In this document: positions 1 through 64,000 of the stretch, in pieces
Layout of the letters: the number at the start of each line of letters is the position of its first letter
Position numbering within the stretch: the stretch's first letter is position 1
NCBI GenBank assembly: GCA_008632985.1
Contig: QPGO01000011.1
Coordinates: 248,001 to 312,000, forward strand
DNA length: 64,000 bases
Direction of reading: 5' to 3'
Source of the DNA: Psammoneis japonica
Taxonomy: Eukaryota
Program-made: the position numbers and the translations under genes
Notes under the pieces: model-generated
The model's input: only the letters and a program-made list of their open reading frames with translations
The model's database searches: none
Told to the model about the DNA's origin: nothing

Positions 1-977
1 GCATCGAGAAGCGTCGGATTGGGATAGAGAGCCACAATGGTGCGAACGCACTCATAAACAACCGCATACCCGGCATTGATACCGACATCGGCCTTTTTGA
101 GAGTGTCATGAAGAATCTCATAAGCTCCAGAACTGGCAGTAGCATCGTTGGTTCCTAGAATTCCCAAAATGCGGATGATCTTCATTTGCATCCACGGCGC
201 AGGCACACGGTGATAATCATAGTCACTTGGTAGGCGTCCTTCTCCAATTTGTTTTAGAATAGAAACAAGAGATGGGATCAAGTCCTTGAAAGGACCTGGG
301 TCCGACGCAGCCATGGCCTGAATGACATTGAGCGAAGCTCCCATAACAGAGGGATCTCGGTCACACAAGACCTTACGTAGCTTATCTGTCAACTCCTCTT
401 TGGTGACGGTTTCAGGTGCCAATTGATGGAATCGATGCAAGCAAATAATGGCCTTTTTGCGTACCGTTTCGGATGCATGATCCAACAGAGGAGTCACAAG
501 CGTCGTCATGGCTGGCACCATATCACTGGTAATTAGTGAAGTAGACGCCAAGAGACCTCCACAAATCTCTAGTACGTGTGTCGACTGCAAATCCCGTTGC
601 ATTTGATTGACCAGCATGAAACGAAACTCATGAGACGGTGCCAAACACGCTCCACATACGAGATACCCCGTGCGTTTGTGGTAGAGACTGGCAGACGCAG
701 CCATCTCCACCGCCTTGATGTATCCAAAACTGCCGTCGTGGCCCAACATCTCCACATACAAGAGCCGTACGAGAAACTCCTTGGCTCGTTTCTTGGATCC
801 CAAGAGGTTCTGGTTCTTGCCTGGGCCCGACTGAATCACGGCAGGCGCCTCCATTTGCTTTTTGAGCGTCTGAACTTCCTTTGCAATGATACGATCTTCT
901 TCTTGCTTAGACTTGGACTCGCCGATTGCTTTTAGTAGTTCAAAGAACTCTTTTGAGAGGTTCGTTCCGGACGCCAT
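1..977 (-). CDS. AP4E1: AP-4 adaptor complex subunit epsilon, 5' part (runs off the window)
   Basis: Manual translation from ATG at 977: MASGTNLSKEFFELLKAIGESKSKQEEDRII...LVRLLYVEMLGHDGSFGYIKAV...KRTGYL...DYDYHRVPAPWMQMKIIRILGILG, typical of epsilon-adaptin. Frame is open to position 1. Confidence 0.9.
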   Translation of the reverse strand, partial: MASGTNLSKEFFELLKAIGESKSKQEEDRIIAKEVQTLKKQMEAPAVIQSGPGKNQNLLGSKKRAKEFLVRLLYVEMLGHDGSFGYIKAVEMAASASLYHKRTGYLVCGACLAPSHEFRFMLVNQMQRDLQSTHVLEICGGLLASTSLITSDMVPAMTTLVTPLLDHASETVRKKAIICLHRFHQLAPETVTKEELTDKLRKVLCDRDPSVMGASLNVIQAMAASDPGPFKDLIPSLVSILKQIGEGRLPSDYDYHRVPAPWMQMKIIRILGILGTNDATASSGAYEILHDTLKKADVGINAGYAVVYECVRTIVALYPNPTLLD

Positions 978-1440
978 GGTTTGTTGTGGGGGTGCTGTAT
1001 GAGTAGTTGGAAGCGGTTACGAATCTCAGCGCCGGTGCTGTCGGTCATCGCGGTGCTCTGTCGCGATCGCGATCGCGACGATCGCGACGACCTACTGCAT
1101 CCAATAGCAATGACGCATTCTGCTTTTCGAAACGCCAAATTCCAGATTCCGTTTTTGAATACCCCGTTTTTTTTCAGCACGAGCAGAGCACTCTCATTGG
1201 TTCGTCTTCGAAGCGACGTAGAAAGGATACCACACCCTACGACGACCCTCACAAATGCAGCTCAAGCAGCGATGGAGCTCAAGGCTCAAGCGCAAGTGAA
1301 GCAACAAAAAACTCCAAAACGACGACTTCTAACTTGTTCTGCAACGTGCAACCCATTGTCATCTCGAACGTGCTCATAAAATTAAAAAAACAATAGCTTA
1401 TATGGGCAACGCAAAATCTTCAACAAACACAAAAGTCAAC

Positions 1441-1854
1441 ATGTCGGAAACGATCAACTTTATCAATCAAGAAAACGCAAAACATGATGTGAGTGCAAAA
1501 TACCGAGAGATGGCGGCATGTTTGTTCATTTTTCATTGTTCTCACACAATCGCAACCACCAATTGAATTGCCATTTTTACAGGTCGTCATTTGGTCAAAA
1601 TCCTACTGTCAGTATTGTGCACAAACAAAGCGTCTAGTGGCTTCTCTCGATCATGTCGATTACAAGGTCACGAACTGGATGTCATGCCGAATGGGTACAA
1701 GATACAACAAGGACTGATACAGCTGACGGGCCAACGAACAGTCCCGAGTGTCTTTGTCCATGGACAGCATTTAGGTGGAAATGATGATACACAATATGCA
1801 CATCACACTGGAAAGTTACAGGAATTGTTATTGATTGGAGTGGAGTCGCAGTAA
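1441..1854 (+). CDS. Dithiol glutaredoxin (CQYC active site), 2 exons
   Basis: Exon 1441-1488, GT-AG intron 1489-1582, then VVIWSKSYCQYC...LTGQRTVPSVFVHGQHLGGNDD. One 1-bp frameshift near 1667. Confidence 0.85.
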
Positions 1855-1967
1855 AGAATACATATCTCAATCAGATGGAGATACAGTAAATTAAAAGTAT
1901 ACGAATCATTCATTCCCAGTTTCAACTAAAACTTATGTAGATTCACCAATCAACACTACCATGAAGA

Positions 1968-4900
1968 TTACGCGTTTCCCCGGCGCTGCCTCTTGGAAGG
2001 AGGCGCTCCTTCTTCCTGATCCACTGGCACGGCCTGCTCAACCATGGCGTCCCCAGTTTGAGCGCCAACGTCAGCGCCATTTTCAAACGAACCCTCCTCT
2101 TCCTCCTCCTCTTCTTCAGCAATTACACCCAAGAACTCCGTATGCAACACACCCTTGTCTGTATTCGGAACCTTGCTATATTGAAAGGCAAACATGTTCT
2201 CGCCATCCGACAAGTACGCAGCCTCTTGACGAAAAGCGTCCGGCTTGAAGCTGCCAGCATCCAAGTGTCTTCTAAAAATCTGTAAAAACACAACAACAAC
2301 GCACGAAACAAAGTCAGCCGAGTCAATACAAGATTCTCGAAGCCATCCGCCAAACAGAAAATCGCAACTCACCTGAACGAGATTCTGCATAGTCTCATCA
2401 CCTGCCATGTTTTGGATATTCTTGACAATATGCGAAATTAACTTGTCCATAGTTGCCAGTTCATACCCGCCGTGGCCCAACAGACACCGGACGCGGTCCT
2501 CGTACTTGCCACCCTCGGCGGCCCCGCCCGAAGAACCCATGGAGCTGTGACCTCCCGCAATCAGAGCATACACCAAACTCAAAAGGCATCATACCGCTTC
2601 TTGCCCATATCCTGACCGGGATCGCCCTTCATTTGCTCCACCAAAGTGGACAAGGTCTTGTCGGTGCAAACCTTGTACGCCACGTCCTTGGCAATGCACA
2701 AACGGCGGTTCAATATCTGATGAAGACGGAAGAATAGGTAGAGACTCTGGGTCCCAATCGCCATGACATCGTCCGTGCGCTCCAAGGTCGTCTTGTCGTC
2801 AGAGCGGAGCTGATTCGTGAAACCAGACTTTTCGACGGATCGAATCGAACAAAGGACCGCAGAGGGCTGCAGGTAAGCAGTAGCACCAAACGGCAAAGCT
2901 ACAGCATACAGCAAGTCGGAACGGCGGTGTTGCACAATGGTTGCCTCGCCGTAAATCGTTGACACGCGTGTGCCCGCTGGAAGTGTGTGGTGGTCCATAA
3001 TGGTCGGAGCGTCGATTTCGTCTTCCGCCTTGACACCTCCGTGCCCTTCCAAATCATCCACCACCATGTTGTTCTTGCGCAAATCTGCTTCGTCGGCAGA
3101 GCTGCTCTCCTCGTCGTCAGAAGCTTCCTCGTTAACGGGCTCCAATTCACCATTACTCACTACAATGGGATTATCGTCGTTCGACGCCGAAGCACGCTTG
3201 TAATCCAGGGACGGGCGTTGCATCCAGTTGAGACTCAGATCGAAGAATGGACCCAGAAACTCTCTCCAGAGACGATGGCAGCTCTCCTTGTCCGCGGGAG
3301 AGGTAGCTCCACGTTCGAGCGCAAATGCAATGATCCGGTAGGCATCTCTCTGTGCCCACGAGTTGTTCTCGTACATAAGACTCATGTGGGGAGTAAAGAG
3401 CTTTTCGTCGGGCTTGGGCAAATTCGTCAAATCCAGCTTTTCCGTCAAATGATCACGCATCGTAACCTCGTAGAAGGTGCCCTTTTCTTCCTTGGCTTTT
3501 TCTAGACGGGCCGCAATGGCGGCTTTACTCTCGTTCCCGTTGTTTGCGGCACGGTCCTTGATTTCCGTAACAAGAGTACGAGTGCTTGTGCAACGCTTAT
3601 CAATCGTCCTCCATGTGAGCGCACGGTTGTCAAGGCTTTTGTAGTAGTTAATCTCGGCGAGCTCCTTCCAATGACGATTAAGTCGGTCTCGTGCTGCTTT
3701 CCACTTGCGATCCATCTGCCGAAGACGTTGGACTAGAACTGGAATTGTTACGGTTGGGTTCTTCACCATCAAATCGAGCATCTCTTGACCAGAGTCTCCA
3801 TACAAACGAGCAATCGAGTTTCTGTGGATGACGCCAAGAACTTGCTTGTCGTCAAAGACATATTGATACTTCTTCCCGGCCATGCCAGATGTCTTTGGTC
3901 CACTGCTCCCGGGAGCCAGCTCTTGAGTGACGAGCTCTTCCTGAGCCAACTGTGCAATCTCCTCCGCGATCGGTTCCAGACGTCTCAAAGTCGCAGCGTT
4001 GCTGTCAATGACCATATCAATCTCAAATCGCTCATCCTCGCACCGAAAGAGCGTCTCCTCATACGTGTTACGACGCATATGGCGGAAGGTATAGCTCTCT
4101 TCGCTTCCAACAGGAAGAGAGACCCACACATCGTTCAAGATCTTGGCTTCAGTTTCGCTGCGTTCGCTGCAGGGTGGGGCTGGATAATCACGAGGTAGTG
4201 CACGGTACGAAGGGCTGCACTTGCGACAGCGGGTGAAATCGATTTCGGACAGAGGCACCGAATACCAGGAATCCTCCATGGACGGCGCAGGACCGCTCTG
4301 AGTTCCAGCCGCCGCTAAGATTCGCTTGAACTCTTCAAACAATTCCAAGTTACGCTTGCCCAACAAAGGCTCCACAAAGTCGAGCATCTGGCTCCTCGAC
4401 AAAATTTCTTGCGCGTACATGTCGAGGCATTTGAGGAATTCCGCCCATGCTTGTCCACCGTCACGTGAATACGATGTCAACGCCTCCTTGACGGCGTCGA
4501 AGAATTGTCGTTCTACGGCAGAGTTGTAAACATAAGACTCGGGTTGCGGAGGATGCAGAGGGACCATGGAAGATGGACTAAAGGGGCGCTTGCGAGACTG
4601 TTGCATTCGGACGTCACGACCTTGCTCCGCCCCTGTCATGTCGTAGATCTTCTGTGACCCAGGTGGGTGGTGCCTATTCTGCGCACCCATTCGATAATCG
4701 CCATACTGTGCGGCTCGCTGCTCCATTGCAGCCGCTTGGCGAGCTTCCGAGTCTGCAGCGGCGCGGTGAAGGCGCTCCTTAGCTTGCTCCTGTACCGCAT
4801 CAGGCAGAAAGAACGTAAACTCCTTCAACAAGTCAGGGTGATCGGAAAAGAGAGCTGCGACCTGCTCGAGTACTTCCTTAATACCGCGTTGCTCCTTCTG

Positions 4901-6632
4901 ATAGGTGTGAAGAATCTCGAGAAACGAATGGTAGGTGCTAGGATCATTAGCAAATCGTTTCTTGATGTTGGTAACGTATGAAATGGCGTGGTCAAACTCC
5001 ACGGCCTGGTGCTGCTGAGGTGGTTGCTGCTGAGGCGTTCTGGGTTGCTGCTGTGCTACATTCGCGCCACGCTGCTGCACGGCGTTACCAGCAGGAGAGC
5101 CAGCCAATCCCTGCTTGGTACCTGGTCTTCCACCGGAATGCTGCGGTGCTTGTGCAGCGGAGGGTTTAGCGAACTGTTGCTGAGCAGGCGCACCCTGCCG
5201 GGCAACAGACTGTGCGCCGCTTCCGGGCATGGTTGCCGCTCCCTTGACGGATGCATCATGCGCTTGCATATGCGGTTGAGGCCCACTGCTCAAATGAGGC
5301 GGCTGCGGAGCACTAGAGGAAGACTGAGCATATAATCCAGATTGCGCGGCGCCGCTCATTTGGGACTGCGCTTGATTTGCAGCTGCGGCCGCCTCCTGCT
5401 GCCTTCGGTGTTCTTCGTTGGACCTGTCAATGTATTCAATCGTAATTTTGTAACCATCTGGCAGAAACTTGTTAAATCCGAGGATCAAATTATTATAGCC
5501 ACGAAATAGTTTTGAGACTCTCTTGATGACCCCAGGAGTGTCAACCTCTTGGCTCTTGAAGTTCTTCATAATCTCGAGAAACTCATTGTAAATCTTGGGA
5601 CGATCACCAAACTCTCTTTTAACATCGTCAAGGTACAATAGTGCATCTTCAACACGAAGCTCCGGAATACCTCCCGAGGGTTGAGCCGGCGGTGGTCCGG
5701 CGACCGGGGCTGGTGGGTAGAATCTCTTTGCCGGACGCGGAGCAGGACGCGCTACAGGGGGGGATGCGCGGCAGCAGAGGAGTGAACCTGCGGAGCAGCA
5801 GCATGGGGCGGCGGTGGAGATGGACCTGGTGGAAGGCGGCGCTCCTCTTGGGATAAGGAGCGATTTGGAGGCCCCGGAGGTGGTGGTGCGGTAGATCCGG
5901 TTGTTACGGGTGAACCACGTGGTGCTGGAAATGCCGGAGCACCGTGTGGCGGCTGGTTCGGACGAGCCATGGGAGGAGGAGCTCCTCGCCCTAGAGGCGG
6001 AGCAGCATTGAGTCCAAAGGAGTGTTGATATTCAGGTCGTTGACCACCGCCACCAAGGGGGGTGGTCCAGATGGACCACGAGGAGGTGCTTGCTGCACTG
6101 GAGCATGATGCGCCGTGGATGTGTGAAGCACTTTCATTTCAGAGCGTTGCTGAGCTGGTTTCTCGACATGCGCCGTGGATGCTGGCGCTACTGATGGAGG
6201 ACTGTCTTTCGTGGTCTCCGTCTCCATCGGAGTACTGCCAACGGTCCCCTCAGACGCAGCAGGAGGCTGCTGAGGAGCTTGAGCAGGTACTTCGCGAGCT
6301 TCAGTATGTTGGGGCGGTGGAGCAGGTTCAGTGGGTTTGGGAGGTGTATCCCACGTTGAATCAGTTGGAGGCGGTTGTGGCATTGACTCTGCCGGCTTTT
6401 CGGACGCTTCGTGCGTTGGTTCCACATCCATCGGCTCGGGTTCAGAGGCTGTTGGCTGGTTTGATAGCACTTCATTCTGCGGATTAACTTGAGCTGCTTC
6501 AGGAGCTTGCACTACCGGACCATCAGCCATTTCTATAGCGGCTGCTGTCGTCGAGACCACTGGTTCTTCAGGTGCGGCAGGAGGGGTGACTCCGGGGGCA
6601 TTCTCCGGCGGTCCAGAGCTGGGATTGTCCAT
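1968..6632 (-). CDS. SIN3: Sin3 paired amphipathic helix co-repressor
   Basis: PAH1 (YLDDVKREF...YNEFLEIMKNFK), PAH2 (VEFDHAISYVTNIKKRF), histone-deacetylase-interacting region (PSYRALP...LNDVWVS...YEETLFRCEDERFEID), C-terminal YEDRVRCLLG. Intron 2280-2372. Frameshifts near 6000, 5750 and 2582. Confidence 0.9.
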
Positions 6633-7103
6633 GGTGAACGGCGATGAAAAGCTCTCTTCGCAGAAAAAATGGGATGCTTATGCGCGAAGAAACGCGCGAT
6701 GTCAACTCGGCGGTGTGTTTTCAACACGAGCGGCACCTTCCGAGACAATGACAGAGAAAAAATAACACAAGGAGAGAATCAATCCACTACTTTGTCTTCT
6801 CCTTCTTACAATGATACAATGGATTGAGGGCTCGAAACAGCAGCAAAGCTTCTGGTCACTTCGGCGACGACGACGAGACAGCGTCGCGAGATGTTCCGCT
6901 TGTTGTGTCTCGGATTTGTGCGACATTGAAGCTTGCGTCTCCGAATACGTAACATCTACGTACCGTAGGAATCAGTAGAAACCAAATGGATTGATTTTAT
7001 TCAAGCCCGAACATCTCTATTCAAACGGTTTGAGCACTTGCGCGCAATCTCACGCGCGTTGGTGGCAGCACAGCCAACAGGCAAACGGAGATTCGAGTGC
7101 ACC

Positions 7104-7595
7104 ATGGCGTCTTCCGCAGGAGGAATGCTTGCACGTGAAGAAGAAAATGAAAATCCAGTGCGACGAGTCGATCAAGACAATATCAATAAATTCGGGAGAT
7201 TGAACGCCAGCTTGGAAGAGGTTCGAGAGGAACAGAAGATTCTCAAGGCAAGTCGAGGCGATGATGAAACGCGTTGCGTACTGCTTTCGTTGATTCCAGA
7301 TTCCCTCAAACTTTCTCTCACTTTTTTTCGACGACAGAAAAAGTTGGAAGGCATTGAAGACGCCTCCACAGAGCTGATGATGGGAAGTGGGGATAAAGTC
7401 ATGCTCAAGTTGGGAGACTCGTTCTTCGATGCCACAGAAGAGGAAGCAACGGACTTTTGCGAAGCAGAGGTTGAAAAACACCAAGCAACCATCGACAAGC
7501 TCCAGGAGGAGGAAGCTGCAATAGTAGATGAACAAGAGGGGCTAAAGAAAGTGCTTTACGCACGATTCGGAAAATCCATTCAACTAGAAGCATAG
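7104..7595 (+). CDS. PFDN4: Prefoldin subunit 4, 2 exons
   Basis: DQDNINKFGRLN...IEDASTEL...GDSFF...LKKVLYARFGKSIQLE. A 90-nt in-frame intron at 7248-7337 with a GC donor. Confidence 0.9.
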   Translation: MASSAGGMLAREEENENPVRRVDQDNINKFGRLNASLEEVREEQKILKASRGDDETRCVLLSLIPDSLKLSLTFFRRQKKLEGIEDASTELMMGSGDKVMLKLGDSFFDATEEEATDFCEAEVEKHQATIDKLQEEEAAIVDEQEGLKKVLYARFGKSIQLEA

Positions 7596-8232
7596 ATGAA
7601 ACTTTTTTGAATGTTTGGACTATCGAAGAAGCCAACAGTTACTGGAGTCAGATGCGCTCTCTCTGCCGTCGTCAGCGCATTTTCCGAAAGCTCGAAGAGT
7701 TCAAGATCGTTTGGAGGTGTTGTTCACACTCTTTTGAGTTAATGTTCTACTCAGACGCCAGTCCAATTGTAGAGATAGTCGGTGTTTTCAAGTTAGAGAG
7801 ATCTGTGTCTTGTAATTCTTGGATATATACGGTAGTCTTTGCGGGGTATTTATTCTTGCGACAACTACACCGTATGGTCTACGATCGTTGGCCTTGTGTG
7901 CATGACCATTTATTGCGAGGGTACTACATACAGTAATAAAGCCACGCACTCCATAAATGGATCATCCTGTAAGTAGCTAGGAGTAGCTACAAAGACTGGC
8001 AGCTCCTTTCCAACGAAAGTAGAAGAAGAATCCCTTCTTTGATAATACAAAAGCAGCGCTTACTTTGTTAGTGCATTTTATTGTAAGCGCGCATCGCGGT
8101 GTTTCGATATTCAACCTTTGGATCAGATTGGGGGTGGTTGAATGTTATTTACATGTTGCACCGTCTGAAATCCTCTATTCTTGTCGGATTCTTGTACGAG
8201 CGGTCAGAAAGTGTGGGGCTTCTAGAAACAGT

Positions 8233-9165
8233 TTATGCTGACACCAATTGTTCCAACTCCTGTTGGGACATGTCTGTGACTTCTCGATGTGCCCTGTAGA
8301 GGTTCACAGCGTTGTAGAGTGCGTGGCAAAGGATTGGAACTGCCAAGTTTGAAGTAGAGGCGTAGATGCGGCCAAACACTGCCCCCACCATGCCCGTGAC
8401 GGCTCCCACAATTGCTGACTTGTTGACAGGGTGTTGATGAGACGCACCAAAGACAATGGACTGAAGCAAAATGGCCGGATTGGTTCCTACCCGGCGTCCT
8501 AGAAAGGTTTGCAACACACCACGAAACATCAATTCTTCGCTCAATCCTACCATAATGCCGAGCAGACCAGCAGTAGCAAGTGCCGAGGAGGTTTTTCTCT
8601 TGTGACCTCCCATTAAGGCTAAGGCAAACAAGAGTGGAGTTGGATTCGTTCCTTTCCCCTGTTTCTCGTCCTTTGCAGCTTGCTTTTGCCGTTCGGTGAG
8701 TATTGCCGGCAATACCAAAAACCCGACAGTAAGGATAAAGGCGGCTCTCAGGACTTTCATATTGATTCCAAAATTTGCACCTAAGCCACACTTTGGAATA
8801 TCTAGTATAAGTGATACGACACCAGCAACGTAAATGAGCTTGGTATGGTATTCTACAAACCGCGACAAGATCGCATAGGAACCTCTGTCATTTTTGGGCC
8901 GCACAGGTGTGACAGCATCAGACATGGCTGCGAGACGCACTGCATCCTCGTCATTGTTATCACTAGATTTTTCCCAAAGTTCAGCTAAAGATGACGACCT
9001 GGTCCTTCCCACAGTGCCCGGCGTGATTTTGCTTTTCATTTGATGACCACAACGGGAAACACGAGCGTGTTGGAGGGAACAATGGTTCGGTGCGAAGGCC
9101 TCTGATATTTGAAAACAGAAAGCCGCGAGCAGCACGACGCTGTGTACCACTCGTGAGACCGTCAT
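8233..9165 (-). CDS. CPBP/Abi (CAAX protease-like) intramembrane metalloprotease, probably plastid-targeted
   Basis: EELMFRG, FGASH and HALYN motifs. Signal peptide ends in SEA-FAP, matching the diatom ASAFAP motif. Confidence 0.85.
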   Translation of the reverse strand: MTVSRVVHSVVLLAAFCFQISEAFAPNHCSLQHARVSRCGHQMKSKITPGTVGRTRSSSLAELWEKSSDNNDEDAVRLAAMSDAVTPVRPKNDRGSYAILSRFVEYHTKLIYVAGVVSLILDIPKCGLGANFGINMKVLRAAFILTVGFLVLPAILTERQKQAAKDEKQGKGTNPTPLLFALALMGGHKRKTSSALATAGLLGIMVGLSEELMFRGVLQTFLGRRVGTNPAILLQSIVFGASHQHPVNKSAIVGAVTGMVGAVFGRIYASTSNLAVPILCHALYNAVNLYRAHREVTDMSQQELEQLVSA

Positions 9166-10182
9166 TGCGGAGGTGAAATGCTATTATTTATTGTTTTGTG
9201 GGACAGCTTTGATCCACCAATGATGATCGAGGAAAAAAAGAAAAAGAATGTGAGAACAAAAGACGTGTCGATTTTGTGACGACTAGAATCCAGAATTCTC
9301 TCGAATTCGTGACTCAAAAAATTGGTCACCGGTGCAAGTCATGATGTACCGACAATGTGAACATACCAGGGCATCACTGCTCAGGGGTGCCGTTTCCTCA
9401 GAGACTTTGGCAGGTGGTCCTTCAATGTGATCTCGGCACGCACTTGGTGATCGTGATGCACGTGAAGATTCAACTGCTGGGCTGGGTGTCTCGTGGAAAT
9501 CCACAAAATGTCATCTCGGCACAAAGCACTCAATTTGGCTGGCTGTGTGAAATGTTGTTCCGCAAAACGCTGCAAGAACCTTGCAATGAATCTTGCAGGA
9601 AACTCATGGCCAAGGTGCGTGCAAAAATCATTCCGTCACGCGGCAACAGAGCAATGCTCACACAAGTTGATGAAGACAACCACGTGCACACTCAAGTCCA
9701 ATGTTCACATTTTTTAGATTGAAAAAACAACACGACATGTCTCAACCGGTGTTCTTCACAAGATCCATGTCTTCCCCAGCATCAGCAAGCGCCGCATGCA
9801 CCGCTCAGCCCACAGGCACTCCTGCACTGCCCACCACCTTGCTTTGTTTCTTGCCTTCAACCCACACAGCACAACAGCATTTGCCAGTTCCCTTGCTGCT
9901 GCTTGACATCACTCTCTCACATGCCCCAACTGCTGCTGCTCAGTTTTTCACTCTCGCCAGTGGGCTCTTCTTTGCCGGCCTCACATCTCACACCTCGCAT
10001 CTCATGCACAGCACCAGGCATTGCATTGCTGTCTGTTTGCTGTTGTGAGGATGAGCTCAGCAGCAGGTGCAATTGTTGGTGAACTTTGGGTGATGACTGG
10101 CAACAACAAATGCAGTGGCGGGGATCCTGCACATCCCAAAGTGGCCTCCCAACCTGCTGCCACCATCGTGGCCTTTGTTTTT

Positions 10183-10359
10183 TGCTGCATTTAGATTCTC
10201 TAATGTGCTGGGCACCTTTGGCACTAACAACAAGACTTCTGTTTGGTCTTGCCCAACCTGCAAAGCTCAACGATGCTGCACTTAGATTCTCCAATGCACT
10301 GGGCACCTTTGGCACTGACAACAAGACTTCCATTTGGTCTTGCCTGACCTGCAAAGCTC
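10183..10359. repeat. Two tandem copies, 91-bp period
   Basis: tgctgca.ttagattctc...gggcacctttggcact...cctgcaaagctc occurs at 10183 and 10274. Confidence 0.85.
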
Positions 10360-11569
10360 TTGGCCTTTGTTTTTTGCTTGGCTCCTTTTCTCTGCTGCCA
10401 TCGTCATCCCTGCAGGAGTCATTCAGATCCTGAGAGTCATTGCATGGAATTTGTGCAGGAGAGAGAGTGTCAACAACAATTGTTGTCAGCCAGTCTGTCC
10501 CTCCACATCTGAATGTCAACTTCAAGCACTTTCATTTGCGCACAGTGAAGGCCAGCACAGCTGGTCAGATGGCACCTCAACTTGGTCTCAGTTCCCAAAA
10601 AGTTGTTCACTCCAGCCACTGTCTTGCATGACACTGTGTGCATTTCCATGTGATTTTTGTTTTTCTTTGTGCAAAAATTCAACTTTGCTGGCTGATGCAA
10701 CAATTTTGAAATGACTCCCACTGCCTCTTGCTTTTCAATCCCATCCACCCTTCTTTGTTCACTCCTCCTTCCTCCTGCATTCTTTTCTGCACCCTTTGCA
10801 CCATGAGCCTTTTGACACATTTGCTGTCTCTCACCTCCTGCTCCCCCCTCATTTGCTGCCCCACTTCCTTTCACGACCCCTCCACACTCCCCCATGCAAT
10901 TGCCCATGCTGCAACCACAACCCCTGACCCCTTGAGTGCCATCCCTTTGCTCTTCTTCAATGCTCTCTGTCAAGCTCTGTGGACACCCATTTGCTTTTTT
11001 CTTCTCTGTTGCTGCCACACCATCACCTTCTGTGCTGGCTGCTGCTGCCTGTGTCATGCTGCTGGATTGACAGCCAGCAGTGTTTCCTCAACACGCAGTC
11101 TCTAACCTTGCACCTGCCAGCTCTCTTTGCTGATTGCTTCTTTGCCATGGATGACTTTTCTCTTCTCAACCCTGCCAACTTTTTTCTTGATGATCCTGCC
11201 AACTTTTTTCTTCATGGCCAATCCCACTGACAATGCTTCTGGCTGCTGGCAACTCTTTTAACACCTCCTCTCATTTGGTCTGCCATGCTGCTGATCCCTT
11301 TTCAAACTGCCATGTCACTGGACACCTCCCAGTTTAGTTTCTCCACTGCCTTGACAACTGATGACCTCCCACACTGTCTCTCTTCAGTGTGCCCTGTTGC
11401 CACCATGTGTTCCTGCAGCACCCTGCCCTTCAACTCTGCTCAAACTTGGCTGGTGTCCTCAAGAGACTCGCTGCCTCTCATGCCTCTGCCTCCACTGCAC
11501 CAGTCTCTCTCTGACATGGACTTGCCAGACCTTGCTTGGCATTGCATTGCTCTTCCTCCAATTGCTGCT

Positions 11570-12100
11570 TGCCCACTTTGGTGATGTTGGTGAGTTTGGC
11601 AACTTTGTCAGCTTTGTTGACTTTGGCAACTCTGGCAGCTCTGTGGCCCACCAACTTTGGTGACTTTGTCAACTTTGGCAAGCTTGGCAACTTTGATGGC
11701 TTTGGCAACTTTGTTGGCTTTGCCCACTTCAGTGACTTCAGCAAGTTTGGCAACTTTGTCAGCTTTGTCCACTTTGGTGACTTTGGTGAGATTGGTGATT
11801 TTGTCAGCTTTTGTCCACTTTGTCAACTTCGGTGGCTCTGGCAAGTTTCAACTTTGGCAACTTTGGCAGCTTGTTTAGCAACTTTGTCAACTTTTTGGTG
11901 ACTTTGTCAATTTTGGTGGCTTTGGCAACTTTGTCAGCTTTGCCCACTTTGGTGAGTTTGATGACTTTGTCAGCTTTGTTGACTTTGGCAACTTTTGTGG
12001 CTCTGGCAAGTTTGGCAACTTTTTTAACTTGGTGACTTTGGCAACTTTGTCAACTTTGGCAGCAACTTTGGTGAGTTTGGCAGCTTTGTCAACTTTGCAG
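11570..12100. repeat. Degenerate 9-bp-period minisatellite
   Basis: Iterated actttggca / actttgtca / actttggtg units over about 530 bp. Confidence 0.85.
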
Positions 12101-13164
12101 GGTTCTTAAATTACAGAGAGTGATCACGAAATTGATTGCAGTTGATCACCAGGTCCCACAAATGATGGCTGAAAAACAGGCATTTACCACACACGGTCAA
12201 TCTGATTGCACAAGTGCCATCATCACATTCATGACTGCAGTCATTTGCAATCAGAGGGTTGCTGGGCATGCACAATTGTTGTGCCAATGGGCTCCACTTT
12301 TTGTGTGGAGGGTGTCCCTGCACGCCCCTCTGATGGGGAGGCACTGTGTCAGCCATTGTGGTGTGGTTCTTGCAATTTGATTGCTGAATGAATGCTTTGC
12401 AATTGCCACAAGCCAACCACGCATTTGTGGCAATGCAGCATCTTGTTGCAAATTGATTGTGACTCCTCAAAATTCTGCAATTGAAGAAGATCCCTGTGGC
12501 TTTGTTGGCTTTGTCAACTTCTTTGGCAGCAGATGTCCCACTCATCCTCCTGTGGCTTTGCTCCCTCAAATTTTTGTGTTGTTTGAGCTCTTGGAGTTTT
12601 CATTTTGCTGTCAAGTTGTTTGCCTTTGCCAGCTCTTTAGCGTGCTTTTCTAAAACCTTCTTTCTCAGCTTGGCACATCTTTGGCTCTTTGTGCTCTTGG
12701 CATCTGTGTGGGAGGGCTGCCTCTCAAGTTGCTCTGTCCACCCAAGCCTTGTTCCTGCTCCCCACCTTCCTCCATTTTTGATTCTTCCGCTGCCACCCTG
12801 ATTTGTCCAATTTTCTTCAATCCTTTGGCCTCTCCCCACTCTCCCTCCATGCTCCCATCCTTTCCCTGCCCTCCCTGGGTCTGCCACTTCCTGCCTCTCC
12901 GTGAGCTTGGTCGTGCTGCTTGCTTCCAACCCATCATTCTTCCCTTCCTGGTGATTGCCTGCACTGTGGATCCCAAAATTTACATGCTCTCCCCAGCTCC
13001 CATCCTTTCCTTCCATGCTTGCCTCTGTGCCTGTGAAGCTCATGGCAAACCTCCCCTCCCCCTTTCACATTTCAAGTTTCTGCCTCCCTTCTCTCCTTTG
13101 ACAACTTTCTCCTGCATGTTGACAACTGCCTCAACATTGCTGTGGTTGACCCACCCTTTGCTGC

Positions 13165-13190
13165 CTCTCTCTCTCTCTCTCTCTCTCTCT
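13165..13190. repeat. (CT)13 microsatellite
   Basis: Seen directly in the sequence. Confidence 0.95.
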
Positions 13191-13523
13191 CCTGCATGAC
13201 TCCACTGCCTTCTCTTTCTGTTCCACCTGACTTCCCTTCCATTTCGGCAGCTGCTTCGATGCCTGCTTCTGCTGCCCCTCATGTCTCTCACACCTCTCAT
13301 TGGGATCTTAAAACATCTCCAAGTTATGAGCACGTCGATGGAACGCATCATGAACGCATCCAAATACTCCGGTATACCAAAAGCAAATCACCATTGCGGT
13401 GCACGAACATTTTAAGAAAAAGAGAGATCTTTTTCTGTTGATGTCTTGGACTGTGCAAACGCTCGAATCATCATTGACATCACTTTTCGTAGCATAGATA
13501 TTGCTATAGCTTTTAACTGTCAT

Positions 13524-14348
13524 TTATACACGATCAGGACAACCCGTTCCCTTGATACGACCATCTTCAAGAGCCAAATCAGCTAAATTGTTGTAAGCCT
13601 TGCCATAGGCCGGACTCTGAAAGTCGTCATGGAACTGGTGATAAACCTCTGCCTGATAAAACGGAAACTTATTGGTATCATAGACGTAGACTTTCTTGTC
13701 AATGAGAGTATCAGGATCATTGCCTTTTCCCAACGCTAGCGTCAGACCATGATCAATTGCAATTTTATCAATGGCATCGTACTGTGGATGTTTTGCACCA
13801 CCTGGCAATCCAATCAAAGATCTGTACTCACTTCCCCGATCTTGTGGGTCGACACGCTGTCCGTTTCTGAAGAGATCAAAGTATGCCTTGGCAAAGTCAG
13901 GAATCGATTCTTCGGGCAGACGCAGTCCCACAACTTCACCGTGTCCCATTCTTCCGTAATCTCCAGCACCTTGAAAGTTGTGATAACACACGCGTCCCTC
14001 CTTGTCGAGACTGGTCCCTCCTGCGTATCCTGTGCGGCTCGATAGTTGAGAGTCGGATCGTTTCAATAGATCTCGCTCGGCCTGAACGAGTTCATGCTGA
14101 ATGTGCCAAAAGCAACCCACACCAAAGTACACATCTTGCTCGTCAGCGGCTGTGGCGCGTGATGGAACTCCGAAAAAGGAAACCGTGGCTGTTGTTGACA
14201 GAAAAGCTCCCAACACACCACGACGAGTGGGACCTTGGGAGGAGTGACCTCGTAGCAGAGACGACGATGGTTCGCCCCCACCGCTATAAGCCCATGAAGA
14301 TGGTGACAGCACCAACAGAGCGGCAGGAACAGCAGAAAACACTCTCAT
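13524..14348 (-). CDS. Peptide methionine sulfoxide reductase MsrA-like protein with a predicted thylakoid-lumen signal
   Basis: YFGVGCFW, GYAGG, GHGEVV, QDRGSEYRS and FYQAEVYHQ motifs. Signal peptide followed by twin-Arg TRRGVLG...ATA-A. Confidence 0.8.
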   Translation of the reverse strand: MRVFSAVPAALLVLSPSSWAYSGGGEPSSSLLRGHSSQGPTRRGVLGAFLSTTATVSFFGVPSRATAADEQDVYFGVGCFWHIQHELVQAERDLLKRSDSQLSSRTGYAGGTSLDKEGRVCYHNFQGAGDYGRMGHGEVVGLRLPEESIPDFAKAYFDLFRNGQRVDPQDRGSEYRSLIGLPGGAKHPQYDAIDKIAIDHGLTLALGKGNDPDTLIDKKVYVYDTNKFPFYQAEVYHQFHDDFQSPAYGKAYNNLADLALEDGRIKGTGCPDRV

Positions 14349-14724
14349 TGTTGTTTGGGTGACGAGTGACGAGTGACGATCGAAAATTGGGGGGTGTCGC
14401 GACGGTCGACGGGCTGACTCTCACCCCACAAACTCCGGCCGGGTTTGCCAATTTCATATATTCTATCTCCATCACGTAGATAAAGATTATATTATGCTGC
14501 GATTTCTTCTGGTTCTTGCTTTCGCTTTTTGTTTTCGAGTTCAGCGATGAGACACAACGACGTGTGTTTAGTTCGCCGCTGTTGTTGTTCTAACTACTGT
14601 TCGTACCCCCATAGCTGACTTGATCTAGATACATTCCTCCATTGATTCTAGAAGCTGGAGTTGCTCTAGATACCTCTCTTGATTTAAAGTTGACTTACTG
14701 TATTCAACGCAAGAAAGAACAAAC

Positions 14725-16026
14725 ATGAACGAAGATCATCAAGAGCCCGATTTGAGCCACACCGATTCCACCATTCGCCTTGCATCCGTCGTGCATCGGT
14801 TTCGAATGCCCATGGTGTTTGACCAGTCCAGTTTTCAACGAGCCTTCAAGACGGCAGGTAAAAGCCACGGAGTCACGACGGCAGCCATGATTCGTGCCGA
14901 CAGCACGCGTAGGGATTTGATTCGGGTGCTGCAATCCAAACGTCCCAATCATGAGCAAGTCGTGACAAAAGCTCAGGATTATGTTCCGTTGATCCAACAG
15001 ATTCTCTTTACGTGCAAAGTTCAACCCGAGTCGGCACGATTGGACGAACGTTTGTTGTTTGAATGGGCTTCGGGTGTCGAAAAGGTGGTGAAGAATGATG
15101 AAGCAGACAAGTTCGAATCGGAAGCACTCATGTATGACCTTGTCATGTCCATGGCAGCTGAGGGATTGGGACAAGCTGGATGGGCCTGCGAGGACAGCGC
15201 AGAGGGGGACTTTGCCAGTGCCAATCGGAAATTTGGAGCTGCTGCTGGTCTTTTTGAATTCTTGGAGAAGGATCATTTGCCGCAATGGGTGGCACGCGGG
15301 ACGGTGGATGAAGACAACCTTCCTATGGAAGCAACCGTTGGTGGATGTGCAGGACTCAAGCTCCTATTTTTGGCGAATGCGCAGCAAATGGCAGTTGCTA
15401 CCGTGTTGATCAAGCCGGGTACTCCAAATTATTCGCTCGTGGCCAAGCTTTGTTTGGGAGTAGCTGAGAAGTTGGAAAGCTTTGTCTCCACCATGCGCAA
15501 GGACGCCTTTCATCAAATGTCGAAAATGGACAAGGAGTTCTTCACGTTGGTGACCTTTCAAGTCAATCTACAACGTTCGCTTTCGCTTTATTTTCAGGCA
15601 CGGTCCCTGTGGGACACGGATCAAAATTATGGATTGGCGATTGCGCTTTTGAGCGAAGCTACTCAATTGATTAAAACCCGTTCCACCTCTGTCGGTACGG
15701 GCATTCCCGATTTGACAAAGACTCAAAAGCTTCACACGCTACAAGAGGACCTTGTGGACTTGAGGGCGCACATGGCCAAGGTACTAAAGACTTGGGAAAA
15801 GGACAACTCTCACGTTTACTTTGACCGTGTCCCACCCAAGGTGCCAGAGTCGGACAAGCTGGAGAAGGGACTCTTCATTGCCAAGATTAAGCCTTATGAG
15901 TTCTTTGAAGACGTCGATCCCCTGCCTCTAAGCATTCCGGACGCTTCGGATACTACCCCGGCTACCTTGACTCGGAGTGATAGTGATCTTGCAAGAGAAC
16001 TGCATGAGAAGTTGAATAACTTATGA
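14725..16026 (+). CDS. BRO1-domain protein (BROX/ALIX-like)
   Basis: Intact 433-aa ORF with FEWASG, AAGLFEFL, LANAQQM and EKDNSHVYFDRVP. UIM-like tail SDSDLARELHEKLN. Confidence 0.8.
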   Translation: MNEDHQEPDLSHTDSTIRLASVVHRFRMPMVFDQSSFQRAFKTAGKSHGVTTAAMIRADSTRRDLIRVLQSKRPNHEQVVTKAQDYVPLIQQILFTCKVQPESARLDERLLFEWASGVEKVVKNDEADKFESEALMYDLVMSMAAEGLGQAGWACEDSAEGDFASANRKFGAAAGLFEFLEKDHLPQWVARGTVDEDNLPMEATVGGCAGLKLLFLANAQQMAVATVLIKPGTPNYSLVAKLCLGVAEKLESFVSTMRKDAFHQMSKMDKEFFTLVTFQVNLQRSLSLYFQARSLWDTDQNYGLAIALLSEATQLIKTRSTSVGTGIPDLTKTQKLHTLQEDLVDLRAHMAKVLKTWEKDNSHVYFDRVPPKVPESDKLEKGLFIAKIKPYEFFEDVDPLPLSIPDASDTTPATLTRSDSDLARELHEKLNNL

Positions 16027-17200
16027 ATCTGAAGCATTGATCCGGACATGCCTCGCCGTCTATATCTTCTAGTGTTTAAATCTGGTTACAATTTTACTAT
16101 TTGCGTTGTACTGTGCATTGAGATATTGTGGCAAACCGAGTCTCTCGGATATTGAGGTTCTAGGGCATGGCGTGTCGTTACAAGCAAGGGGTCAATCTTT
16201 CGCATCTATTTATGTGTTGAGTTACGTGTTTTGGGAGTGACAACACAAGGAGAATGAGGTAGGGTAAGCTGACAATGTTGAGCAGTTATGGAGCTTGTTT
16301 TGTCACTACACAATGGCACCAAGCTTCTTCTGTTTCTACTGTGTCTCTACCATGTGAAAAGCATGCATGCAACTCAATGCTAAAGGTTGTTTCATGATTT
16401 GGTTGATGCAATTCTGATGCAATGAGACGACTCGGATGAATGATGAGTGTGTGGGACTGTGGAGATTGAGAAGTCGCGCAGAGCGATGCATGCCCATTTT
16501 TGTAGAATGCTGCATCTCTCGAAAGCACATTTGAAACCTGTCATGTGCACTGCAACACCTGCAACATGGATGTCTTTTTGTTTCACTGGTTGAGGCAGCT
16601 CCAAGTCTCTCACAAAGCTCCTCGTGCGGGTGGGTGTGGTGACCCTGGTGTCTGGGGGTGCAGAGACTGTGTGTCCCTTTGAATTGGTGTGAGCATCTGG
16701 CACCACTTTGGTTGTGTGTTTTGCAAGCTGATCAGCGGCACTTGTTGCCCACTGCACAGTGCTTGCACTTGATGGTGGTGCACCCCCTGCAAGTCAAAAC
16801 AATCCATTTGACACATGCTTTGCTGTCAAACAAAAAAGCACCATGCAGACATTGAAGGATGCCAAATCTTTGAGAACTCTTGCTGCAGCTCATCTGGCAA
16901 AAACCACGACAATTGGAGCTGTGGAAAAGCCAATGCACTCCCATTTTTTTAATCACTTGGTGGGCAGAATGGTTGCCTTGCTTGAGCTGTGCTGCAAAGT
17001 TTGGTGTGGCATTTGCCAAAATGCTGCTGCATTGGAAAATGTGACAAACTCAACTGGTCATTGAACTTGCTTCCCTGCTCACTGCTGCAGTGCTCTGGCA
17101 TGCTTTTTAGAAGTTGCCATTGCCCCTCAACTGGTCAAATCATCAAGTCCAATCCAGCATTGACAAGAAGATGTGCGCAGCTTGCTCACATTGGTTTTCT
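15930..17200 (+). repeat. Copy A of a diverged direct repeat (BRO1 3' end + intergenic + CMS1)
   Basis: Aligns by eye to about 47035-48340. Shared blocks include acaaggagaatgagg.agggtaagctg and ttgaaggatgccaaatctttgagaa. Confidence 0.9.
16559..17200 (-). pseudogene. Decayed CMS1 copy
   Basis: DAHTNSKGHTVSAPPDT...FVRDLELPQPVKQKD here, against HTNSKGYTVSTLPDT...FVRDSVLPQLVKRKD in the intact gene. Frameshifts present, TpA and CpG largely lost. Confidence 0.9.
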
Positions 17201-19035
17201 CTTTTTGGCTTTCTTCCACTCATTTCAGCAGCTTGTGCTGCTGGGACTCATGATGTTGGTTTTCTCTTGAAGCTTTTTCTACTCATTTTTGCAGCTTTTT
17301 CATGCTGGAGCAGTGGGGCATCATTTCACCAGCTTGGATGCATGCTTTTTGGTTGGGCAAACAACCAACAACAGCAACAAGCAGTGTTCTGAGCAATTTG
17401 AAGAGGAGCAAGTGTTTCTGGAGCACAGCACAAAGGAACAGTTTGATGTCACCTTCAATCCACTGTGTGCAGCAAATGGTGCTTGAGAGCACCCCTCATG
17501 TTTGCCCCTGACAACCCAGACAATTGGAGCACAGCCACCATCTCAACTCTTTTGTTGACTGCAAAGCACCATGCTTTCAGAATTGTTTGTTTGGGTGCAC
17601 ACAATGCAAGCCCTCTTTTCCCTGTTCAGCACACAAAAGACAGCTCCTCTTGGTTCCTTGTCAATGGAAGAAACAACTTGTTCCCACATCCAGTCTGTGG
17701 GTCAATGGCATTGGCACACACAAGCACTTCTTGACAAGCAAGTTTTGGTCATTTTGAGAAATTTCCACCAGATTCAAACAAGTGGCTTAGCTTGGTTTGT
17801 GGTTTGAAAACAACACCTCTGTTGAGGAATGAAACACAGCAGCAAATGACAAGAAGGTCAAGAGCAAGGTGGGCATCTAGCACAGGTGCCTTCATGGCAC
17901 ACAAGTGACAGCACCATCTCATGCCTGTCTGGAGTGGCAACAAAGAGCTTCTTTGTGCCTTCCTTTGCATGTGACACCATTGCTGAATTGTGACTCACAT
18001 TTTGCTAAAAGTCTTTGTTGCTTCATGAACAGCCAACTGGCTGCTTGATTGCTCTTTTGTCTGCTGCCTCCACATCACAGCCATCACAGCCACTGCTGCC
18101 ACACCCTGTCACCCTCTTCTCAGCAGCTGGCTGAAATTTTTGAAAATGTCCCACAGTCATTTTTTTTTCTTGCAGCTTGAAAAAAACACACTTCTGTGTC
18201 TGCCTGTCAGCCATCTTGGAGCACAGAGTGTGAGTGGATTTTCCAAGCAGGTCTTTGGAAGTGAAGACAATGTTCAAGAGCAAATTGCCGCCACTGCTCA
18301 AGGGCACAAGGACACTGGAGGGCATGTGGTCAACCCCTGCATTGACTCAGTGATGCATGATTGAAAAGATGCAAGAAGTGCTCTTGGAGGTGCAGTCATG
18401 AAAAAAACTCAGGGTGGTGGTGGTGGTTGTTCCAACATCACTGCTGCCAGGCTTTGCCTCAGATGCACCACAACCATCATGCCTCAAGCAGAAGGTGTTG
18501 GGACAAGTTGGAAGACGGGAGATTCAGGAAACCCACAAATGTTGAAGAAAGATGTTGTTGCTGCTTGCATGGTGGAGGATGTGGTGACTCACAGAATGCA
18601 AAGTTGATTGTTGCCAATCCGGCCCATCTGTGTTGTTGTTCTTGCTCTTTGGGGTGAATCATTTGGTTTGTCAAGAATGTGCAATCATGTCACATTGGCA
18701 TCACCAGGTGCCTGTTGCATTTGAAGTTTGAAGTTTGCATGACTGAAATTCGCGGGCAACCCACAGCCGCAAATGCAGCCAAGGCAAGCACAACAAGAGC
18801 ACAGGAAGCCCAACAGGATTGCCATTTGGGCAATGGTGCCATTGACTTGCTGGTTCCACATTCACTCCAAAGAGTCAACAGCACAACTGTGTTGGTGCTT
18901 GAAGATGCATTGCCATCTGCAGCTGGCTGGTTGTTGAGTGCCTGCACAATGAGCAGCAAAGGAAGAAGCAGAAATGACCATCACGGCCAAGGACATGGCT
19001 GAGGCAAAGGTGACAAGAGCCACAGGTCTTCTCAA

Positions 19036-21611
19036 GTGAAGAAGAAGACCACTGCTGAGAAGCATTTTCAGCCTGAGATAAAGTTTCGCCCTTCATCACT
19101 GAACAGCAACTCTTTGATGCAACACATGAAGACATCAAGGGGAAAGATTGTGGGGTGCACGCAGAAGGAGTGCACTCAAGGCACACACCTGGTAAGGTCT
19201 CTTGAAGATGTGGAGTGCAAGGCCTTCAGTCAAGAAGAGCCAAAGCTGGGAATGATCACAATGGCAGTGCCAGGAGATGACAACACGGGCTGCCAGACAA
19301 AGCTGCTGCTGAGACAACAAAAGGAAAAGGAGCTGGAGCTCCATTTCAAGGCAAAGTTTCACAAGTGCAATGACAACAAAGTGAGACAGTTTGAGGAGAA
19401 CAAGACCACAGCTTTTGCCAAGATGGTGAGAAACTGCTGCACCAAGCAAATGAAGCAGAGAGTGCAAGCTGATCATTCTTTCTGCACAGCAATTGGGGAC
19501 AATCTGATCAAGCCATTGAGGCCAATCCAATCACTTGCTTTTTGCTCCATGAGAGGTCAACACCTGGATGTAAAACAACAAGAGATCATGAGCAATTGAA
19601 CAACTGCTTGTCAAGATTCAAGAACCAACAAGATGCCGCAAGTGAGAGTCTCAGCAAGAAGATGCTGGATGAATTTGTCAAGAACACCAAGGAGTGCAAG
19701 GATGGTGCTGCAAGAGTGTGAGGGGATGAGGCTTTTTGGCCCCTGCAAGTGCACTGCTGCACCCCTCACTGACACACATGTGAGGCCAGTCTGGCCTCAG
19801 GACAAGGCATCAAAGACTTTGAGTTTGTGGGAAAACATGGAGACAACCTTGTTCGTGATGCTGGTTGGAGTGCAGCAGCAGACAACAAAGAAAACAACAA
19901 CAATGAAAGTGACAGCAACAGCAACAGCAACAGCAAAGATGAAAACAAGTGTGATGATGACAACTGCAGGACCAAATCAGAGCTGGAAGATGAAGAACAT
20001 GCAGAAGAGCCTGACCCAGAAGGTGAGCATGAAGAAGCAGACAAAATGCTGGGGCAGGCAAAAGGTCCAGCCCCAATCAACCACACAAGGACCACAGCTG
20101 TGAAGAATCAGAAGACCATGAAGAGTCAGACAAAGATCCAGAAACAGGCAAGCCATTCACTGGGAACAGGAGTGGACAACAGAAACTGCTGCACAAGGCA
20201 GATGAGTTGCCAGGCAGGAGGAGTGACAAGAAGTGGCGCAAAATTTGGCACATCCCACAAAACATGAGGTTGTGAGAACACAGAGAAAAGAGAGTTTGAT
20301 TTGCAGGAGTGACAGACAAAGCAATGGAAAAGATGTGCAGAGAGCTCAAGCTCTGCCATTGCTTGAGAACCAATGTGAGCCCAAATCCAGAGAATGACCA
20401 ACACACAGCTGCAGGAATGGCGCTGGCACAATTTGTGTGTGAGATCAACAACTGACTCTGATTGGAAAGGGTGTTTCCTTCACCCAACAGTGCCTTCTGC
20501 ACAAAGGGCTGAAAGCAACATTTGGCCAGAGAAGATGCTGTTGAGCCTCCAAGAAAGAGGTGAGACAGCTGCACAACAGAGTGTGTTTTGCAACAATCTC
20601 AGCAGAGATGTGGTTGTGGAAAAGGGGAAGAGAGTCCTCTGCATCCAAGTCATCAAAGCAACACACAGAATGTTGATTGTGTCCTTGCCATGGCACAAGC
20701 AGTTCTGCAAAGACTTTGGAGAAGATTGGGTTTAATGGCAAATGGCACACCGTGCATTTTCATGTGGATGACCAGATGTCAAGTCACAAGAATCCCAAGG
20801 TCAATGACAAACATTTGAGCTGGCTAAAGAACATGTGTGGAAGCCATGGCAAGGTTGTTGCAACAGGAGGGAAGAAGTGTGACTGCCTTGGGATGACACT
20901 GGACTTCAGCAACAAGGGCAAGGTGAAGGTTGATGTGACTGACTGTGTTCGCCAGATGATTGAATGATTCCCAGAAAAGATCAAAAGTGCTGATGCTGCC
21001 ATGATGCCAGCAGGGGAGAACCCATTTGAAACAGGTGGCACTGGATCACCAGCCAAGAAAGCAAAGACACTTCACGCATGGGTGGCCAAAGGACTGTTTG
21101 TGTCCAAGAGAGAGGCTGCATGGATGCACACCCGACCATTGCAGCACTGTGCATGCAGGTCAAAGGACAAACTGACAAGGATGGGGAGAAAGCCAGTCCA
21201 TCATCTTGATCAATTGAACCAGACAAGAAATGAAATTGCTGCGCTGAGCACAAAGGACCTCCAAGTCATCAAGTGGTGCAGCACAGATGCATTGTTCTTT
21301 GCAGCGCATGTGGATTTCAAGAGCCACACCAGAGGAGTTGTGACCATGGGCAATGGAGCTGCACAGGCTGCGTCAAAAGTGACAGAAGCTCAACACCCAA
21401 AGAAGCACAGAAACTGAGCTGGCAGGAGTCATTGACAACATGACTGCAACGCTGTGCCTGGAAAAGTTGTTCATGAAGTGCCAAGGCCATCCAATTGACA
21501 AAAACATCCTCTGCCAGAACAACAAGAGCACCATGCCATTGGAGACTGATGGGTGCGTGAATGCAGGAATGAGATCCAGAGCACTCAACATTTGGCATTT
21601 CTTTGTCACTG
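19036..21611 (+). mobile_element. Decayed Ty1/Copia (CoDi-like) LTR retrotransposon: gag, linker, RT, RNase H; integrase mostly missing
   Basis: gag FEENKTTAFAKMVRNCCTKQMKQRV; RT VEKGKRVLCIQVIKA, FHVDDQMSSH and DCLGMTLDFS; RNase H DFKSHT, NILCQNNKST and RSRALNIWHFFVT. LTRs not identified. Confidence 0.9.
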
Positions 21612-21788
21612 GCCTTGTAAAGACCGACAAGGGGAGATGACCTCATCACCCATTGATGGCGCATCGGGAAGTCACCCCCCGCTCTGCCTCCATTGAACGC
21701 ATCTAAGTTGGCGTCTGGAAGCAAGCTGCTGTTGCTCATTCTTCCAAAGAGCTTCAGCAGCAAGCCAAATGGACAGTCTAAAAGCGCT
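21612..21788 (+). repeat. Split direct repeat A1
   Basis: Matches 26844-27022 (gcct.gtaaagaccgacaagggg...gacagtctaaaagcgct). Confidence 0.95.
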
Positions 21789-21805
21789 GTTGTGTTCGGC
21801 GGAGG

Positions 21806-24130
21806 ATGCCATCCGCCGCTGCATCTACAAAGCTCGCAGGATTGTCACACGTTGTGAATCAAGACGGAAACATCGGAAACAATCCGCCGCCGGATGCCGC
21901 TGCAGCGGCACAACAACCTGGGGGCGGACAAAATCAACAACCGATTCCGGCGGCCAACAATGCCCAGAACGTGCCGCCAGCACCGGTGCATCCAGTGGCT
22001 GGCAGTGCCAGGAGCAGCAGCACAACCAGCCGCAGCGCAGGCAGGACAAGCCCCTGGAGCACCACCACAACAGCCACCACCCCAAGTGCCACCCGTGCCG
22101 CCAGCAGGTCCCGCGGGGCAGGGCATTCCAGCACCACCAGCAGCAACCCGCACTTGTCGGGATTGCCACACTCGCATGCCATCAAGGATTCACACGCCGG
22201 TGACTGTGCGGAAATCATGCAGGACTTCATGGTCCCACCACAAGGACAGTCACGCTGTGACCCTGACATGCTGAGAAACCGAGTTGGGGCAGCTTCATCA
22301 CACGATTTGCCTGTGGCTCTTGTGCAGCACTGCCGGGTGCCAGGAGGTGACGACATTGGAGTCATGCAGGTGCTCCATTGCACAACCCAGCACCCAATCA
22401 CGGCAGCAGGACCAGCACAACCGTGGGACGGACAATTTTTTGCGCTCGCAGGCGACCTGACGATGGGACAACACCAACTTGCACCCATCGCTAATGATGC
22501 ATTCCAGTTGGCCCAACACGGCACATGGGTGCCGACCGACGTGGCGCTGCAAGCCCACATTGTTGCAACCCCGGAAGGATTGCATCCACAAGTGCAGCCA
22601 AATGACCCAGATGCTGTTGAGGTCAGGACGCGGAACACCATGATGGTGCCATTCGCGTCTGTTAATCTCTTGCTTTCAATGCCGTTGATGCCGAAGCAAG
22701 CATTTGCCCGGGTGCTGGGAGCTGTCACAGCTGCCAATGCAGTCAACGAATGCAGGCCACTTCTGGATTTTTTGAAAGTAGCATGCTGCGCAACAGCGTG
22801 GGACCAACACACATCCGAAGTGGTGCAAGCATGGCCAACGATGGCGCAACCACCCAACGAAGTGCCAACTCGTTTCTTCAATGCGATGGTGCAGCGCGAT
22901 CTTCCGAACCGCGCAGGCCAACTGCTGCAACCGCGCCAGTTTGAACCAGTGGTCACTGCCATCGAGAGCTTAACAGCAGAGCAGCGCCAACAACGTTTAG
23001 ATGCGGAAGCGCGCCAACAGGCGGCATCGCACGGCAAAACACCGACGGAGTTCTGCGGGGAGTTTGGCATGGCCAAACTCATGCATTTGTGCCAGGTGCA
23101 TCATGAAGCCAACCTGCCACCACTCTGGGCGCAACTGGCGGCCTCTCCCAAGACCGGTTGAATCGCCGCCGTCCAGAATGCAATCGATGAGCAACGGCAA
23201 GCACACCACGTGTACTTCAATGTGCCGGTGACCGTAAATCTGGTCACAAAACTTGCCCAAGTCGACTTTGCCGGGCACAACAAGGACAAGTTAACTCAGG
23301 GAATCACCCCTTTTTTGTTCAGCATTGCTGCACCAGAACAAGCCAAGCAGACCGCCTGTCGCAACTCTGTGCATCAACAGATTCATGGAGGCGATGGTGC
23401 ACCTTCGCTGGCAGACACGCGAGTGTTGGAAGCCCCCGGCGATGCCATGGTGGCTGCTGCGATCCAGGCGGTTCAACAGTCTTTCGATGGGTTGCGCATC
23501 ATCCTCTCTGCAGCCTTTGGCACAGCACATCCACTGGCACAGTGGTTGACTCACATGCACCAGTCCATGGACGTCCAAGCGAATGATTTGGCGGTGCAAG
23601 TGGTGTCGCACCCGACGTCACCAGCGGACCTACAATGTTGCGCGCAGGCAAAGATGTGCCATTGGTTTCAAGCACAGACGTGCTCACAAAACCCTGTCCC
23701 ACTCCAACCACTCCCAGTGGTGGCTGAGGCCGCACAAGGCGCCTGCCATTGGCGTCTCGACTCACCGACGTCTGTCCTTCAACCGCCCACGACACCACGT
23801 TCGCAGACCTCTGTGCAGTCACCGCCTGGACCAAGCCGCATAAATGCGCCAGGCGACAATTCTGTCGTCCGTAACGAACAGTGCGACGAGTGCTTCACGG
23901 TCTTGCGGGACCGTCCCAATGTACGTTCTCGCACCGTCAAGCAGTGCTGCGCCCGTGACAACATTGCCTTGCCTGTGGATTCCCAAGGGGCGCCTCGTTG
24001 TCTTCCACACCATTTCATTGGACAGTGCAACAACAACTGCGGATCAAGGGCCAATCATCACCATGACCACATGGAGCAGGAGCAGGTCGACCTTCTCGCG
24101 TGGGGTGCGCAACATTGGAAGACCGAACAG
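21806..24130 (+). pseudogene. Ngaro ORF1 (gag-like) with a C-terminal Cys/His finger
   Basis: Long Tyr-poor reading frame broken by TGA at 23159-23161, ending RCLPHHFIGQCNNNCGSRANHH. Confidence 0.7.
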
Positions 24131-24289
24131 GTCATCGGCAATGGCTCCTGCTCGGGGACATGGAACCAAGAGCCACTTCCCACATGGGCACACAAGCCCA
24201 TGCATCCACAACCCCTGCAAGTGGAGTCTAGGAAACGGCGCTTCAGCCCCACAACAGGTGGACAGGATGTGGCCGCATCAGTGCTGACT

Positions 24290-26215
24290 GACAAATCAGG
24301 CAAGCAAATTACACGCGATGCACAATCATTGCGCCTTAGAGGCCTCAGTTGCTTGTTGCGTCTGTGCAGTGGTGGAGGTGACTGGGGACCATTGGTGACA
24401 ACGCGACAGCATGCAGCACACCAAGTGCTCACCAGCTGCAAATGTTGAGGTGCACCGGTCACTGTTGCAGACGCGCCATGGTCCAACACTGAGCTCCAAG
24501 GTAGCATCGCTCGAGGACCACACAAGTCCGCCTACGAACACATCGAGTTTTTGCGCAAAGACATGTCTGACTATGTCGACAAGGGTTTCTGGGTGGTTGT
24601 CCCACATGACAACGTCAAAAAATGAACCCAATCTACGGCTGAGCCCTGTCGGCAGCGTGGTCCCTCAACACGCACGTAGACCACGACCGATTGTGGACTG
24701 CACATTCTACGGTGTTGACCCTTCCACACAGCCAAACGTGCCAATGGAATCCATGCAGTTCGGGCGCACGTTGGACCGCATCCTTCAGCGCGTTCTCCTC
24801 GCCAATCCAAACAAAGGCCGCATCTGTCTCATGAAGATTGACTTGGCTGATGGCTTCTGCCACATGCAGCTGGCGCCAGAGCAAGCACCCACACCAGGTG
24901 TGGTTTTTCCCCGCCTTCCCGGAGAACCCCCCCCCAGTGGCCATGCCCACTTGGCTGCCCATGGGATGGTCCAACTCACCACCGGCATTTAGTGCGGCAA
25001 CCAAGACGGTCACCGACATTGCCAATCACCAGCTCATGTGCAACCATCGGGCACCGCACCACCCACTCGAACCTCATCTTGCCAGCCGTCCACCAAAGCA
25101 CCACGCCATCACTGCTGACGTGAATCCGTCTGTCGCTGTCCCAGTGCCAGACACGCCGGATCAACACCTCGCGCACCACCGCCAGTGGCACCTCCAATGT
25201 GTTGACATCTACATTGATGACTTTGTTGGCGAAGCCCAAGGCTCCAAACAATCGCCATGCAATGTGCATCGCACGATCATGCGTGCCATTGACGATGTGT
25301 TCCGTCCACTTGACGACCAAGACCACCCCAGTTGCAAGGAGCCAATCTCAGTCAAAAAGCTCTGCAAAGGCAACACCACTTGGTCAATGCAGAAGGAGGT
25401 CCTGGGGTGGATCATTGACACTTTGTCCATGACCATCTGCCTTACGCCGCGACGCCGCGAGCGCCTCCGCACCACGCTGTATGAAGAGTTTCCCCGCCAT
25501 CGCAAGCGGGCAGCACTTGGCGACCTGCACAAGCTTCTTGGCGAACTGCGATCCCTCACGCCCGGCATTTCCGGGTCTCGCAATCTGTTCTCCGAACTCC
25601 AGGAAGCCTTGCTCCACACTGGGCCAGACGGGTGAGTTCGTCTTGCCCGCAACTTTCACGACATCTTGGATGATTTTCGGTTGTTGTGCCGCAGGCTCGA
25701 CCTCCGCCCCACCCGTGTCCAAGAACTTGTCCCCCCTTTTGCCTGCTGTCACAGGCTGCCATGATGCAGCCGGTCATGGCGCAGGGGGGGGTCCTTCTCC
25801 CTGCGCCGTCAGCAGTCGCACGCAGCACCACGCTGCGTCACTCCACTGCGCACCGCCGGAGACCACAACACAATGCCGGACCTGTTGTCTGGCGCATGAA
25901 TTTCCCTCGGGCAGTCATCGACCGACTGTCCACCTTTAAGAATCCCCGCGGCCCTGTTGCCAACACCGACTTGGAGTTGGTTGGTGGCATTGTGCAATCC
26001 TGTGCCGGGGCAGACTGTTTCGACGTTCGAGAGCGCATGGTGCTCAACCGCGCGGACAACACCGGCACTCTCTTTCGTCAACGCAAGGGCTCCACCACCA
26101 CTGCAAAGGTTGCAGCACCCCTCCTCCGACACCAAGGTCACCACCAACGTTTCCACCACTGCCTGTTGCTCCACGATCATTTGCCGGGACTGTTGAACAC
26201 CGCTGCGGATGAATC
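24290..26215 (+). pseudogene. Ngaro reverse transcriptase + RNase H
   Basis: RPRPIVDC, KIDLADGF, LPMGWSNSPPAF, YIDDF, KEVLGWIIDT, HDAAGHGAGG, NTDLEL and HLPGLLNTAAD. Frameshifted. Confidence 0.9.
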
Positions 26216-26611
26216 CATTGCGCGAAACATCTCCGCGCCTTTGGCACCACACCAGACACGCCCCTCGGTGTGTGCTTGCATGACAACACCTGGTGCCGTG
26301 TCTCTCCCGCCAACATTGCCAGCATCCTGCGCACCGCAATTCTGGCAATCGGCCCCGCTACGCTGGGTTTCACACCCGCCGATGTCTCCGCTTGCTGTTT
26401 GCGCGTGGCTGGTGCCGTGGCCCTCCCATGTGCCCATGTTGACACCGACGTGATCCGCCTCTCAGGCCGATGGTGCTCCGACAAGATGCTTCGTTGCCTC
26501 CACTTGCAAGCAGAACCTGTCATGCGCAATTTCGCAACCCGCATGTTGGCTGGCGGCCAATTTGTCCTGCACCCCAATGCCGACGTGCCCCTTGCTGCCG
26601 CCGACCCGTGA
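26215..26611 (+). pseudogene. Tyrosine recombinase C-terminal fragment
   Basis: VSACCLRVAGAVAL...IRLSGRWCSDKMLRCLH corresponds to the SLRxGGA...GRWxSD..xxY boxes. The N-terminal part is absent. Confidence 0.85.
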
Positions 26612-26709
26612 TTCCATCACAGGCCACGCCTCAGCCTTCCAGCCGGGCCCACCCACCCACCCAATTGCACCGCCACTGCCCACACCAGTGTACATGGGTG
26701 GTGCCAGAA

Positions 26710-26843
26710 TGGCCATGCCATTCCAGCTTGGGAATGGAAAGGGACCAACTGCACTGGCAAAGTCCTCCCATCCCTGCCAATTGCCTGTCTCTAGAATCAG
26801 ATCACCGCAAGAAGTCGTGCGAGCAAAGCGACGCCAGTCGCTG
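26710..26843 (+). repeat. Split direct repeat B1
   Basis: 134 bp, matches 27041-27174. Confidence 0.95.
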
Positions 26844-27022
26844 GCCTCGTAAAGACCGACAAGGGGAGACATGACCTCATTGCCCATTGATGACGCACCG
26901 GGAAGTCACCCCCCGCTCTGCCTCCATTGAACGCGTCCAAGTTGGCGTCTGGAAGCAAGCTGCTGTTGCTCATTCTTCCGAAGAGCTTTGGCAGCAAGCC
27001 GAACAGACAGTCTAAAAGCGCT
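26844..27022 (+). repeat. Split direct repeat A2
   Basis: Matches 21612-21788. Confidence 0.95.
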
Positions 27023-27040
27023 CCCACCTCTCCCTCCCTC

Positions 27041-27174
27041 TGGCCACACTGTTCCAGCTTGGGAATGGAAAGGGATCAACTACGCCAGTAAAGTCCTCCC
27101 ATCCCTGCTAATTACCTGTCTCTAGAATCAGATCACCGCAAGAAGTCGTACGAGCAAAGCGACGCCAGTCGCTG
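27041..27174 (+). repeat. Split direct repeat B2
   Basis: Matches 26710-26843 but retains its TpA sites. Confidence 0.95.
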
Positions 27175-27220
27175 ATCAGCAAATTGAGAAGGGCAACCTT
27201 GGAGTGCAGCTGCCCGACTG
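27175..27220 (+). mobile_element. Continuation of the interrupted Copia RNase H, then truncated
   Basis: (g)at cag caa att gag aag ggc aac ctt gga gtg...tgc ccg act = DQQIEKGNLGV..CPT, which continues FFVT from 21610. Confidence 0.85.
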
Positions 27221-27482
27221 TGACAACACACATGTCTACTGGGGCCCTGGTACTCCTTCTACGTACGTAAATTTGGTTTTCCGGAGTTCTTTTGCGGGGT
27301 AACCTCTTACTTGCAAGAAGGAAAAAAAAGCGCTGGCGCAGATCAGATAGACCCGAGACCGTCACAATGGCGCTAGCATCTCTCTAGAGAGTCAAAACGA
27401 TTGTGCCCTTGAGATTAATGGAAGCATTCTGAAAGCCTTTGACCACATCAGATATTTTAGAGCTGCGCCCTCTAGAGCTCGA

Positions 27483-28450
27483 ATGGGAATGAACGCCTTG
27501 CTTGCCCGAGCAGTTGCCGTTATTTCCTCCACTCCAGTAATGGTACAGAATGAACGAATCACACTGTACTTTTACGGCCTCTGGATGGGCTCTGCATACT
27601 GCCTCGCAATGCTGGCAGCTCTCTTTCACCTTGTGCATCATTTCGACACCCAAACTGTGCAAGAATATCTTTGGGTTATGACTCAGTACGTATTTCCTGG
27701 TGCTGTTCTGGGCGCAAGACTCTGTTCTTGGTTTCTTGAGGATAATTTGAAAGTCTCCAAACTATTTCGTTCTGGTTTCTGGTGGCATGGAGGATTGGTG
27801 GGTACACTGCTTGGAATGTCCATTGGTTGTGCATTTCATGAAGTGCACGTGGTTCCAATACTTGATGGCTTTGGGTTGGCCATACCCGCGTTTGAAATCT
27901 TCAATCGCCTTGGATGTCTATCATATGGCTGTTGTTGGGGACGGGCCGTACATGCCTCTCATCCACACGCCATTCGGTTTGACAATCCACGATCTTGTAT
28001 TCATCGAAAGAATTCTAATGTCAAAGACGAGTGGCTTTATCCCGTCCAGGTGTATGCAGTTATTCTTCGTTCCTGCAACTCTTGATACTATGGCCTCTGG
28101 TGTGGACAATAAGGCAACGTGGCGTGCTGTTATTCTTGGGTATGACTAGTAGTTCCGTTGTTCGTTTAGTTTGTGAAAAGTACCGAGGAGATTTTCGGGG
28201 CAATGGAGTAATCTCCACCAAGATCTTTTGCGTTGGTCAAGTACTGATAGCAGTCCTTTACTATGCGTTTTCACAAGGTGGTTACAACGATCTGCCATCA
28301 ATAGATGGTACCGTCACTTTGGCAATAAGTAGTCTGATGCAGCTCGTACTGGTAAACAAGCTACGGTTCGGGCTGGTGTTTGTGTCAGCCATGCTTGCCT
28401 ATGGATCTGAGTGGTCGCAAACAACCATGACCAGTGTCCCTGCTAAGTAG
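27483..28450 (+). CDS. Prolipoprotein diacylglyceryl transferase (Lgt)-family membrane protein
   Basis: FYGLWM, GAVLGARL, GFWWHGGLVG, FNRLGCLSYGCCWGR, YPVQVY and VRLVCEKYRGD. One frameshift near 28060. The start may lie upstream (ATG at 27367 if frameshifted). Confidence 0.85.
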
Positions 28451-28569
28451 ATCGATGGAAGCCTCACGTTTCGATGGGAATGAAAAGAAAGTTCATTCAT
28501 CTTTTAACTAATATCTAAACCACGAGTCTCACTGAGGGCGGACGAGTGCTCTCAAAGCGCGTTTGATAA

Positions 28570-30760
28570 TCATACTATAGTAAACGAGGCCCAGAAAGAG
28601 GGCACTACTTCAAGGACCATGATGGTCTCGACATCCTCACAGTAGCCAATCCATTCCATTGGGCTTCCACCATACACCTCGTCTTCTGAAAGGCGTTCTC
28701 CGGGCATCACCTGAGTCATTGGTATGACCTTCACATTGTTGCCAACTTGACATCCTGGAAGTAACACGGATCGAAATCCTATCCGGCAGTTCTCTCCAAC
28801 CGAGATTGGCTGAAATTCAAGCTTTCCATTCTGAAACGAATGGCCGAGTATCGTCACCTCGTCCTGTATGACAGTATGTTTTTTCACCGTCAAAAGATCC
28901 GCTTCTATCACTAGTGCTGAAGATGACACTGCAGTACCAGACTCTATGTTTGCTCCAAAGGAGTTCCAAATGCAACGGGTGAGCCAAAAATCATTGATAA
29001 CCTGAAGTGCCACCCTGGTGGAAATTGAAATAAGAATGCTGGCTGCCATCCACCGGAGTATGCCCATGCTAAAAAACTCGGCGCTTGGGGCATTAGTAAA
29101 CTTCCCAATGACTACCCACTTAATAAGCCAGCCGACAAACAGCAAAGCTACCCACACGCCGCTTAAAGAAGCAAGCATGACTCCGCAGAAAACTAGGAAT
29201 CCATTGCCAACAACCAAGTAAAGCACTCCGCACACTCCAAGGAGCAGTGCTCTCGTCAAATAAGCGTAAGGAACAAAGATCAACACCATTTCCAGAGCAG
29301 TGAAAAGCCATTTTCTGACCGCCGAAACTGATGCGACATTCAAAGTGCCCTCTTTTCGCCTCGAATGGCTTTTCAGCGGAGGATTTCCAAAAGTCAGGCA
29401 GTTCTCTTCGACTGCTCCCTCAACAACGGTTCCTGCCCCGACTGTGACATTATCTGATAAAGTCGACCCCTCCTTCAACACGGAGCGGTCAAGCACAAAC
29501 GAATTTGAGCCGATACTTGTCTCTTCAAATGTTGCAATGCCATTGCAGTCTACACTGAAGCTGCGAATGACAACGCCATTTGCCATGAAAGTGCCGCTTC
29601 CTGAGACAAACAAATCTGGTTCGTCCGACACGGCTGCAAAGCTATCACACAGTGATGCCGTACGTGCACCAAGGCACCACATCACTGTCCTTCTCAGGAA
29701 GCCAACCTGGGGGCAGGTACGTTCCTTGCAAGCTGTAGTGCCAACCAACGTCTTGCAAATTCTGTCGACAAGACATGACAACATCCGGGTCGAGCGCGGC
29801 CGAAGAGAAGAACCCGACGTAATGCCCACACAACAGCACAAGCAACTAGAGCACCAAGCATGACCCAGACTGGTGACAAAGCGACATATAAAGCTGCAAA
29901 CAAAATGAGATTGGATCCAATTGAATCATACAGAACCTTGACTGCAACAAGGTACACCAAAAGGGTTGCAAGGACAGGGATTAGCATCACAAATGGAGTC
30001 GCCCATCGTAGGACTAATCCAAAGACCTCAGATCTTTTTTCTCCACTTGATAGATGGTCAGTAACTAGTTCCTTTTTCTGCATGAGAGTACCGAAAACCT
30101 TGCATTTCGGTCCAACATGTGCATCTCTCGGCACATAGGTGAGTGGCCCGACTTCTGCGTGCTTGCCAACTGAACTATTCATCCCCAAAACCGCTCGAGG
30201 TTGGACTATGCTTCCATCGCCAAGAGATATACGTCCAGATTCGATTCTTGATGGCAGTTCCTCCATGCATCTCAAGGCTACACTTGATGAAATGTAACAG
30301 TTCGATCCGATCGAAACATGACAAGGATTTCGCAGGCAATTCTCCTCTACGAAAACGTGGCGTCCTATCTTTGCCCCGAAAGCCCGATAAAAACATGGGA
30401 GCCATGGTGTGCCGCCAATGAACGAGCCATGAATGGCATCAGTCAGTAGCCAGAGCCTATCAAAGATATACCATCGGTATGCAGAGAACGAGGAGGAACT
30501 CACAGTTCCTTCCTCGACATTTCTGATCAGAACTAGCTTTGAGCTCAGCGTCAACGCCAAGAGCAAAAGATAAAACGAACCGATTCCGGCTACGACATAT
30601 CCAAAGAGGCTCCCCAGTGTGCTGAAGCGACCTGCGCTGGTCAGCAAAGAAACGAAGGGAAAGAAATGATGCAAAGTAGCAGTGCAACGGATATGACTGC
30701 AGCCAACTTTAGAAGAAGAACATGGAAGCAGTTGCCTTGAACCTCAACATTAAGTCCGTC
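28570..30760 (-). other. NRPS terminal domain: transmembrane segments alternating with three left-handed beta-helix repeats, epsilon-poly-lysine synthetase (Pls)-like
   Basis: [45 protein letters not shown] and [34 protein letters not shown], separated by hydrophobic helices. Confidence 0.8.
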
Positions 30761-33700
30761 AGCAGTCGAATACAGAGGCGTCTGGATTTGTGCTGCATAC
30801 CGGTGGGCTGTGCTCAGCCGTTGTGTGATGGTTGTAGATAGTCGACGACAAGTACGCATTCATACACATCACGCACAGACAACTTGTCCTGTGACAAACC
30901 TGATTCCCGTGCTTTCGACACAAACTGCGCAATGGTAAGGGAGTTCGCCCCTAGCGACTCAATAATATCCGCTGTCACCGATACAGTTTCTGATGGAATT
31001 TCCAATACTCCCGATATTATCTCAACATGTCGAGCTTCCATCTCATTTGAAGGTGCCACGTATTCTTCCTCAGATGAACCTGCCAGAAGGGGATCGAGAA
31101 TCATCCCCAAAAGCGCTTTCTCGTCCACTTTGCCATTTGAATCCAAGGGCATCGCATCGACAACTTTTACTTTCGATGGAATCATGTAGTCCACCAGCAT
31201 GCGACGGCACCATGTCGTCAGATCGGAGCTCTCCGCCTTTCTTGACCCAATGAGGTAACGAACGCAACCAGCCGAGACCGAGGCTCGTCCAACAACACAA
31301 CAGCACGGTCCACATCTTCGTGTCTCTCCAGTACGGACGATACTTCGCCAAGCTCGACTCGGTATCCTCGCAACTTGACATATGACGCCTTGGACTTAAC
31401 TCGGCCCACAAAATCCAATAACCCATTCGGCAACACGCGGACGAGGTCTCCTGTTTGGTACAGGCGATCGAAGGCACTTTTCCTGCCATCCTGCGTTCCA
31501 TGACTGGACTCGACGGGGAAGAATGGGTTGGGTGCAAAGCTTGCTTGAGTCTCTTCTGGTCGATTGCAGTAACCTCTCGCGAGGGCGACACCACTGATAT
31601 AAAGTTCGCCGATAACTCCAATGGGAACTTGATTCATGTCATTGTCAAGAACATGCAGCTTGACATTAGCAATTGGGCGCCCGAGACTAACACAGGAGGA
31701 GCCTTGCATGTTATGGACGTTGGAGGGCCTCTGCCGTTGGAAAGGTTGAAGTTACGGTCACCGTGGTTTCTGTTGGCCCGTACGTATTGTGAACTTCAAT
31801 ATCTGGCATCGACGTTGTTAGCTGCCTAAATCGCTTGCTCGAAAATCTGTCCCCACCACATACGAAACTTGGGTAGGAACCACTTGGTTGTATTTCGAGT
31901 CCATCCAACAGCCCTGGCGAACAGAAGAGAAGCGAAACATTCATTGCCAAAACTAGCTCTCTCACATTGCTGATTAGGTCACGAGCAAGTGCTGGAGGTA
32001 CTAAACAAAGACATCCGCCAGATCCAAGAGCATACAACATCGTCTGAACGGAAACATCCCATGTGAGGCGCGATGTCAATAGCAAATTGTCGCTACTGCC
32101 CCCTTGGCCGATTCGCCCAGGATATGCACCAAGAAAATAACAACCAAGATTGGCAACAGATCTGTGCTCGATTTCAACACCCTTTGGCCGGCCTGTGCTC
32201 CCCGATGTGAACAAAACGTAGCACAAGTTGTCCAGCCCAACCTCCACGCCCCTTGGACGATGCGAAGACTTGCCATCTAAACCTGCGTCTTCAATGGCAA
32301 ACGCATGCCTCTCGAGGCGTCTGTGCAGGTCGTCTACTCTACTGCTCACGCAAACACTAATGTTGGCATCCTCCACAATACTCGCAATTCTCCCATCGGG
32401 ATAGTCATCATCCATGGGGACGTAGGCAGCTCCAGCCTTGAGGATGCCCAAAACAGCAATGATCTGGTCAAAGCCACGTGGGAGCAAAATTCCGACACAC
32501 TCCTCCACCTGAACATCGCAGTCCTCTAACAAGTAGTGCGCCAGCTGGTTAGCTCGGGCGTCAACTTCCTGGTATGTCATGGTCTCATCCATCATGCGAA
32601 GTGCGACCGAGTCCGGTACACGATCTACCGTAGCCTCAAAGAACTCGTGCATCAGTGGCCACTTCTTCCAGTCCACTACTTGACCAGTAAGGGCCTTTTG
32701 TAAAAACTGCTCCTCCGCAGCAGGTAGCGCCAGGGCATCGCTCACTGACCCGCATAGCTCTCTCCCTTCCTGCGTTATTACTTCTAGTGCCTTGAGGTAG
32801 GAAGCCAAGAAGCGCTCGGCCGATTCTTCACCCCAGATACTTCGCTTGACACAAATCGATATCGAGCACTTAGTTACGGTGCACTCAATATCGAACTTTG
32901 GTGGCAACATGCTTTGCTCCCACATCATGTCAGAAGGCTCGAAAAGACCCCCTTCGCTGAACGCTGTGTTCATAGGAGGACCTGCCTTGCTCATGTCGTA
33001 GTTGAGTAATGCTTGGAACACGCCTCCTTGCCCCTGTCCCGGCACCTTGGATGACACCACATCAAATGGCACGTCAGCGTGGTCGAGTGCTTCCTGCCAC
33101 AGTGCCCAACGGTCCTCCATCAGTGACACCAGATCCATTTGGTTAATTTCGCCACGTAACCGCAGAGCTATGGTGTTCACGAACATCCCAATCATAGATG
33201 GACTATCCACGTACCCTCGTTCTGCAACTAGGAGGCCAACAACCAAGTCATTCTGGCCGCTGTATCGCTTTAATTGGATTTCCAAGGCACACAAGCACAT
33301 CACGACTGGCGACAATTTCAGCTGAAATGCGGTTTTCTGCAATGACTTCATGAGAGGAGTACTGAATGGCCGAGATACAACCACACATCCAGTCTCATTC
33401 CTACCAGACATTAGGCCTCCTGCTGCAGATGAAGGCTGGATATCTTTTGAGAGACTTAGCATGGGGAGAGGCTCACCATCCACTTCAACGCCAAGGTGGT
33501 CGATCCAGAAGGATGCATCTGCAGGCCCGTTCTCCATTTCGTCACGGAACTGTGCCCATGACCAGTCAACGTAGTCAGACGCCAAAGTGGGCAATGTATT
33601 AGTGTCTTCATACAATTCCGCCAACTGCTTCACGAACGGTTCCACACTTCCGCCGTCGAAGCCGATGTGATGAAATACCAACAGCAATTCGGAAGAAGAA

Positions 33701-36700
33701 GGTAGAAAGTATGCTCGCAACGAGCATTCTGTCGCCAGATCAAAGGGCACAAACATCAATCTCTTTAGCTGCTCGGCATAACCTTCTCGGGTGCCCATGC
33801 CATCCAACACTTCGATCTTGAACTCATCTGCTAAACTGGCATCAACAACACCAATCGTTGACGTTTCACAAGTTGGATCACCCACATATTTCGTACAAAG
33901 CACTCGATGTACCTTTAGCATCGCACGTGTGGCACACTCTAACCTATCGATATTAACCCCATCACGCACTCGTAAGAGGTGAGGAATGTTATATGCCCCG
34001 CTCTTAGGATCCATGAATTGAGCCAGCAACAGTCGCTGCTGCGCGTGTGTCAGTGGATAAGCTACCTCGCTGCTATCCTCGGCGGCTTCGAAATCGTACT
34101 TCGACTGAGCCAGGCGAGCCAAGAATGATGGGTGCTTCCGCAATGCCGAAACCTCCTCCGGAGATAACACACAAGAAGAAAGTCGACGCGGGACATATTC
34201 ATTCCTGAAGGACAGCATGGACTGTTGTTTCTCTCGCCAAGTAAGCAACATTGCAATCTGATGTACCGTTGGTGACTCATAAACATCCTTGATCGACAGG
34301 GAGGCAAACGAGCCTCCAAACTGCCTCGTTTCAGATACAAACTGTGCAATCACAAGGGAGTTCGCGCCCAAAGTACCAAAAGCATTTGCAGAAACCGAAA
34401 CGGTCTCGGACGGAATAGCTAAAACCTTTGCAAACGCTTGAACAAGCTGAATCTCCATCGCGTTCGAAGGTGCCAAGTATTCTTCTTCCTCGGATTGGGA
34501 TGCACCTGCCAATAGGGGATCGAGAATCATCCCCAAAAGCGCTTTCTCGTCCACTTTGCCATTTGAATCCAAGGGTATCGCGTCCAAAACCGCTACTTTC
34601 GATGGAATCATGTAGTCCACCAGCATGCGACGGCACCATGTCGTCAGATCGGAGCTCTCCGCCTTTCTTGACCCAGATGAGGTAACGAATGCAACCAGTC
34701 GAGATCGAGGCTCATCCAACACACAACAGCACGGTCCACATCTTCGTGTCTCTCCAGTACGGACGATACTTCGCCAAGCTCGACTCGGTATCCTCGCAAC
34801 TTGACATATGACGCCTTGGACTTGACTCGCCCACAAAATCTAATAACCCATTCGGCAACACGCGGACGAGGTCTCCTGTTTGGTATAGATGGTCTTGTGT
34901 AAGTCTGTGACCAATGTCGCCATTGCATTCAATGAATGGATTCTGTGTAAAACTTGCAGAAGTTTCTTTCGGACGATTCCGATAGCCTCTCGCGAGGGCG
35001 ACACCACTGATATAAAGTTCGCCGATAACTCCAATGGGAACTTGATTCATGTTTGTGTCCAGCACGTAGAGTTGAACATTGGGGATGGGGCGCCCGATAG
35101 GTACGGCAGAACCACTTTCCTTACTTAGTAACAATCCTTCATCATCGTAGAATGTCTGCGTCACGTTGACGGTTGCCTCAGTTTGGCCATATACATTGAA
35201 CACGTGGCTTCCTAATGACCGGAACAGAGCAATCGTATCTTTACTCAGCACGTCGCCTCCGACAACGGCGCACGGGCACTTTGGCAGACTTTCGGGGTCG
35301 AGTCCATGAAGTAGTGAAGGCGCCGAAACTATCAAGGTAACATCCATGGAACGTACAAGTTCATTGATATAGCCAACAAGATTTGGGGCGAACTTTGGTG
35401 GAACCAAGCAGAGAGAGCCACCAGATACAAGTGGATAGAGCATCGTGTCCACAGACCCATCCCACGAAAGGCGCGAGGAAAAAAGGACACGGTCGGTTAT
35501 GGTGCCCAAGCAAGCAGAGCGTTGAGAGATTACACAACCGAAATTGGCAACAGATCTGTGCTCGATTTCAACACCCTTTGGCCGGCCTGTGCTCCCCGAT
35601 GTAAACAAAACGTAGCACAAGTTGTCCAGCCCAACCTCCACGCCCCTTGGACGATGCAAAGACTTGCCATCTAAACCTGCGTCTTCAATGGCAAACGCAT
35701 GCTTCTCGAGGCGTCTGTACAGGTCGTCTACTCTACTGCTCACGCAAACACTAATGTTGGCATCCTCCACAATACTCGCGATTCTCCCATCGGGATAGTC
35801 ATCGTCCATGGGGACGTAGGCAGCTCCAGCTTTGAGGATGCCCAAAACAGCAATGATCTGGTCAAAGCCACGTGGGAGCAAAATTCCGACACACTCCTCC
35901 ACCTGAACATCGCAGTCCTCCAACAAGTAGTGCGCCAGCTGGTTAGCTCGGGCTTCAACTTCCTGGTATGTCATGGTCTCATCCATCATGCGAAGTGCGA
36001 CCGAGTCCGGTGCACTATCTGCCGTAGCCTCAAAGAACTCGTGCATCAGTGGCCACTTCTTCCAGTCCACCACTTGACCAGTAAGGGCATTCTCGAGGAA
36101 AAGTTTGGATTGTTCCGGAATGATAGTCAGATCTTTTGCAGGCTTATCCAAGGCGCCAGGTGCAGTCATGCTGCGAAGCACCTGGAAGAAGGACGAGAGG
36201 AAGCCTTCTGCAAAAGACTGACTCCAAATCATTTTGTGGACCAAGAGCTTGAACCGGTCCTTATCTCGTTCGAGTACGATGTCAAAATGAGAAAAGGCTG
36301 GATCGAACGTTTCATTGACACAGGAAGCAATCTCTAAGTCTGCCGTGGTTTCTCGAATGTTTGTGACGTAGTTGAAGATGGCTTGGTATACTCCCTGACA
36401 CCTCTTTCCTTTTTCAGCCACCACGTCAAAAGGCACATCTGAATGTTTTCGCGCAGATGTCCAAAGGAGAGAGCGCTGGTGCAGTAGATCTTTCAGTGTA
36501 AGACAGCCGCAGTCGCCCTCCAAGAGCAAAGCGAGAGTGTTCACAAACATTCCGACTGTTTTTTCAAACACATTCGCGTGTCCTCGTACGGTGACGGGAA
36601 TCCCAACGACGATGTCATCTTGTCCCGTGTACCTCTTAAGTACAATTTCGTAGGCAATCAAGTAAATAAGAAATGGAAAAGTGTCAAACCGAATTGCCAT

Positions 36701-39700
36701 ATCCTCAACAGCTAATTCTAAGCTTTGGTCGAGTGACTGAGTGACCGTGGTTGATGCAAACCTGTGTCCTCCTGGTTCAGCCTGAGGGTCTTTCGGCAGT
36801 TGCAGTATCGGGAGTTTCGCACTTTCATCATTCAAATGGAGATGATTAATCCAGAAAGACGCGTCAGGAACAATGCCGTCGAATTCGGCACGCTCAAACT
36901 CGAGCCAAGCGTAGTCCACGTATGATGCAAATCGTGGAGGCAAGGCACTTGCATTATTGTATAGGGAATTCAGTGCACGGTGAATAGTTGCCATGGAGCC
37001 TCCGTCAACGGCTATGTGGTGGAATACGGTCAACAGCTCATTGGAAGTCTCAATATAGTAAGCTCGCATAGAGGCCTCACGCCGCAGGTCGAAGGGTAAT
37101 ATGGCAAGCTCTTGAGCATCGACGTCTGTGCGCACAACTCGATCGAATTTGAAAGAATCTGCCCATTCCAATTCGATGACGCCGATTGATGGATCAGCTG
37201 AGCCGATGTCGCCCACATATCTCGTGCACAAGACGCAATGCATCTTGAGAAGAGACCGAAACGCATCCTCAAGACGATCAATGTCAGTGTCTCGCCGAAG
37301 TTTCATTAAAATGGGAATGTTGTAGAGACCTATGTCTGGATGCATGTCCTGAATAAAAAGCATGCGTTGCTGGGCCCGGGTGAGTGGATAATGACGAAAA
37401 CTGTCAATTTCAAGATCCGCTTCTTGAAATGCAGAGCAGGACCGGACACGCTGACGATAATGTTCAGAAGTACATAACTCTTGTCTTGATGCGGTTGTTC
37501 GATCGTTGCAGCCTTTTTCAGATACTATTGCCAAGGCAGCTTGGCTCAACTGGTCCACTATCCGATCGATTGATTCTGTTGCAAAGTTGGACTTCACGAT
37601 ATCATTTGCCGTTTCGAGATCTACGCTTAGCCGAAGTGAAGATGCGAAAGGGATAAGGAGCGCAGGGCTGCTAATTGTCACTTTGTCCAGAAGCAGATCT
37701 TGGGCTTGGACTCGGATGCCATAGCGCCGGAAAAGGTGACCCGTGAAGGCCACCATGGCCATCGAGTCCATGCCAAGTTCCTGCAGGGTAAGATCATTGG
37801 TAACTAAGGCAGCGTCTATCTTCAACTTTCTGGCAATTATGCAGCGAATAATTTCAATCGCAATCAAACAATGTGGATCATTTGTGGGTGGGAGTGTAGT
37901 CCGATTCCTAGTCACTCCGGAACGGCCGATTCCCGCCGGGAAAAGGGAGCCGGACGCCACCATCGGCAAGTCATGTTCAAGCAGAGCATCTTGTTTCGAG
38001 TCAAGTGCCCAACGAAAGAGCTCACGTAGGGTACCAGATACTGCTTCAATCCTGCACTGCTGTCGACGAATCTTCCCACTTGACGTTTTAGGGATCGTCC
38101 TTTCTTGCAACAAAATGATGACAGCGGGAGTAAGAGAATGTTCGACCTCGATAGTCTGACGGATGGACAGAGCCAAGTCAGAAGATCTCATCTTTCTTGC
38201 CTTTGCTTTGAGTACCTGTGAACGAACTTCGACGGCAATGGCTACAGCCTCCTCCTGTCAGTGCCAAGCACTTGCCAGCTGAATGCAGCGACGCACCCTG
38301 GGCGCACCGAAGCGCCCATTGACTCATCAATAGTATGCTCGATGTCTTGTGGAGCAATGTTTCTGCCTCGCACAATCATAAGATCCTTGCTACGACCAAC
38401 GATGTACAATTCGTTGTCGTGCAGAAAGCCCATATCGCCCGAACGAAGCCACGATCTTTCCAATAAAGCGCTGTCTTCTTCACCCAACCCCCGACCAGCT
38501 TTGCTTGCAGTATATCTCGAGTGACTTTCGGTTTGTCAAAATAGGCCTCTGACTTTGAGCATGAAGATAACCAAACTTCCCCGACTTCGTCTTCCTTGAG
38601 CGCCATCCCGCTTTCATCCACAATCAACAAGCAAATATCGGAGACGACAGAGCGACCACACGAAACAAAGCTCACATTCGACGCCTCGTCCACAACTACC
38701 TTGCCTTGTCTTTCCAAGGAATGTTTTTGAACTCGGAGGCATGTCCCGACCAGCAAGTAACTGTCGCCAGTAATGTGTGCTCGGCCATTCCGTAGGAGGG
38801 ACGAATGACGTTTCCCTGCAAGTTCATGGGACCAAACTGGGTACAGAACGCTTGCAACGCCGACTCTTGAATAGGCTCTGCGCCACACATGATACAATCA
38901 ATGCAAGACAAATCAACTGTCATGCCCCTGGGCCACTTGCGAACGACAAGATTAAAGGCAAAATTGGGCGCGACCAAGACAGTGCTACGAAACTTGGATG
39001 CCGCTTTCAACCAAAGCGGAGGATTCTGAATGAAAGAAATGGGGCTCATGATGGCAAGTAACGAGCCACTGTACGCACTAGCCAAAGAGGAGATCAAACC
39101 CATATCATGATACAACGGTAGCCAGATGAGGACTCGATTCTCATTGGGCTCGCGATCCATCATACCACTGCCGACGATGATACGTGAAGCTGATGACTTA
39201 TGTTCTTGTGAGAAATGACAACACCCTTTGGTGATGATGTTGACCCAGAAGTGTATTGAAGGAAAGCTACATCATTTTGTATCGGCTTTGGAATGGTTTG
39301 GTATACACGACAAGCGGTGTCCCTTTTGACAACAATCCAAGTCACTGTTGGAATCTTGATGGATGGCTTTCTTGTGAAACCGCCCTTCACTGTCGCTGCA
39401 ACAGCTGCGCGAACTCGAATACGATTATATTCCTTATCCGTCAAGGCCACCTTTGCACCACAATCTCTCAGTATATGCGAGAATCGTTCCCAGTCCATCT
39501 GAATATGAGGGCGTGGTGGGATAACAGGTACTGGGATGACACCAGCTTTCAAACAGGCGAGGAATGTGACTGTAAAGTCTAGGCCAGGAAGAAACGAAAG
39601 AATAGCACAATCACCCTTTGAAAGACCAACTCCACCCTCTTGTTTGCTAGCTCGCAACCAACAAGCGAGATTCGAGGTGACTTGATGGAGTTGGCGAAAT

Positions 39701-39882
39701 GTAAGCTCATCCGTAACTTCAAGTTTGTCACTAATGAACTGGTAAGATACCTTTTCAGGCGCTTCTTGTGCCCACAATTCAATCGCATCGAGTATCGAGG
39801 CCGGAACTGGAGTTCCATCAGCAAAATGGCCTCTTGAATTGACGACATAATCGTCATTAGATTCTACTCGTGGCAGCGCCAT
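28570..39882 (-). CDS. Multimodular NRPS: FAAL-T-C-A-T-C-A-T-Pls-like terminal membrane domain (~3,750 aa if frameshifts are corrected)
   Basis: Consecutive ORF pieces overlap or abut through apparent 1-bp frameshifts, with no intron evident. See the domain entries below. Confidence 0.85.
30830..34070 (-). other. NRPS module 2 (C-A-T)
   Basis: [53 protein letters not shown] and LGANSL. Confidence 0.9.
32150..32694. repeat. Intragenic near-identical repeat (A-domain N-terminal core), partner at 35544-36088
   Basis: Long identical stretches by eye. A second pair covers about 31090-31460 and 34515-34885. Confidence 0.95.
34250..37400 (-). other. NRPS module 1 (C-A-T)
   Basis: [53 protein letters not shown] and LGANSL. 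Confidence 0.9.
37670..39882 (-). other. Loading module: fatty acyl-AMP ligase (FAAL)-like domain + carrier domain
   Basis: [75 protein letters not shown] and LGMDSM. Confidence 0.88.
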
Positions 39883-40850
39883 TTGCTTTCAAAGTGCCCT
39901 CTCTCGCTCTCGTTTACTGCCTGCCAATTCACCAACACTGCGGCTTTCACCTCCTCTCTTGTTCTCTCTTACTTGCGTAGAAGCATTTTTATCAAAAAGA
40001 GAAGACGCGAAACAAACTCTGTTGCCGATGTGCCGACGGCCCAAAACCAACACCGAATTGATGAGCCTGTTTGCCGGTTGTCGTCAGCAGGCAAATGGGG
40101 CCCTAAGTACCCGGATGGGGTGAACTGACATTTTTCAGCAAAGGCACTGCGGCACTCAAGGAAAGGAACAATGTGTGAAGCAAAGTGTGACGAGCAGACA
40201 CAAGGAGTTTGTGCAGAAGCATTGTGTCCAGCCACAGTGCTGATGGCTGCAGGAGTGAGCAGAGAAAAAGAAGAAGCGACAGCAGGTGGAGGGAATCACA
40301 TGACGAACCAGGAGCCCAAAAAGAGAGAGTTGTGAGGCTGTTTTGCGGGTGCCAAAAGCAAGCAATTGAGGTGCTCTGAAGCACAACCCAGCAAAAGCTT
40401 GTTGTCGCCCCAGCTGGTCAGCCAAGAATCCCCATGTGTTGTCCATGACAAAGCATCGCCCCAGCCATCACAAAGTGTTTTCAGCACCCATTTTGGTGTG
40501 TCTCGTGACCTGGTTGTTGTTGAGAGTTGCCTCACAAAAAACTGGTTCAGTGCTTGTTGCAAAATCTCCAAGCACGTGAAAGCATTGGAGCTTGCTGAAG
40601 ATGTCTCTGCTGCTGCTGTGAGCTGCTTCTGTCAAATGAGAGCACAAAAGCATGTGCTCCAGAACCTCTCTGCAGAGCCAGAAACTCATCTTTGCTGCTT
40701 TGGTGCAGAGCTCCCAGCTCAGTGCTCTACAGAGACACTGAGATCAACAAGAGCAGCACAAGCAGCAGAAAGTGGCTGTGCATGTTAGAACAGCAAGCAG
40801 CCAGAGCAACAAGAATGAGGTGCAGAAATGACCTCCAGCGTGCACCAGCA

Positions 40851-41115
40851 GGCCTGTTCCAGCTCCAGGTGCTCTGCTTTTCACCACGCGAGAGGCCAAT
40901 TTTCTGCGCAGTTCAGCGCAATTAACTCCTTCAATTTTGATCGTTTCGAAAATCGAAAGGTGAGTGTGCACCCAAAAATGCATGCTGTAAAGTGTACACT
41001 CACCCTTCGATTTGGCAAAAAAAACAGATTTGGAAAAAGTCAATTGCGCCAAATGCACAAATTTCCAAATGATGGGAATCAAACCCGCGCGGAGCACCTG
41101 GAGCTGGAACAGGCC
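40851..41115. mobile_element. 265-bp MITE with 24-bp perfect TIRs and a candidate 4-bp TSD (AGCA)
   Basis: ggcctgttccagctccaggtgctc (40851-40874) is the reverse complement of 41092-41115. agca lies on both flanks. Confidence 0.85.
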
Positions 41116-44100
41116 AGCATGAGGTGGGCAGCAGCAGAAGCAGGTTGAGAAAATGAAAACTTGCATGAGGGGGCATGGGCAAAGTTGAGAAGCCATGCAG
41201 AGCAAAGCAAACCAAGAACTTTGTGTGCAGCCTTGGTCAGGTGGCACAGCTCAAGAGTGCACACTGTCATGCAAAGTCACGGCTGCTTGCAGTGTGCCAA
41301 GCAGCAGCCACATGCTGGCCAGCTCCCAGCTGCAACAAGAGCTTGGCTTCTTGCATCACCAACTCAGGACACTGTGTGGCAAAGTTGAAAAGTAAAATGC
41401 TTTGACAAATGTGTGCAGCATGGCAACAGGAGGGGGAAAGTGGGTGAGACAAGCTTGTTCTGAGAGACAACGGGGGGAGGGGCACAGCTGCCACACTGCA
41501 AAAGAAGAAAAGACCAAAGAGAAACAGGAAAGAAGCAACAGCCACTGACAACAGCACTTCTTTCTGCCTGAAATCCCTTCAAATTTTCTGTGCTCAATGC
41601 CCTCATTGCTTGTGCTAGACTGGTGACATTTTTAAAGCTGTGTTTGACTGACTTGGTTAAAATGACAGAGGAGCAATGTGTGATGACTCTAAAAATTGCA
41701 CCATTGAGTGTGCAACAAATTTGCCTTGATGTGCTGCATGAGCTGGTGATGCCTTTCCTGTTGTGTGCTGCACAAAATTTACATCACATGCATGAGTTTC
41801 AATCACTTGAAAGATGACCTTCCATGTGTCAGCAAAGCCATTGCATGCAGGAGTGTCCCACGCTGTTTGACAACTTGCCAAACATTTTGCTTTGATCTTT
41901 GCATCTTTTCAAATGCTGGTGGGGTGCTGTGCATGCAGCCAAAATGCTGGCAATGCTGCAATCATGCTGTGATGTCATTGCATTTGCCATGTCATGTGTG
42001 AATCTCGACATCAATGACATGAAAGCAAAAATCACATGACAATGTTGAGCTTGGCATTGCACTGTGCTGCACACCAGCAGGGTGGTCAATTCATTTCATT
42101 GATCCACAGGTTGTCAATTGCATTTGCACCCAATTTGAGCTGACTCATGACAAATGAGGCCCTGGGTCCTCCCCACAGAAGAAAATGCATTTTTGCACCA
42201 GTTTGGTGTTTGCTTTGCTGCAAGTCAAGACTCCTGCAAGGTCTCATGTTGCCATGGTCTCTTGCTCATCATGTTGCAAGAAAGCAGGCACATTTTCCGC
42301 AGCACAAGAATGTCAAAGCACAACAACCTCAAGTGATGGCACACACTCAAGTGCCAGCACACCAGCAGCACATCAACAAAGGCAAGCATGCAAATTTGCT
42401 CATTGACACAAATCAGTCAGATTTGTCACAAATTGCCCCTGCTCATGACAAATCATTGTGATTTGAAAGCAAACAAATGTCCGCTCTTTCCAACAAACAT
42501 GGGAATGAGTTTGGTGCAACTCAACAAGTTTGCAGCCAAGAAATGCTCAATTTGGTGTTTTTGCAGCTAACTGACTGAGAGCAGATTGGTTGACTGGCAT
42601 TTTCAAATGATTGTTTTGCTGCACAGAGCTGCAGCTCATTTTCAATCTGTTGTGCATCCAAAGTCTGCCAGTTCCTTGTTTTTTTTGTGATGTGTTTGCC
42701 TGCATTTGCTGCAATGCTGCATTTGTTGTGGCACTGAAAGCTTGCCTCTCTTTGTCATGATGTTTCATGAGACCTGAAAATGGCAGCCTTTCCTTTGTCT
42801 GCATTCTTGGATGTTCAATTGGATTCAAAAAAGCACCCTCAAGCAGGTTTCAAAAACACTCGGTTGTCAATGACTGGGGATGTGTGCATGACAGAAATGC
42901 AAAAATGTCCTTCATCTGGCAACCTTGCACCTTCTTTTTTTGCAATGCTGCAAGCCTTGTGGTTTTGGAACCACTGTCCCATGCTCACAAAATTGACAAT
43001 TTTCACTCAATCAGAATGCTGACCAGCCAATGAATTTCCATTGACTCTTGTCAGCACAGCTTGCCCCCCATCACCATTGTTGCTGCAAGCCCAGCACAAT
43101 CCAGCGTGTTGACATGACATGGGTTCTCTGATTTTTTGCCTGGCAACATTGTGGATGAATGTGAAGTGCCTTTCCTCATGCTGATGTCAATGAAGGAGCA
43201 CCCAATGAACTCAATGAGAACAACAGCTGTGGCAACTCTCATCTGGAAAATGACAACAACAAAGCCTCCTTCTCAGAATGGCGAATGCACACACCATCAT
43301 TTTTTGCTTCTCAGCCTTTTCCACAACTTTGCATGGATCAGCAGCATCATTGCCACCTGCAAAGTGAGATGCCAGCAAAAAGCTCAACACTCCCTGCACT
43401 GCACTGTGGTTGTCAGAAAAGCCAGCCCTTTTTTCATCACCAGCAAAGTTTTCACAGTTTCCAAAAATGAGGCATGAGGCTTTTGCTCTGTGCTGCTGTT
43501 TTGCACCAAGACATGGAAATTTCAAGGATCAGAAGAGCACCATCATCCACCAGGTGGGTTGGCTCCAGCAGAAAGCTCCTCTTCATTGTTGGCGCTGGTG
43601 CACTCAGAAACACCTGCTTCAATGAGGTCCGAAGCTTTGTCTCTTGCAGGCTGCAGCCATGAAAGTGGGATTTTCAGACACATTGTCAAAACAACAGAAA
43701 AGCACCACATGTGGCTGCAGGAAATTTCTCACTCTGTGTCAACATTTGTCCACCAAACCAAAGAGAGCAAAAGTTGATGCAACAAACCAAGTGCTGGTGG
43801 GACATCAGGTCTGAGATTGAGGACCCAGATCAGTTGAAGAAAAAACATTTGACACATTTAACTGACCTCCTGATGCACAGCTGTGACTCATGATGAGAAA
43901 AGATGCATCATCAGCACTCTCTGTCATGAGTGCATTTTTTGTTCTCACTCTTTGGAGTGAGTCATTTGGTTCACACAATTGCCAGTCAGTGTCAAGAGAC
44001 ACCTGTTGTTGCATCAGCCACACAGTTTACATGGATGCACCAAGGCAAGCCACAGCCATTGAAGACTGCCAAGGCAAGTGTGTTGAGCAGCGCAGGAAAT

Positions 44101-44721
44101 TTTGTGTGGTTCCCTTTTGGTGACATTGACTTGCCAGTTCAATGCCAAGGGTCATTTGTGAGTGCCTCACTCTTTGCATTGCCCTGGCAACTGAACATGT
44201 GAGCATGCAACATGAAAGCATCAAATGCAACAATTTCAATGAAATCTTCAAAATGCACACCTGAGCACAAGTTGAGGTTGCAACAATCAAATGGAGATGT
44301 TCAGATTTGAACAAATTGACTCTGGAGACATGACTTTTGTTGCACTTGAGTCAAAACATGCAAAACACAAAACTGTTTGGTTGTGGAGCAACAGTCACAT
44401 GCACACCAAACAAAAATGGGAGCAAATGAACAGAAAAGGTCAACTGCCAACAAGCAAGCATGCACCACTTCAATCAGAGATGGGCCAGCAAAATGAATCT
44501 GAGAGTGTGATCACCAGATCAAAGTGCCAAATGATGGCCTCCTGTGATTCATGCACCCTTTCTTGCCACTCTGACAATCTCACTTCCCTCACTCAGCAGC
44601 ACGCTGCCATGCTGCAAGATGCAAAACCACCTCTGATGCTGGCACAAGCTTGTCACAAATTGCAGAGACATGAGAAGGTCAGTTTTCCATCATTGCTCTT
44701 TTCTCAGTTTCATGTTTTATT

Positions 44722-44912
44722 TTTTTGCTCCCGGCCCAGTTGATTTGATCTTGTCTTTTTTCTCCCCAACTTCTTGTGTCAGCAGCAGCCAGCTGTGTCT
44801 GGCGCCAAACATCCACACCACATTTTTTGCTCCCAGTTGATTTGATCTTGTCTTTTTTCTCCCCAACTTCTTGTGCCAGCAGCAGCCAGCTGTGTCTGGC
44901 CAAACATCCACC
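44722..44912. repeat. Two tandem copies of a ~95-100 bp unit
   Basis: cccagttgatttgatcttgtcttttttctccccaacttcttgtg.cagcagcagccagctgtgtctggc occurs twice. Confidence 0.9.
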
Positions 44913-47034
44913 AACCACAGAGCCCAAAGTGCAAACTAGAACATCTGCTGCATGCAAATGAAGACAGTGTGCTGTGCTGCAAAGAAAAATTGCAGAGTTG
45001 GCAGCTGTTAAAAAAAAACTGCAAATTGCACTGCTTGGATGAAGTGCCATTTTTTGACCAGTGCAAGCAGCGCAGAAATGATTTTTGCCATTGGCCTTCA
45101 CACCACCAAATGACAACTCACAATGAGATGAGCACACTGTGAGCAATGGCATCATTCTCATGGGAAGCATCAGCCAAAGCAACAACGGTGCAAGATGATC
45201 CATCCACAAGGCACATTTGTCATTTTTTGAGCAGTTTTCATCATTCATTTTGCACCACTTGGTGTGTGAACCAGAGTCCCAAAGCTCCAGTTCATGATGC
45301 CAACAACTCTGCTGCATTGTCACTGCAGCCACACAGCTGCATTGCTGATGCACAACACTTTCCACAGAAAAGGAGTGCACTCAACATTCACTGTTTTTGG
45401 TGCTCATTCTTTTTGATTTTTTGTGGGGGCATTGAGAAAAGATTGTTGAATTAGATTTGGCTCAGCTGCTGCCATCTGCATCATTTTTTGTCATTGTCAT
45501 TGTCAACATTGACAGCTGGCAACTGCAGCAACAAAATGGGAGGCTTTGTTTTTGCACAAACCCAAAAGACTTGCACTTGGTGCTTGAGCACAGTGCAAGT
45601 CTGCTTGAGTCTTTGAAGAAAAACTGTTTTTCCCTCTGACATGAGAGGCTCTGACAACTTTGTCAAGCACAAATGGTGCCCTTGGTTGTTGCTCAAGCTC
45701 TTTTGCAGAATGATTGGGACAGATGACGCATGCTGGGGCCAGGTTGTGTGCAGGCAGTGTGTCCCAGGGTGGCTCCAGAAATTGCCAAAAAAGCTGTCTG
45801 CAAGGTGCACTCTACAAAACATGCCAGAAGCCAGCACCCCACACCATCAGACAGCTGTTGTCAAGCTTGTCACAGAAGTGCCCCACCATGACAACATTGG
45901 GGTGGAAAGAGCCAGCAGCTGCTTGGCTTTACCCAATTTTGTCCCAAAATGAACCAGTGCAAAATCCCACCTTTTTGGCTGGTGCTGATGTGAGTCATTG
46001 ACTGCTGTTGTGTGCTTGGCACTGCTGCACCTTTCAAACAATGATGCAGAAACACATGCACCTTGTGGTTGTCACCTTGCAGTGCCATTGTGTCCCTTGC
46101 ACCTGAGCCACAGCTTTGGCATTTGCCACTGAGTGCCTTTTTGTTCTTTGCATGAAATGTGTTCAAACAGACTGGGCACTTTCTCATTGTGATGCAGGTT
46201 TTCAGCCTGCATGTGTGATGTGTGTTGCCATGCTGTTTGTTGGCCTCCCCACATGAAAAGTGGCTGGGCTGCAGCCCTGAGATTCAGGGCAAGCACAGTC
46301 ACATTTGGCAAAGCAACAATGCTTTTGGTGTTTTTGTTGTAGATTTTTCACACAGCTGTGCTGTTTTCTTGCTGCTTGGGGTGGACCAAGTGTGCTGGAG
46401 TTGCCTTGTCAGAGCTGCTGCATGTGTTTGAAGGGTGAGACAACTCAAGCATCTTGCTTTCACTTGACTTCTGGCTCTCACCCAAGTGACTGCACTTCAC
46501 ACAGGACTCAGTGAAAAACCACAATTTTGCCTGACATTTGTCAAAAAATGCAAGAAAGTCAAACTGCGCTGGCAAACCCCTTTCACACTTGCCAACATGA
46601 GTTCTTGTTCAGTTGGTTCAGTTGGTGGCTGTGGCTCACAAATGTGCCTTTGACAACAATGGCATGACTTGTGCCATTGTGTGCATTGTGATTCAGCATT
46701 GTGAATGCAACCCTGACAATTTGGGTGTCAAAGTGGGCTGCTCCTGCTCATCTCCCCTTTCACTGGACATCTTCTGCAAGTGCCAAGCTGTGCTCAAGTC
46801 CAGCCACTTTGGTTTTTTCTGAGAGTGACCTGCCTTGATTGTTGCTGTGCATGACAGGTCCATGTTCTGAAAATTGTTTCATTTTGGCCCAATGCAGTCC
46901 ACTTGGTGTTTGCACACATCAAGTCCAACCTGCATCAAAAGGTTGGGCACTGGGATCTCCGAGGGGAGATTGCAGGGTTGCTCATGGCTCTCACACATGA
47001 TTTGTTGACCCACGCCCCACCCAATGAGGTGCCT

Positions 47035-47129
47035 TCACCCCAGACACTTTGGACACTGCTTCAGCAGCCTTGACTTGGAGTGACAGTGATCTTGCACAGG
47101 AGTCACACAAGAAATTGAGTGATTTGCGA
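47035..47129 (+). pseudogene. Decayed 3' end of the BRO1 gene
   Basis: ccttgacttggagtgacagtgatcttgca here, against ccttgactcggagtgatagtgatcttgca at 15965. Confidence 0.85.
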
Positions 47130-48340
47130 CTCTGAAACATTGGTCCGGTCGTCATGTCTTGCTGCCCTCTGTTTTTCCACTGTTCAAATCTGCTCAAAGC
47201 CACGTTGGTTGCATTGGACTGAGCAGCTTGGCTGAGCTGTGAGATGTTGGGCAAATCTAGTCTCTCAGATGTTGAGCTGTGGGGCATGACTGTCTTTACA
47301 AGAAAGGGGGCAGTCTTTTGCACATGTCCATGTGCTGGAGGCACTGGTTTTGGTTGTGACAAGGAGAATGAGGCAGGGTAAGCTGGCAACATTGAGCAGT
47401 TACAGAGATTGTTCTGTAGCTGCACAGTGTTGCCAAGCTTCTTTTGCTTCTACACCATCTCTATCATGTAACAACCGTGCATGCAACTCAATCCTAAAGG
47501 ACGGCTCCTGACTTGGTTGTGACAATTCTGATGCAACGAGACGACTCGATGAATGACAAGCACGGGACGACAATGATCGAGAAATCGGGAAAATAGAGCA
47601 ATGCATGCCCATTTTTTTTGTAGATTACCAAATCTAGTAAGCATGTTACTATCCTATCATCTGCACTGCAATACCTAAATCATGGCAATCTTGGTATCTT
47701 TTCGTTTCACCAGTTGCGGAAGGACAGAGTCTCTCACAAAGCTCATGCAGGCGGGTGCGGTATCCGGAAGGGTAGAGACTGTGTATCCTTTTGAATTGGT
47801 GTGGCATCTAGCACCACCAATTGTGTGTGTTCCAAGCTGAGCGCCGGTACTTGTCCACTGCACAATGCTTGTAATCGATGTGGCGTACCCACGGCGAGTC
47901 CAAATGATCCGTCGCGTAGCATAGTCTGTTGTTGCTGTATTGACATGTGTTTGGCAAACAACTTTGCAGCGCGACCTTGAAGGATGCCAAATCTTTGAGA
48001 ATTGCCACGGCTCGTCTTGGCAGAAACCGTGACAATGAGAACCATGGGCGAGCCAACATGCTTCCACTTTTTCAATCTCTTGGTGGACGGAACGATCGCC
48101 TTGAACTGTGTTGCAAAGTCAGGCGTAATATTGTTTGTCGAGGCTGCTGTTGTTGCATCGGAAAAGTGCGATAGACTCAACTGGTCAATCAAATTTTGTT
48201 TGTCTGTTTCATTGCTTCCCTGTTGCAATTTATTGTAGTGCTCGAGCGAGGTTTTCAGAAATTGGTGTTGCACCTCGATTGGCTGATTCATCAAGTCGCG
48301 TCCGGCATTGACGAGAAAATGCGCACGATTCGTAGTTGGT
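47035..48340 (+). repeat. Copy B of the diverged direct repeat
   Basis: Aligns to about 15930-17200. Confidence 0.9.
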
Positions 48341-48564
48341 TTCTTTGAAGTCTGTCGTAGCACATCACTCTCACTCGAGTCTTCTTGTACTTGAATTAGT
48401 TTCCTCTTTTTAGTTTTCTTGTTGTTCCGTTTCGAGGAGCCTTGAATCGGGGACGAATCGTTCGTCGTTGCTGCATCCGCATCGACAAAGCCATCATCAT
48501 CAGACTCCTCTCCTACTACCGGATTCAAGTATTCGTCTTCACTACCCAGATCGTCTCCACCCAT
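47675..48564 (-). CDS. CMS1: CMS1/CMSS1 (U3-containing 90S pre-ribosome factor)
   Basis: MGGDDL, GSPMVLIVTVSA.RA, AKLFAKHM, AVGTPHRLQAL and LVVLD. About three 1-bp frameshifts. Confidence 0.85.
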
Positions 48565-48916
48565 GTTGTTGTTGTTTAACGATAATACTGAAAGGAGGTT
48601 TGTGGCAAAGCAAATAGGTAGAAACGAACAACGAACAACGAGGCAGGGTGTGGGATTTTTTTGTCGGAGGGAAACTTTGTGTGGCGGTTATCGCGCAGTG
48701 TCGTGGAGGGGAAGCGGACAGACAGTTGCTGCATGAAGGAGATAGTCATAGATACCTATAGAACGACCGCCTGTCCACGATGATCTAAAACTACTCGTGG
48801 AGTTCGCGAGCTATCTAAGAAAGAGTGTAATACATGTATAATTGACTGAATAATACATATCCGCAGTGCCGAACTCGCACTCGGCATTTTCAATCCGTTG
48901 CTGAAACGAAGCGACC

Positions 48917-49783
48917 ATGGTATGTTGATTGCGCTGTCATAGATGGAGGACTTGCCTCGGTGTTGCATCTCCTGGTGAATATGCACGGATATTGAGTCGG
49001 AGCGCAAACGATTCGGATGCAAGTCATGTGACGAGAGAGCAGCAACAAAAGCAAAAAGACCGAATCTATTTTGATTTTTCACAAACATACAAGTACCGTT
49101 CAGCGATCGTTGTGTTGTTCGAATGAAACCTGAAACTCACGCCTTGTCTTATCTATCTTTGTAAATAGGAGGTTGGAAAGCTTGTAGCCGTGATTGGGGA
49201 TGAGGTAGGATTGGCTGTGGCATTATCGTTTGCGTGTTTTTGGCGAGCCGAAGAAGCAAGATTCCGTTTTTGCTATTTTTTGTTGAAATCCGACGCCTGA
49301 CGAGGGAATTTCAACTCGCTTTCTTGATGTCATTACAATATTGTTCGAACTGAAGTGCTCATCTCTTCTTATCTGCTGTTGTTTCTCAGGACACTGTGAC
49401 TGGTTTCTTGTTGGCGGGAGTCGGACACCGAACCGCAAACTCGTCCAACTTTTTGATTGTCAAGGCAGACACCAAGTTGCAGCAGGTGGAGGAAGCCTTT
49501 CAGAACTTTTCGACACGGGAGGATATTGGGATTATTCTCATTAATCAACACGTGGCCAATGATATTCGTCATGTATTGAAAGATTACAATGCCACCATTC
49601 CGACGGTCCTGGAAATCCCGAGCAAGGAGCATCCGTATGATCCGGAACAAGATTATATCATGGTAAGTGGTTTGTTCCGATGGAGTTTGTTGCTGAACGA
49701 GTCGATGGTGTCTCATTCAGACGACTGTTGTTTTATACTGGACGTAGCAACGTGTCAACATGTACCTGGGAGGAGGAATGTAA
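48917..49783 (+). CDS. ATP6V1F: V-type ATPase subunit F, 4 coding exons
   Basis: Exons 48917-48919 (ATG only, tentative), 49169-49204, 49390-49662 and 49748-49783. GKLVAVIGDE-DTVTGFLLAGVG...EIPSKEHPYDP. Confidence 0.92.
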
Positions 49784-49912
49784 TAAAACTAAAGATGATA
49801 GAAAGGAAGCAGTTCCTCATGAAGGATTGATTCAGTAGATAGTAACCTGAGCAACTTTTATCTTTTTCGACTCTCTCGCAACGCGTATTGTCACCCTTTT
49901 CGAAATAGCATT

Positions 49913-52900
49913 TCACTTCAACACAAGGAACGAATGTACTTCCTTCACAAACACATCAAAGTCCTTCTTGAAGTGCACACGGTTCATCCTTCCCTCGTAA
50001 CCTCCACTCGCTACTTTACCCAACACATTAGGTTTCATCAAGGTCTGAAAGGCTGCCTGAAGCCGGGCTTGATGCTCCGAAGGAACTCGTTGAGTCAGTC
50101 CATTCACCACCGCCACAAATCGGTTAATGTCAACGGCTGCCAGTGGCAAGAGGGCCATTCCTGCCGGTTCAAGTCGGTCCCATACGACCGGTTGAAATAT
50201 GACTTCTTGCAACAATCGACGTGAACACTTGTCAAAAATGTCAGGGTGTTGCGACAAGTGTTGCTCCAAGCATTTCGTTTTGAGGTGCTCCCGTGCGATT
50301 CCTGTGATGCCACGAAGGGAGCTCTTGGACACAAAGGTATCCACATGTCTCATTCCAAACAGGAGAGATTCCAACAAGGCGTCAAACAACTCAAAAGGCA
50401 ACACGCAGACCTTTTCGGGGTACGAGTCCATCATGAAACCAACAAGAGAAAAGTACTGCGTGCACAAGGTTGGAAACTGAAGGAGACCCTGAGTCATGAG
50501 TGGAACAATTTGCTGCAAACCGAAGAAAATCACATCAGTCACTTGAGATGATTCGATTCCTGCTGCTCCCGTCTCGGCCGTGCATATATCAATAAAGTCC
50601 TTGGTCCCTAAATGAATCAATAGCTGGATGGCGCAGAGTACATCATTGTAGCTCTGCTCCTCTTCGGCGCTGACCTCCACAGCTGATGAACGTTTAATGA
50701 CGCGAGAGGAACAGTGGTGACTGGAATAGCTTCGCAAGAGTTCGGCCGAGGCATTGAACAAGGCAATACATTCGTCGCGATTGAGCATGGCAACAAACTG
50801 CTCTGCGTAATCTCGAAACGTTCTCAACAAACTTTCACAGACTGTTAAATCCTGAGCATAAAACAGCATTAATCCCGACAAATTCGGTAACGAGGGAGTA
50901 ATAAATTGGGGGATTCGTTCCGCGTTGGTCATTTCGCTAGCTCTCGCAGCGCCGCCGTACAGTTCAACACAAAGACAGGCCATTTCACGCGCATTGACAT
51001 CATCTGGAGAGACCTTCTTTGTGCTGTTGAAACGAAAGTAAGAATCAATAAACAAAAGTCAGAAGAATCGATATTACGGGCAAACTTTGCTCTCGAAGTA
51101 CTCACGAGAGAGCTTGTACCAGAGCCGAGAACGCAGAATGTACAGGCCCCAAGCATTCACTGAGCATTGCCTTGGACGAATCGTTATCCTCGCTGCTTGC
51201 AATTAACAGTACTGTAAGTATGGATGCCTTTGCTGCGTACGGCAAACGCTGATAGCTTCGAACTGTCTCCATAGGAGGGACACCGCCGCCCTTCCCGTGG
51301 ACGGCAGCTTCGAGCTCAGACGGAGGTGCATTGTGGCGTATTCCGGCAGTGAGAGAATGGACCATCACGAGTTGATGAAAAGATGGTGACGAAATCATCA
51401 AGTTGCGTATTTGCGCTCCACGTTTTGCCAGGGAGAGAAGGAGCAACGAGGCACCGTCTTGTACCTGCCCTTCGAGCGGCCAGTAACAGTGATAGTGTAA
51501 ACACAACGTCACACAAAAGGAAACAACCTGTTGAGCAGACTCGGGGCTTGACCAGGCATTCAGGATGCCACTATTCTTGTTGGTTCCACCATAGTCGGTG
51601 GGCATAACATAGGCTGGCGCCCAACGATTCAGAAACCACAAGAAAGACTTTGCGAGCAAGGGAGAGAGTCGAGGATTGAAGCATCCGTGGCAATTCTGGA
51701 CGCTTGTAACTCAGCCAACGACAGCAGAGATTGCACTACGGATACAATAGAATTTGTAAGATTGTCATTTCCATTGCAGGCGGTCACAATCGACTCTGGA
51801 ATAACGGGTGTCTCGCCTTCGTTGTCGTCTGTAAGTAGGTGACCTACGACATGATCATGAGACGAGCTTCTTCTAACAGAGCGGCATCTTCAGGAGCAAC
51901 ATGCACAGTAAGACCCCCTCCTTGTTCCCACAAGGATCTCAACCTCGGGAAAACATTTTGCAAAAGAGAGGAAAGGCAAGCCAAGGATGACGAAACGTTG
52001 AGTCTGCCACGGAGGCGGCAGACATCATTTCTTCTGCCAGATTCAGCTCACTAATTTCTTCTCGAACCTCATCCAAGTCTGCTTCATTCGATGTCAAGTA
52101 CAATTCTTCCATGCGGGCCATTCGGGTTCGACATGTCAGATATGAGGTATAGAGCGGTGCTAGACACTCTGCTAGTGAATTGCGCGCAGTCTGTCGAGTT
52201 TCTTCCGTTCCAGAATACAATAGCCATGGGTCGTCACAAAGTAAGACCGCTCCTTCCCATAAGATCGTAAGGGCTTCCTCACGCCACTCGCCATGTTCCA
52301 TGCTTTCAATATCACCCCTTACCCTTTCACATTCGTCCGCGTTTGCTTGCAGTAGTGCCGTACCAGTTGATGTAATAACGGTTAAAAGCTGGTTCAAAGT
52401 TGGAAGTTTGATCAAACGCACCAGCTTGAAATTGGCAATAATCCGGGAAACCATAGCAAGGACGTCCAGCAGCTCAGACGACTCCTGGGCTTGTTTCTCT
52501 GCGGAAATGGACGAAGGCAATAGTTGAAGGGTGCCGTCCACCAGGTATGAGGCAAACGCAATTCGTTGCTCTACATCTGAAAATATCGGTCCAGTAAGCG
52601 AAGCCAACAAGAGAAGCAGCTGTCGTAAGCCATGAGCAAGTTTCTCATCTCTAAAGGCCAAATTGTGAACGTGAAAAATAGCCCCGCAAAAGTCGGGTCG
52701 AATAAGGTACTCTCCCCACTGAGCAGGAGCATGCAGCAGTGTCTTTCCGCTCGAATGTGGAATTGAACCGTCCCAAGCCTCAGTCCCAAAGTCCCAGGAT
52801 ATAATATCTACCGTCAGTTGTACTACTGCCATTGCAGTATCATGAGTGGTAGGGCCGTTTTCGGCAATAGACGACACAACATTACTCAGTGCTCCCATAC

Positions 52901-53579
52901 TCAGCTTGAGGCATTGATCCAACCATCCATCCTCTTCAAAGGACGCGTGAGCTTGCTTATGAAATTCCAATGGCAAATGATATTGTACAGCCGATTTTCC
53001 CATGAATTCACCAACCAGTACTGAAAGAAAGGTTGCTCCTGGAGCTATATGACTGGAAGAAGGTTGAAGTAGATTATCCAGGTAGTGAAAGAGGTCCTCA
53101 CGACTCTTCAAATGCGGCATGTCTGGTATTTGACGTTGCATTGCATCTATAAGTGCCTGTTCTTCTTGTCCTACAGCTTTGCTAGGAATCCCCTGTGCTT
53201 GTTCAGTCCATTGTCGCTTCCAAAATGATGCACACGTGGAATAACACGCAACTCGAACCATTCTAGATAGCACATTTTGATGCCCCAGAGTAAACACAAA
53301 ATCTCGAACCACATTCCTGAAGTCTACTGAAAATGTTTGCCACTTGTGTAGGATTACATGCCGACAACCGGTAATGCAGTGAAAAAGTAGCTCTTCTTTG
53401 GACGCGTCATGTTGCAGCTCAAGTACCGTTCTCAGAAAGAGAAATCGTTCGTCCCCCGAATCTCGTATTGCTTCCAACGCTGCATGGGCAACTGCCGCAG
53501 GATTGTTTGTTGCTCCTTTAAATCCCGCTGGTGGAGCAGTTAATAGATGCTGTAGCTCTGCTGCTGCCGATGACTGCAT
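49913..53579 (-). CDS. XPO4: Exportin-4-like karyopherin
   Basis: LPLEFHKQAHASFE, WFLNRWAPAY and LLQFPTLCTQYFSLVGFMMDSYPEKV. Intron 51024-51105. Frameshifts near 52000 and 51670. Confidence 0.82.
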
Positions 53580-53912
53580 TGTGTTCTATTCTAAAAAGCA
53601 ATGATGGAAAAGTAGTCTCTATCAGGCTTGTCGCGAACGCATTTCTCAATTTTTATCTCATCGTCGTCATGCATCATCGATCAATCGATCGCTCGTCGGT
53701 CGCGTCAGGTCGTCGGGTCGTCGGTCGTCGGTGGTCGGTTGGAACGAAGAATCATCTGCGCGATCACGAATCTCCCGTCAAAAAGACGAAAAGACAGCGC
53801 AGACAATCTTTCTACGTAGTTTCTACGTGCATTTGTATGAGGAAAAATCCCTCTCTATTCGCGGAAGAATGTACGTAGCTTTCTACACATTTTCAGTACT
53901 GAACTTTGTGAC

Positions 53913-56900
53913 ATGCAGGCGGAATTCGACAGGCCTTCCACCTCTGAATTTCCACGTGTTTTCTACGCGAAAAAACGCAGTACCCGCTTCTTCACCGGCG
54001 GCCATGATGTGGATGCAGCGCCACTAATTGTAATGATTACCTCTACCAAAAGCTCCGAAAAGCCACCAAGCTCGAGCATATCTGAACCATTCACATCAGA
54101 ATCACAAATCAACGAAAAGTCCGGTGGTAAAAGGGCCGCTGAAGGTCCAGAAACGGGTGAAAAAAGTGGTCGTGACCTCGATCCCGTACAGTCAGATATT
54201 CTACGTGAAACCAGTACTGAGGCTACGTCCAGATCCGAATTACCCCGCAAGGATGAGGTGAAGACAGCGACGAAAGAAACTACGCAGGAGATGAAAGAGA
54301 CGAAGCCTAATCCACCAACGGGCCCAAACATAGACGCAAACGCTAAAGAGGTATCGGAAGCGCGGAAAAGGCATGCTGAAATCGCAAAGACAAGCGCCGA
54401 ATCGAATCAAAAAGACAACATACCGAAAACAACAGACGCGACTGATCAGGCACGTCCGGAAACAGCTTCCGACATTGAACAACCAGGCAACGGAGATATG
54501 AACGCGATAGTAAAAGATACAGGAAACGATAGAGTCACTCATGACAGAGCCAAAGAGCCGCTCGTCAAGACTCTAACCACGACGCAAGCGCCGCAAAATG
54601 TAGCAACGACCACACAGTCAAAGCACGAGCAAGCGCCACCCAAACTGGTATCGGGAATCGCCAAGAACCCAAAGACTGTTACATTTGATATGAACGACTC
54701 CACGATGAAACCACCTGGCCAGGCTGCGGGGTTGGATCAAAACGCTCGTGGCTCCTCCTCTATTCCAAAAGATACGACTCAACTGTTGTCTCAAACTGCC
54801 AAAGGTGACGCATCTTCCAGGTCTCCGTCTGTATCCCCTGTGAATGTAAATCCTGCATCCGAACTTTCTTATGACGAAACCGTGAGGAGACTGCGCGCTC
54901 CACTGGTTGATGCTTATGGCTCATTCATTGCTCCGACCGACACATCCTTGGCATCTGCCCGCGAGCGACTGAAAACCGCTCTGGAGGAGACGCGCATGCT
55001 CCGTCAGGCCTTTACGGAGCGTGTTTACGAGAAATACAGGGTAGTGTTGCAGCCAGTTCCCACCTCCATTGAACCGGTTATTGAGAACATAAAGGCAGAT
55101 CCAGAGGGTGCCGCCCGCAAGATCCATGAGCAGATGCGAATCATCAAGCAAGAGAAGGAAATCGAGAAAAAGGAGGCCCAGAAGCTCCATGCGCATGCGG
55201 CCGCCAGTGCTGTAGGCGACGGCACAGCACTAAACACGAGAGCTCATACACAAGAAACGGCCGAGCAGCTCGCATGGTTTGGTGCTGGCTTGAATATCGT
55301 CATTCTTCCTGAAGACGACGCGGCTGGAGAGATTGACAGAAGCGTTTATCCTCACCGCGGTCCGACCAATCCTGAAACAGGGCAGCGTGTGCCTGGCCTT
55401 AGTGCCGCGGCCGCATCTGCAGCGGAAGGCTTGTTGGACCGAGTCAGAAGAGGCGGAGCGATTCGAATGGAACGTCAGCGAATGCGTCAGTTGAAACTCC
55501 TTTCCGGGGAAGACACTGAGGGAGAGGCAGACAACAGCGCATATTTCTCGCACTTGCTTTCTGGAAGCTCTTCAGGAAGGACCAACCTTGGAATATCGGC
55601 ACCTACTTCATCAACCACTGGTAAATCTTCCAAGCGATCATCGAGTGCTTCAAGGGGGAACTCAAGCTTTGCTTCCCCACTTCACACTGGCGGCAAGGGA
55701 AGCCGGGGTCGGTCTCAAACCGCACTAACAGGGAGCAACTTACTGAGCCTGAACCCTCACAACGAAGAACTGAACCCACACGGAAGCTCATCCACAGCGG
55801 CAACTGCTGCGCTTGTCTCCAAAGGTGTCGGCACCGTCACGAACAGTAGAACGGTGCAGCAGCGCTGGCGGCATCCTCATCCAGAGTCACATGGCGGGAA
55901 GCGATTGGCGCTCACAGCCCAGGCAAATAGCAAAAAGCTCGACGGAAGCAAAACTGCTCTATCCGGTGTTTCTCCAATGCCCATGTCGACGTATCTGGCG
56001 CTTGCACTCCCACCCATTCCGACAGCAAAGGAGAGAAAAGAGAAGAAATCGGTACAAACTCTGAGCCCCGCGATCGCAACGAGCGCGAGAAGCATGGATG
56101 CTATTCACTGCGTACTTGCGCAATTTGGCGATGCAGAACTCGATGAGCTAGCCCCGCAAAAGCCCGAGCCGTCGACTTTGGACGAAACGAAGTTGCCCCA
56201 AACCAAGGGATGTGATACCGGCGTCGAAGAAAACCAGAAAGACAAAAGTACCGCAGAGAAATCAGAATGTCCCGATCATACCAACCGATCAAAGGATAGC
56301 GCATCACTGAAAAGACGGAAACGACACATCACTGAGATTGGCCTCCATCGCGGACTGCAGCAAGTAAGAGAACAAATGGTTCCGAAACAGTCGGAGGTGC
56401 CAATGCCGGCTGCCAACCGAACAGAGACTGGAGCCGATGTCCGAAGTAGCCCAAACCACGATGCGCGTACAGAGCCCACAAGGCAGCAGTCTCAGATTGA
56501 TCCAATTCTTGCTTTTTCGGTGTTGACAGCTCTCGGTGTCGTTAGTGAAGTTGGCAAGTCATCACAGTCCCGGTATTCAACTCTACTCGCACGTCTTTTC
56601 CAAAACAAAGAAGATCTACCAAAGCCCGGAGATATCGTTGGTACGCCATCAATGTCAAACGCTGAACAGACAGAAAGTCCCGACGCGAACAACGCCCAGC
56701 GCGATACTGTCATTCTTGGGGCTGCGTCGAGGAAGCGGCGCTTTTCGGAGGCTTTTTCCAAGTTGATAGTTGACAAGGAACCGTCAGCGAGCAAAAAGGC
56801 ATGTACCACGGAAGCTACGGAAATGAATGCCGAACGTGCTGCAAAGGAGCCTGGGAACAAAAGTGCCGCGGAAGACTCGATTCTTGCGTCGATTCGAGGA

Positions 56901-59900
56901 GGCGGAGAAGCAATTCTTGCGTCTGTAGATGTCAATGTGGACAAGAACGTCGCGGAAACGGAAAAGAAGGATCCAAATGATGACGCCAGTGTTGAGGTGG
57001 CGGTACATTCGATTCGAGGCGGTGGAAAGGCTCTTCCAGACTCACCTGAAGACCAGGAAGATACTGAAGTTGAAGTACCTTCGGAGTCTGAGACGGGAAT
57101 CTTGGGCCCCAACTACCCGGGGTTCGACGCATCCAAACTCAACAGAAGAACAAATTCTCCTGCAGGATTCTCCCCTCAAAGGAACATTCGGATGCAAGGC
57201 AACATGAGAGGAGGGTCCCCTGATCCGTTGCTGTCTCACGGGATCGGTAATCCCGTTGATAGACGCCAGATGCCACTTGCGCGTACCTCGTTGCTTCATC
57301 AGCCTGCCCCGTCAATTGGACCCATGATTCCACAAGCAGACATGCCCGAGTATTATGGAGGTATTCCCCACAGTTCTGAAGCTCATGGTAGGTTCGGCTC
57401 CGGTCCACCTGAATGGCCGCCCTTAGGTGCGGCAGGGCTCCTCCCTCCGCACTCGTCTCTGGCCGCGCTGGGGGTGAGTCCTCAACGGGCAGCCGTTGTC
57501 AGCATGCATGTTCAGGAGAGAGCTGCGAGTGTCTTGCTTGCGAGGGAACGTGCTGCTTTAGCACAGCGACATGCGGCCGCGGTGAGAGGAGGTTCGGGTA
57601 TCTCTGGTCTCTCGCCACGCGCTGCTGCATTAATGGGAGCTTCCACAGGCCACCCTAACCCCAACCTGTACCAGACTAATTATGCGTCACGAATGGGGCC
57701 TCCATCGGCGGCTTCCGGTCGCATTCTTTCCGGCTCTTCTCGTCCAAGGCGGAGAAACAGTGCGCCGTCCGCGCAAGTGATGCAGTCTGAGAAGCGCAAT
57801 CAGTCTGAGATCACCGAATCATCCAAAAAAGAAGCTCCAGAACCAGCCAGGAAACGTTCCTCTGGTGATAAGGAAGCAAAGAGCGCACCGTTGGATACAC
57901 CGTCTGAGAAGAGCGACGACCATAAAATGCATAGGAGCGCAGCGACTACTCCAACACCTCGTGCGTCACCCGTGGATGTTGATCCATCAAAGAATCAAAA
58001 GCTTGATGAAAAGGATGCGACATCAAAAGAGACAAACACCCCCGTGGTTACCGCAGGAATGGCTTTCTTCGTCCCGAAGCCCCCACAATCGTTGCCAACA
58101 GACATCGCCGATCACATCACCGCATCGCGTTTCCATGTAGCAGCTGGACAATTGACGAAAGGCAAAGGCAAAAAGGAGGAAAAGTTGTCGTCTTTGCTCC
58201 TTGAATATCTTCTTGCAGTTGGTTCTGCGGTACCTATCCCTAAGGCGCTTGTGTCAAATCCTTTGAAAGATAGACTGAATACGCCTGGTTTCAAAAGCAC
58301 TGGATCGAGCAATTCTCCGGCTCTTCCAAGAGAAATCATTGTCGCTTCAATCATGGTGTGGTTGTGGGTCGAGCACAAAGATAGCTTCCAACGTGCTTTC
58401 GCCAAGCGTGGGCGAATTGACGTCGATCCTGAGTGCAAGTGGCTGATCGTCGCAGCTGTAGATGCATCAGTTAGAGCACTAATGTTAGAGATCGCGGACT
58501 CAGTCGCTCGGGATGGCCCGCTTGCCGTATTCGCGGGCAACCGGAGTAAGCAAAGTTCTGGAACGTTCAAGAATCCACCGACAGGCGGGGAGAACGATGG
58601 CGAGAAGAAAGCTGGTGGGTCCACGCAGCTTGACATCCAGATTGCTTCGATCGTAAACGAGGCTCTGATGACTGAACTTTGCGTTGATGATGATATGGTA
58701 TGTAGCGCACTCCCTTTCTGACTCCGTTTTGTGTCGAAGAACCGACTTAGTTTCATCTCACGTCTTTTGGATATCTTATTTCATTGCAGGACGCCATGCT
58801 CCCTCATTTCGGAGACCTCGTGAAGGAACTAGACTCGCGTCGCCTCGCTGCTCTGAAGGCAAAAAGTCGAGAGCGGGCGTTGCTTGCTGCGTTGATATCA
58901 CGGCGTGCGTCAATGACCGAGGCGTTCTCGCATGCGTATGTCAGCGCCATGGTTCGAGCAGGAGAGGCACTCGGGCACAACGAACTCTTTGAAGCCGTTC
59001 AAGACGAAGGCTCTTCAACTTCAACCATGATACCGTATGATATATTCATCGACGAGACGGGAGCCTGGGAAGACCCGTGTAGAGAGAAATCTGGCTTTAC
59101 GCCTAACCTTACTGGAGATGACATGTTCCGTAGGGCTCATGCTCGTGCAATGATACAGAAATCGCTCAAGAAGCTGCAAGACCGTCACCACATCAAACAG
59201 GGTGCCGCGAGTGCTGGCCCCTACAGAGATCCACCACCTGTCGGCGCCAGCGGTGGTGCCAATGCATCGCCAAATAGTGTCTCTGACGGAAGGTCAGGGT
59301 CTGGGTCCCTGCAGAGGTCCAACAGCGGCTTGAAGCGAAAGGCTTCGTTCAACCTCGGAGCCGACGTCCCGGCTACGACCGGGAGTGGTTCAGCTCCCGC
59401 AACTAGTATGTCACTTTACAGGCCCAACCATTACTCATCGCCTCTCATTTGGGACTGCGATCATTTGGATAATTCACCTTATGGGAGACACGTCGTAGGT
59501 GCGAGGAAGAGGGCGTTGTCGTTCGGGCGCGCTTCTGCCTATCAGGGAGGGGGGAAGAGAAGGAAAAACTCGAGAGGGGCTAGATCGATGAGTGTCAGCT
59601 TGCCCGCTCCTTCTGCTGTCGTTGACGATGCTTTGATAAGTAGCTCAGGCGTTCGACGAAGCACCACAGAAATTGATTGGTCCGAAGTTGCAGAGGCGTT
59701 TGAACCCGTCTCGATCACACGTCCAAGCACTCCGACCTCGAGGAGAGTTGTGGAGCATGCCGCGGTCACACCAGGAAGGACGATAATCGCCCCGTTCTGT
59801 CGAAAGTTCGAGACCCTACCGGAAGACAGTAGCGATGAAGATTCCCAAGAGGAAGATATAAGCGATGCCGCTGTTCTCGCGAGACACCGGGTTGTGCTTG

Positions 59901-59992
59901 ACGAGATGAAGAGGAAGCTCGAGAAGGTGATGGCTGCCCGACAGCTTGCGGGTCAACGGGGAGTTCGGAGAAGCTCGAGTAACGCGAAGTAG
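53913..59992 (+). CDS. Large, mostly disordered protein (~1,950 aa) with a C-terminal PEHE-like motif
   Basis: Two long ORFs joined in frame by a GT-AG intron at 58698-58789. The start may be 54033. Confidence 0.75.
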
Positions 59993-61164
59993 TAGTGGCA
60001 GCGCCTTCGATGTGTTCTATCTACAGAAGAAGAAGAGATCATAGAAAATAATGAGACAAAAAAGAATGAATGCAATGAAAAATCAAATAATTGTCTTCGT
60101 ACCTGTCGCTCTCTACTGTAGAGAGAGGTCGTCAAGCAAAGCATAAGCAAGCAAAAGTAGTAAAAGGGGTTGCCCGCCCACTCTGCATAATCGAGCAGTG
60201 AGATAACATCATGACTGCTGGCATCGAGGGAACAGAAACCCTTAAGTAAATCGGACAAATAGGAGACAGTAGAAATCAGTATCTTGGCTACACCACGACA
60301 TTTTGGTACCGAACACTTGAACTCGCTGTCGGCGTTGCTGCGACCGCGTTGTTTCCGATGAGGAGTGAACACCATCTCCACCATGCGTGTTCCTTTTCCG
60401 CCAGTGCTGTGGGAAAAATTTCCATATCATTGCCAAAGTGAAGCTTAATGAAATGCCTTAGTCTGTCAAAAGCTGGAGAATCGAAAAGCTTGCGAATGAA
60501 ATTTGTTCTTTTCGACGCGCGTGTATGTGCGATTACAAAGTACGAGTAGCAGTACATCACACAACAAAGTGAAGAGACAAGTGACAAGGGTTCTCTTCAT
60601 CAAGGGAACGTGCATGACATATAATAGAAAAATGGCAGCGATGATGAAACTTCTCGCCACAACTCTGGAGAATCATTATCATTTCGTTTTCGTCGGCCAT
60701 CAATTTGTCAGAAAAAAGCCAAAGTTTTCCATCGCCAGCGAACACAATTTAAAAAACGCCGCTACCACCACTTGCAGAGGAAGACATGAGAGATTACTTA
60801 CATCATTTTGATCAAGTTATAGCATGAAAAAAGTCGACGAGATGGGAAGCGGCCTGGATAAATTCATGGCAGCACATACATCGCGAGTGCAATGCGGAAA
60901 TCACGAAAAAATGAGAATGCTTGATGCTTCTCGTGGCGTGGGCGTGGGAGGTCGCGCGCTTTTCGCTCTCGGACACCGGGGGGAGTTCGGGCGACAACCA
61001 TGACGTACGACGACCGACCACCGACGGCATTCTAAGATACGGTAAAGTTGGAAGGTGAGAAGTACCGTGTATTCCAGCGAGAGGACAACTAAAACAAAAG
61101 GGATAACGAAGAGATCAATTCTGAATGCTGACAGAGGTAGTTGTAGGCATAGTCTACAAAAAGT

Positions 61165-62850
61165 ATGAAACAATCAGGAACTAAACGGAAAAGGGCGGGA
61201 AAATCCAACAACCGAAACCCTCTTTCGGACGCGCGAAGACCAAAGGAAACGACATCTTCCAAGTCCACGAAGCAACTGCAAGTGGAGAGCTTGTGGCATA
61301 GAAAAACGGGTGCTGGGTTTGCTCTTTTCGTTTCTTTTTATGGCGAGCAACCGCCAGGGGTGGTGGCCTCTGGGGGCGAAGTTAAAGCTAGTGGGAAAGT
61401 CAGTCAATTTCAAAAACCGTCGCCTGCTCGTGAAAAAGGTGCGGGGCTGTCAAGGGCGTCCTTACGAAGAAAGAAAAAGAAGAAAAAAAACGGCGCAGAT
61501 GTGGAGAAATCATGTCTTTCTAAGCCCCAGATTGCCAACACAGAGGATCATGCGCCTGAACCACCAACACCAACGCTTCCACTCTTTCAAGCCCTTGAGG
61601 TGACATCCAAAAACTACATGCACACAGTACCTTTTCTAGAAGCGCTTTCCAAACCATTGCCACTAACATTTCGTCTACGGCAGCACTTTGGTACAAGCGA
61701 CAACAGCGAATTTCAGCAAGAACTAAAGAAGCTACTTATTGACTTGTCTCTGCATTCCGACTTGATTTCCCCAGCGACTTACGACCCCACTCAACAAATT
61801 TACCAAGCAACGCATCCAGAGCTGTCAAAGCAAAGTCTCTCTAAACTTTCATCCTCTCTAAAGACGTTGCTTGTCAAGTATAGTACAAACGGCATGGTCG
61901 CAAGACAGGAACTTGGAAGTATGCTACCTGTACTTGCCCTGCATGGCGGTAATTGGCTGAAACGAGGCAGCAGAATACTAGACATGTGCGCCAGTCCTGG
62001 AAGCAAAACCCTCCAGTCGCTCGAGCTAGTTGCAGCAACCCAAAGCAATCAGGATCAGATATCTGCACGTTCCAAGAGCAAGTTGGGACGACTGGTTGCC
62101 AACGACGTACACCCTTCACGCTTACAAGCCCTGGAGGAGGCCATCAATAGATCCGGAATCCCTCAATCGCTCATTTCTCGTGTCACGTACACAAACTTTG
62201 ATGCATCACGCTTTCCCTATCCAAAGTCTGGAAAGCTGTTTGATGCTATTATTGCTGACGTTCCCTGTTCTGGTGATGGTACTATTCGAAAAGATGCACA
62301 CATTCTGCCGAATTGGACGCCGTCGACCTCCAACGCTTTGCACAGCTTGCAGGTTCGAATTCTATCGAGAGCCTTGGAGCTAGTCAAGGTTGGAGGAGTC
62401 GTTTGTTACAGCACCTGTAGTCTCAACCCGATAGAAGATGAGGCAGTTGTGGCTGCCGCCCTCAGGGAAACACAAAAGCAAAAGAAAACAGGGGATGCGA
62501 AAAGGAGAACTGAAACGGAAGAATGCTCAGCGACAGAAATCATGGAATGGCCGTCAGAAATTCTGCCCGGATTGACTCGTCGGAGCGGAGTGGCTTCTTG
62601 GAGGGTTGCGGACTACACTGGTGAAGAGGATATTGGAAAACGCGACGACCATGCAAATGCTGATGCACCGATGCTTCGATGGCACCGTACATATGAGGAT
62701 GCTGTGGGGAGTGGCATGGTTGATGCGGAACCAACAATGTGGCCAACCGAAGCAAATGAACAGCTGCACTTAGAGCGATGTACACGCCTGTGGCCTCAAG
62801 ACAATGATTCTGGTGGCTTCTTTGTTGCTCTTCTAAAAAGAAAGAACTAG
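61165..62850 (+). CDS. NOL1/NOP2/Sun RNA m5C methyltransferase (Trm4/NSUN2-like)
   Basis: LDMCASPGSK, DVPCSGDGT, YSTCSLNPIEDE and DSGGFFVALL. Confidence 0.9.
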   Translation: MKQSGTKRKRAGKSNNRNPLSDARRPKETTSSKSTKQLQVESLWHRKTGAGFALFVSFYGEQPPGVVASGGEVKASGKVSQFQKPSPAREKGAGLSRASLRRKKKKKKNGADVEKSCLSKPQIANTEDHAPEPPTPTLPLFQALEVTSKNYMHTVPFLEALSKPLPLTFRLRQHFGTSDNSEFQQELKKLLIDLSLHSDLISPATYDPTQQIYQATHPELSKQSLSKLSSSLKTLLVKYSTNGMVARQELGSMLPVLALHGGNWLKRGSRILDMCASPGSKTLQSLELVAATQSNQDQISARSKSKLGRLVANDVHPSRLQALEEAINRSGIPQSLISRVTYTNFDASRFPYPKSGKLFDAIIADVPCSGDGTIRKDAHILPNWTPSTSNALHSLQVRILSRALELVKVGGVVCYSTCSLNPIEDEAVVAAALRETQKQKKTGDAKRRTETEECSATEIMEWPSEILPGLTRRSGVASWRVADYTGEEDIGKRDDHANADAPMLRWHRTYEDAVGSGMVDAEPTMWPTEANEQLHLERCTRLWPQDNDSGGFFVALLKRKN

Positions 62851-63130
62851 TTTCCATGATGAGTATTATTCACCCGTCTTTCGCTTGTCAACGGTATTTG
62901 ACGATTCCAAATGACTCCATTCCACACCATAGTGCAACAGATGGTGTGCCAACATAACGTTGATCACGCGTGAGGATAAGAGGAACATTGTATTAATACG
63001 TCCGGGTGTTTCATCTATGAATTATCATCTAAAATACTTCTGATTATGAAAGCAGAACCTTAACGAGCAGTAATGCCTTCATCGCCAATAGGGCCGTGGT
63101 CAGTCCTCATCGTCAGACTCAAAACGAGGC

Positions 63131-64000
63131 TCAGTCTTCATCGTCTGCCTCGTTATGCGGTGCAACATGGATAGTGAGGTGTCCGCCTCGAAAATTGTAT
63201 TGCATTCTCAAGGGAACATCACTTTTCATGTATATCTTCACCTTGGGAGCTAAGGAAGTCGAGACCCTCTGGCAACCGGACAATGCCCATCGATCAAGCC
63301 GTAGCTTCGCATATTCGTTGCATTTCATATCAAAGTTGGCTGCATGTGGTTTGAGGATATAATTGAAACGTTTCACTACCGGGTCTCGATTTTTCTCCAG
63401 GGCGAATTTCATTCCTTCTGGGGAACATGAAATATCGATATGGTTTTCAGTCGAAAAGCTATGAAATAAATCAACAATCTTGTTGAGCTCTTTGGCTTGC
63501 ATTTGAACCACGCACGGGAACTCAGTATCCGGGATAGTTAGATTGTTCGCGATGTCGTCAAGCACTTCGTCAAGCTTGACCTCATAGGGTTCCGGGGAGT
63601 CATCAGTTCTGTGACCGTTCTCTTGATCAAATTCAATTCTTAGAGTAGAGTTGGACAATACCTTCATCAAAAGAACACCATCTTTCTTTCTGACCTTCAC
63701 CAGTCCTCCATAAAGAGACCTTGCGTTTACATTGAACGAAAATTTCTCCCGACACTCATAGCTAGAAAAGAACAATCGTGTAAGCTTCAGAACAACTAGA
63801 TACTTCTGGTCGCAGCCCATGATCCGTACATCGATCTTATCGCAGTCGCAATGAAAGTTTACATTGTCACCAAGGCATTTCAGAGCTTGGACTACCCACT
63901 TGAGCCTCCTTCCATCCAACACTGAAGCAACTAACAAGCAAGGTTGGGACTCAAAATGGATTCGCTGCCTTTCACTTTTCCAATACTCTGACGCGTCAGA
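63131..64000 (-). CDS. Divergent PCNA-like sliding clamp (5' end beyond the window)
   Basis: Collinear with PCNA: LKWVVQALK, LKL...FSSYEC, LTIPDTEF, SLAPKVKIYMKSDVPLRMQY and HVAP. The frame stays open with no ATG up to the window edge. Confidence 0.75.
   Translation of the reverse strand, partial: SDASEYWKSERQRIHFESQPCLLVASVLDGRRLKWVVQALKCLGDNVNFHCDCDKIDVRIMGCDQKYLVVLKLTRLFFSSYECREKFSFNVNARSLYGGLVKVRKKDGVLLMKVLSNSTLRIEFDQENGHRTDDSPEPYEVKLDEVLDDIANNLTIPDTEFPCVVQMQAKELNKIVDLFHSFSTENHIDISCSPEGMKFALEKNRDPVVKRFNYILKPHAANFDMKCNEYAKLRLDRWALSGCQRVSTSLAPKVKIYMKSDVPLRMQYNFRGGHLTIHVAPHNEADDED

Follow-up and report, generated by a model that had tools for sequence, protein, structure and literature searches.

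Fungal RIP converts CpA to TpA, creating TA and AT-rich DNA, and mutates both members of a duplicated pair by homology. Deamination editing with a neighbour-base preference, as proposed below, is otherwise familiar from APOBEC on retroelements, ADAR on dsRNA, and ADAT2/3 and TadA on tRNA A34. ADARs prefer a 3' G, and A34 is always preceded by U33, so that TadA/ADAT enzymes come with an inherent preference for a 5' U/T. To our knowledge, no natural adenine deaminase has been established to defend a genome by acting on chromosomal DNA.

Mosaic CpG methylation of diatom transposable elements is mentioned in the accessible part of PMC6604790 and is otherwise general background. A mark that erases TA had been reported only once, in a preprint on Bigelowiella natans, an alga unrelated to diatoms (Mettrop et al., dated 2026-04-14; bioRxiv 10.64898/2026.01.13.699255). 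According to the portion of that preprint available to us, viral DNA integrated in the genome is hypermutated from TpA to TpG/CpA; in mutation-accumulation lines this hypermutation was measured as TpA-only, with new mutations arising in culture at ~1e-7 to 1e-6 per generation and site. Two viral inserts carried 231 mutations, 230 of them A>G or T>C, and every A>G/T>C change fell at TpA; TpA-poor clusters were enriched in transposon domains, and an ADAT2-like adenine deaminase was proposed.

Here we analyzed one 64-kb stretch of DNA, apparently from a pennate diatom (the window), which a preliminary description had presented as bearing the trace of a candidate undescribed mutator. The word 'undescribed' is outdated, since the accessible preprint text already reports TpA hypermutation; our literature search found no report of it in diatoms.

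Results

TA is lost from discrete blocks between genes

In sliding 1-kb windows, the observed/expected ratio (O/E) of TA was 0.01-0.15 over approximately 9.2-13.3, 16.4-27.0 and 40.1-47.4 kb, with TG/CA at nearly twice expectation (O/E 1.6-2.0), and the remainder of the window had a TA O/E of ~0.5 and a CG O/E of ~0.95. An earlier hand count of 19201-19560 (0 TA, 1 CG) was exact on recounting, and TA depletion is confirmed as a real feature of the sequence. The three TA-poor blocks described previously were borne out, except that the one at 16.3-27.2 kb consists of two unlike parts, 16.4-21.6 kb depleted of both TA and CG and 21.6-27.0 kb depleted of TA with CG largely kept. Observed counts are given below against those expected at the O/E of the 41.2 kb outside the blocks (TA 0.54, CG 0.95).

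9200..13308, no strand: depleted block 1, flanked by an Rce1-like gene (its 5' end) and a PMSR-like gene (its 3' end); over 9370-13300, TA O/E 0.07 (16 vs 127 expected), CG O/E 0.16 (41 vs 218)
9200..9800, no strand: left edge of block 1, TA gone (4 TA, at 9284, 9347, 9364 and 9715), CpG dense (~30 CG positions)
16382..21604, no strand: depleted block 2a, both TA and CG lost; over 16400-21600, TA O/E 0.03 (12 vs 190), CG O/E 0.11 (34 vs 279)
~21.6-27.0 kb: depleted block 2b, a GC-rich element, TA lost and CpG largely kept; TA O/E 0.15 (34 vs 128), CG O/E 0.77 (348 vs 428)
40109..47378, no strand: depleted block 3, flanked by an NRPS gene (its 5' end) and CMS1 (its 3' end); over 40110-47370, TA O/E 0.05 (23 vs 281), CG O/E 0.12 (48 vs 375)

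Poisson P for the TA deficit ranged from 6e-23 to 8e-89 across the four blocks. Within the window the block edges were sharp (100-200 bp) and located at gene ends: TA was dense up to 9189 and returned at 13309 around block 1, and the last dense TA before block 3 lay at 40108, with TA returning at 47379. Neither genes, silent codon positions included, nor ordinary intergenic DNA showed the loss. Across codon positions 3-1, the 13 ORFs examined had TA O/E values of 0.35-0.65, those next to a block and distant ones alike, and the 5.2 kb of ordinary inter-ORF DNA had a TA O/E of 0.63 and a CG O/E of 1.09. The 1-kb windows, codon-position counts and spacer counts thus agree with the earlier proposal of confinement to domains adjoining normal genes; these domains are presumably silent, and a link to heterochromatin may be suspected.

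The proposal that the targets are transposable elements stood in part. The contents identified comprise a single repeat element and two fragments of host genes, both dead. Pfam transposon domains were matched by none of the 193 block ORFs with a length of 70 aa or more, and a search for mobile-element Pfam domains in block 1 likewise found none. By Pfam searches of block ORFs, ~16 kb of depleted DNA is without recognizable origin.

Contigs assembled by Logan from one public run (X1) reproduced the depleted sequence at 15939-17081, 17052-17429 and 19445-19720 with 2, 0 and 0 differing letters, a match that is not independent confirmation since the run is possibly the assembly's own sample. We placed 367 X1 contigs on 15500-22500, 174 of them only 90-95% alike, so similar sequences exist elsewhere in the run. 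Among 33 events that distinguished the window from similar contigs, none restored TA and 8 restored CG. TA loss in the 16-22 kb repeat family may predate the divergence of its copies; alternatively, untouched copies may lie below the 90% likeness cut-off.

A host-gene duplication sets the direction of change

Two intact genes and a ~1.4-kb direct duplication involving them provided the reference for polarity.

14683..16026, + strand: intact BRO1-domain gene (Pfam PF03097, E 7.6e-27), polarity and taxon reference
47743..48687, - strand: intact CMS1 gene (Pfam PF14617, E 1.9e-13), polarity reference
15937..17176, + strand: duplication copy A, BRO1 tail and downstream DNA untouched to ~16380, then hypermutated
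47040..48324, + strand: duplication copy B, hypermutated to ~47378, then untouched (CMS1 gene)
16625..17314, - strand: dead CMS1 copy (tblastn: residues 78-314, 32% identity, E 2.6e-17, in-frame stops)
47004..47126, + strand: hypermutated copy of the last 37 BRO1 codons (tblastn: residues 411-447, 54% identity over 41 columns, E 3e-7, in-frame stop)

The best named relatives of the BRO1 gene belong to raphid pennate diatoms (50-58% identity). Copies A and B were 68.6% identical over 1330 columns, rising to 84.4% in purine/pyrimidine coding, and each half of the duplication was mutated in one copy only. With the functional copy assumed to lie near the ancestor, the 55 TA sites of the untouched copy had become TG in 19 cases and CA in 18, with 7 kept and 11 otherwise changed; the corresponding figures for 56 CG sites were TG 21, CA 18, kept 4 and other 13. 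Both polarities proposed earlier, TA>TG/CA and CG>TG/CA, are thus seen as mutational losses (37 of 55 and 39 of 56 sites), and TA conversion was symmetric between strands, again as proposed. Aligning 15937-17176 with 47040-48324 shows each of the four individual examples cited at that time. Transitions at A/T were concentrated within TpA (38 of 106, vs 67 of 535 outside it; odds ratio 3.9, p=7e-8), against a background that includes ordinary divergence of both copies. For blocks 1, 2a and 3 this duplication is the sole untouched reference.

A GC-rich element was mutated after insertion

Block 2b coincides with an element in which a search for Pfam domains found none.

21605..27174, + strand: repeat element rich in GC (58%), its direct repeats split, TA lost and CpG largely kept
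21605-21788, 26710-26843, 26837-27022 and 27041-27174: its direct repeats A1, B1, A2 and B2, in this order
27041..27174, + strand: repeat B2, untouched twin of B1, upstream of an LGT-like gene and immediately beyond the depleted domain
21782..24445, + strand: frame encoding the ~700-aa protein of the element (unnamed family), broken by one TGA at 23159-23161

Three repeat pairs, the first two belonging to this element, rose in identity from 91.4, 90.3 and 89.5% to 98.4, 100 and 100% after purine/pyrimidine recoding. They differed by 13, 10 and 6 events, in which every single-letter change was a transition, and each pair held 3 adjacent CA-vs-TG doubles, the signature left when a TA or CG is resolved one way in one copy and another way in its twin. 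The twins B1 and B2 lie ~200 bp apart and contain 1 and 6 TA, respectively; five TA sites of B2 correspond to TG (3) or CA (2) in B1, accounting for all of its extra TAs. With B1 mutated inside the domain and B2 spared outside it, we infer that targeting would follow position and not homology.

TA is found in the untouched and TG/CA in the affected version of the dead gene copy, of the copied gene tail and of the twin terminal repeats, and the loss is therefore mutational and occurred in place.

The element protein is 50% identical to its relative P0001 and belongs to a family with 1929 representatives at E<=0.001. Tyr accounted for 1 of the 888 residues of the window frame (0.1%), vs a family median of 2.6% (143 proteins). 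At six Tyr columns conserved in seven relatives, the window copy retained none (Cys 4, His 1, Phe 1), vs complete retention of conserved His (10/10), Cys (5/5) and Trp (7/7) columns. Judged by this Tyr loss relative to its relatives, the TA-poverty is not intrinsic to the element.

TA loss and CpG loss are separable

TA and CG losses coincide in three of the four blocks. TA is nevertheless gone where CG persists, at 9.2-9.8 and 40.1-40.6 kb, CG declining only gradually across the latter, and in the 5.4-kb element (TA O/E 0.15, CG O/E 0.77). One element and two block edges are thus TA-poor and CpG-bearing, and the two losses are separable. A single process for both, as implied before, does not hold, since the element and both edges lost TA only, and CpG decay alone is insufficient, as had been argued, because TA loss reaches DNA still holding CpG. 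From this separability, CpG loss is read as a second process. Conversion of CpG to TpG/CpA in repeat DNA, the expectation for methyl-CpG deamination, was found at 39 of 56 CG sites, with a CG O/E of 0.11-0.16 in three blocks.

Surviving TAs suggest a flanking-base preference

ApA was not depleted (AA O/E 1.07-1.46 in the blocks vs 1.14 outside), and polarised A>G changes at ApA (27/177) did not exceed those in other non-TpA contexts (40/358; p=0.21). The proposed test of TA alone against TA plus AA thus favours a TA-specific agent, with ApA neither depleted nor above background. Surviving TAs were mostly YTAR (32/51, vs 219/1434 outside; p=8e-14) and almost never RTAY (1/51, vs 453/1434 outside); in the element, which would represent an earlier stage, YTAR made up 12 of 34 survivors, the same trend (p=0.004). 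This predominance suggests T-A-pyrimidine as the target, a reading that draws mainly on survivors. A direct flank test pointed in the expected direction without reaching significance, with YTAY giving TG 8 and CA 3 and RTAR giving TG 4 and CA 8 (p=0.10).

Discussion

Proposed mechanism and alternatives

We consider it very probable that an in-place, TpA-specific and domain-limited mutational process formed this locus. It changes TpA to TpG or CpA (A:T to G:C transitions) on either strand, only in putatively transcriptionally inert intergenic stretches (repeat elements, a dead gene copy, a copied gene tail), halts within 100-200 bp of genes, and continues to near-exhaustion of TA. A separable second process, plausibly ordinary deamination of methylated CpG, strips CpG from most of the same DNA. 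The TpA process would be the one measured directly in B. natans mutation-accumulation lines, presumably aimed by chromatin state or small RNAs and not by sequence homology. As agent, the likeliest candidate may be an ADAT2/TadA-like DNA adenine deaminase requiring a 5' T and preferring a 3' pyrimidine (T-A-Y), by which A would become hypoxanthine and be copied as G; we hold this assignment tentatively, at somewhat below an even chance. The explanation as a whole (TpA process, separable CpG loss, B. natans type, deaminase as likeliest agent) we regard as probable.

As in fungal RIP, repeated or foreign DNA in the genome is wrecked by hypermutation through transitions, and a dinucleotide footprint remains. 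Unlike RIP, TA is destroyed (O/E 0.03-0.15) and GC content kept or raised (0.44-0.61 across blocks), the reverse of RIP, as the preliminary description had stated, and the twins B1/B2 and the halves of the 1.4-kb duplication have met opposite fates, unlike the outcome of a homology-dependent process. CG>TG/CA loss in repeat DNA beside CpG-normal genes resembles methylated-CpG decay in diatom elements and fits their mosaic CpG methylation (PMC6604790), but such decay covers the CpG half only.

An improbable alternative is that the pyrimidine is modified, with a TET/JBP-type oxygenase or other enzyme acting on thymine at TpA (e.g. giving 5-hydroxymethyluracil), which mispairs with G and yields T>C. 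For thymine, TpA is the exact counterpart of CpG, with a 5-methylpyrimidine before a purine and symmetry on both strands, and 5-hydroxymethyluracil in dinoflagellates favours TpA. Since TpA is palindromic, A>G is indistinguishable from T>C on the other strand; the equal outcomes (19 TG vs 18 CA) allow either base, and the survivor rule is equally readable as an R-T-A target. TA loss does not, however, track CpG loss, which gives no indication that one reader of methylated pyrimidines serves both, and 5hmU:G mispairing is modestly mutagenic. Our literature search for 5-hydroxymethyluracil with diatom transposable elements gave no sign of this base in diatoms, only a dinoflagellate genomics review.

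It is very unlikely that T:G mismatches from methyl-CpG deamination recruited mismatch repair and polymerase eta, with A>G at nearby WA. Polymerase eta errors favour TA within WA, and TA and CG losses do coincide in most blocks. Such mutagenesis, which mutates both AA and TA, is nevertheless disfavoured by AA O/E and a polarised ApA rate at background; TA was also lost where CpG was kept, and the B. natans process, in the available preprint text, has no G:C component (bioRxiv 10.64898/2026.01.13.699255).

We give equally little credence to TA-poverty before insertion, whether as intrinsic element composition or through ADAR-like editing of retroelement transcripts fixed by reverse transcription. 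The 0/33 TA-restoring events among near copies of the 16-22 kb repeats and the absence of recognizable coding domains in the blocks would fit it, but host-derived, non-retroelement DNA (the CMS1 copy and BRO1 tail) is equally mutated, twin repeats of one element differ as TA vs TG/CA, and relatives of the element protein have normal Tyr content. Both the duplication and the GC-rich element contradict pre-insertion loss, which at most could have contributed to blocks 1, 2a and 3. ADAR-type RNA hyperediting fixed by retrotransposition is at odds with the changes in host-gene fragments and post-insertion repeat twins; TAG is moreover present among the survivors, contrary to the ADAR 3' G preference, to which the pyrimidine preference suggested here is opposite.

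An assembly, polishing or sequencing artefact is hardly credible: the sole supporting run is possibly the source sample, but each piece built from it departs from the depleted DNA by 0-2 letters, and the pattern keeps to the boundaries of genes, to repeat twins and to the logic of codons (Tyr to His/Cys), something that no artefact known to us would do.

Comparison with Bigelowiella natans

The favoured TpA-specific process shares several features with that in B. natans, as far as the accessible text of the preprint goes (bioRxiv 10.64898/2026.01.13.699255). Both produce A:T>G:C transitions at TpA giving TpG/CpA (here 37/55, with single repeat-pair differences all transitions), with a TpA-restricted excess (here p=7e-8, vs p=0.21 for ApA). 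Both affect discrete, presumably silent or foreign regions and leave the remaining DNA normal, as seen here within one window; both leave a long-term footprint of scarce TpA with abundant CpA+TpG, enriched there in transposon-type sequences; and in each case the agent put forward is an adenine deaminase of ADAT2-like type.

Within the same portion of the preprint, the systems also differ. The host here is a stramenopile (diatom) and not a rhizarian, the footprint alone is seen and no new mutations, and the targets are repeats and host-gene fragments, not recognizable viral inserts. CpG loss co-occurs here in three of four blocks, though separably, unlike in B. natans, where a G:C>A:T component is lacking, and the survival of YTAR seen here goes unmentioned there. 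Depletion is far deeper here, with a TA O/E of 0.03-0.15 vs 0.45 for the B. natans NCLDV region.

Dinucleotide depletion in four stretches between genes

The window is eukaryotic DNA densely packed with genes whose long ORFs are intronless; Pfam on the 23 largest ORFs identifies Sin3, an Rce1-like protease, PMSR, BRO1, LGT, hexapeptide transferases, a multi-module NRPS, CMS1 and a NOP2-like methyltransferase. The BRO1 product is 50–58% identical to proteins named from Fragilariopsis, Nitzschia, Mayamaea, Pseudo-nitzschia and Seminavis, which places the source among the pennate diatoms, at some distance from every named species matched. Rfam and tRNA scans gave no matches. Four stretches lying between genes have a dinucleotide content unlike that of the remainder of the window.

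Observed/expected (O/E) dinucleotide ratios and TA counts; expected counts were computed from the outside O/E
Block 1, 9200–13308: TA O/E 0.07, CG O/E 0.16; TA 16 observed, 127 expected
Block 2a, 16382–21604: TA O/E 0.03, CG O/E 0.11; TA 12 observed, 190 expected
Block 2b, about 21.6–27.0 kb, GC-rich element: TA O/E 0.15, CG O/E 0.77; TA 34 observed, 128 expected
Block 3, 40109–47378: TA O/E 0.05, CG O/E 0.12; TA 23 observed, 281 expected
Outside the blocks: TA O/E 0.54, CG O/E 0.95

The TA deficit is significant in every block (Poisson P from 6 × 10⁻²³ to 8 × 10⁻⁸⁹), and the O/E of CA and TG is 1.56–1.93 inside the blocks compared with 1.17–1.18 outside. The hand count of the preliminary description, 0 TA and 1 CG in the 360 nt at 19201–19560, was exact on recount. 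Pfam detected no mobile-element domain in the 193 block ORFs of at least 70 aa (146 + 47), purine/pyrimidine recoding revealed no hidden homology between blocks, and about 16 kb of the depleted DNA has no identifiable origin. Within block 1, a degenerate 9-bp unit is arrayed in about 54 copies (62% matches) at 11595–12097. Close to where block 3 begins on the left, a 144-bp segment (40911–41054) is 89% identical to its reverse complement in purine/pyrimidine coding and may be a decayed palindrome.

A host duplication polarizes the changes

A 1.4-kb host segment, comprising the last BRO1 codons, a spacer and most of CMS1, is present twice in direct orientation with 68.6% identity:

15937–17176, copy A
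47040–48324, copy B

In each copy, the half belonging to a working gene is untouched and the other half is depleted; the untouched half served as a proxy for the ancestor in polarizing changes. The 55 TA sites of the untouched copy correspond in the affected copy to TG at 19 and CA at 18, with 7 kept, and its 56 CG sites to TG at 21 and CA at 18, with 4 kept. Transitions at A/T were found at 38/106 positions in TpA compared with 67/535 in other contexts (p = 7 × 10⁻⁸). The dead CMS1 copy (16625–17314, minus strand) aligns to the intact protein with E = 2.6 × 10⁻¹⁷ and contains stops, and the four examples from which the preliminary description had fixed the polarity are real, as confirmed in the duplication alignment. 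Together, these data indicate that the depletion is mutational, in the direction TA to TG or CA. Because the duplicated segment is host-derived, neither a mobile element nor its RNA could have imported the changes.

Three repeat pairs within depleted DNA differ by transitions only, with 13, 10 and 6 difference events, of which three in each pair are adjacent CA-versus-TG doubles. Such doubles are expected where one TA or CG resolves differently in two copies. Purine/pyrimidine recoding raised the identity of these pairs to 98.4, 100 and 100%, and took the host duplication from 68.6 to 84.4%. Comparing the window with similar contigs from a public sequencing run, which is perhaps the assembly's own sample, also gave three CA/TG doubles among the 33 best-supported differences; in near copies of the 16–22 kb repeats, TA was restored in 0/33 events, and loss there may precede or follow copying. 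Of two other public runs, X2 matched only 15.5–16.1 kb of the window and X3 gave no match. The comparisons point to TA loss that arose in place, after duplication, with the exception of the 16–22 kb repeat family, for which either order would do.

Depletion follows position and not homology

TA density switches within 100–200 bp (at 9189/9284, 13309, 16381, 27013–27081, 40108 and 47379), in every case close to an ORF end. Genes adjoining the blocks have a TA O/E of 0.35–0.65 at codon position 3-1, which is largely free to vary, the same as distant genes, and across 5.2 kb of ordinary inter-ORF sequence the TA O/E is 0.63 and the CG O/E 1.09. These normal values rule out a genome-wide bias from which selection shields genes.

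The GC-rich element (21605–27174; 58% GC) carries split direct repeats in the order A1 ... B1 A2 B2. B1, inside the depleted domain, retains 1 TA, and its twin B2, about 200 bp further on and upstream of the LGT-like gene, has 6; all five extra TA sites of B2 are TG or CA in B1. These opposite fates, like those of both halves of the host duplication, argue that targeting is directed by position, and not by homology or protein selection.

For the protein encoded by the frame at 21782–24445 (+) of the element, a word-indexed search returned one homologue, P0001, at 50% identity, and searching the full library with a profile returned 1929 representative clusters at E ≤ 0.001. In the 143 relatives with a length of 300 aa or more, Tyr content is 0.36–4.14% (median 2.6%); of the 888 residues in the window frame, 1 is Tyr, 42 are His and 29 are Cys. 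At six columns where Tyr is conserved in seven relatives, it carries Cys at four, His at one, Phe at one and Tyr at none, and it keeps the conserved His (10/10), Cys (5/5) and Trp (7/7) columns. Of its ten changed Arg columns, eight bear the CpG signature, with Cys, His or Gln in place of Arg. The relatives show that the element family is not inherently TA-poor.

The family is large, unnamed and about 700 aa long; near its C-terminus (numbering of the relative P0122), C688, C697, C701 and H707 are invariant and H692 nearly so. No Pfam family was found in ten members, and the family profile found no solved relative. P0123, a protein from another source that is 51% identical to the window frame, has 0.4% Tyr and carries Cys or His at 4/6 covered Tyr-rich columns, and P0134 and P0200 also have less than 1% Tyr. 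All three may represent copies hypermutated in other genomes, and P0123 gives a single hint that the process is active elsewhere. A metagenome scan with P0001 yielded one weak locus (38% over 53 residues) with a normal TA O/E of 0.75. The repeat layout resembles that of PAT/Ngaro-type tyrosine-recombinase retroelements, whose direct repeats are likewise split. Domain searches of 21605–27174 revealed neither a reverse transcriptase nor a recombinase, and a resemblance to a tyrosine recombinase noted by eye at about 26.3–26.5 kb was dropped, as neither Pfam nor PDB sequences supported it.

A precedent in Bigelowiella and the separation of TpA from CpG loss

The preliminary description put the process forward as a candidate undescribed mutator, a label overtaken by a preprint on Bigelowiella natans (bioRxiv 10.64898/2026.01.13.699255, dated 2026-04-14). 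According to its available part, 231/302 new mutations fell within two integrated viral regions, and 230 of these 231 were A>G or T>C, every one at TpA, with no G:C component. The genome contains 124 clusters of windows poor in TpA and rich in CpA and TpG, and its TpA-poor predicted genes are enriched in reverse-transcriptase and DDE domains; that part mentions neither diatoms nor CpG. This preprint was the single relevant paper that full-text literature searches returned, and they found no TpA-directed hypermutation or TA-free repeats for diatoms. Mutation accumulation in Phaeodactylum gave a GC-to-AT biased spectrum with CG, CC and TG as mutable contexts and, in the part available, nothing similar (PMC6604790); the available parts of PMC2806351 and PMC4504042 are likewise silent on TpA-directed hypermutation, as was 10.1101/2025.10.24.684338 when searched by term.

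A single process for TpA and CpG, as first proposed, does not hold. The element has a TA O/E of 0.15 against a CG O/E of 0.77, and block edges lose TA alone: at the left boundary of block 1 and of block 3, TA is gone over 500–600 bp where CpG is dense or gradually thinning. Together with the Bigelowiella spectrum, this argues for two processes, and we interpret the CpG loss as methylated CpG decaying as expected in diatom repeats, on top of what would be an independent TpA process.

Target motif and candidate agents

Surviving TAs are YTAR in 32/51 cases compared with 15% outside (p = 8 × 10⁻¹⁴), and RTAY in 1/51 compared with 32%; those of the younger GC-rich element follow the same trend. 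The pattern fits a single rule for both strands, in which an A with a 5' T and a 3' pyrimidine would be a good target. A direct test on the few sites of the duplication pointed in this direction too: YTAY went to TG 8 and CA 3 times, and RTAR to TG 4 and CA 8 times (p = 0.10). Surviving CpGs (10000–13200, 16650–21500 and 40700–47300) show the opposite flank pattern, RCGY in 31/80 compared with 533/2379 (22%) outside (p = 0.002), which weak A>G at C-A-Y would fit.

With TG and CA outcomes equal, A and T are indistinguishable as the modified base. The leading candidate is an adenine deaminase of the TadA/ADAT2 kind, whose native target A34 comes after U33. A thymine-modifying oxygenase is possible; Pfam found neither a deaminase nor an oxygenase among the window's 23 largest ORFs. 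Polymerase eta is disfavored, since ApA is untouched in the blocks (p = 0.21 for A>G at ApA relative to other non-TpA contexts). An ADAT2-like adenine deaminase was also proposed by the Bigelowiella authors (bioRxiv 10.64898/2026.01.13.699255).

A possible shared editor

As far as our searches reach, the diatom case, the depth of erasure, the boundary behavior and the flank rule are new. Relative to the available part of the preprint, the window adds the end state (TA O/E 0.03), sharp edges at gene ends, identical repeat twins with opposite fates, and a suggested flank rule by which T-A-Y is lost and Y-T-A-R survives. We tentatively raise, as a joint reading that we consider rather unlikely to be correct in full, one dedicated genome-defence editor common to diatoms and chlorarachniophytes. 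It would edit chromosomal DNA under the guidance of chromatin state or small RNA, preferring T-A-pyrimidine, and would remove TpA wherever active transcription gives no protection. Functionally it would match RIP, with the chemistry reversed. Such an editor would be older than the stramenopile/rhizarian split, and strong enough to hide most old mobile DNA in these genomes from protein-domain searches.

If the diatom footprint is the Bigelowiella process, the defence would exist in at least two major marine phytoplankton lineages, rather than being one alga's oddity, and in one of these, knock-outs in transformable model species could reveal the enzyme. The biochemistry of a natural enzyme that edits DNA adenine at a defined motif would be new and relevant to base editing, and the flank rule is testable on existing mutation-accumulation data. 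Annotation is also affected: Tyr codons became His or Cys in the single traceable frame, the scarcity of TAA and TAG stops produces long false ORFs, and mobile-element protein domains had no match among the ORFs of the depleted blocks.

Other features of the window

Two long ORFs, 53841–58721 (+; 1626 aa) and 51939–53585 (−; 548 aa), have no Pfam family. The direct duplication of about 1.4 kb of host DNA (BRO1 tail and CMS1; full extent 15937–17314 and 47004–48460) brackets about 30 kb (17.3–47.0 kb) that holds repeat blocks and a bacterial-type cluster of normal composition (LGT-like, two hexapeptide transferases and the multi-module NRPS). The interval looks like a large insertion or rearrangement that split two once-adjacent convergent genes. 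NRPS modules are themselves duplicated (31993–32697 with 35396–36091; 30913–31684 with 34329–35097). These internal repeats looked transition-rich after recoding, yet they are ordinary (28 and 71 transitions compared with 34 and 52 transversions) and keep their TA. A near-identical core of about 450 bp inside the otherwise diverged repeats suggests gene conversion between the modules.

Follow-up and report, generated by a model that had tools for sequence, protein, structure and literature searches.

Ascomycete RIP inactivates repeats after their insertion through dinucleotide-specific transitions that make TpA from CpA, and we know of no natural genomic DNA adenine-editing defense that is established. 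In Bigelowiella natans, TpA-restricted hypermutation of integrated NCLDV and virophage DNA has been measured de novo, with the rate raised about 1,000-fold and switched on or off between lines; the main text of that preprint proposes an ADAT2-like DNA deaminase and remarks on transposable element (TE)-like coding sequences that are depleted of TpA (bioRxiv 10.64898/2026.01.13.699255). TadA-type deaminases, whose natural substrate is tRNA, favor T before the target A, with TAC as the preferred motif (PMC8065034, available text). Diatom TEs undergo DNMT5-dependent CG methylation and CpG decay (PMC9998398 and PMC12344493, available text). Ngaro retrotransposons are GC-rich elements of about 6.4 kb, organized as A1-[ORFs]-B1A2B2 and encoding ORF1, RT/RNase H, and YR (PMC8547959, available text).

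The window analyzed here, a 64,000-nucleotide stretch of contig QPGO01000011.1 of Psammoneis japonica, contains a Ngaro element nested in Copia-type DNA beside an Lgt-like gene (Table 1). A host process acting on silenced chromatin probably erases TpA from such sequences rapidly and separately from CpG, and it usually stops short of unique DNA.

Table 1. Features of the window bearing on TpA loss (window positions)
Feature	Position	Strand	Remarks
Control copy a: live BRO1 3' end and dead CMS1-like copy (16625-17176)	15937..17176		TA intact to 16381 (BRO1); TA erased in CMS1-like copy
Copia-type host, decayed pol as far as RNase H	18300..21604 (left edge approximate)	+	TA and CG erased
Ngaro A1 repeat	21605..21788	+	Adjoins Copia; 3/9 TA kept, not spared
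Ngaro coding interior: ORF1, RT/RNase H, tyrosine recombinase C terminus	21782..26611	+	
B1 repeat	26710..26843	+	2/7 TA-ancestral sites kept in bin
A2 repeat and 18-base spacer	26837..27040	+	2/6 TA kept, both where most copies keep TA
B2 repeat, element end	27041..27174	+	6/9 TA kept; step between 27047 (lost) and 27081 (kept)
Copia RNase H continuation, short	27175..27236	+	Homology to ~27220
Unique upstream DNA	27237..27482	+	TA o/e 0.83, normal
Lgt-like gene	27483..28450	+	First in-frame ATG at 27483; TA o/e 0.73
Control copy b: dead BRO1 3' end (near 47004-47126) and live CMS1-like gene	47040..48324		TA erased in BRO1 end; TA intact from 47258 in CMS1-like gene

The element at 21605-27174 shares with described Ngaro elements the A1-[ORFs]-B1A2B2 split direct repeats and an RT/RNase H ORF followed by a tyrosine recombinase ORF. 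Unlike typical Ngaro elements in the available description, the window copy is missing about 830 bases, has broken reading frames, and has domains below Pfam cut-offs; no RT, RNase H, or recombinase match reached the cut-off (RVT_1, E = 0.12), and a PDB search with the RT frame returned nothing. Compared with sister copies, the missing bases fall at 26212/26213 and comprise the RNase H end and the first half of the recombinase. ORFs of sister copies resembled RT and tyrosine-recombinase clusters (Atlas feature scores, 0.95 to 0.97). The nesting was called from base-level continuity at the junction: other Copia copies run continuously across it, and the host picks up again at 27175 for about 45 bases. 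A 7-base target homology (21605-21611) lies within A1. Local alignment scores for the right Copia flank (198 bases) surpassed the highest score from shuffled sequence at just 4 of 12 loci. Two DNA contig sets confirmed the right junction (27172-27289) with no differing letters; the B2 states and the Lgt frame change lay outside their coverage. The segment 20300-21604 has relatives in the same genome at about 67 to 76% identity. We take 18300-21604 to be Copia type on the basis of an earlier reader's label and RNase H motifs; a Pfam scan of this segment gave no match.

Lgt is normally a bacterial enzyme. The Pfam LGT match of the Lgt-like gene covers positions 1 to 167 in one frame and 165 to 235 in another; with a contiguous profile and no room for an intron, this frame change near 28060 is either an assembly error (indel) or a sign of a broken gene. 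The named homologues of the neighboring BRO1 gene are diatom proteins. A large minus-strand gene at 28570-39888, convergent with the Lgt-like gene and TA-normal, contains duplicated modules and hexapeptide repeats and is presumably peptide-synthetase-like, judging from its motifs. A degenerate 9-base tandem repeat was found at 11560-12100 within a TA/CG-erased block.

The original prediction held that the Ngaro element keeps many CpG and few TpA and that the Copia host has lost both, and dinucleotide composition agreed: observed/expected (o/e) ratios for TA and CG were 0.17 and 0.77 in the Ngaro element (TA in B2 alone, 0.81) versus 0.02 and 0.12 in Copia. It also rested on a comparison of the two B repeats, which align without gaps at 90.3% identity, and its counts were exact on realignment. 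The six TA in B2 between 27052 and 27174 (27081, 27089, 27109, 27113, 27123, and 27149) correspond in B1 to three TG, two CA, and one TA, so that five of six are changed, versus a single loss from B1 (27083) among seven CG in the same part of B2. With 13 sites only (Fisher p = 0.029), this pair taken alone is weak evidence of faster TA loss. The view that B2 is spared needed tempering: relative to ancestral TA sites inferred from 21 aligned B copies, it keeps six of nine and has lost those at 27047, 27086, and 27106.

The genome contains 29 matches to the B repeat, of which 21 were aligned (8 short or diverged matches were dropped), and 9 near-full element copies, including that of the window. 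Two pairs share the same flanks (C84/C454 and C166/C16), leaving 7 independent insertions; C454 and C16 were left out as duplicates of C84 and C166, respectively. The majority state of the 21 B copies equals B1 at all five changed sites. Agreement of a family consensus with B1 had been named in advance as evidence against TpA loss; the agreement was found, but the test was badly posed, with TA being ancestral. A majority consensus is invalid as a polarity test here, since TA columns split into TG and CA without CG. Column 27089, for instance, has 10 CA, 6 TG, and 4 TA, and column 27109 has 11 CA, 7 TG, and 2 TA, with CG in none; true CpG columns retain CG in most copies. Across the whole element, 364 of 1614 pyrimidine-purine columns carry both TG and CA. 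TA also occurs in 59 of these without CG, which 5mC-driven CpG decay as the sole cause does not account for, CG occurs in 175, neither in 129, and both in 1 (29 expected if independent); in a second Ngaro family, TA and CG shared 1 of 1539 columns. A mixture fit gave 19% kept, 42% TG, 38% CA, and 0.4% CG for TA-ancestral columns and 76% kept, 12% TG, 11% CA, and 0.0% TA for CG-ancestral columns (fitted CG to TA, 0.000; TA to CG, 0.004; TG/CA-to-TA emission, 0.001 to 0.002). Codons for Tyr, Cys, and His alternate among copies at presumed RT YxDD-like and recombinase motifs. TA is ancestral because its columns split into TG and CA without CG and because these codons alternate. The mutual exclusion of TA- and CG-derived columns shows that, as predicted, TpA loss does not arise as a side effect of CpG decay.

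It is thus very improbable that TA is the derived state, whether through double CpG decay (CG to TG/CA to TA), GC-biased conversion, or retrotransposon RNA editing. The B1-like majority state at five sites would fit such an origin, as would the presence of two A_deamin loci in the genome. The exclusive columns, the Tyr codons at conserved motifs, and the TA state of live genes all speak against it, as do the low A-to-G frequency outside TpA (0.0085) and the inclusion of nonretrotransposon host genes among the affected sequences. TG and CA are, moreover, about equally numerous, whereas transcript editing would prefer one strand.

Within element interiors of the 7 insertions, 161 of 804 TA and 2545 of 3326 CG were kept (window copy, 25/109 and 305/439), corresponding to a loss-rate ratio of 6.0 (4.0 to 7.9 per copy). 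The ratio was 7.0 when sites were assigned by rule without the mixture model and 4.0 to 11.7 in the second family. When only columns in which the dinucleotide is still seen were counted, a filter that favors slow TA sites, 39% of TA versus 70% of CG were kept. The claim that TpA is lost faster than CpG was therefore upheld well beyond the B repeats. Outside TA and CG columns, A-to-G changes numbered 144 of 17038 (0.0085) versus about 80% of TpA lost, so general GC bias is not the cause. Both strands were hit, and same-strand runs of changes were absent (e.g., 50 of 91 adjacent pairs in the window copy). Unrelated copies were concordant in their TG or CA outcome at only about half of sites, indicating that most changes occurred after insertion; higher sharing between the window copy and C57b (66%) and among three family 2 copies (65 to 68%) indicates that certain losses were already carried by a parent copy. 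These family 2 copies (C247b, C23, and C13) share few transversions, which suggests that a partly erased parent still transposed.

The order of losses was read from the two same-site pairs, in which most TpA losses preceded the split and most CpG losses followed it. C84 and C454 had identical losses at 83 of 116 TA sites versus 45 of 483 CG sites, with 118 CG lost in one copy. Fitted rates before the split were 1.21 for TA and 0.09 for CG, and those after it were 0.37 and 0.17, respectively; the corresponding rates for C166/C16 were 0.88 and 0.05 before and 0.62 and 0.20 after. The 1261 unique flank bases of C166 and C16 contain 0 differences, so that, unless the flank was homogenized or collapsed in assembly, both channels run well beyond background in this pair; within the element, the two copies differ at 276 of 5908 sites. 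Each pair represents alleles or segmental duplicates. CpG loss in C166/C16, too, seems to exceed the transversion clock by far. Among 293 unselected windows of 500 bases (300 from three other contigs, 7 with N skipped), 160 were TA-low, including 53 that were CG-normal, and none of 110 TA-normal windows was CG-low.

Sites were heterogeneous: 60 of 118 were lost in every copy, and 24 were kept in at least four. A constant, site-dependent rate trailed the best-fitting of 11 settings by only 5.8 lnL units, and only mild or very short early boosts improved on it. Strong early bursts (20- to 200-fold) mostly fitted worse than the constant heterogeneous rate and were rejected. A higher rate that varies from site to site thus goes most of the way toward explaining "early" TpA loss, and support for a separate early burst is modest. 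The original prediction of TpA mutation as the early step stood insofar as TpA is mostly lost first (two pairs; 53 versus 0 windows). At two block edges (9364-10000 and 40108-40575), TA vanishes 450 to 600 bases before CG, a pattern expected from either a younger insertion or an advancing front of erasure with TpA loss in the lead.

Position dependence had been predicted as a gradient toward an active Lgt gene. No gradient was detected along the window element (interior Spearman, -0.10, p = 0.28, 109 sites), B1 (2/7) and A2 (2/6) keep TA at the level of other copies, and the Lgt-like gene, with its frame change, is at best putatively active. Position did matter in another form, a step of 130 to 230 bp at ends adjoining unique DNA. 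Over both families, TA was kept at 52 of 75 sites in ends beside unique DNA versus 26 of 120 in ends beside repeats (9 versus 15 ends, per-end p = 0.001; truncated C84 B2, C421, and C121 left out). Family 1 contributed 37 of 54 beside unique TA-normal DNA versus 11 of 71 beside repeats, with flank classes assigned after data inspection, and family 2 contributed 15 of 21 versus 15 of 49, as predicted beforehand from flank TA content. Spared ends included A1 in C22, C166, and C247 and B2 in the window, C40, and C23, and sparing faded by 130 to 230 bases. C57a A1, with about 260 TA-free bases between its end and unique DNA, was not spared. Two ends beside unique DNA were exceptions: C57b A1 keeps only 1 of 9 TA, and C13 A1 keeps 4 of 7 versus 3 of 7 in its own A2. 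In the window, the Copia remnant between B2 and the unique DNA has 0 TA in 62 bases despite lying nearer the gene than B2; the protection of B2 extends from the edge of the unique DNA. CpG at the same ends was kept at 51 of 62 versus 49 of 71 sites (p = 0.11, not significant), so that a methylated domain of the same extent is only a conjecture.

B2 lies 310 to 440 bases upstream of the first in-frame Lgt ATG, and at most spared ends the neighboring ORF presents its 5' side. Purifying selection on B2 after its co-option into an Lgt promoter could thus be proposed and is quite improbable: sparing recurs at seven independent ends, which come from two families and include A1 as well as B2 ends, with C166 A1 lying beside a gene 3' end. 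The step is therefore present on the 5' and the 3' sides of genes (for four flanking ORFs, Pfam gave no family). The interrupted Lgt frame and the TA-intact zones extending about 350 to 490 bases beyond the stops of live BRO1 and CMS1 also stand against promoter co-option.

BRO1 and CMS1 provided internal controls. They form a duplicated tail-to-tail region with reciprocal loss, in which the dead halves are TA- and CG-erased and the live halves are intact; 15 of 20 live TA in copy a and 19 of 24 in copy b have become TG or CA in the dead counterpart. In a genic duplicate (30913-32697 and 34329-36091, 81 to 90% identity), presumably peptide-synthetase-like by its motifs, both copies are TA-normal. 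Place, rather than TE sequence or repetition alone, decides TA erasure. A RIP-like, homology-triggered mutation that spares ends because pairing fails at homology edges is improbable. Its targets would be, as here, mostly repeated DNA (the dead BRO1 and CMS1 copies are themselves duplicates), with both strands affected and ends spared. Ends adjoining a different repeat, however, are also homology edges and keep only 26 of 120 TA, the live partners of the duplicates are untouched, and same-strand runs are absent. The NCLDV target in Bigelowiella is, furthermore, single copy in the text of the preprint (bioRxiv 10.64898/2026.01.13.699255).

Flanking bases influenced the rate of TpA loss. In a context fit to 798 site-copies (negative log-likelihood, 780 versus 843), sites with a 5' A were lost about 3-fold faster, those with a 3' T 3.8-fold faster, and those with a 3' C 2.1-fold faster. 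ATA/TAT was found at 34 of 74 fast sites versus 0 of 25 slow sites, and among residual TA in erased windows, TTAA was at 0.45 of its normal share and ATAT at 0.008. A strong 5' A effect is not a familiar property of TadA. The T before and the pyrimidine after A fit TadA-type deaminases as characterized in the available text of PMC8065034.

The genome contains 9 PF00383 matches, including ADAT2-like and TadA-like genes. The ADAT2-like gene (L075) has ADAT2 as its best solved match (E = 1.5e-11) and is expected as a housekeeping gene anyway. None of the four PF00383 frames scanned out of nine contained a chromatin-reader domain, and the deaminases found look like housekeeping tRNA or nucleotide enzymes, with none standing out. 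One frame (L074:313-1785) fuses a deaminase domain to a 2OG-Fe(II) dioxygenase and probably serves nucleobase metabolism. The A_deamin (ADAT1/ADAR-type) loci are separate, on C40 and C79 (L109-L112).

The main rival keeps the same targeting with other chemistry: a lesion on T or on methylated A, arising as a methyltransferase by-product in silenced DNA. Candidate chemistries are O4-methylthymine, which pairs with G, and 6mA at ApT that is then deaminated. TpA is self-complementary, which makes T-to-C and A-to-G changes indistinguishable from sequence; the strongest enhancer, ATA/TAT, contains ApT; and the genome has 27 C5-methyltransferase matches (L079-L093), several of them clustered or broken on C297, C301, and C10. 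Against this stand the barely raised change at ApT outside TpA (CAT, 19/1182; GAT, 8/639), the lead of TpA loss over CpG loss, and the nonsignificant CpG sparing at ends. We consider a by-product of this kind rather unlikely.

Under the preferred reading, a host process directed at TpA, a retrotransposon would insert and then fall into a block of presumably silenced chromatin, the likely target. There the process would turn A:T into G:C at TpA in genomic double-stranded DNA, at single sites on either strand, at a speed of about 6 times CpG loss and about 100 times A-to-G change elsewhere. Because it would be fast, most of the susceptible TpA would be gone when CpG decay, presumably through 5mC deamination, had reached 20 to 30%, and old elements would lack both. 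The process would usually halt 130 to 230 bases before unique DNA that bears genes, a distance of roughly a nucleosome with its linker, which would explain the TpA retained in B2 and missing from B1. Tyr codons (RT YxDD motif and likely the recombinase catalytic Tyr) would become Cys or His, which should disable the elements. Adenine deamination by a TadA/ADAT2-like enzyme is the least certain part, a candidate that in our judgment could go either way. More tentatively still, the pattern may reflect a dedicated DNA adenine-editing defense of diatoms, perhaps SAR-wide given Bigelowiella, that would be drawn to chromatin once it is newly silenced, hit new insertions before CpG decay driven by methylation, remove the RT and recombinase Tyr codons, and be fenced from genes by about one nucleosome.

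These results provide testable properties of the TpA process, namely, a channel of its own that outpaces CpG loss about 6-fold and is mostly front-loaded and nonprocessive, with a flanking-base signature and a 130- to 230-base boundary. Together they restrict the range of enzymes and targeting marks to be considered. A two-stage clock becomes available for dating diatom TEs, and the majority consensus of these repeats is wrong at every TpA site.

The process resembles RIP in its postinsertion, dinucleotide-specific, repeat-inactivating transitions. Unlike RIP, it has the opposite polarity, and C-to-T change of CpA to TpA was not found (TG/CA-to-TA emission, 0.001 to 0.002). Live copies and the genic duplicate are TA-normal, to which selection could contribute; same-strand runs do not occur; and sparing follows the flank, not the homology edge. 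The slower CG-to-TG/CA channel of these blocks probably stems from DNMT5-dependent CG methylation. Such methylation gives no reason to expect TpA loss, which is independent and faster, and "TpA" appears 0 times in the available text of PMC9998398 and PMC12344493. TadA/ADAT2 and TadA-derived base editors share the A-to-G change, the T before A, and the TAC motif (PMC8065034, available text); in contrast, the natural substrate of TadA/ADAT2 is tRNA, and TadA as described there leaves unexplained the 5' A enhancement two bases upstream and the targeting to chromatin.

A literature search found no paper on a TpA process in diatoms, with most subscription journals outside its coverage, and the sole measured case of TpA hypermutation so far is the 2026 preprint on an unrelated alga. 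As in its main text, TpA here becomes TpG or CpA on both strands (42% TG, 38% CA, 0.4% CG), A-to-G change is confined to TpA and far above background (about 80% versus 144/17038), and the process is regional, striking foreign or silent DNA (silence here being presumed) and sparing host genes. Bigelowiella differs in being a rhizarian with viral inserts followed de novo, whereas the diatom process is inferred from retrotransposons and dead host-gene copies, with erasure close to saturation in 160 of the 293 windows sampled. The terms "CpG," "diatom," "edge," and "context" are absent from the main text of the preprint (supplements aside), so that text does not treat the CpG-relative rate, the order of losses, the flanking preference, or the end step. 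What this locus and its relatives add to that system is a rate, an order, and a boundary for a TpA mutation process in diatom retrotransposons.

Follow-up and report, generated by a model that had tools for sequence, protein, structure and literature searches.

Prolipoprotein diacylglyceryl transferase (Lgt) is regarded as specific to bacteria, and antibiotics are being sought against it. A 2026 survey reports Lgt from bacteria and describes archaea as lacking it; the term 'eukaryot' gave no match in its text (PMC13251419). The survey names six residues that are absolutely required in E. coli Lgt, namely Y26, H103, R143, G154, R239 and N146. For E151, two papers differ: E151A and E151Q are inactive in PMC4728403, yet tolerated in PMC13251419. 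According to the survey, distant Lgts and second paralogues whose activity is low or poor are known to carry Cys at position 146, and the Leptospira Lgt with N146C partly complements E. coli (PMC13251419). Our literature search found no reported function for a Cys-rich member of the YGCC subfamily, and no paper that deals with homologues of Lgt in eukaryotes or with NRPS clusters containing Lgt-like genes.

The DNA studied here is a 64-kb stretch (the window), for which the original prediction had proposed an intronless Lgt-family gene, with its reading frame ending close to the stop of an NRPS gene. The Lgt-like gene was located as follows.

27483..28450, plus strand: Lgt-family (YGCC-type) coding region, with Pfam LGT matches in two abutting frames and colinear with the relatives P0001-P0004
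28065..28066, plus strand: one-nucleotide assembly deletion; the true codon is C-T-T (Leu), and the loss produces an apparent frameshift

The profile search bore out the family assignment. The frame 27483..28085 matched Pfam LGT (PF01790) with residues 18-193 over profile positions 1-167 (E 1.8e-19, 70.4 bits, with a gathering cut-off of 24.9 bits), and the frame 28031..28450 matched with residues 11-75 over positions 165-235 (E 0.014). As assembled, the gene is thus split into two frames, the first of which stops at 28085; this break at 28065 had escaped the original prediction. Contigs built from the reads of two DNA runs (X1 and X2, from one sample of one study, with a word depth of about 50) carry a T inserted behind 28065 at full depth (52.6/52.6 in X1 and 46.6/46.6 in X2). 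Since the extra T is found in the contigs of both runs, the frame break is an assembly deletion. The restored frame reads ..AVIL-S-F-L-Q-L-L.., and orthologue P0001 has AVILSALQLL. Between 27000 and 40000, all 12 indel differences listed, of at least 28 in total, are bases that the window lacks, so that the assembly seems to suffer from systematic deletion errors. Counting the missing T, the Lgt-like gene comprises 322 codons plus a stop codon (TAG, 28448-28450) and has no intron, as predicted. An intron behind the frame change was ruled out: the Pfam matches meet at about 28061, one ending at profile position 167 and the other starting at 165, the colinear homologues align through this point, and the reads add a T. 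Because homology is continuous across the break, there is no space for an intron.

The motifs known from E. coli Lgt were then assigned in the restored protein. The residue equivalences within the signature were taken from the alignment of orthologue P0001 to the E. coli structure 5azb.

27570..27578, plus strand: FYG motif, whose Tyr corresponds to Y26 of E. coli Lgt
27786..27797, plus strand: HGGL motif with the H103 equivalent; the FRSGF in front of it takes the place of RPG in relatives
27903..27944, plus strand: signature NRLGCLSYGCCWGR, with R143 and G154 kept, N146 replaced by Cys, N149 by Tyr, E151 by Cys and L152 by Cys
28038..28058, plus strand: YPVQVYA, corresponding to HPSQLYE in E. 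coli, with E202 replaced by Ala
28163..28186, plus strand: RLVCEKYR, with the equivalents of R239, E243 and R246

The YG, HGG, GRxG-Arg and RxxxE motifs had been described as retained, and all were found, in FYG, HGGL, NRLGCLSYGCCWGR and RLVCEKYR, respectively. The variant signature RLGC..GCCWG is likewise present; it is of the RxGC..YGCCxG type that marks a large paralogue subfamily and is common to most of the 150 best representatives. Compared with the canonical signature GRLGNFINGELWG, the sequence here is NRLGCLSYGCCWG, in which N146 and E151 are both Cys. Beyond the shared Pfam family and fold, the window protein and E. coli Lgt (5azb/5azc) have Y26, H103-GGL, D129, R143, G154, R239, E243 and R246 in common. 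They differ by the exchanges N146C, N149Y, E151C, L152C and E202A, by a sequence identity of 18%, by their eukaryotic and bacterial hosts, by an extra C-terminal helix (H301-316 in the P0001 model), and by a conserved GxHY..G.W tail found in most relatives of the window protein. Leptospira interrogans Lgt and M. smegmatis MSMEG_5408 also have Cys in place of N146, a likeness drawn from the description of these bacterial proteins in the survey and not from their sequences; MSMEG_5408 has in addition the exchange Y26H, while the window protein keeps the Tyr (PMC13251419).

The frameshift in the window could also be the mark of a decaying relic of an old transfer that has no present function. Two further features fit such a pseudogene. 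In one haplotype, Ser takes the place of the conserved proline of RPG (X2 has C at 27771, which gives Pro), and an upstream repeat element comes within about 300 bp of the ATG:

21631..27174, strand not assigned: LTR-flanked repeat element with direct repeats at 21631-21788 and 26865-27022 that are 91% identical

However, the frame is restored at full depth by both read-derived contigs, the family-invariant residues are all intact in the family alignments, and an orthologue is represented by a complete MMETSP transcript. Decay of the gene is therefore highly improbable.

To place the protein structurally and within the family, orthologues 52-55% identical to the window protein were used for both the structural comparison and the full-length NCBIfam tests. 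The AlphaFold model of P0001 (pLDDT 89.9, pTM 0.89) had 5azb as its sole significant match in the PDB (E 3.1e-8, TM 0.60/0.66 over 279 columns), which supports the Lgt fold, with its seven-TM body, arms and head, on the model of this orthologue. Scores against the lgt equivalog TIGR00544 were 63.4 bits for P0001, 62.4 for P0002 and 61.0 for P0004, all below the cut-off of 118.9 bits, as was that of the N-terminal piece of the window protein (48.3 bits). In controls, a canonical Cohnella Lgt scored 233.7 bits, and a YGCC paralogue from the same genome 64.0. LGT-family genes of varied motif types numbered 2-7 per genome in three Nannocystis, one Paraliomyxa and one Cohnella genome. The window protein carries the motif RxGCxxYGCC[WYF]G and falls in a 49-row clade with support 100. 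Judged by its sequence, it is a divergent YGCC-type paralogue of the Lgt family and not a canonical prolipoprotein diacylglyceryl transferase. The proposal of a bacterial-type Lgt in a eukaryote therefore stands as to the family, but its canonical identity is contradicted by Cys146, Cys151 and the sub-equivalog score.

Five of the six residues required in E. coli (Y26, H103, R143, G154 and R239) are present in the window as well as in the 5azb alignment, which might speak for a true prolipoprotein diacylglyceryl transferase whose targets in a eukaryote would be lipobox-type cysteines in secreted or organellar proteins. The function left to the Leptospira N146C enzyme, as described in the survey, indicates that Cys substitutions are compatible with true Lgt activity (PMC13251419). 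Nevertheless, the sixth required residue, N146, is Cys, E151 and E202 are replaced too, the TIGR00544 scores reach half of the equivalog cut-off, and the same paralogue type occurs beside a canonical Lgt in Cohnella. We consider true Lgt activity very unlikely.

The divergent paralogue probably retains a related chemistry. The residues shared with E. coli Lgt (Y26, H103, D129, R143, G154, R239, E243 and R246) are those that bind the donor phosphate and take part in catalysis there, whereas the polar readers of the phosphatidylglycerol head group, N146, N149, E151 and E202, are replaced by Cys, Tyr, Cys and Ala, respectively. Phospholipid-dependent transfer of a lipid group to some acceptor is the likely function. 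Most likely, the phospholipid would enter the central cavity, and its lipid or glyceryl group would be passed to a nucleophile at the non-cytosolic face, with a donor head group or an acceptor different from that of canonical Lgt. Three invariant cysteines could serve as disulfide or active-site elements. By adjacency alone, the neighbouring NRPS would be one candidate source of the acceptor. As the papers found report no function for the YGCC subfamily, work on a tractable member from a eukaryote or a bacterium could uncover a new lipid-transfer reaction. The wider subfamily shows a lipid context: of the 32 proteins scanned, 6 are fused to PEMT/ICMT, carbamoyltransferase, FAD monooxygenase or 4Fe-4S domains, and clusters of LGT, PEMT and PAP2 genes were seen in the Atlas.

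The closest clade of the Lgt-like protein comprises four representatives among 1.84 billion, P0001-P0004, which group with the window protein with support 100. This clade is nested with a fungal group, either in a 19-row clade (SH-aLRT 96) or in a 23-row clade (FastTree 99); both trees are quick or FastTree searches with long branches. All members of known origin are eukaryotic, i.e. the window, the MMETSP transcript and Agaricales fungi; P0005-P0007 sit in the clade without known origin. Among the prokaryotic loci examined (the best 80 of at least 423), none fell inside the protist-plus-fungal clade. The idea of a lone bacterial Lgt in a eukaryote is thus superseded: with the Lgt-like gene, a rare protist lineage joins a clade of eukaryotic Lgt-fold proteins whose members already stand, without comment, in annotated mushroom genomes.

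The Agaricales proteins (Mycena, Marasmius, Moniliophthora and others; the P0008 group, whose fungal identity is taken from NCBI names) are listed at NCBI as 'Prolipoprotein diacylglyceryl transferase-domain-containing protein'. They resemble the window protein in being eukaryotic, in the motif SRxGCHxYGCC[YF]G and in their place in the same 19- or 23-row clade, but they are about 450-660 aa long and have an N-terminal membrane extension of their own (about 270 aa) with no Pfam match. This extension is absent from the window protein, and nothing similar was found within the 64-kb window. In the one related eukaryotic locus that a metagenome scan found (L001, 2564 bp), which ends 80 bp after the Lgt-like gene, an upstream ORF (205-1218, minus strand) was considered as a free form of the fungal extension and rejected, as it had neither BLAST similarity nor a Pfam match. 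The window, too, held nothing similar, its sole match below E 0.01 falling on the Lgt domain.

The sister of the protist-plus-fungal grouping is a Myxococcota-rich bacterial clade, and the bacterial paralogues around the grouping are commonest in Nannocystaceae (Myxococcota). These and the other bacterial YGCC paralogues (L002-L081) share the motif RxGCxxYGCC[WYF]G, have about 320-390 aa and form the sister clade in both trees; they differ in that even the best of them are only 24-34% identical to the window protein, and in having kinases, hydrolases, redoxins and FAD monooxygenases as neighbours. Because the protist and Agaricales proteins are nested as a group among bacterial paralogues, an old acquisition from bacteria is the likely origin of the Lgt-like gene. 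The predicted horizontal acquisition remains plausible in so far as the family is otherwise overwhelmingly bacterial. Our preferred reading, which we hold to be probable with some reserve, is that the nuclear gene is intact and encodes a polytopic membrane enzyme of Lgt fold, a YGCC paralogue likely acquired from bacteria long ago.

The original prediction went further and combined the Lgt-like gene with the neighbouring NRPS into a two-gene cluster. If true, this link would be the interesting part of the locus; the evidence for it is thin.

28451..28569, no strand: spacer of 119 bp between the convergent stops
28570..39888, minus strand: tri-modular NRPS, A-T-C-A-T-C-A-T, with a Pls/PosA-type membrane/hexapeptide terminal domain (Pfam, NCBIfam TIGR02353)

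The tail-to-tail adjacency is as described, with a spacer of 119 bp instead of 120 bp; the NRPS stop is a TGA on the minus strand (28570-28572). As assembled, the NRPS is broken into at least nine frame pieces, and the reads supply inserted bases at or near six of the breaks (31249, 34720/34828, 38256, 38485, 38738 and 39890). Like the Pls/PosA-family NRPSs (TIGR02353), it has the characteristic terminal domain (E 1.8e-27 and 3.6e-28 on two pieces). Unlike them, it has three A-T modules and two condensation domains rather than a single A-T, and it scores far below the TIGR02353 cut-off of 423 bits. Typical Pls-like proteins are 22-23% identical to its terminal domain, and one relative of 750 aa, P0182, encoded on an 11.5-kb contig, reaches 38%. 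For the second A domain, the best relative in the PDB is the linear gramicidin synthase LgrA (E 2.1e-96).

In such a biosynthetic cluster, the Pls/PosA-type domain would release the peptide and the Lgt-like enzyme would lipidate or tailor it. The stops are close, two genes of mainly bacterial families would be somewhat unlikely to lie side by side by chance, both products are membrane proteins, and some bacterial relatives have tailoring-type enzymes as fusion partners or neighbours (a carbamoyltransferase in P0015; an FAD monooxygenase in P0027, L019 and L043). The convergent orientation, however, is not operon-like, and since the window is gene-dense and another convergent pair, RsmB/PCNA, has stops 280 bp apart, closeness alone says little. 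With flanks of as much as 10 kb examined to the left and right, as far as the contigs reached, 0 of the 80 bacterial loci had a Pls-type or condensation-domain neighbour, so that the expected adjacency with Pls-like NRPSs in bacteria did not appear; a weak AMP-binding match (23% identity) lay beside two of them. Neighbourhoods were heterogeneous in the 18 bacterial loci sampled, with Ser/Thr kinases, hydrolases and redoxins. Among 301 Myxococcota genomes searched, four had a full-length TIGR02353-type match, and in all four (4/4) every LGT-family gene was on a contig other than that of the NRPS. TIGR02353 was above its cut-off in none of the five genomes that hold the best Lgt-like relatives. 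The link between the two genes rests on a single adjacency in the window and was not conserved in the prokaryotes examined, and we regard a functional cluster as unlikely. A joint origin of both genes from Myxococcota was considered and rejected, as genomes of this group seldom carry Pls/PosA-type domains (6 of 301 at E <= 1e-20, one of them above the cut-off). In its boldest form, the proposal would have the tri-modular NRPS pass a short peptide to its own membrane-embedded terminal domain, after which the Lgt-like enzyme would join this peptide, on the outer side of the membrane, to a lipid derived from a phospholipid, giving a membrane-anchored lipopeptide of eukaryotic making, with the protist-plus-fungal YGCC clade as an unrecognised eukaryotic lipid-transfer system derived from bacterial Lgt; this is a speculative and decidedly unlikely scenario.

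The surroundings of the Lgt-like gene support its assignment to a eukaryotic genome. The window contains genes for Sin3/PAH, BRO1, CMS1, PCNA and a Rce1-like protein, in agreement with the prediction of eukaryotic DNA. Bacterial contamination or a chimeric assembly might still be suspected from the read contigs, which at this locus cover 27325-31117 only and stop short of any clearly eukaryotic gene. Yet eukaryotic genes and the LTR element flank the Lgt-like gene on both sides within one window, its GC3 (0.42-0.48) resembles that of host genes (0.45-0.58), the closest relatives whose origin is known are eukaryotic and its best bacterial identity is that low range of 24-34%, all of which makes a foreign source scarcely credible. 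The LTR element itself (21631..27174) gave no match to Pfam domains and has a GC content of 0.57-0.59. At its edge, loose ends were seen at 27172-27174, and the word depth in the bin 27000-27433 was 832 compared to about 53.

The Lgt-like gene lies next to a minus-strand peptide-synthetase gene (NRPS). The features of this pair are:

27483-28450, plus strand: Lgt-family coding region, with Pfam LGT matches in two frames
27570-27578, plus strand: FYG motif of the Lgt-like gene
27786-27797, plus strand: HGGL motif of the Lgt-like gene
27903-27944, plus strand: NRLGCLSYGCCWGR signature of the Lgt-like gene
28163-28186, plus strand: RLVCEKYR motif of the Lgt-like gene
28448-28450, plus strand: stop codon (TAG) of the Lgt-like gene
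28570-28572, minus strand: stop codon (TGA) of the NRPS
28570 to about 39888, minus strand: NRPS, domain order A-T-C-A-T-C-A-T plus a Pls/PosA-type end

As assembled, the Lgt-like gene is split into two frames, 27483..28085 (200 aa) and 28031..28450. Residues 18-193 of the first frame match positions 1-167 of the Pfam LGT profile (PF01790) with an E-value of 1.8e-19 and 70.4 bits (cut-off 24.9 bits), and residues 11-75 of the second match positions 165-235 (E 0.014). Judged by its sequence, the gene belongs to Pfam LGT, as the original prediction had held, and all four motifs expected of it were found. Since the two matches abut at approximately nt 28061, the break is a frameshift; an intron, also absent from the prediction, is ruled out.

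Contigs of two DNA read runs (X1 and X2), which come from one sample of one study and are possibly the source of the assembly itself, were compared with the window between 27000 and 40000. Both runs carry an extra T behind 28065 at full depth (52.6/52.6 in X1 and 46.6/46.6 in X2). With the added T the codon reads CTT (Leu), and the frame runs on as ..AVIL-SFLQLL.., parallel to AVILSALQLL in P0001, an orthologue. The corrected frame comprises 194 + 1 + 127 = 322 codons. The frameshift is an assembly error, and the gene is real and probably functional.

In all 12 indels listed for 27000-40000, the reads have a base that the window lacks; 16 more lie beyond these. Read-added bases were found at or near at least six frame breaks of the NRPS (31249, 34720/34828, 38256, 38485, 38738 and 39890). 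Single bases are systematically missing from the assembly in this interval, cutting the NRPS into many frame pieces, and ORF-based readings of the window will overcall pseudogenes. At position 27771, the X2 contig has C where the window and X1 have T. The C turns Ser into Pro within FRSGF, and relatives conserve the Pro (RPGF); haplotypes probably differ at this conserved position.

P0001 was compared with E. coli Lgt in an alignment to 5azb, whose chain numbers run one ahead of the native ones. Residues Y26, H103-GGL, D129, R143, G154, R239, E243 and R246 are retained, and five others are changed (N146 to Cys, N149 to Tyr, E151 to Cys, L152 to Cys and E202 to Ala). According to the available text of PMC4728403, R143 binds the substrate, and E151 binds phosphatidylglycerol in the first site. 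By the same account, the cavity has a polar network that includes N146, N149, E151 and E202, and E202 is also part of the pocket around the glycerol moiety of bound phosphatidylglycerol. The available portion of a 2026 survey (PMC13251419) gives Y26, H103, R143, N146, G154 and R239 as absolute requirements in E. coli and describes distant Lgts with C or C/D in place of N146 and E151. It further reports that a Leptospira enzyme with N146C complements poorly and presumes low activity for the second M. smegmatis paralogue (N146C). Set against these published roles, the comparison indicates that phosphate-binding and catalytic residues are kept, while the residues that read the head group are remodelled.

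The only significant PDB match of the AlphaFold model of P0001 (pLDDT 89.9, pTM 0.89) is 5azb (E 3.1e-8, TM 0.60/0.66), and the orthologue is thus predicted to have the Lgt fold. With the lgt equivalog model TIGR00544 (cut-off 118.9 bits), P0001, P0002 and P0004 stay below the cut-off at 63.4, 62.4 and 61.0 bits. As controls from one Cohnella genome, canonical Lgt, the prolipoprotein diacylglyceryl transferase, scored 233.7 bits and a paralogue of the YGCC type (Cys-rich RxGC..YGCCxG signature) 64.0 bits.

With the N-terminal piece as query, a word-indexed search returned three proteins, P0001, P0002 and P0003; P0001, an MMETSP transcript marked complete, is 55% identical to the query. When 1.84 billion representatives were searched exhaustively with a profile, 3359 matched at E <= 1e-3, and only P0001-P0004 fell below 1e-100, the next match being 2.4e-35. 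As RxGC..(Y)GCC[WYF]G occurs in most of the best 150 representatives, the Cys variant marks a large subfamily and is not peculiar to this gene. Prokaryotic genomes contain at least 423 stretches encoding relatives, the best 80 of them mostly from Nannocystaceae and other Myxococcota (24-34% identity). LGT-family genes of several motif types coexist in each of the five bacterial genomes searched: three in each of three Nannocystis, seven in Paraliomyxa and two in Cohnella (one canonical GRWGNFMNQE, one YGCC). P0008-P0038 are from Agaricales fungi (Mycena, Marasmius, Moniliophthora, Dendrothele and others), and NCBI lists many of them as 'Prolipoprotein diacylglyceryl transferase-domain-containing protein'. 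These proteins differ in having approximately 450-660 aa, with an N-terminal membrane domain of about 270 aa, which has no Pfam match, fused to the Lgt domain. UniRef gives one relative the name 'TLC domain-containing protein'.

Two trees were calculated, one with FastTree (146 rows) and one with an IQ-TREE quick search under LG+C20 (58 rows, hand-selected from the 146); both were short searches with some long branches, and the prokaryotic relatives were 80 of at least 423. In both, the window sequence and P0001-P0004 form one clade with a support of 100. It is nested in a larger clade, with 23 rows in the FastTree result (support 99) and 19 in the IQ-TREE result (support 96), that also contains the Agaricales group and P0005-P0007, of unplaced origin, and none of the 80 prokaryotic loci. 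Adjoining it are a Myxococcota-rich clade and a mixed clade of Cohnella, Spirochaetales, Fibrobacterota and one Asgard MAG. The gene adds a new protist member to a known family, inside a eukaryotic clade that was already present, uncommented, in fungal annotations. Judged by their listings, our literature searches turned up nothing on Lgt homologues of eukaryotes or on Lgt-like genes within NRPS clusters. The Asgard gene (L058 10001-10606, Promethearchaeota) is of the YGCC type and clusters with a sequence from Smithellaceae; Lgt is described as absent from archaea in the available portion of the 2026 survey (PMC13251419).

With the fold of Lgt and the residues for donor phosphate and catalysis in place, but those for the head group replaced, we propose that the protein may, in a phospholipid-dependent reaction, transfer a lipid or glyceryl group onto some nucleophile on the non-cytosolic side. 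Its three invariant cysteines could form disulfides or have an active-site role. Fusions among 32 proteins scanned were three to PEMT/ICMT and one each to a carbamoyltransferase C-terminus, an FAD monooxygenase and a 4Fe-4S domain, and structural neighbours in the Atlas include bacterial LGT+PEMT+PAP2 clusters. These are hints that the chemistry of the wider subfamily may concern lipids or small molecules and lie outside the classical lipoprotein pathway. A 2025 myxosortase paper, in its available text, posits an unnamed 'Lgt-like' enzyme lipidating a non-lipobox C-terminal cysteine in Myxococcota (PMC11980579); non-canonical acceptors are thus under consideration for the Lgt family, although that text does not specifically concern the YGCC subfamily.

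The NRPS end matches NCBIfam TIGR02353 (Pls/PosA family) in two pieces (E 3.6e-28, model positions 51-331; E 1.8e-27, positions 353-694), both far under the 423-bit cut-off. Because of its domain order and this Pls-type membrane/hexapeptide end, the NRPS is tri-modular and not a Pls-like single module. The closest relative of its terminal domain, P0182, is 38% identical. Among solved structures, the linear gramicidin synthase LgrA matches the second adenylation domain (34715-36049, minus strand) best, at E 2.1e-96; the first entry other than LgrA follows at a wide distance (4.7e-73).

The original prediction also joined the two genes into a cluster. Their adjacency stands: the stop codons lie tail-to-tail 119 bp apart (120 bp had been claimed). 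However, tblastn with four NRPS pieces against 81 loci, namely a related metagenome contig and 80 prokaryotic loci, found no Pls-terminal or condensation-domain match, and L020 and L021 gave one weak AMP-binding match each (23% identity). The P0004-like metagenome contig ends 80 bp past its Lgt-like gene, and its upstream ORF has no Pfam match. None of the five genomes with the best Lgt-like relatives had TIGR02353 above the cut-off. Among 301 Myxococcota genomes, six had a match at E <= 1e-20, full-length in four, and in none of these four was an LGT-family match on the NRPS-type contig, some of the LGT contigs being only about 4-5 kb. Adjacency to a Pls-type NRPS, which the original prediction had proposed to test in bacteria, was thus seen in 0/80 loci and 0/4 genomes. 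Genes are densely packed in the window, and in another convergent pair, RsmB/PCNA, 280 bp separate the stops. Adjacency is therefore established, yet no other evidence speaks for a link. We consider a functional link unlikely, and a eukaryotic lipopeptide pathway built on the two genes is a bold reading, conceivable but unsupported.

Since spurious long ORFs are plentiful in these high-GC genomes, 51 neighbouring ORFs of 18 loci were hand-picked from 153 candidates of 20 loci for a Pfam scan. The neighbourhoods were heterogeneous, with Ser/Thr kinases (L012, L016, L017), alpha/beta hydrolases (L005, L020), FAD monooxygenases (L019, L043) and redoxins. The kinase gene is directly downstream of the Lgt paralogue in its three Nannocystales-type loci (3/18). 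In L019 (9956-12087, Spirochaetales MAG) and L043 (9968-12083, Cohnella), a YGCC-type paralogue is followed by an overlapping Pyr_redox_3/Lys_Orn_oxgnase-like FAD monooxygenase and a third ORF of about 290 aa without a Pfam match, which looks like a conserved operon; in P0027, paralogue and monooxygenase are fused.

The window is eukaryotic, with genes for Sin3/PAH, an Rce1-like protease, BRO1, CMS1, an RsmB-type methyltransferase and PCNA. With GC3 values of 0.42-0.48 for the Lgt pieces and 0.45-0.52 for those of the NRPS, both genes are within or slightly under the range of host genes (0.45-0.58); the repeat element described next has 0.59-0.68.

21631-27174: LTR-flanked, high-copy, GC-rich repeat element, identified by direct repeats and word depth

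Its direct repeats (21631-21788 and 26865-27022) are 91% identical, and word depth is 832 versus about 53 elsewhere. The element ends approximately 300 bp upstream of the Lgt-like start codon, and its long ORFs (21806-26453) have no Pfam match at E <= 0.001. CPBP proteases, such as myxosortase and Rce1, cleave next to lipidated cysteines. The Rce1-like/CPBP intramembrane protease gene at 8233-9165 (minus strand; PF02517, E 6.7e-19), 18 kb from the Lgt-like gene, probably encodes an ordinary eukaryotic enzyme.

Follow-up and report, generated by a model that had tools for sequence, protein, structure and literature searches.

Lipo-initiated NRPSs of bacteria and cyanobacteria start with a FAAL-carrier loader, end in a TE or R domain and are soluble. 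A different ending is found in Pls of Streptomyces albulus and PosA of Acinetobacter baumannii, which produce epsilon-poly-L-lysine and delta-poly-L-ornithine, respectively. PMC10522769, which also describes their terminal domain, presents both as single-module enzymes, composed of an adenylation (A), a carrier (T) and the terminal domain, that have no condensation (C) domain and yield homopolymers. A Pls-type enzyme occurs in a eukaryotic host as well, namely the epsilon-poly-L-lysine synthetase of the fungus Epichloe festucae (PMC7179176). The trait that it shares with the gene reported here is the eukaryotic host. Like bacterial Pls, the fungal enzyme is reported to be single-module. The original work on Pls established that enzymes of this type use a free amine as acceptor and a T-bound donor.

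The gene analyzed in this study (28570..39882) lies on the minus strand of a 64,000-nucleotide stretch of DNA from Psammoneis japonica, referred to below as the window. It runs from an ATG at 39882-39880 to a stop codon at 28572-28570 and was read as a single exon of approximately 3,775 codons, including missing bases. Pfam and NCBIfam analysis of its stop-to-stop pieces revealed the order FAAL-T-C-A-T-C-A-T, followed by a Pls/PosA-type terminal domain (TIGR02353). In the reading that we favor (probability roughly 0.6), the product is a single chain of about 3,775 residues, namely a two-module NRPS that is lipid-initiated and membrane-anchored and whose acyl-dipeptide would be released by a single transfer at the membrane, and the breaks in the reading frame of the gene are single-base deletion errors of the assembly. 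An N-terminal FAAL-T and, after it, a C domain expected to N-acylate the first amino acid are shared with lipo-initiated NRPSs; however, those proteins are soluble and end in TE or R, whereas this one ends in a membrane Pls-type domain. With Pls and PosA it shares a C-terminal domain homologous over its full length (three helix pairs, three beta-helix units and the His of the third unit), the fusion of this domain after A-T, and the lack of TE or R. It differs from them in its eukaryotic host and in carrying a FAAL-T loader and two C-A-T modules ahead of the terminal domain.

All of the domains are encoded on the minus strand. The FAAL loading domain (38060..39777, with an approximate low boundary) extends over four frame pieces and the beginning of a fifth. 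Pfam AMP-binding matched this region with E values of 2.3e-29 and 4.3e-15, and an A3-type motif of ten residues was found at 39252. The FAAL models PRK05850, FadD32, PRK09192 and PRK12476 were the top or near-top NCBIfam matches on all four FAAL pieces, which are too short for full-length NCBIfam cut-offs; the counterpart in a homologous gene on a eukaryotic metagenome contig (L004) scored 230.8 bits against PRK05850. Carrier T1 (37673..37852; PP-binding, E 3.4e-08) separates the FAAL from the first C domain and has its phosphopantetheine Ser (codon 37765-37763) in the motif LGMDSM. Domain C1 (36107..37396) matched the generic Condensation model over positions 3-451 of the 456-position profile (E 2.1e-48 for the whole piece) and contains the HHxxxDG motif HHIAVDG from 37021; it is expected to be the N-acylating C domain. 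Adenylation domain A1 (34549..36034; AMP-binding, E 1.1e-70; pocket motif WDGSVD from 35464) exceeded the TIGR01733 cut-off of 317.4 with 321 bits, and its C-terminal subdomain holds two frame breaks.

The first module ends with T2 (34252..34449; PP-binding, E 1.4e-05; Ser codon 34359-34357 in LGANSL). It is followed by C2 (32743..34062; Condensation, E 2.4e-43; HHIGFDG from 33672), A2 (31120..32640; AMP-binding, E 1.2e-56; pocket motif WDVSVQ from 32061) and T3 (30856..31023; PP-binding, E 6e-05; Ser codon 30942-30940 in LGANSL). One frame piece carries the matches of T1, C1 and A1, and the next those of T2, C2 and A2. The N-terminal 558 nt of A2 are 97% identical to A1, and the last carrier piece matched both AMP-binding_C and PP-binding in Pfam. 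The core motifs are intact: two HHxxxDG, three carrier Ser, A3, A5 and A7 in both A domains, and two copies of A10. Neither this gene nor L004 gave a TE or R match in the Pfam and NCBIfam searches. The original prediction, which had placed FAAL-T-C-A-T-C-A-T plus a membrane/beta-helix end between these same coordinates and had described the HHxxxDG, carrier Ser and A-domain cores as intact, was thus borne out by the profile searches, the hydropathy plot and the motif search.

The terminal domain (28573..30736) comprises the last ~720 residues of the protein and is collinear with that of P0001. A profile check including the NRPS terminal-domain family, as the original prediction had proposed, yielded TIGR02353 on the two final pieces, over profile positions 40-331 (E 1.7e-28) and 353-694 of 695 (E 2.3e-27), so that homology spans approximately the full length; Hexapep matched these pieces as well. 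Three pairs of hydrophobic helices (30736-30522, 30026-29799 and 29295-29095) are interleaved with hexapeptide regions forming three left-handed beta-helix units (~30520-30030, ~29620-29300 and ~29090-28640). An AlphaFold model was obtained for the terminal domain of L008, an environmental relative that shares only 27-28% identity with the pieces of the window gene (pLDDT 84.5, pTM 0.88); it consists of three repeats, each with two long helices and then a beta-helix. Hydropathy, Hexapep and this model of a relative agree on six TM helices, arranged in three pairs that alternate with three soluble beta-helix units, in line with the predicted TM segment and three beta-helix repeats at the C-terminus.

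Foldseek searches with the L008 model retrieved solely single hexapeptide acyltransferases. Each repeat matches galactoside, maltose and serine acetyltransferases in sequence and, as far as the L008 model represents it, in fold (left-handed beta-helix), and the donor is a phosphopantetheine thioester in both groups. These acetyltransferases are soluble homotrimers with three active sites, whereas the terminal domain comprises three diverged units in one chain, with membrane hairpins and one His. The codon of this His, a putative general base in the third unit, is located at 28840..28842 on the minus strand; in the family alignment the residue is present in 140 of the 156 proteins, and the acidic residues flanking it are also retained in the window gene. 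It aligns (E 1.4e-4) with residue 115 of galactoside acetyltransferase 1kqa_A, by position counted from the printed alignment, and His115 is catalytic in that enzyme. The beta-helix and the aligned His place the terminal domain, as judged from sequence and model, in the hexapeptide acyltransferase superfamily.

The TIGR02353 scores on the two pieces (99.4 + 95.6 bits, ~195 in total) are below the curated cut-off of 423.1, as is that of the unbroken homologue L004 (179.3 bits); the eukaryotic clade is therefore a divergent subfamily that may follow a chemistry other than that of Pls. Relatives of the terminal domain numbered 1,385 at E<=1e-3, and the bacterial members listed are ~21-29% identical to it.

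The architecture, with neither TE nor R, implies that an N-acyl dipeptidyl thioester is formed on the last T domain and passed to the Pls-type membrane domain, in keeping with the acyl-dipeptide of the original prediction. By established NRPS logic, the FAAL would activate a fatty acid as acyl-AMP and load it onto T1, C1 would N-acylate the amino acid placed on T2 by A1, and C2 would couple the acyl-aminoacyl unit to the amino acid placed on T3 by A2. In the terminal domain, three hexapeptide-acyltransferase-like units would together form an internal pseudo-trimer, with three helix hairpins as its membrane anchor, and a catalytic-type His kept in the third unit only would give it a single active site. 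This site may activate a non-tethered nucleophile, most likely an amine by analogy with Pls and possibly a hydroxyl, for attack on the thioester that links the acyl-dipeptide to the phosphopantetheine arm of T3; each cycle of the assembly line would then end in one transfer and produce an N-acyl dipeptide conjugate at the membrane. We infer this release by transfer to a free nucleophile; the data are compatible with an amine, a hydroxyl or water. The roles in surface adhesion, defence or silica association raised in the original prediction are purely speculative.

The low TIGR02353 scores would also suit a terminal domain that serves mainly as a membrane anchor or export device, with release by hydrolysis or a separate enzyme, or, in a variant, by transfer to a hydroxyl of a membrane lipid or sugar. 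Hexapeptide acyltransferases, solved relatives included, commonly O-acylate sugars, and 5 of the 16 well-conserved columns of the third unit differ in the window gene (the other 11, conserved at >=70%, are identical). We nevertheless consider such a role unlikely: the conserved His and its acidic surroundings are retained, neither this gene nor L004 has a TE or R domain, and in 8 of 18 related loci a T domain immediately precedes the terminal domain, the other ten having too little upstream DNA or no T match of at least 45 bits.

The adenylation pockets bear on a second alternative, in which the terminal domain works as an iterative polymerase that, like Pls, extends a free chain by repeated coupling of units from T3 to a side-chain amine of that chain. 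Its product would be an isopeptide oligomer or polymer, lipid-capped or branched, and would correspond to the lipid-anchored polyamide of the original prediction. All characterized members of the terminal-domain family yield isopeptide homopolymers, according to PMC10522769, in which Asp217 and Glu221 of PosA are given as acidic pocket residues for the side-chain amine of the diamino acid. At the Pls Glu pocket position (mapped by PheA numbering and checked only against residue numbers in PMC10522769), Glu is present in 5/5 of the single-module Pls-type bacterial proteins examined, and Asp in A1, so residue 1 could be a diamino acid. Moreover, the two modules of L004 are 99.6% identical over 2,490 nt, which suggests a homopolymer-like incorporation of the same residue twice. 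However, A2, the last A domain and the one feeding T3, has Gln instead of the acidic residue of the single-module relatives, and L004 has Ser. Each step would in addition join a whole acyl-dipeptide, and N-acylation of the T3 donor would leave only side-chain amines as possible acceptors. Polymerization is rated as improbable, and a single transfer as the preferred outcome.

In the assembly, the gene is split into 12 reading-frame pieces by 11 breaks, ten of which are +1 shifts (one base missing) and one a +2 shift. The codon-start coordinates of successive pieces, modulo 3, are 0,1,2,0,1,2,0,2,0,1,2,0; neighboring pieces overlap without stops, and apart from the shifts no in-frame stop was found in the gene. 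Introns were considered as the cause of the breaks and rejected: alignment of the DNA of modules 1 and 2 showed 1-nt gaps exactly at three breaks, and at the terminal-domain break 21 residues of P0001 correspond to 59 nt of the window.

Contigs from runs X1 and X2 (contigs, not raw reads, derived from one sample that is possibly the source of the window assembly) contain 1-nt insertions at six of the breaks. The extra bases are at 31249, 34720, 34828, 38256, 38485 and 38738, plus 38178, 38185 and 38211. In the group at 38178, 38185, 38211, 38256, 38485 and 38738, three remove breaks and the remaining three together amount to one added codon; those at 34720 and 34828 both remove breaks and are both present in the near-identical module 2 copy; and that at 31249, from the X2 contig, removes a break and is present in the module 1 copy. 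When the ten listed insertions were applied, six pieces became a single frame of 2,522 aa and a further two a frame of 312 aa. Since the contig insertions restore this frame, the gene is probably intact and the breaks are probably assembly errors. The read table lists 12 of 48 indel places and covers six of the 11 breaks; at these six the frameshifts were mended, not confirmed, and for this part of the gene the polishing recommended in the original prediction was achieved.

The five other breaks are a +1 break inside the FAAL (39160..39271), where the X2 contig over 38982-39997 has 2 gaps at unlisted places; the +2 break in A2 (31711..31751), where 5 gaps, equal to +2 modulo 3, occur at unlisted places of the X2 contig covering 31610-32178; and three +1 breaks at 30814-30859, 30641-30743 and 29694-29925, the last narrowed by homology to ~29670-29730. 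Contigs over 27325-31117 have 9 (X1) and 6 (X2) gaps at unlisted places.

Long frames elsewhere in the window are unbroken, e.g. one of 4.9 kb at 53841-58721; the error density is therefore locally high, and our guess is that internal repeats hindered polishing. The same contrast, 11 breaks within 11.3 kb beside other intact long frames, could be taken as the mark of a decaying pseudogene, in which the breaks are genuine mutations of this genome or haplotype, the contigs being derived from a different allele or strain. According to the table, the insertions at 38256 and 38485 are in X1 and not in X2; however, X2 likewise shows 6 gaps in its contig for this stretch, and the “missing” insertions may be placed one base off. 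All breaks run toward missing bases, all catalytic motifs are intact with no stop beyond the shifts, and indels between window and contigs are about as common as substitutions (e.g. 6 gaps and 10 substitutions in 3,129 nt), unlike in natural divergence. Decay thus appears very unlikely, and assembly error in a probably intact gene is the reading retained.

The analysis places the window in a eukaryote, and the gene is read as a real part of that organism's nuclear genome. Bacterial contamination or a chimeric assembly, with the NRPS not on a eukaryotic chromosome, would agree with its lack of introns, with its bacterial-type Lgt-like neighbor and with its nearest C-A relatives among long proteins, which are bacterial (~30% identity). 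This explanation is scarcely credible given that adaptin, Sin3, BRO1, CMS1 and PCNA-like genes flank the gene on both sides, that read contigs continue from the 3' neighbor into it (27325-31117), that its GC content is close to that of the flanks, and that the closest relatives of its terminal domain are on eukaryotic contigs with introns.

The environmental eukaryotic homologues (L004/L003, L005, L007, L008, L009 and L012) include one, L004, with the same collinear FAAL-T-C-A-T-C-A-T-terminal layout as the window gene, on a contig that also carries PPR, EF3 and Lys-methyltransferase genes. They are 25-35% identical to the window gene in most domains (up to 59% over 61 residues in the C-terminal part of the FAAL) and AT-rich (GC 0.38, compared to ~0.49). 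L004 differs in having introns and two nearly identical modules; a 68-nt GT..AG intron precedes its terminal part, and L007 lacks this intron and reads through. L008 and L012 show A-T-terminal domain, in L008 as one uninterrupted ORF of 1,181 aa. Because of the L004 layout and the single L008 ORF, and in agreement with the overlapping frames in the window, the terminal part belongs to the same gene, as the original prediction had assumed.

The description of the gene as an unusual NRPS holds in part. Of 156 family proteins, 3 have a C domain ahead of the terminal domain according to a screen probed with C1 of the window; this screen can miss divergent C domains and did miss a partial Condensation match in P0036. 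The databases nonetheless contain other multimodule NRPS and PKS proteins with the same end: P0025 (A-T-C-A-T-terminal; a Pseudomonadota MAG, L019), P0086 (five C-A modules and the terminal domain, 6,612 aa), P0120 (C-A-terminal), and P0028 and P0058 (PKS modules and the terminal domain). None of these five combines a FAAL-T loader with two modules, their terminal domains are 25-27% identical to that of the window gene, and literature and database searches found no characterized member among them. The multimodule layout with a Pls-type end is hence rare rather than unique. In the present case, a fatty-acid-primed two-module assembly line of a eukaryote ends in a membrane domain otherwise known from bacterial polylysine synthetases, and this layout recurs in a second eukaryote, known from an environmental sample.

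The minus strand of the window between positions 39888 and 28570 is occupied by 12 stop-to-stop frames (pieces) in succession, each of which was scanned against the Pfam and NCBIfam profiles. The first four pieces encode a fatty-acyl-AMP ligase (FAAL) domain (best or near-best NCBIfam matches: PRK05850, FadD32, PRK09192 and PRK12476). The fifth piece (1,181 aa) carries PP-binding, Condensation (E 2.1e-48) and AMP-binding (E 1.1e-70) domains (Pfam), and its match to TIGR01733 (321 bits) lies above the cut-off. A further piece, of 1,042 aa, contains AMP-binding_C, PP-binding, Condensation (E 2.4e-43) and AMP-binding (E 1.2e-56) domains, and the second A domain ends within two short pieces, where a third PP-binding domain is also located. 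A hydrophobic piece of 72 aa separates the latter from the last two pieces, which match TIGR02353 (“Pls/PosA family non-ribosomal peptide synthetase”; profile positions 40–331 and 353–694 of 695, E 1.7e-28 and 2.3e-27, respectively) and also give Hexapep matches in Pfam.

A motif scan identified the condensation motifs HHIAVDG and HHIGFDG, one LGMDSM and two LGANSL carrier motifs, and the A3, A5, A7 and A10 cores in both A domains. Hydropathy analysis revealed three pairs of hydrophobic helices alternating with three hexapeptide regions. The profile, motif and hydropathy results agree with the domain description and coordinates (39882–28570) of the original prediction. Judged by its sequence, the gene is best described as a lipid-initiated two-module NRPS (FAAL-T-C-A-T-C-A-T) ending in a divergent Pls/PosA-type membrane domain, in a eukaryotic host. 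Other frames of the window match adaptin, Sin3, BRO1, CMS1, Rce1-like, RsmB/F-type methyltransferase and PCNA domains, which identifies the window as eukaryotic nuclear DNA.

The coordinates of the codon starts, taken modulo 3 over the 12 pieces, are 0, 1, 2, 0, 1, 2, 0, 2, 0, 1, 2 and 0, i.e. ten of the breaks are +1 shifts (one base short in the window) and one is a +2 shift. Introns were ruled out as the source of the breaks, since adjacent pieces overlap at every break, with no stop-filled spacer or intron between them, and the shifts amount to one or two bases. Modules 1 and 2 share near-identical stretches of DNA (97% identity over 558 nt and 86% over approx. 660 aligned columns), and when the two are aligned, three breaks coincide with places where one copy is a single base short of the other. 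The break within the terminal domain was placed by tblastn at 29730–29670, where 21 residues of P0001 (a database protein of the same family) lie opposite 59 nt.

The window was compared over 27000–40500 (13.5 kb) with contigs, not raw reads, from two public runs of one sample, possibly the one used for the assembly itself and presumably DNA. The places of 12 of the 48 indels were listed (36 were not). Relative to the window, 1-nt insertions are present in the run contigs at 31249, 34720, 34828, 38178, 38185, 38211, 38256, 38485, 38738 and 39890, and six of these ten sit in six break zones. Applied together by script, the ten insertions joined six pieces in a single 2,522-aa frame and another two in a frame of 312 aa. 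The original prediction had called for polishing of the sequence, and the listed insertions resolve six of the 11 breaks into continuous frames. The other five (39160–39271, 31711–31751, 30814–30859, 30641–30743 and approx. 29670–29730) lie under contigs whose gaps were counted but not placed: two gaps in the contig over 38982–39997, five in that over 31610–32178 (equivalent to a +2 shift modulo 3), and nine and six in the contigs over 27325–31117 from the first and the second run, respectively.

Indels between the window and the run contigs are about as frequent as substitutions, and every listed indel within the gene (28570–39882) is a base missing from the window. This is the signature of consensus error and not of natural decay. 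On the six of 11 breaks inspected, the gene is probably intact, with an expected full frame of approx. 3,775 codons. Frames of 3.4–4.9 kb elsewhere in the window are uninterrupted, so the indel errors seem to be locally concentrated around the gene. Such assembly indels can conceal genes of this kind from gene callers.

Exhaustive HMMER searching with the last 366 residues as the query identified 1,385 relatives of the terminal domain at E≤1e-3, of which only 13 reach E≤1e-30. The closest is P0001 (36–39% identity), and the closest ones are short proteins or fragments. Among long proteins, the search for full-length orthologs found only bacterial NRPSs with approx. 30% identity, and a scan of prokaryotic genomes with an alignment of the eukaryotic clade gave no match. 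A scan of metagenome contigs identified 18 related loci. In one of these, L004 (21 kb examined of a 47-kb contig; GC content 0.38), adjoining genes encode PPR-repeat, EF3-like and lysine methyltransferase proteins. L004 encodes, in order, FAAL, C, A, T, C, A and T domains followed by a TIGR02353 domain (E 1.2e-52), and is collinear with the window gene from end to end. The full layout is thus kept in two eukaryotes, with only approx. 25–35% protein identity in most domains.

A 68-nt GT..AG interval (8995–9062) separates the third carrier domain (T3) of L004 from the terminal part. In another locus, L007 (approx. 75–80% DNA identity to L004), the interval is absent (838–871) and the frame continues across the T3/terminal junction. 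Either L007 represents a transcript or the intron of L004 is lineage-specific; no poly(A) tails were seen at the ends of the related contigs, which is uninformative. A third locus, L008, encodes A and T domains and a complete terminal domain in a single uninterrupted frame of 1,181 aa. A T domain directly precedes the terminal domain in eight of the 18 loci, and the remaining ten have too little upstream DNA or no T match of at least 45 bits. The presence of T domains upstream, the single frame of L008 and the read-through in L007 argue that the terminal region is part of the synthetase. The idea that it might be a separate gene is also contradicted by the identical layout of L004.

To see how unusual this layout is, 156 proteins of the family were screened with the window gene's own domains as probes. 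Only three have a C domain ahead of the terminal domain: P0025 (A-T-C-A-T-terminal), P0086 (five C-A modules) and P0120. P0025 originates from a Pseudomonadota MAG, the sole locus found when prokaryotic genomes were scanned with this protein. PKS modules precede the terminal domain in P0028 and P0058, and Pfam revealed other fusions elsewhere: WW-FAAL/DIP2-like-terminal (P0090), FAAL-terminal (P0097), A-T-terminal-phosphopantetheinyl transferase (P0023) and cNMP-binding-A-T-terminal-FMN dehydrogenase (P0049). The arrangement FAAL-T-C-A-T-C-A-T-terminal was seen in the window and L004 only. To our knowledge, NRPSs containing C domains are scarce in algae. Searches of the literature accessible without subscription found neither multimodule Pls-type enzymes nor Pls-type enzymes of algae, no paper on TIGR02353 by name and none on cryo-EM of Pls. 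A 2020 survey of three diatom genomes detected A-carrier-reductase proteins only (PMC7073580), and the first diatom NRPS-like enzyme with a known function is an A-T-R-R protein (PMC13194791).

The two modules show 52% aa identity to each other in the window gene and 98% in L004, compared to approx. 25% between the two genes. Since modules are closer within than between genes, this points to independent duplication or gene conversion. Over 2,490 nt, the C-A modules of L004 (2794–5283 and 5794–8283) share 99.6% identity, at a distance of exactly 3,000 nt from each other. Diverged pocket regions lie on both sides of the 97%-identical 558-nt block of the window gene. The modules may have been duplicated independently, or else gene conversion is still going on; from the sequence, the substrate-pocket segment of the window gene appears to have escaped homogenization.

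Known family members are A-T-terminal-domain enzymes (PMC10522769), and all characterized terminal domains of the Pls type belong to single-module enzymes with cationic homopolymers as products. The same paper gives the domain six helices in three pairs, describes an AlphaFold prediction of three β-helices packed like sugar-nucleotide acyltransferases, and states that no experimental structure exists (PMC10522769); none was found in the PDB. A model of the terminal domain of L008 (pLDDT 84.5, pTM 0.88; 47-row alignment) shows a predicted fold of the same plan. In a Foldseek search it matched single hexapeptide acyltransferases only: the four matches at E≤0.001 are all chains of one serine acetyltransferase entry, and the target-normalized TM-scores reach 0.58–0.61 (maltose-acetyltransferase-like chains), with query-normalized values ≤0.18.

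A His in the third β-helix unit is conserved in 140 of the 156 family proteins and is kept in the window gene (codon 28842–28840), together with ten of 15 other well-conserved columns. It lies opposite residue 115 of galactoside acetyltransferase 1kqa_A (phmmer, E 1.4e-4; position counted by hand), the catalytic base of that enzyme. Inspection of the translations by eye revealed no His at this position in units one and two. The pattern suggests one active site per pseudo-trimer.

The A1 and A2 domains contain the partial pocket motifs WDGSVD and WDVSVQ, respectively; their assignment assumes PheA residue numbering and is weak. The corresponding motif is FD[AF]S[VC]E in all five single-module bacterial relatives examined. 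In PosA, two residues matter most for the activation of ornithine, the Glu at this position being one of them (PMC10522769). The pocket of A2 lacks this Glu and so does not look like one for a diamino acid, which would speak against polymerization of the classical Pls type. A1 might take a basic residue, a weak assignment made from the pocket motif. Of the original prediction, in which an acyl-dipeptide is transferred, polymerized or exported at a membrane, the architecture and the placement of the terminal region in the same gene have stood, but polymerization appears disfavored by the A2 pocket.

By its domain order, the terminal domain may act as the chain-release step of the assembly line. 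The donor would be an acyl-dipeptidyl thioester on the phosphopantetheine arm of T3, much as hexapeptide acyltransferases use acyl-CoA or acyl-ACP, and the single His site would activate a free nucleophile, a part played by a free amine in Pls. A wider reading, with a probability of roughly one in five, is that a conserved family of membrane-embedded lipopeptide synthetases exists in some eukaryotic plankton, in which a Pls-type domain was recruited to off-load an N-acyl dipeptide onto free amines, giving secreted or surface-anchored cationic lipo-(iso)peptides. The amines would be such as polyamines, amino acids or the product's own basic side chains.

Several other features of the window were recorded. 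A divergent Lgt-like (prolipoprotein diacylglyceryl transferase) gene (27351–28450, plus strand; PF01790 E 3.5e-19; TIGR00544 E 1.7e-12, 47 bits against a cut-off of 118.9), with one frame break near 28050, is convergent with the NRPS gene, their 3′ ends being approx. 120 nt apart. It represents a bacterial-type membrane lipid transferase in a eukaryote. A functional link between the two is not supported: no Lgt match of at least 45 bits was found in the 18 related loci, most of which are too short to tell, and L004 has PPR genes downstream in its place. A frame at 63131–64000 (minus strand) shows weak PCNA_N (E 1.9e-8) and PCNA_C (E 3.2e-11) matches and had no relative in a word-indexed protein search; it may encode a divergent sliding-clamp-like protein, or this frame too may have been altered by assembly errors. 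Long GC-rich frames follow one another at 21782–26453 (plus strand; GC content approx. 0.58; 459, 428, 197, 266 and 259 aa) and had no Pfam match; their succession suggests a single large gene interrupted by indels. At 11595–12097, within a region of strong strand skew, there is a degenerate 9-nt tandem array (approx. 54 copies, 62% matches).

If the off-loading of N-acyl dipeptides onto amines is correct, a domain known so far only from homopolymer synthesis would for the first time have a role in an assembly line, and cationic lipo-(iso)peptides would be a class of compounds new to these organisms. A conserved enzyme with a lipid loader and two ordinary modules also offers a tractable system for studying donor and acceptor recognition by the domain. 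Should the host be a diatom or some other member of the phytoplankton, the gene predicts an unknown lipopeptide.
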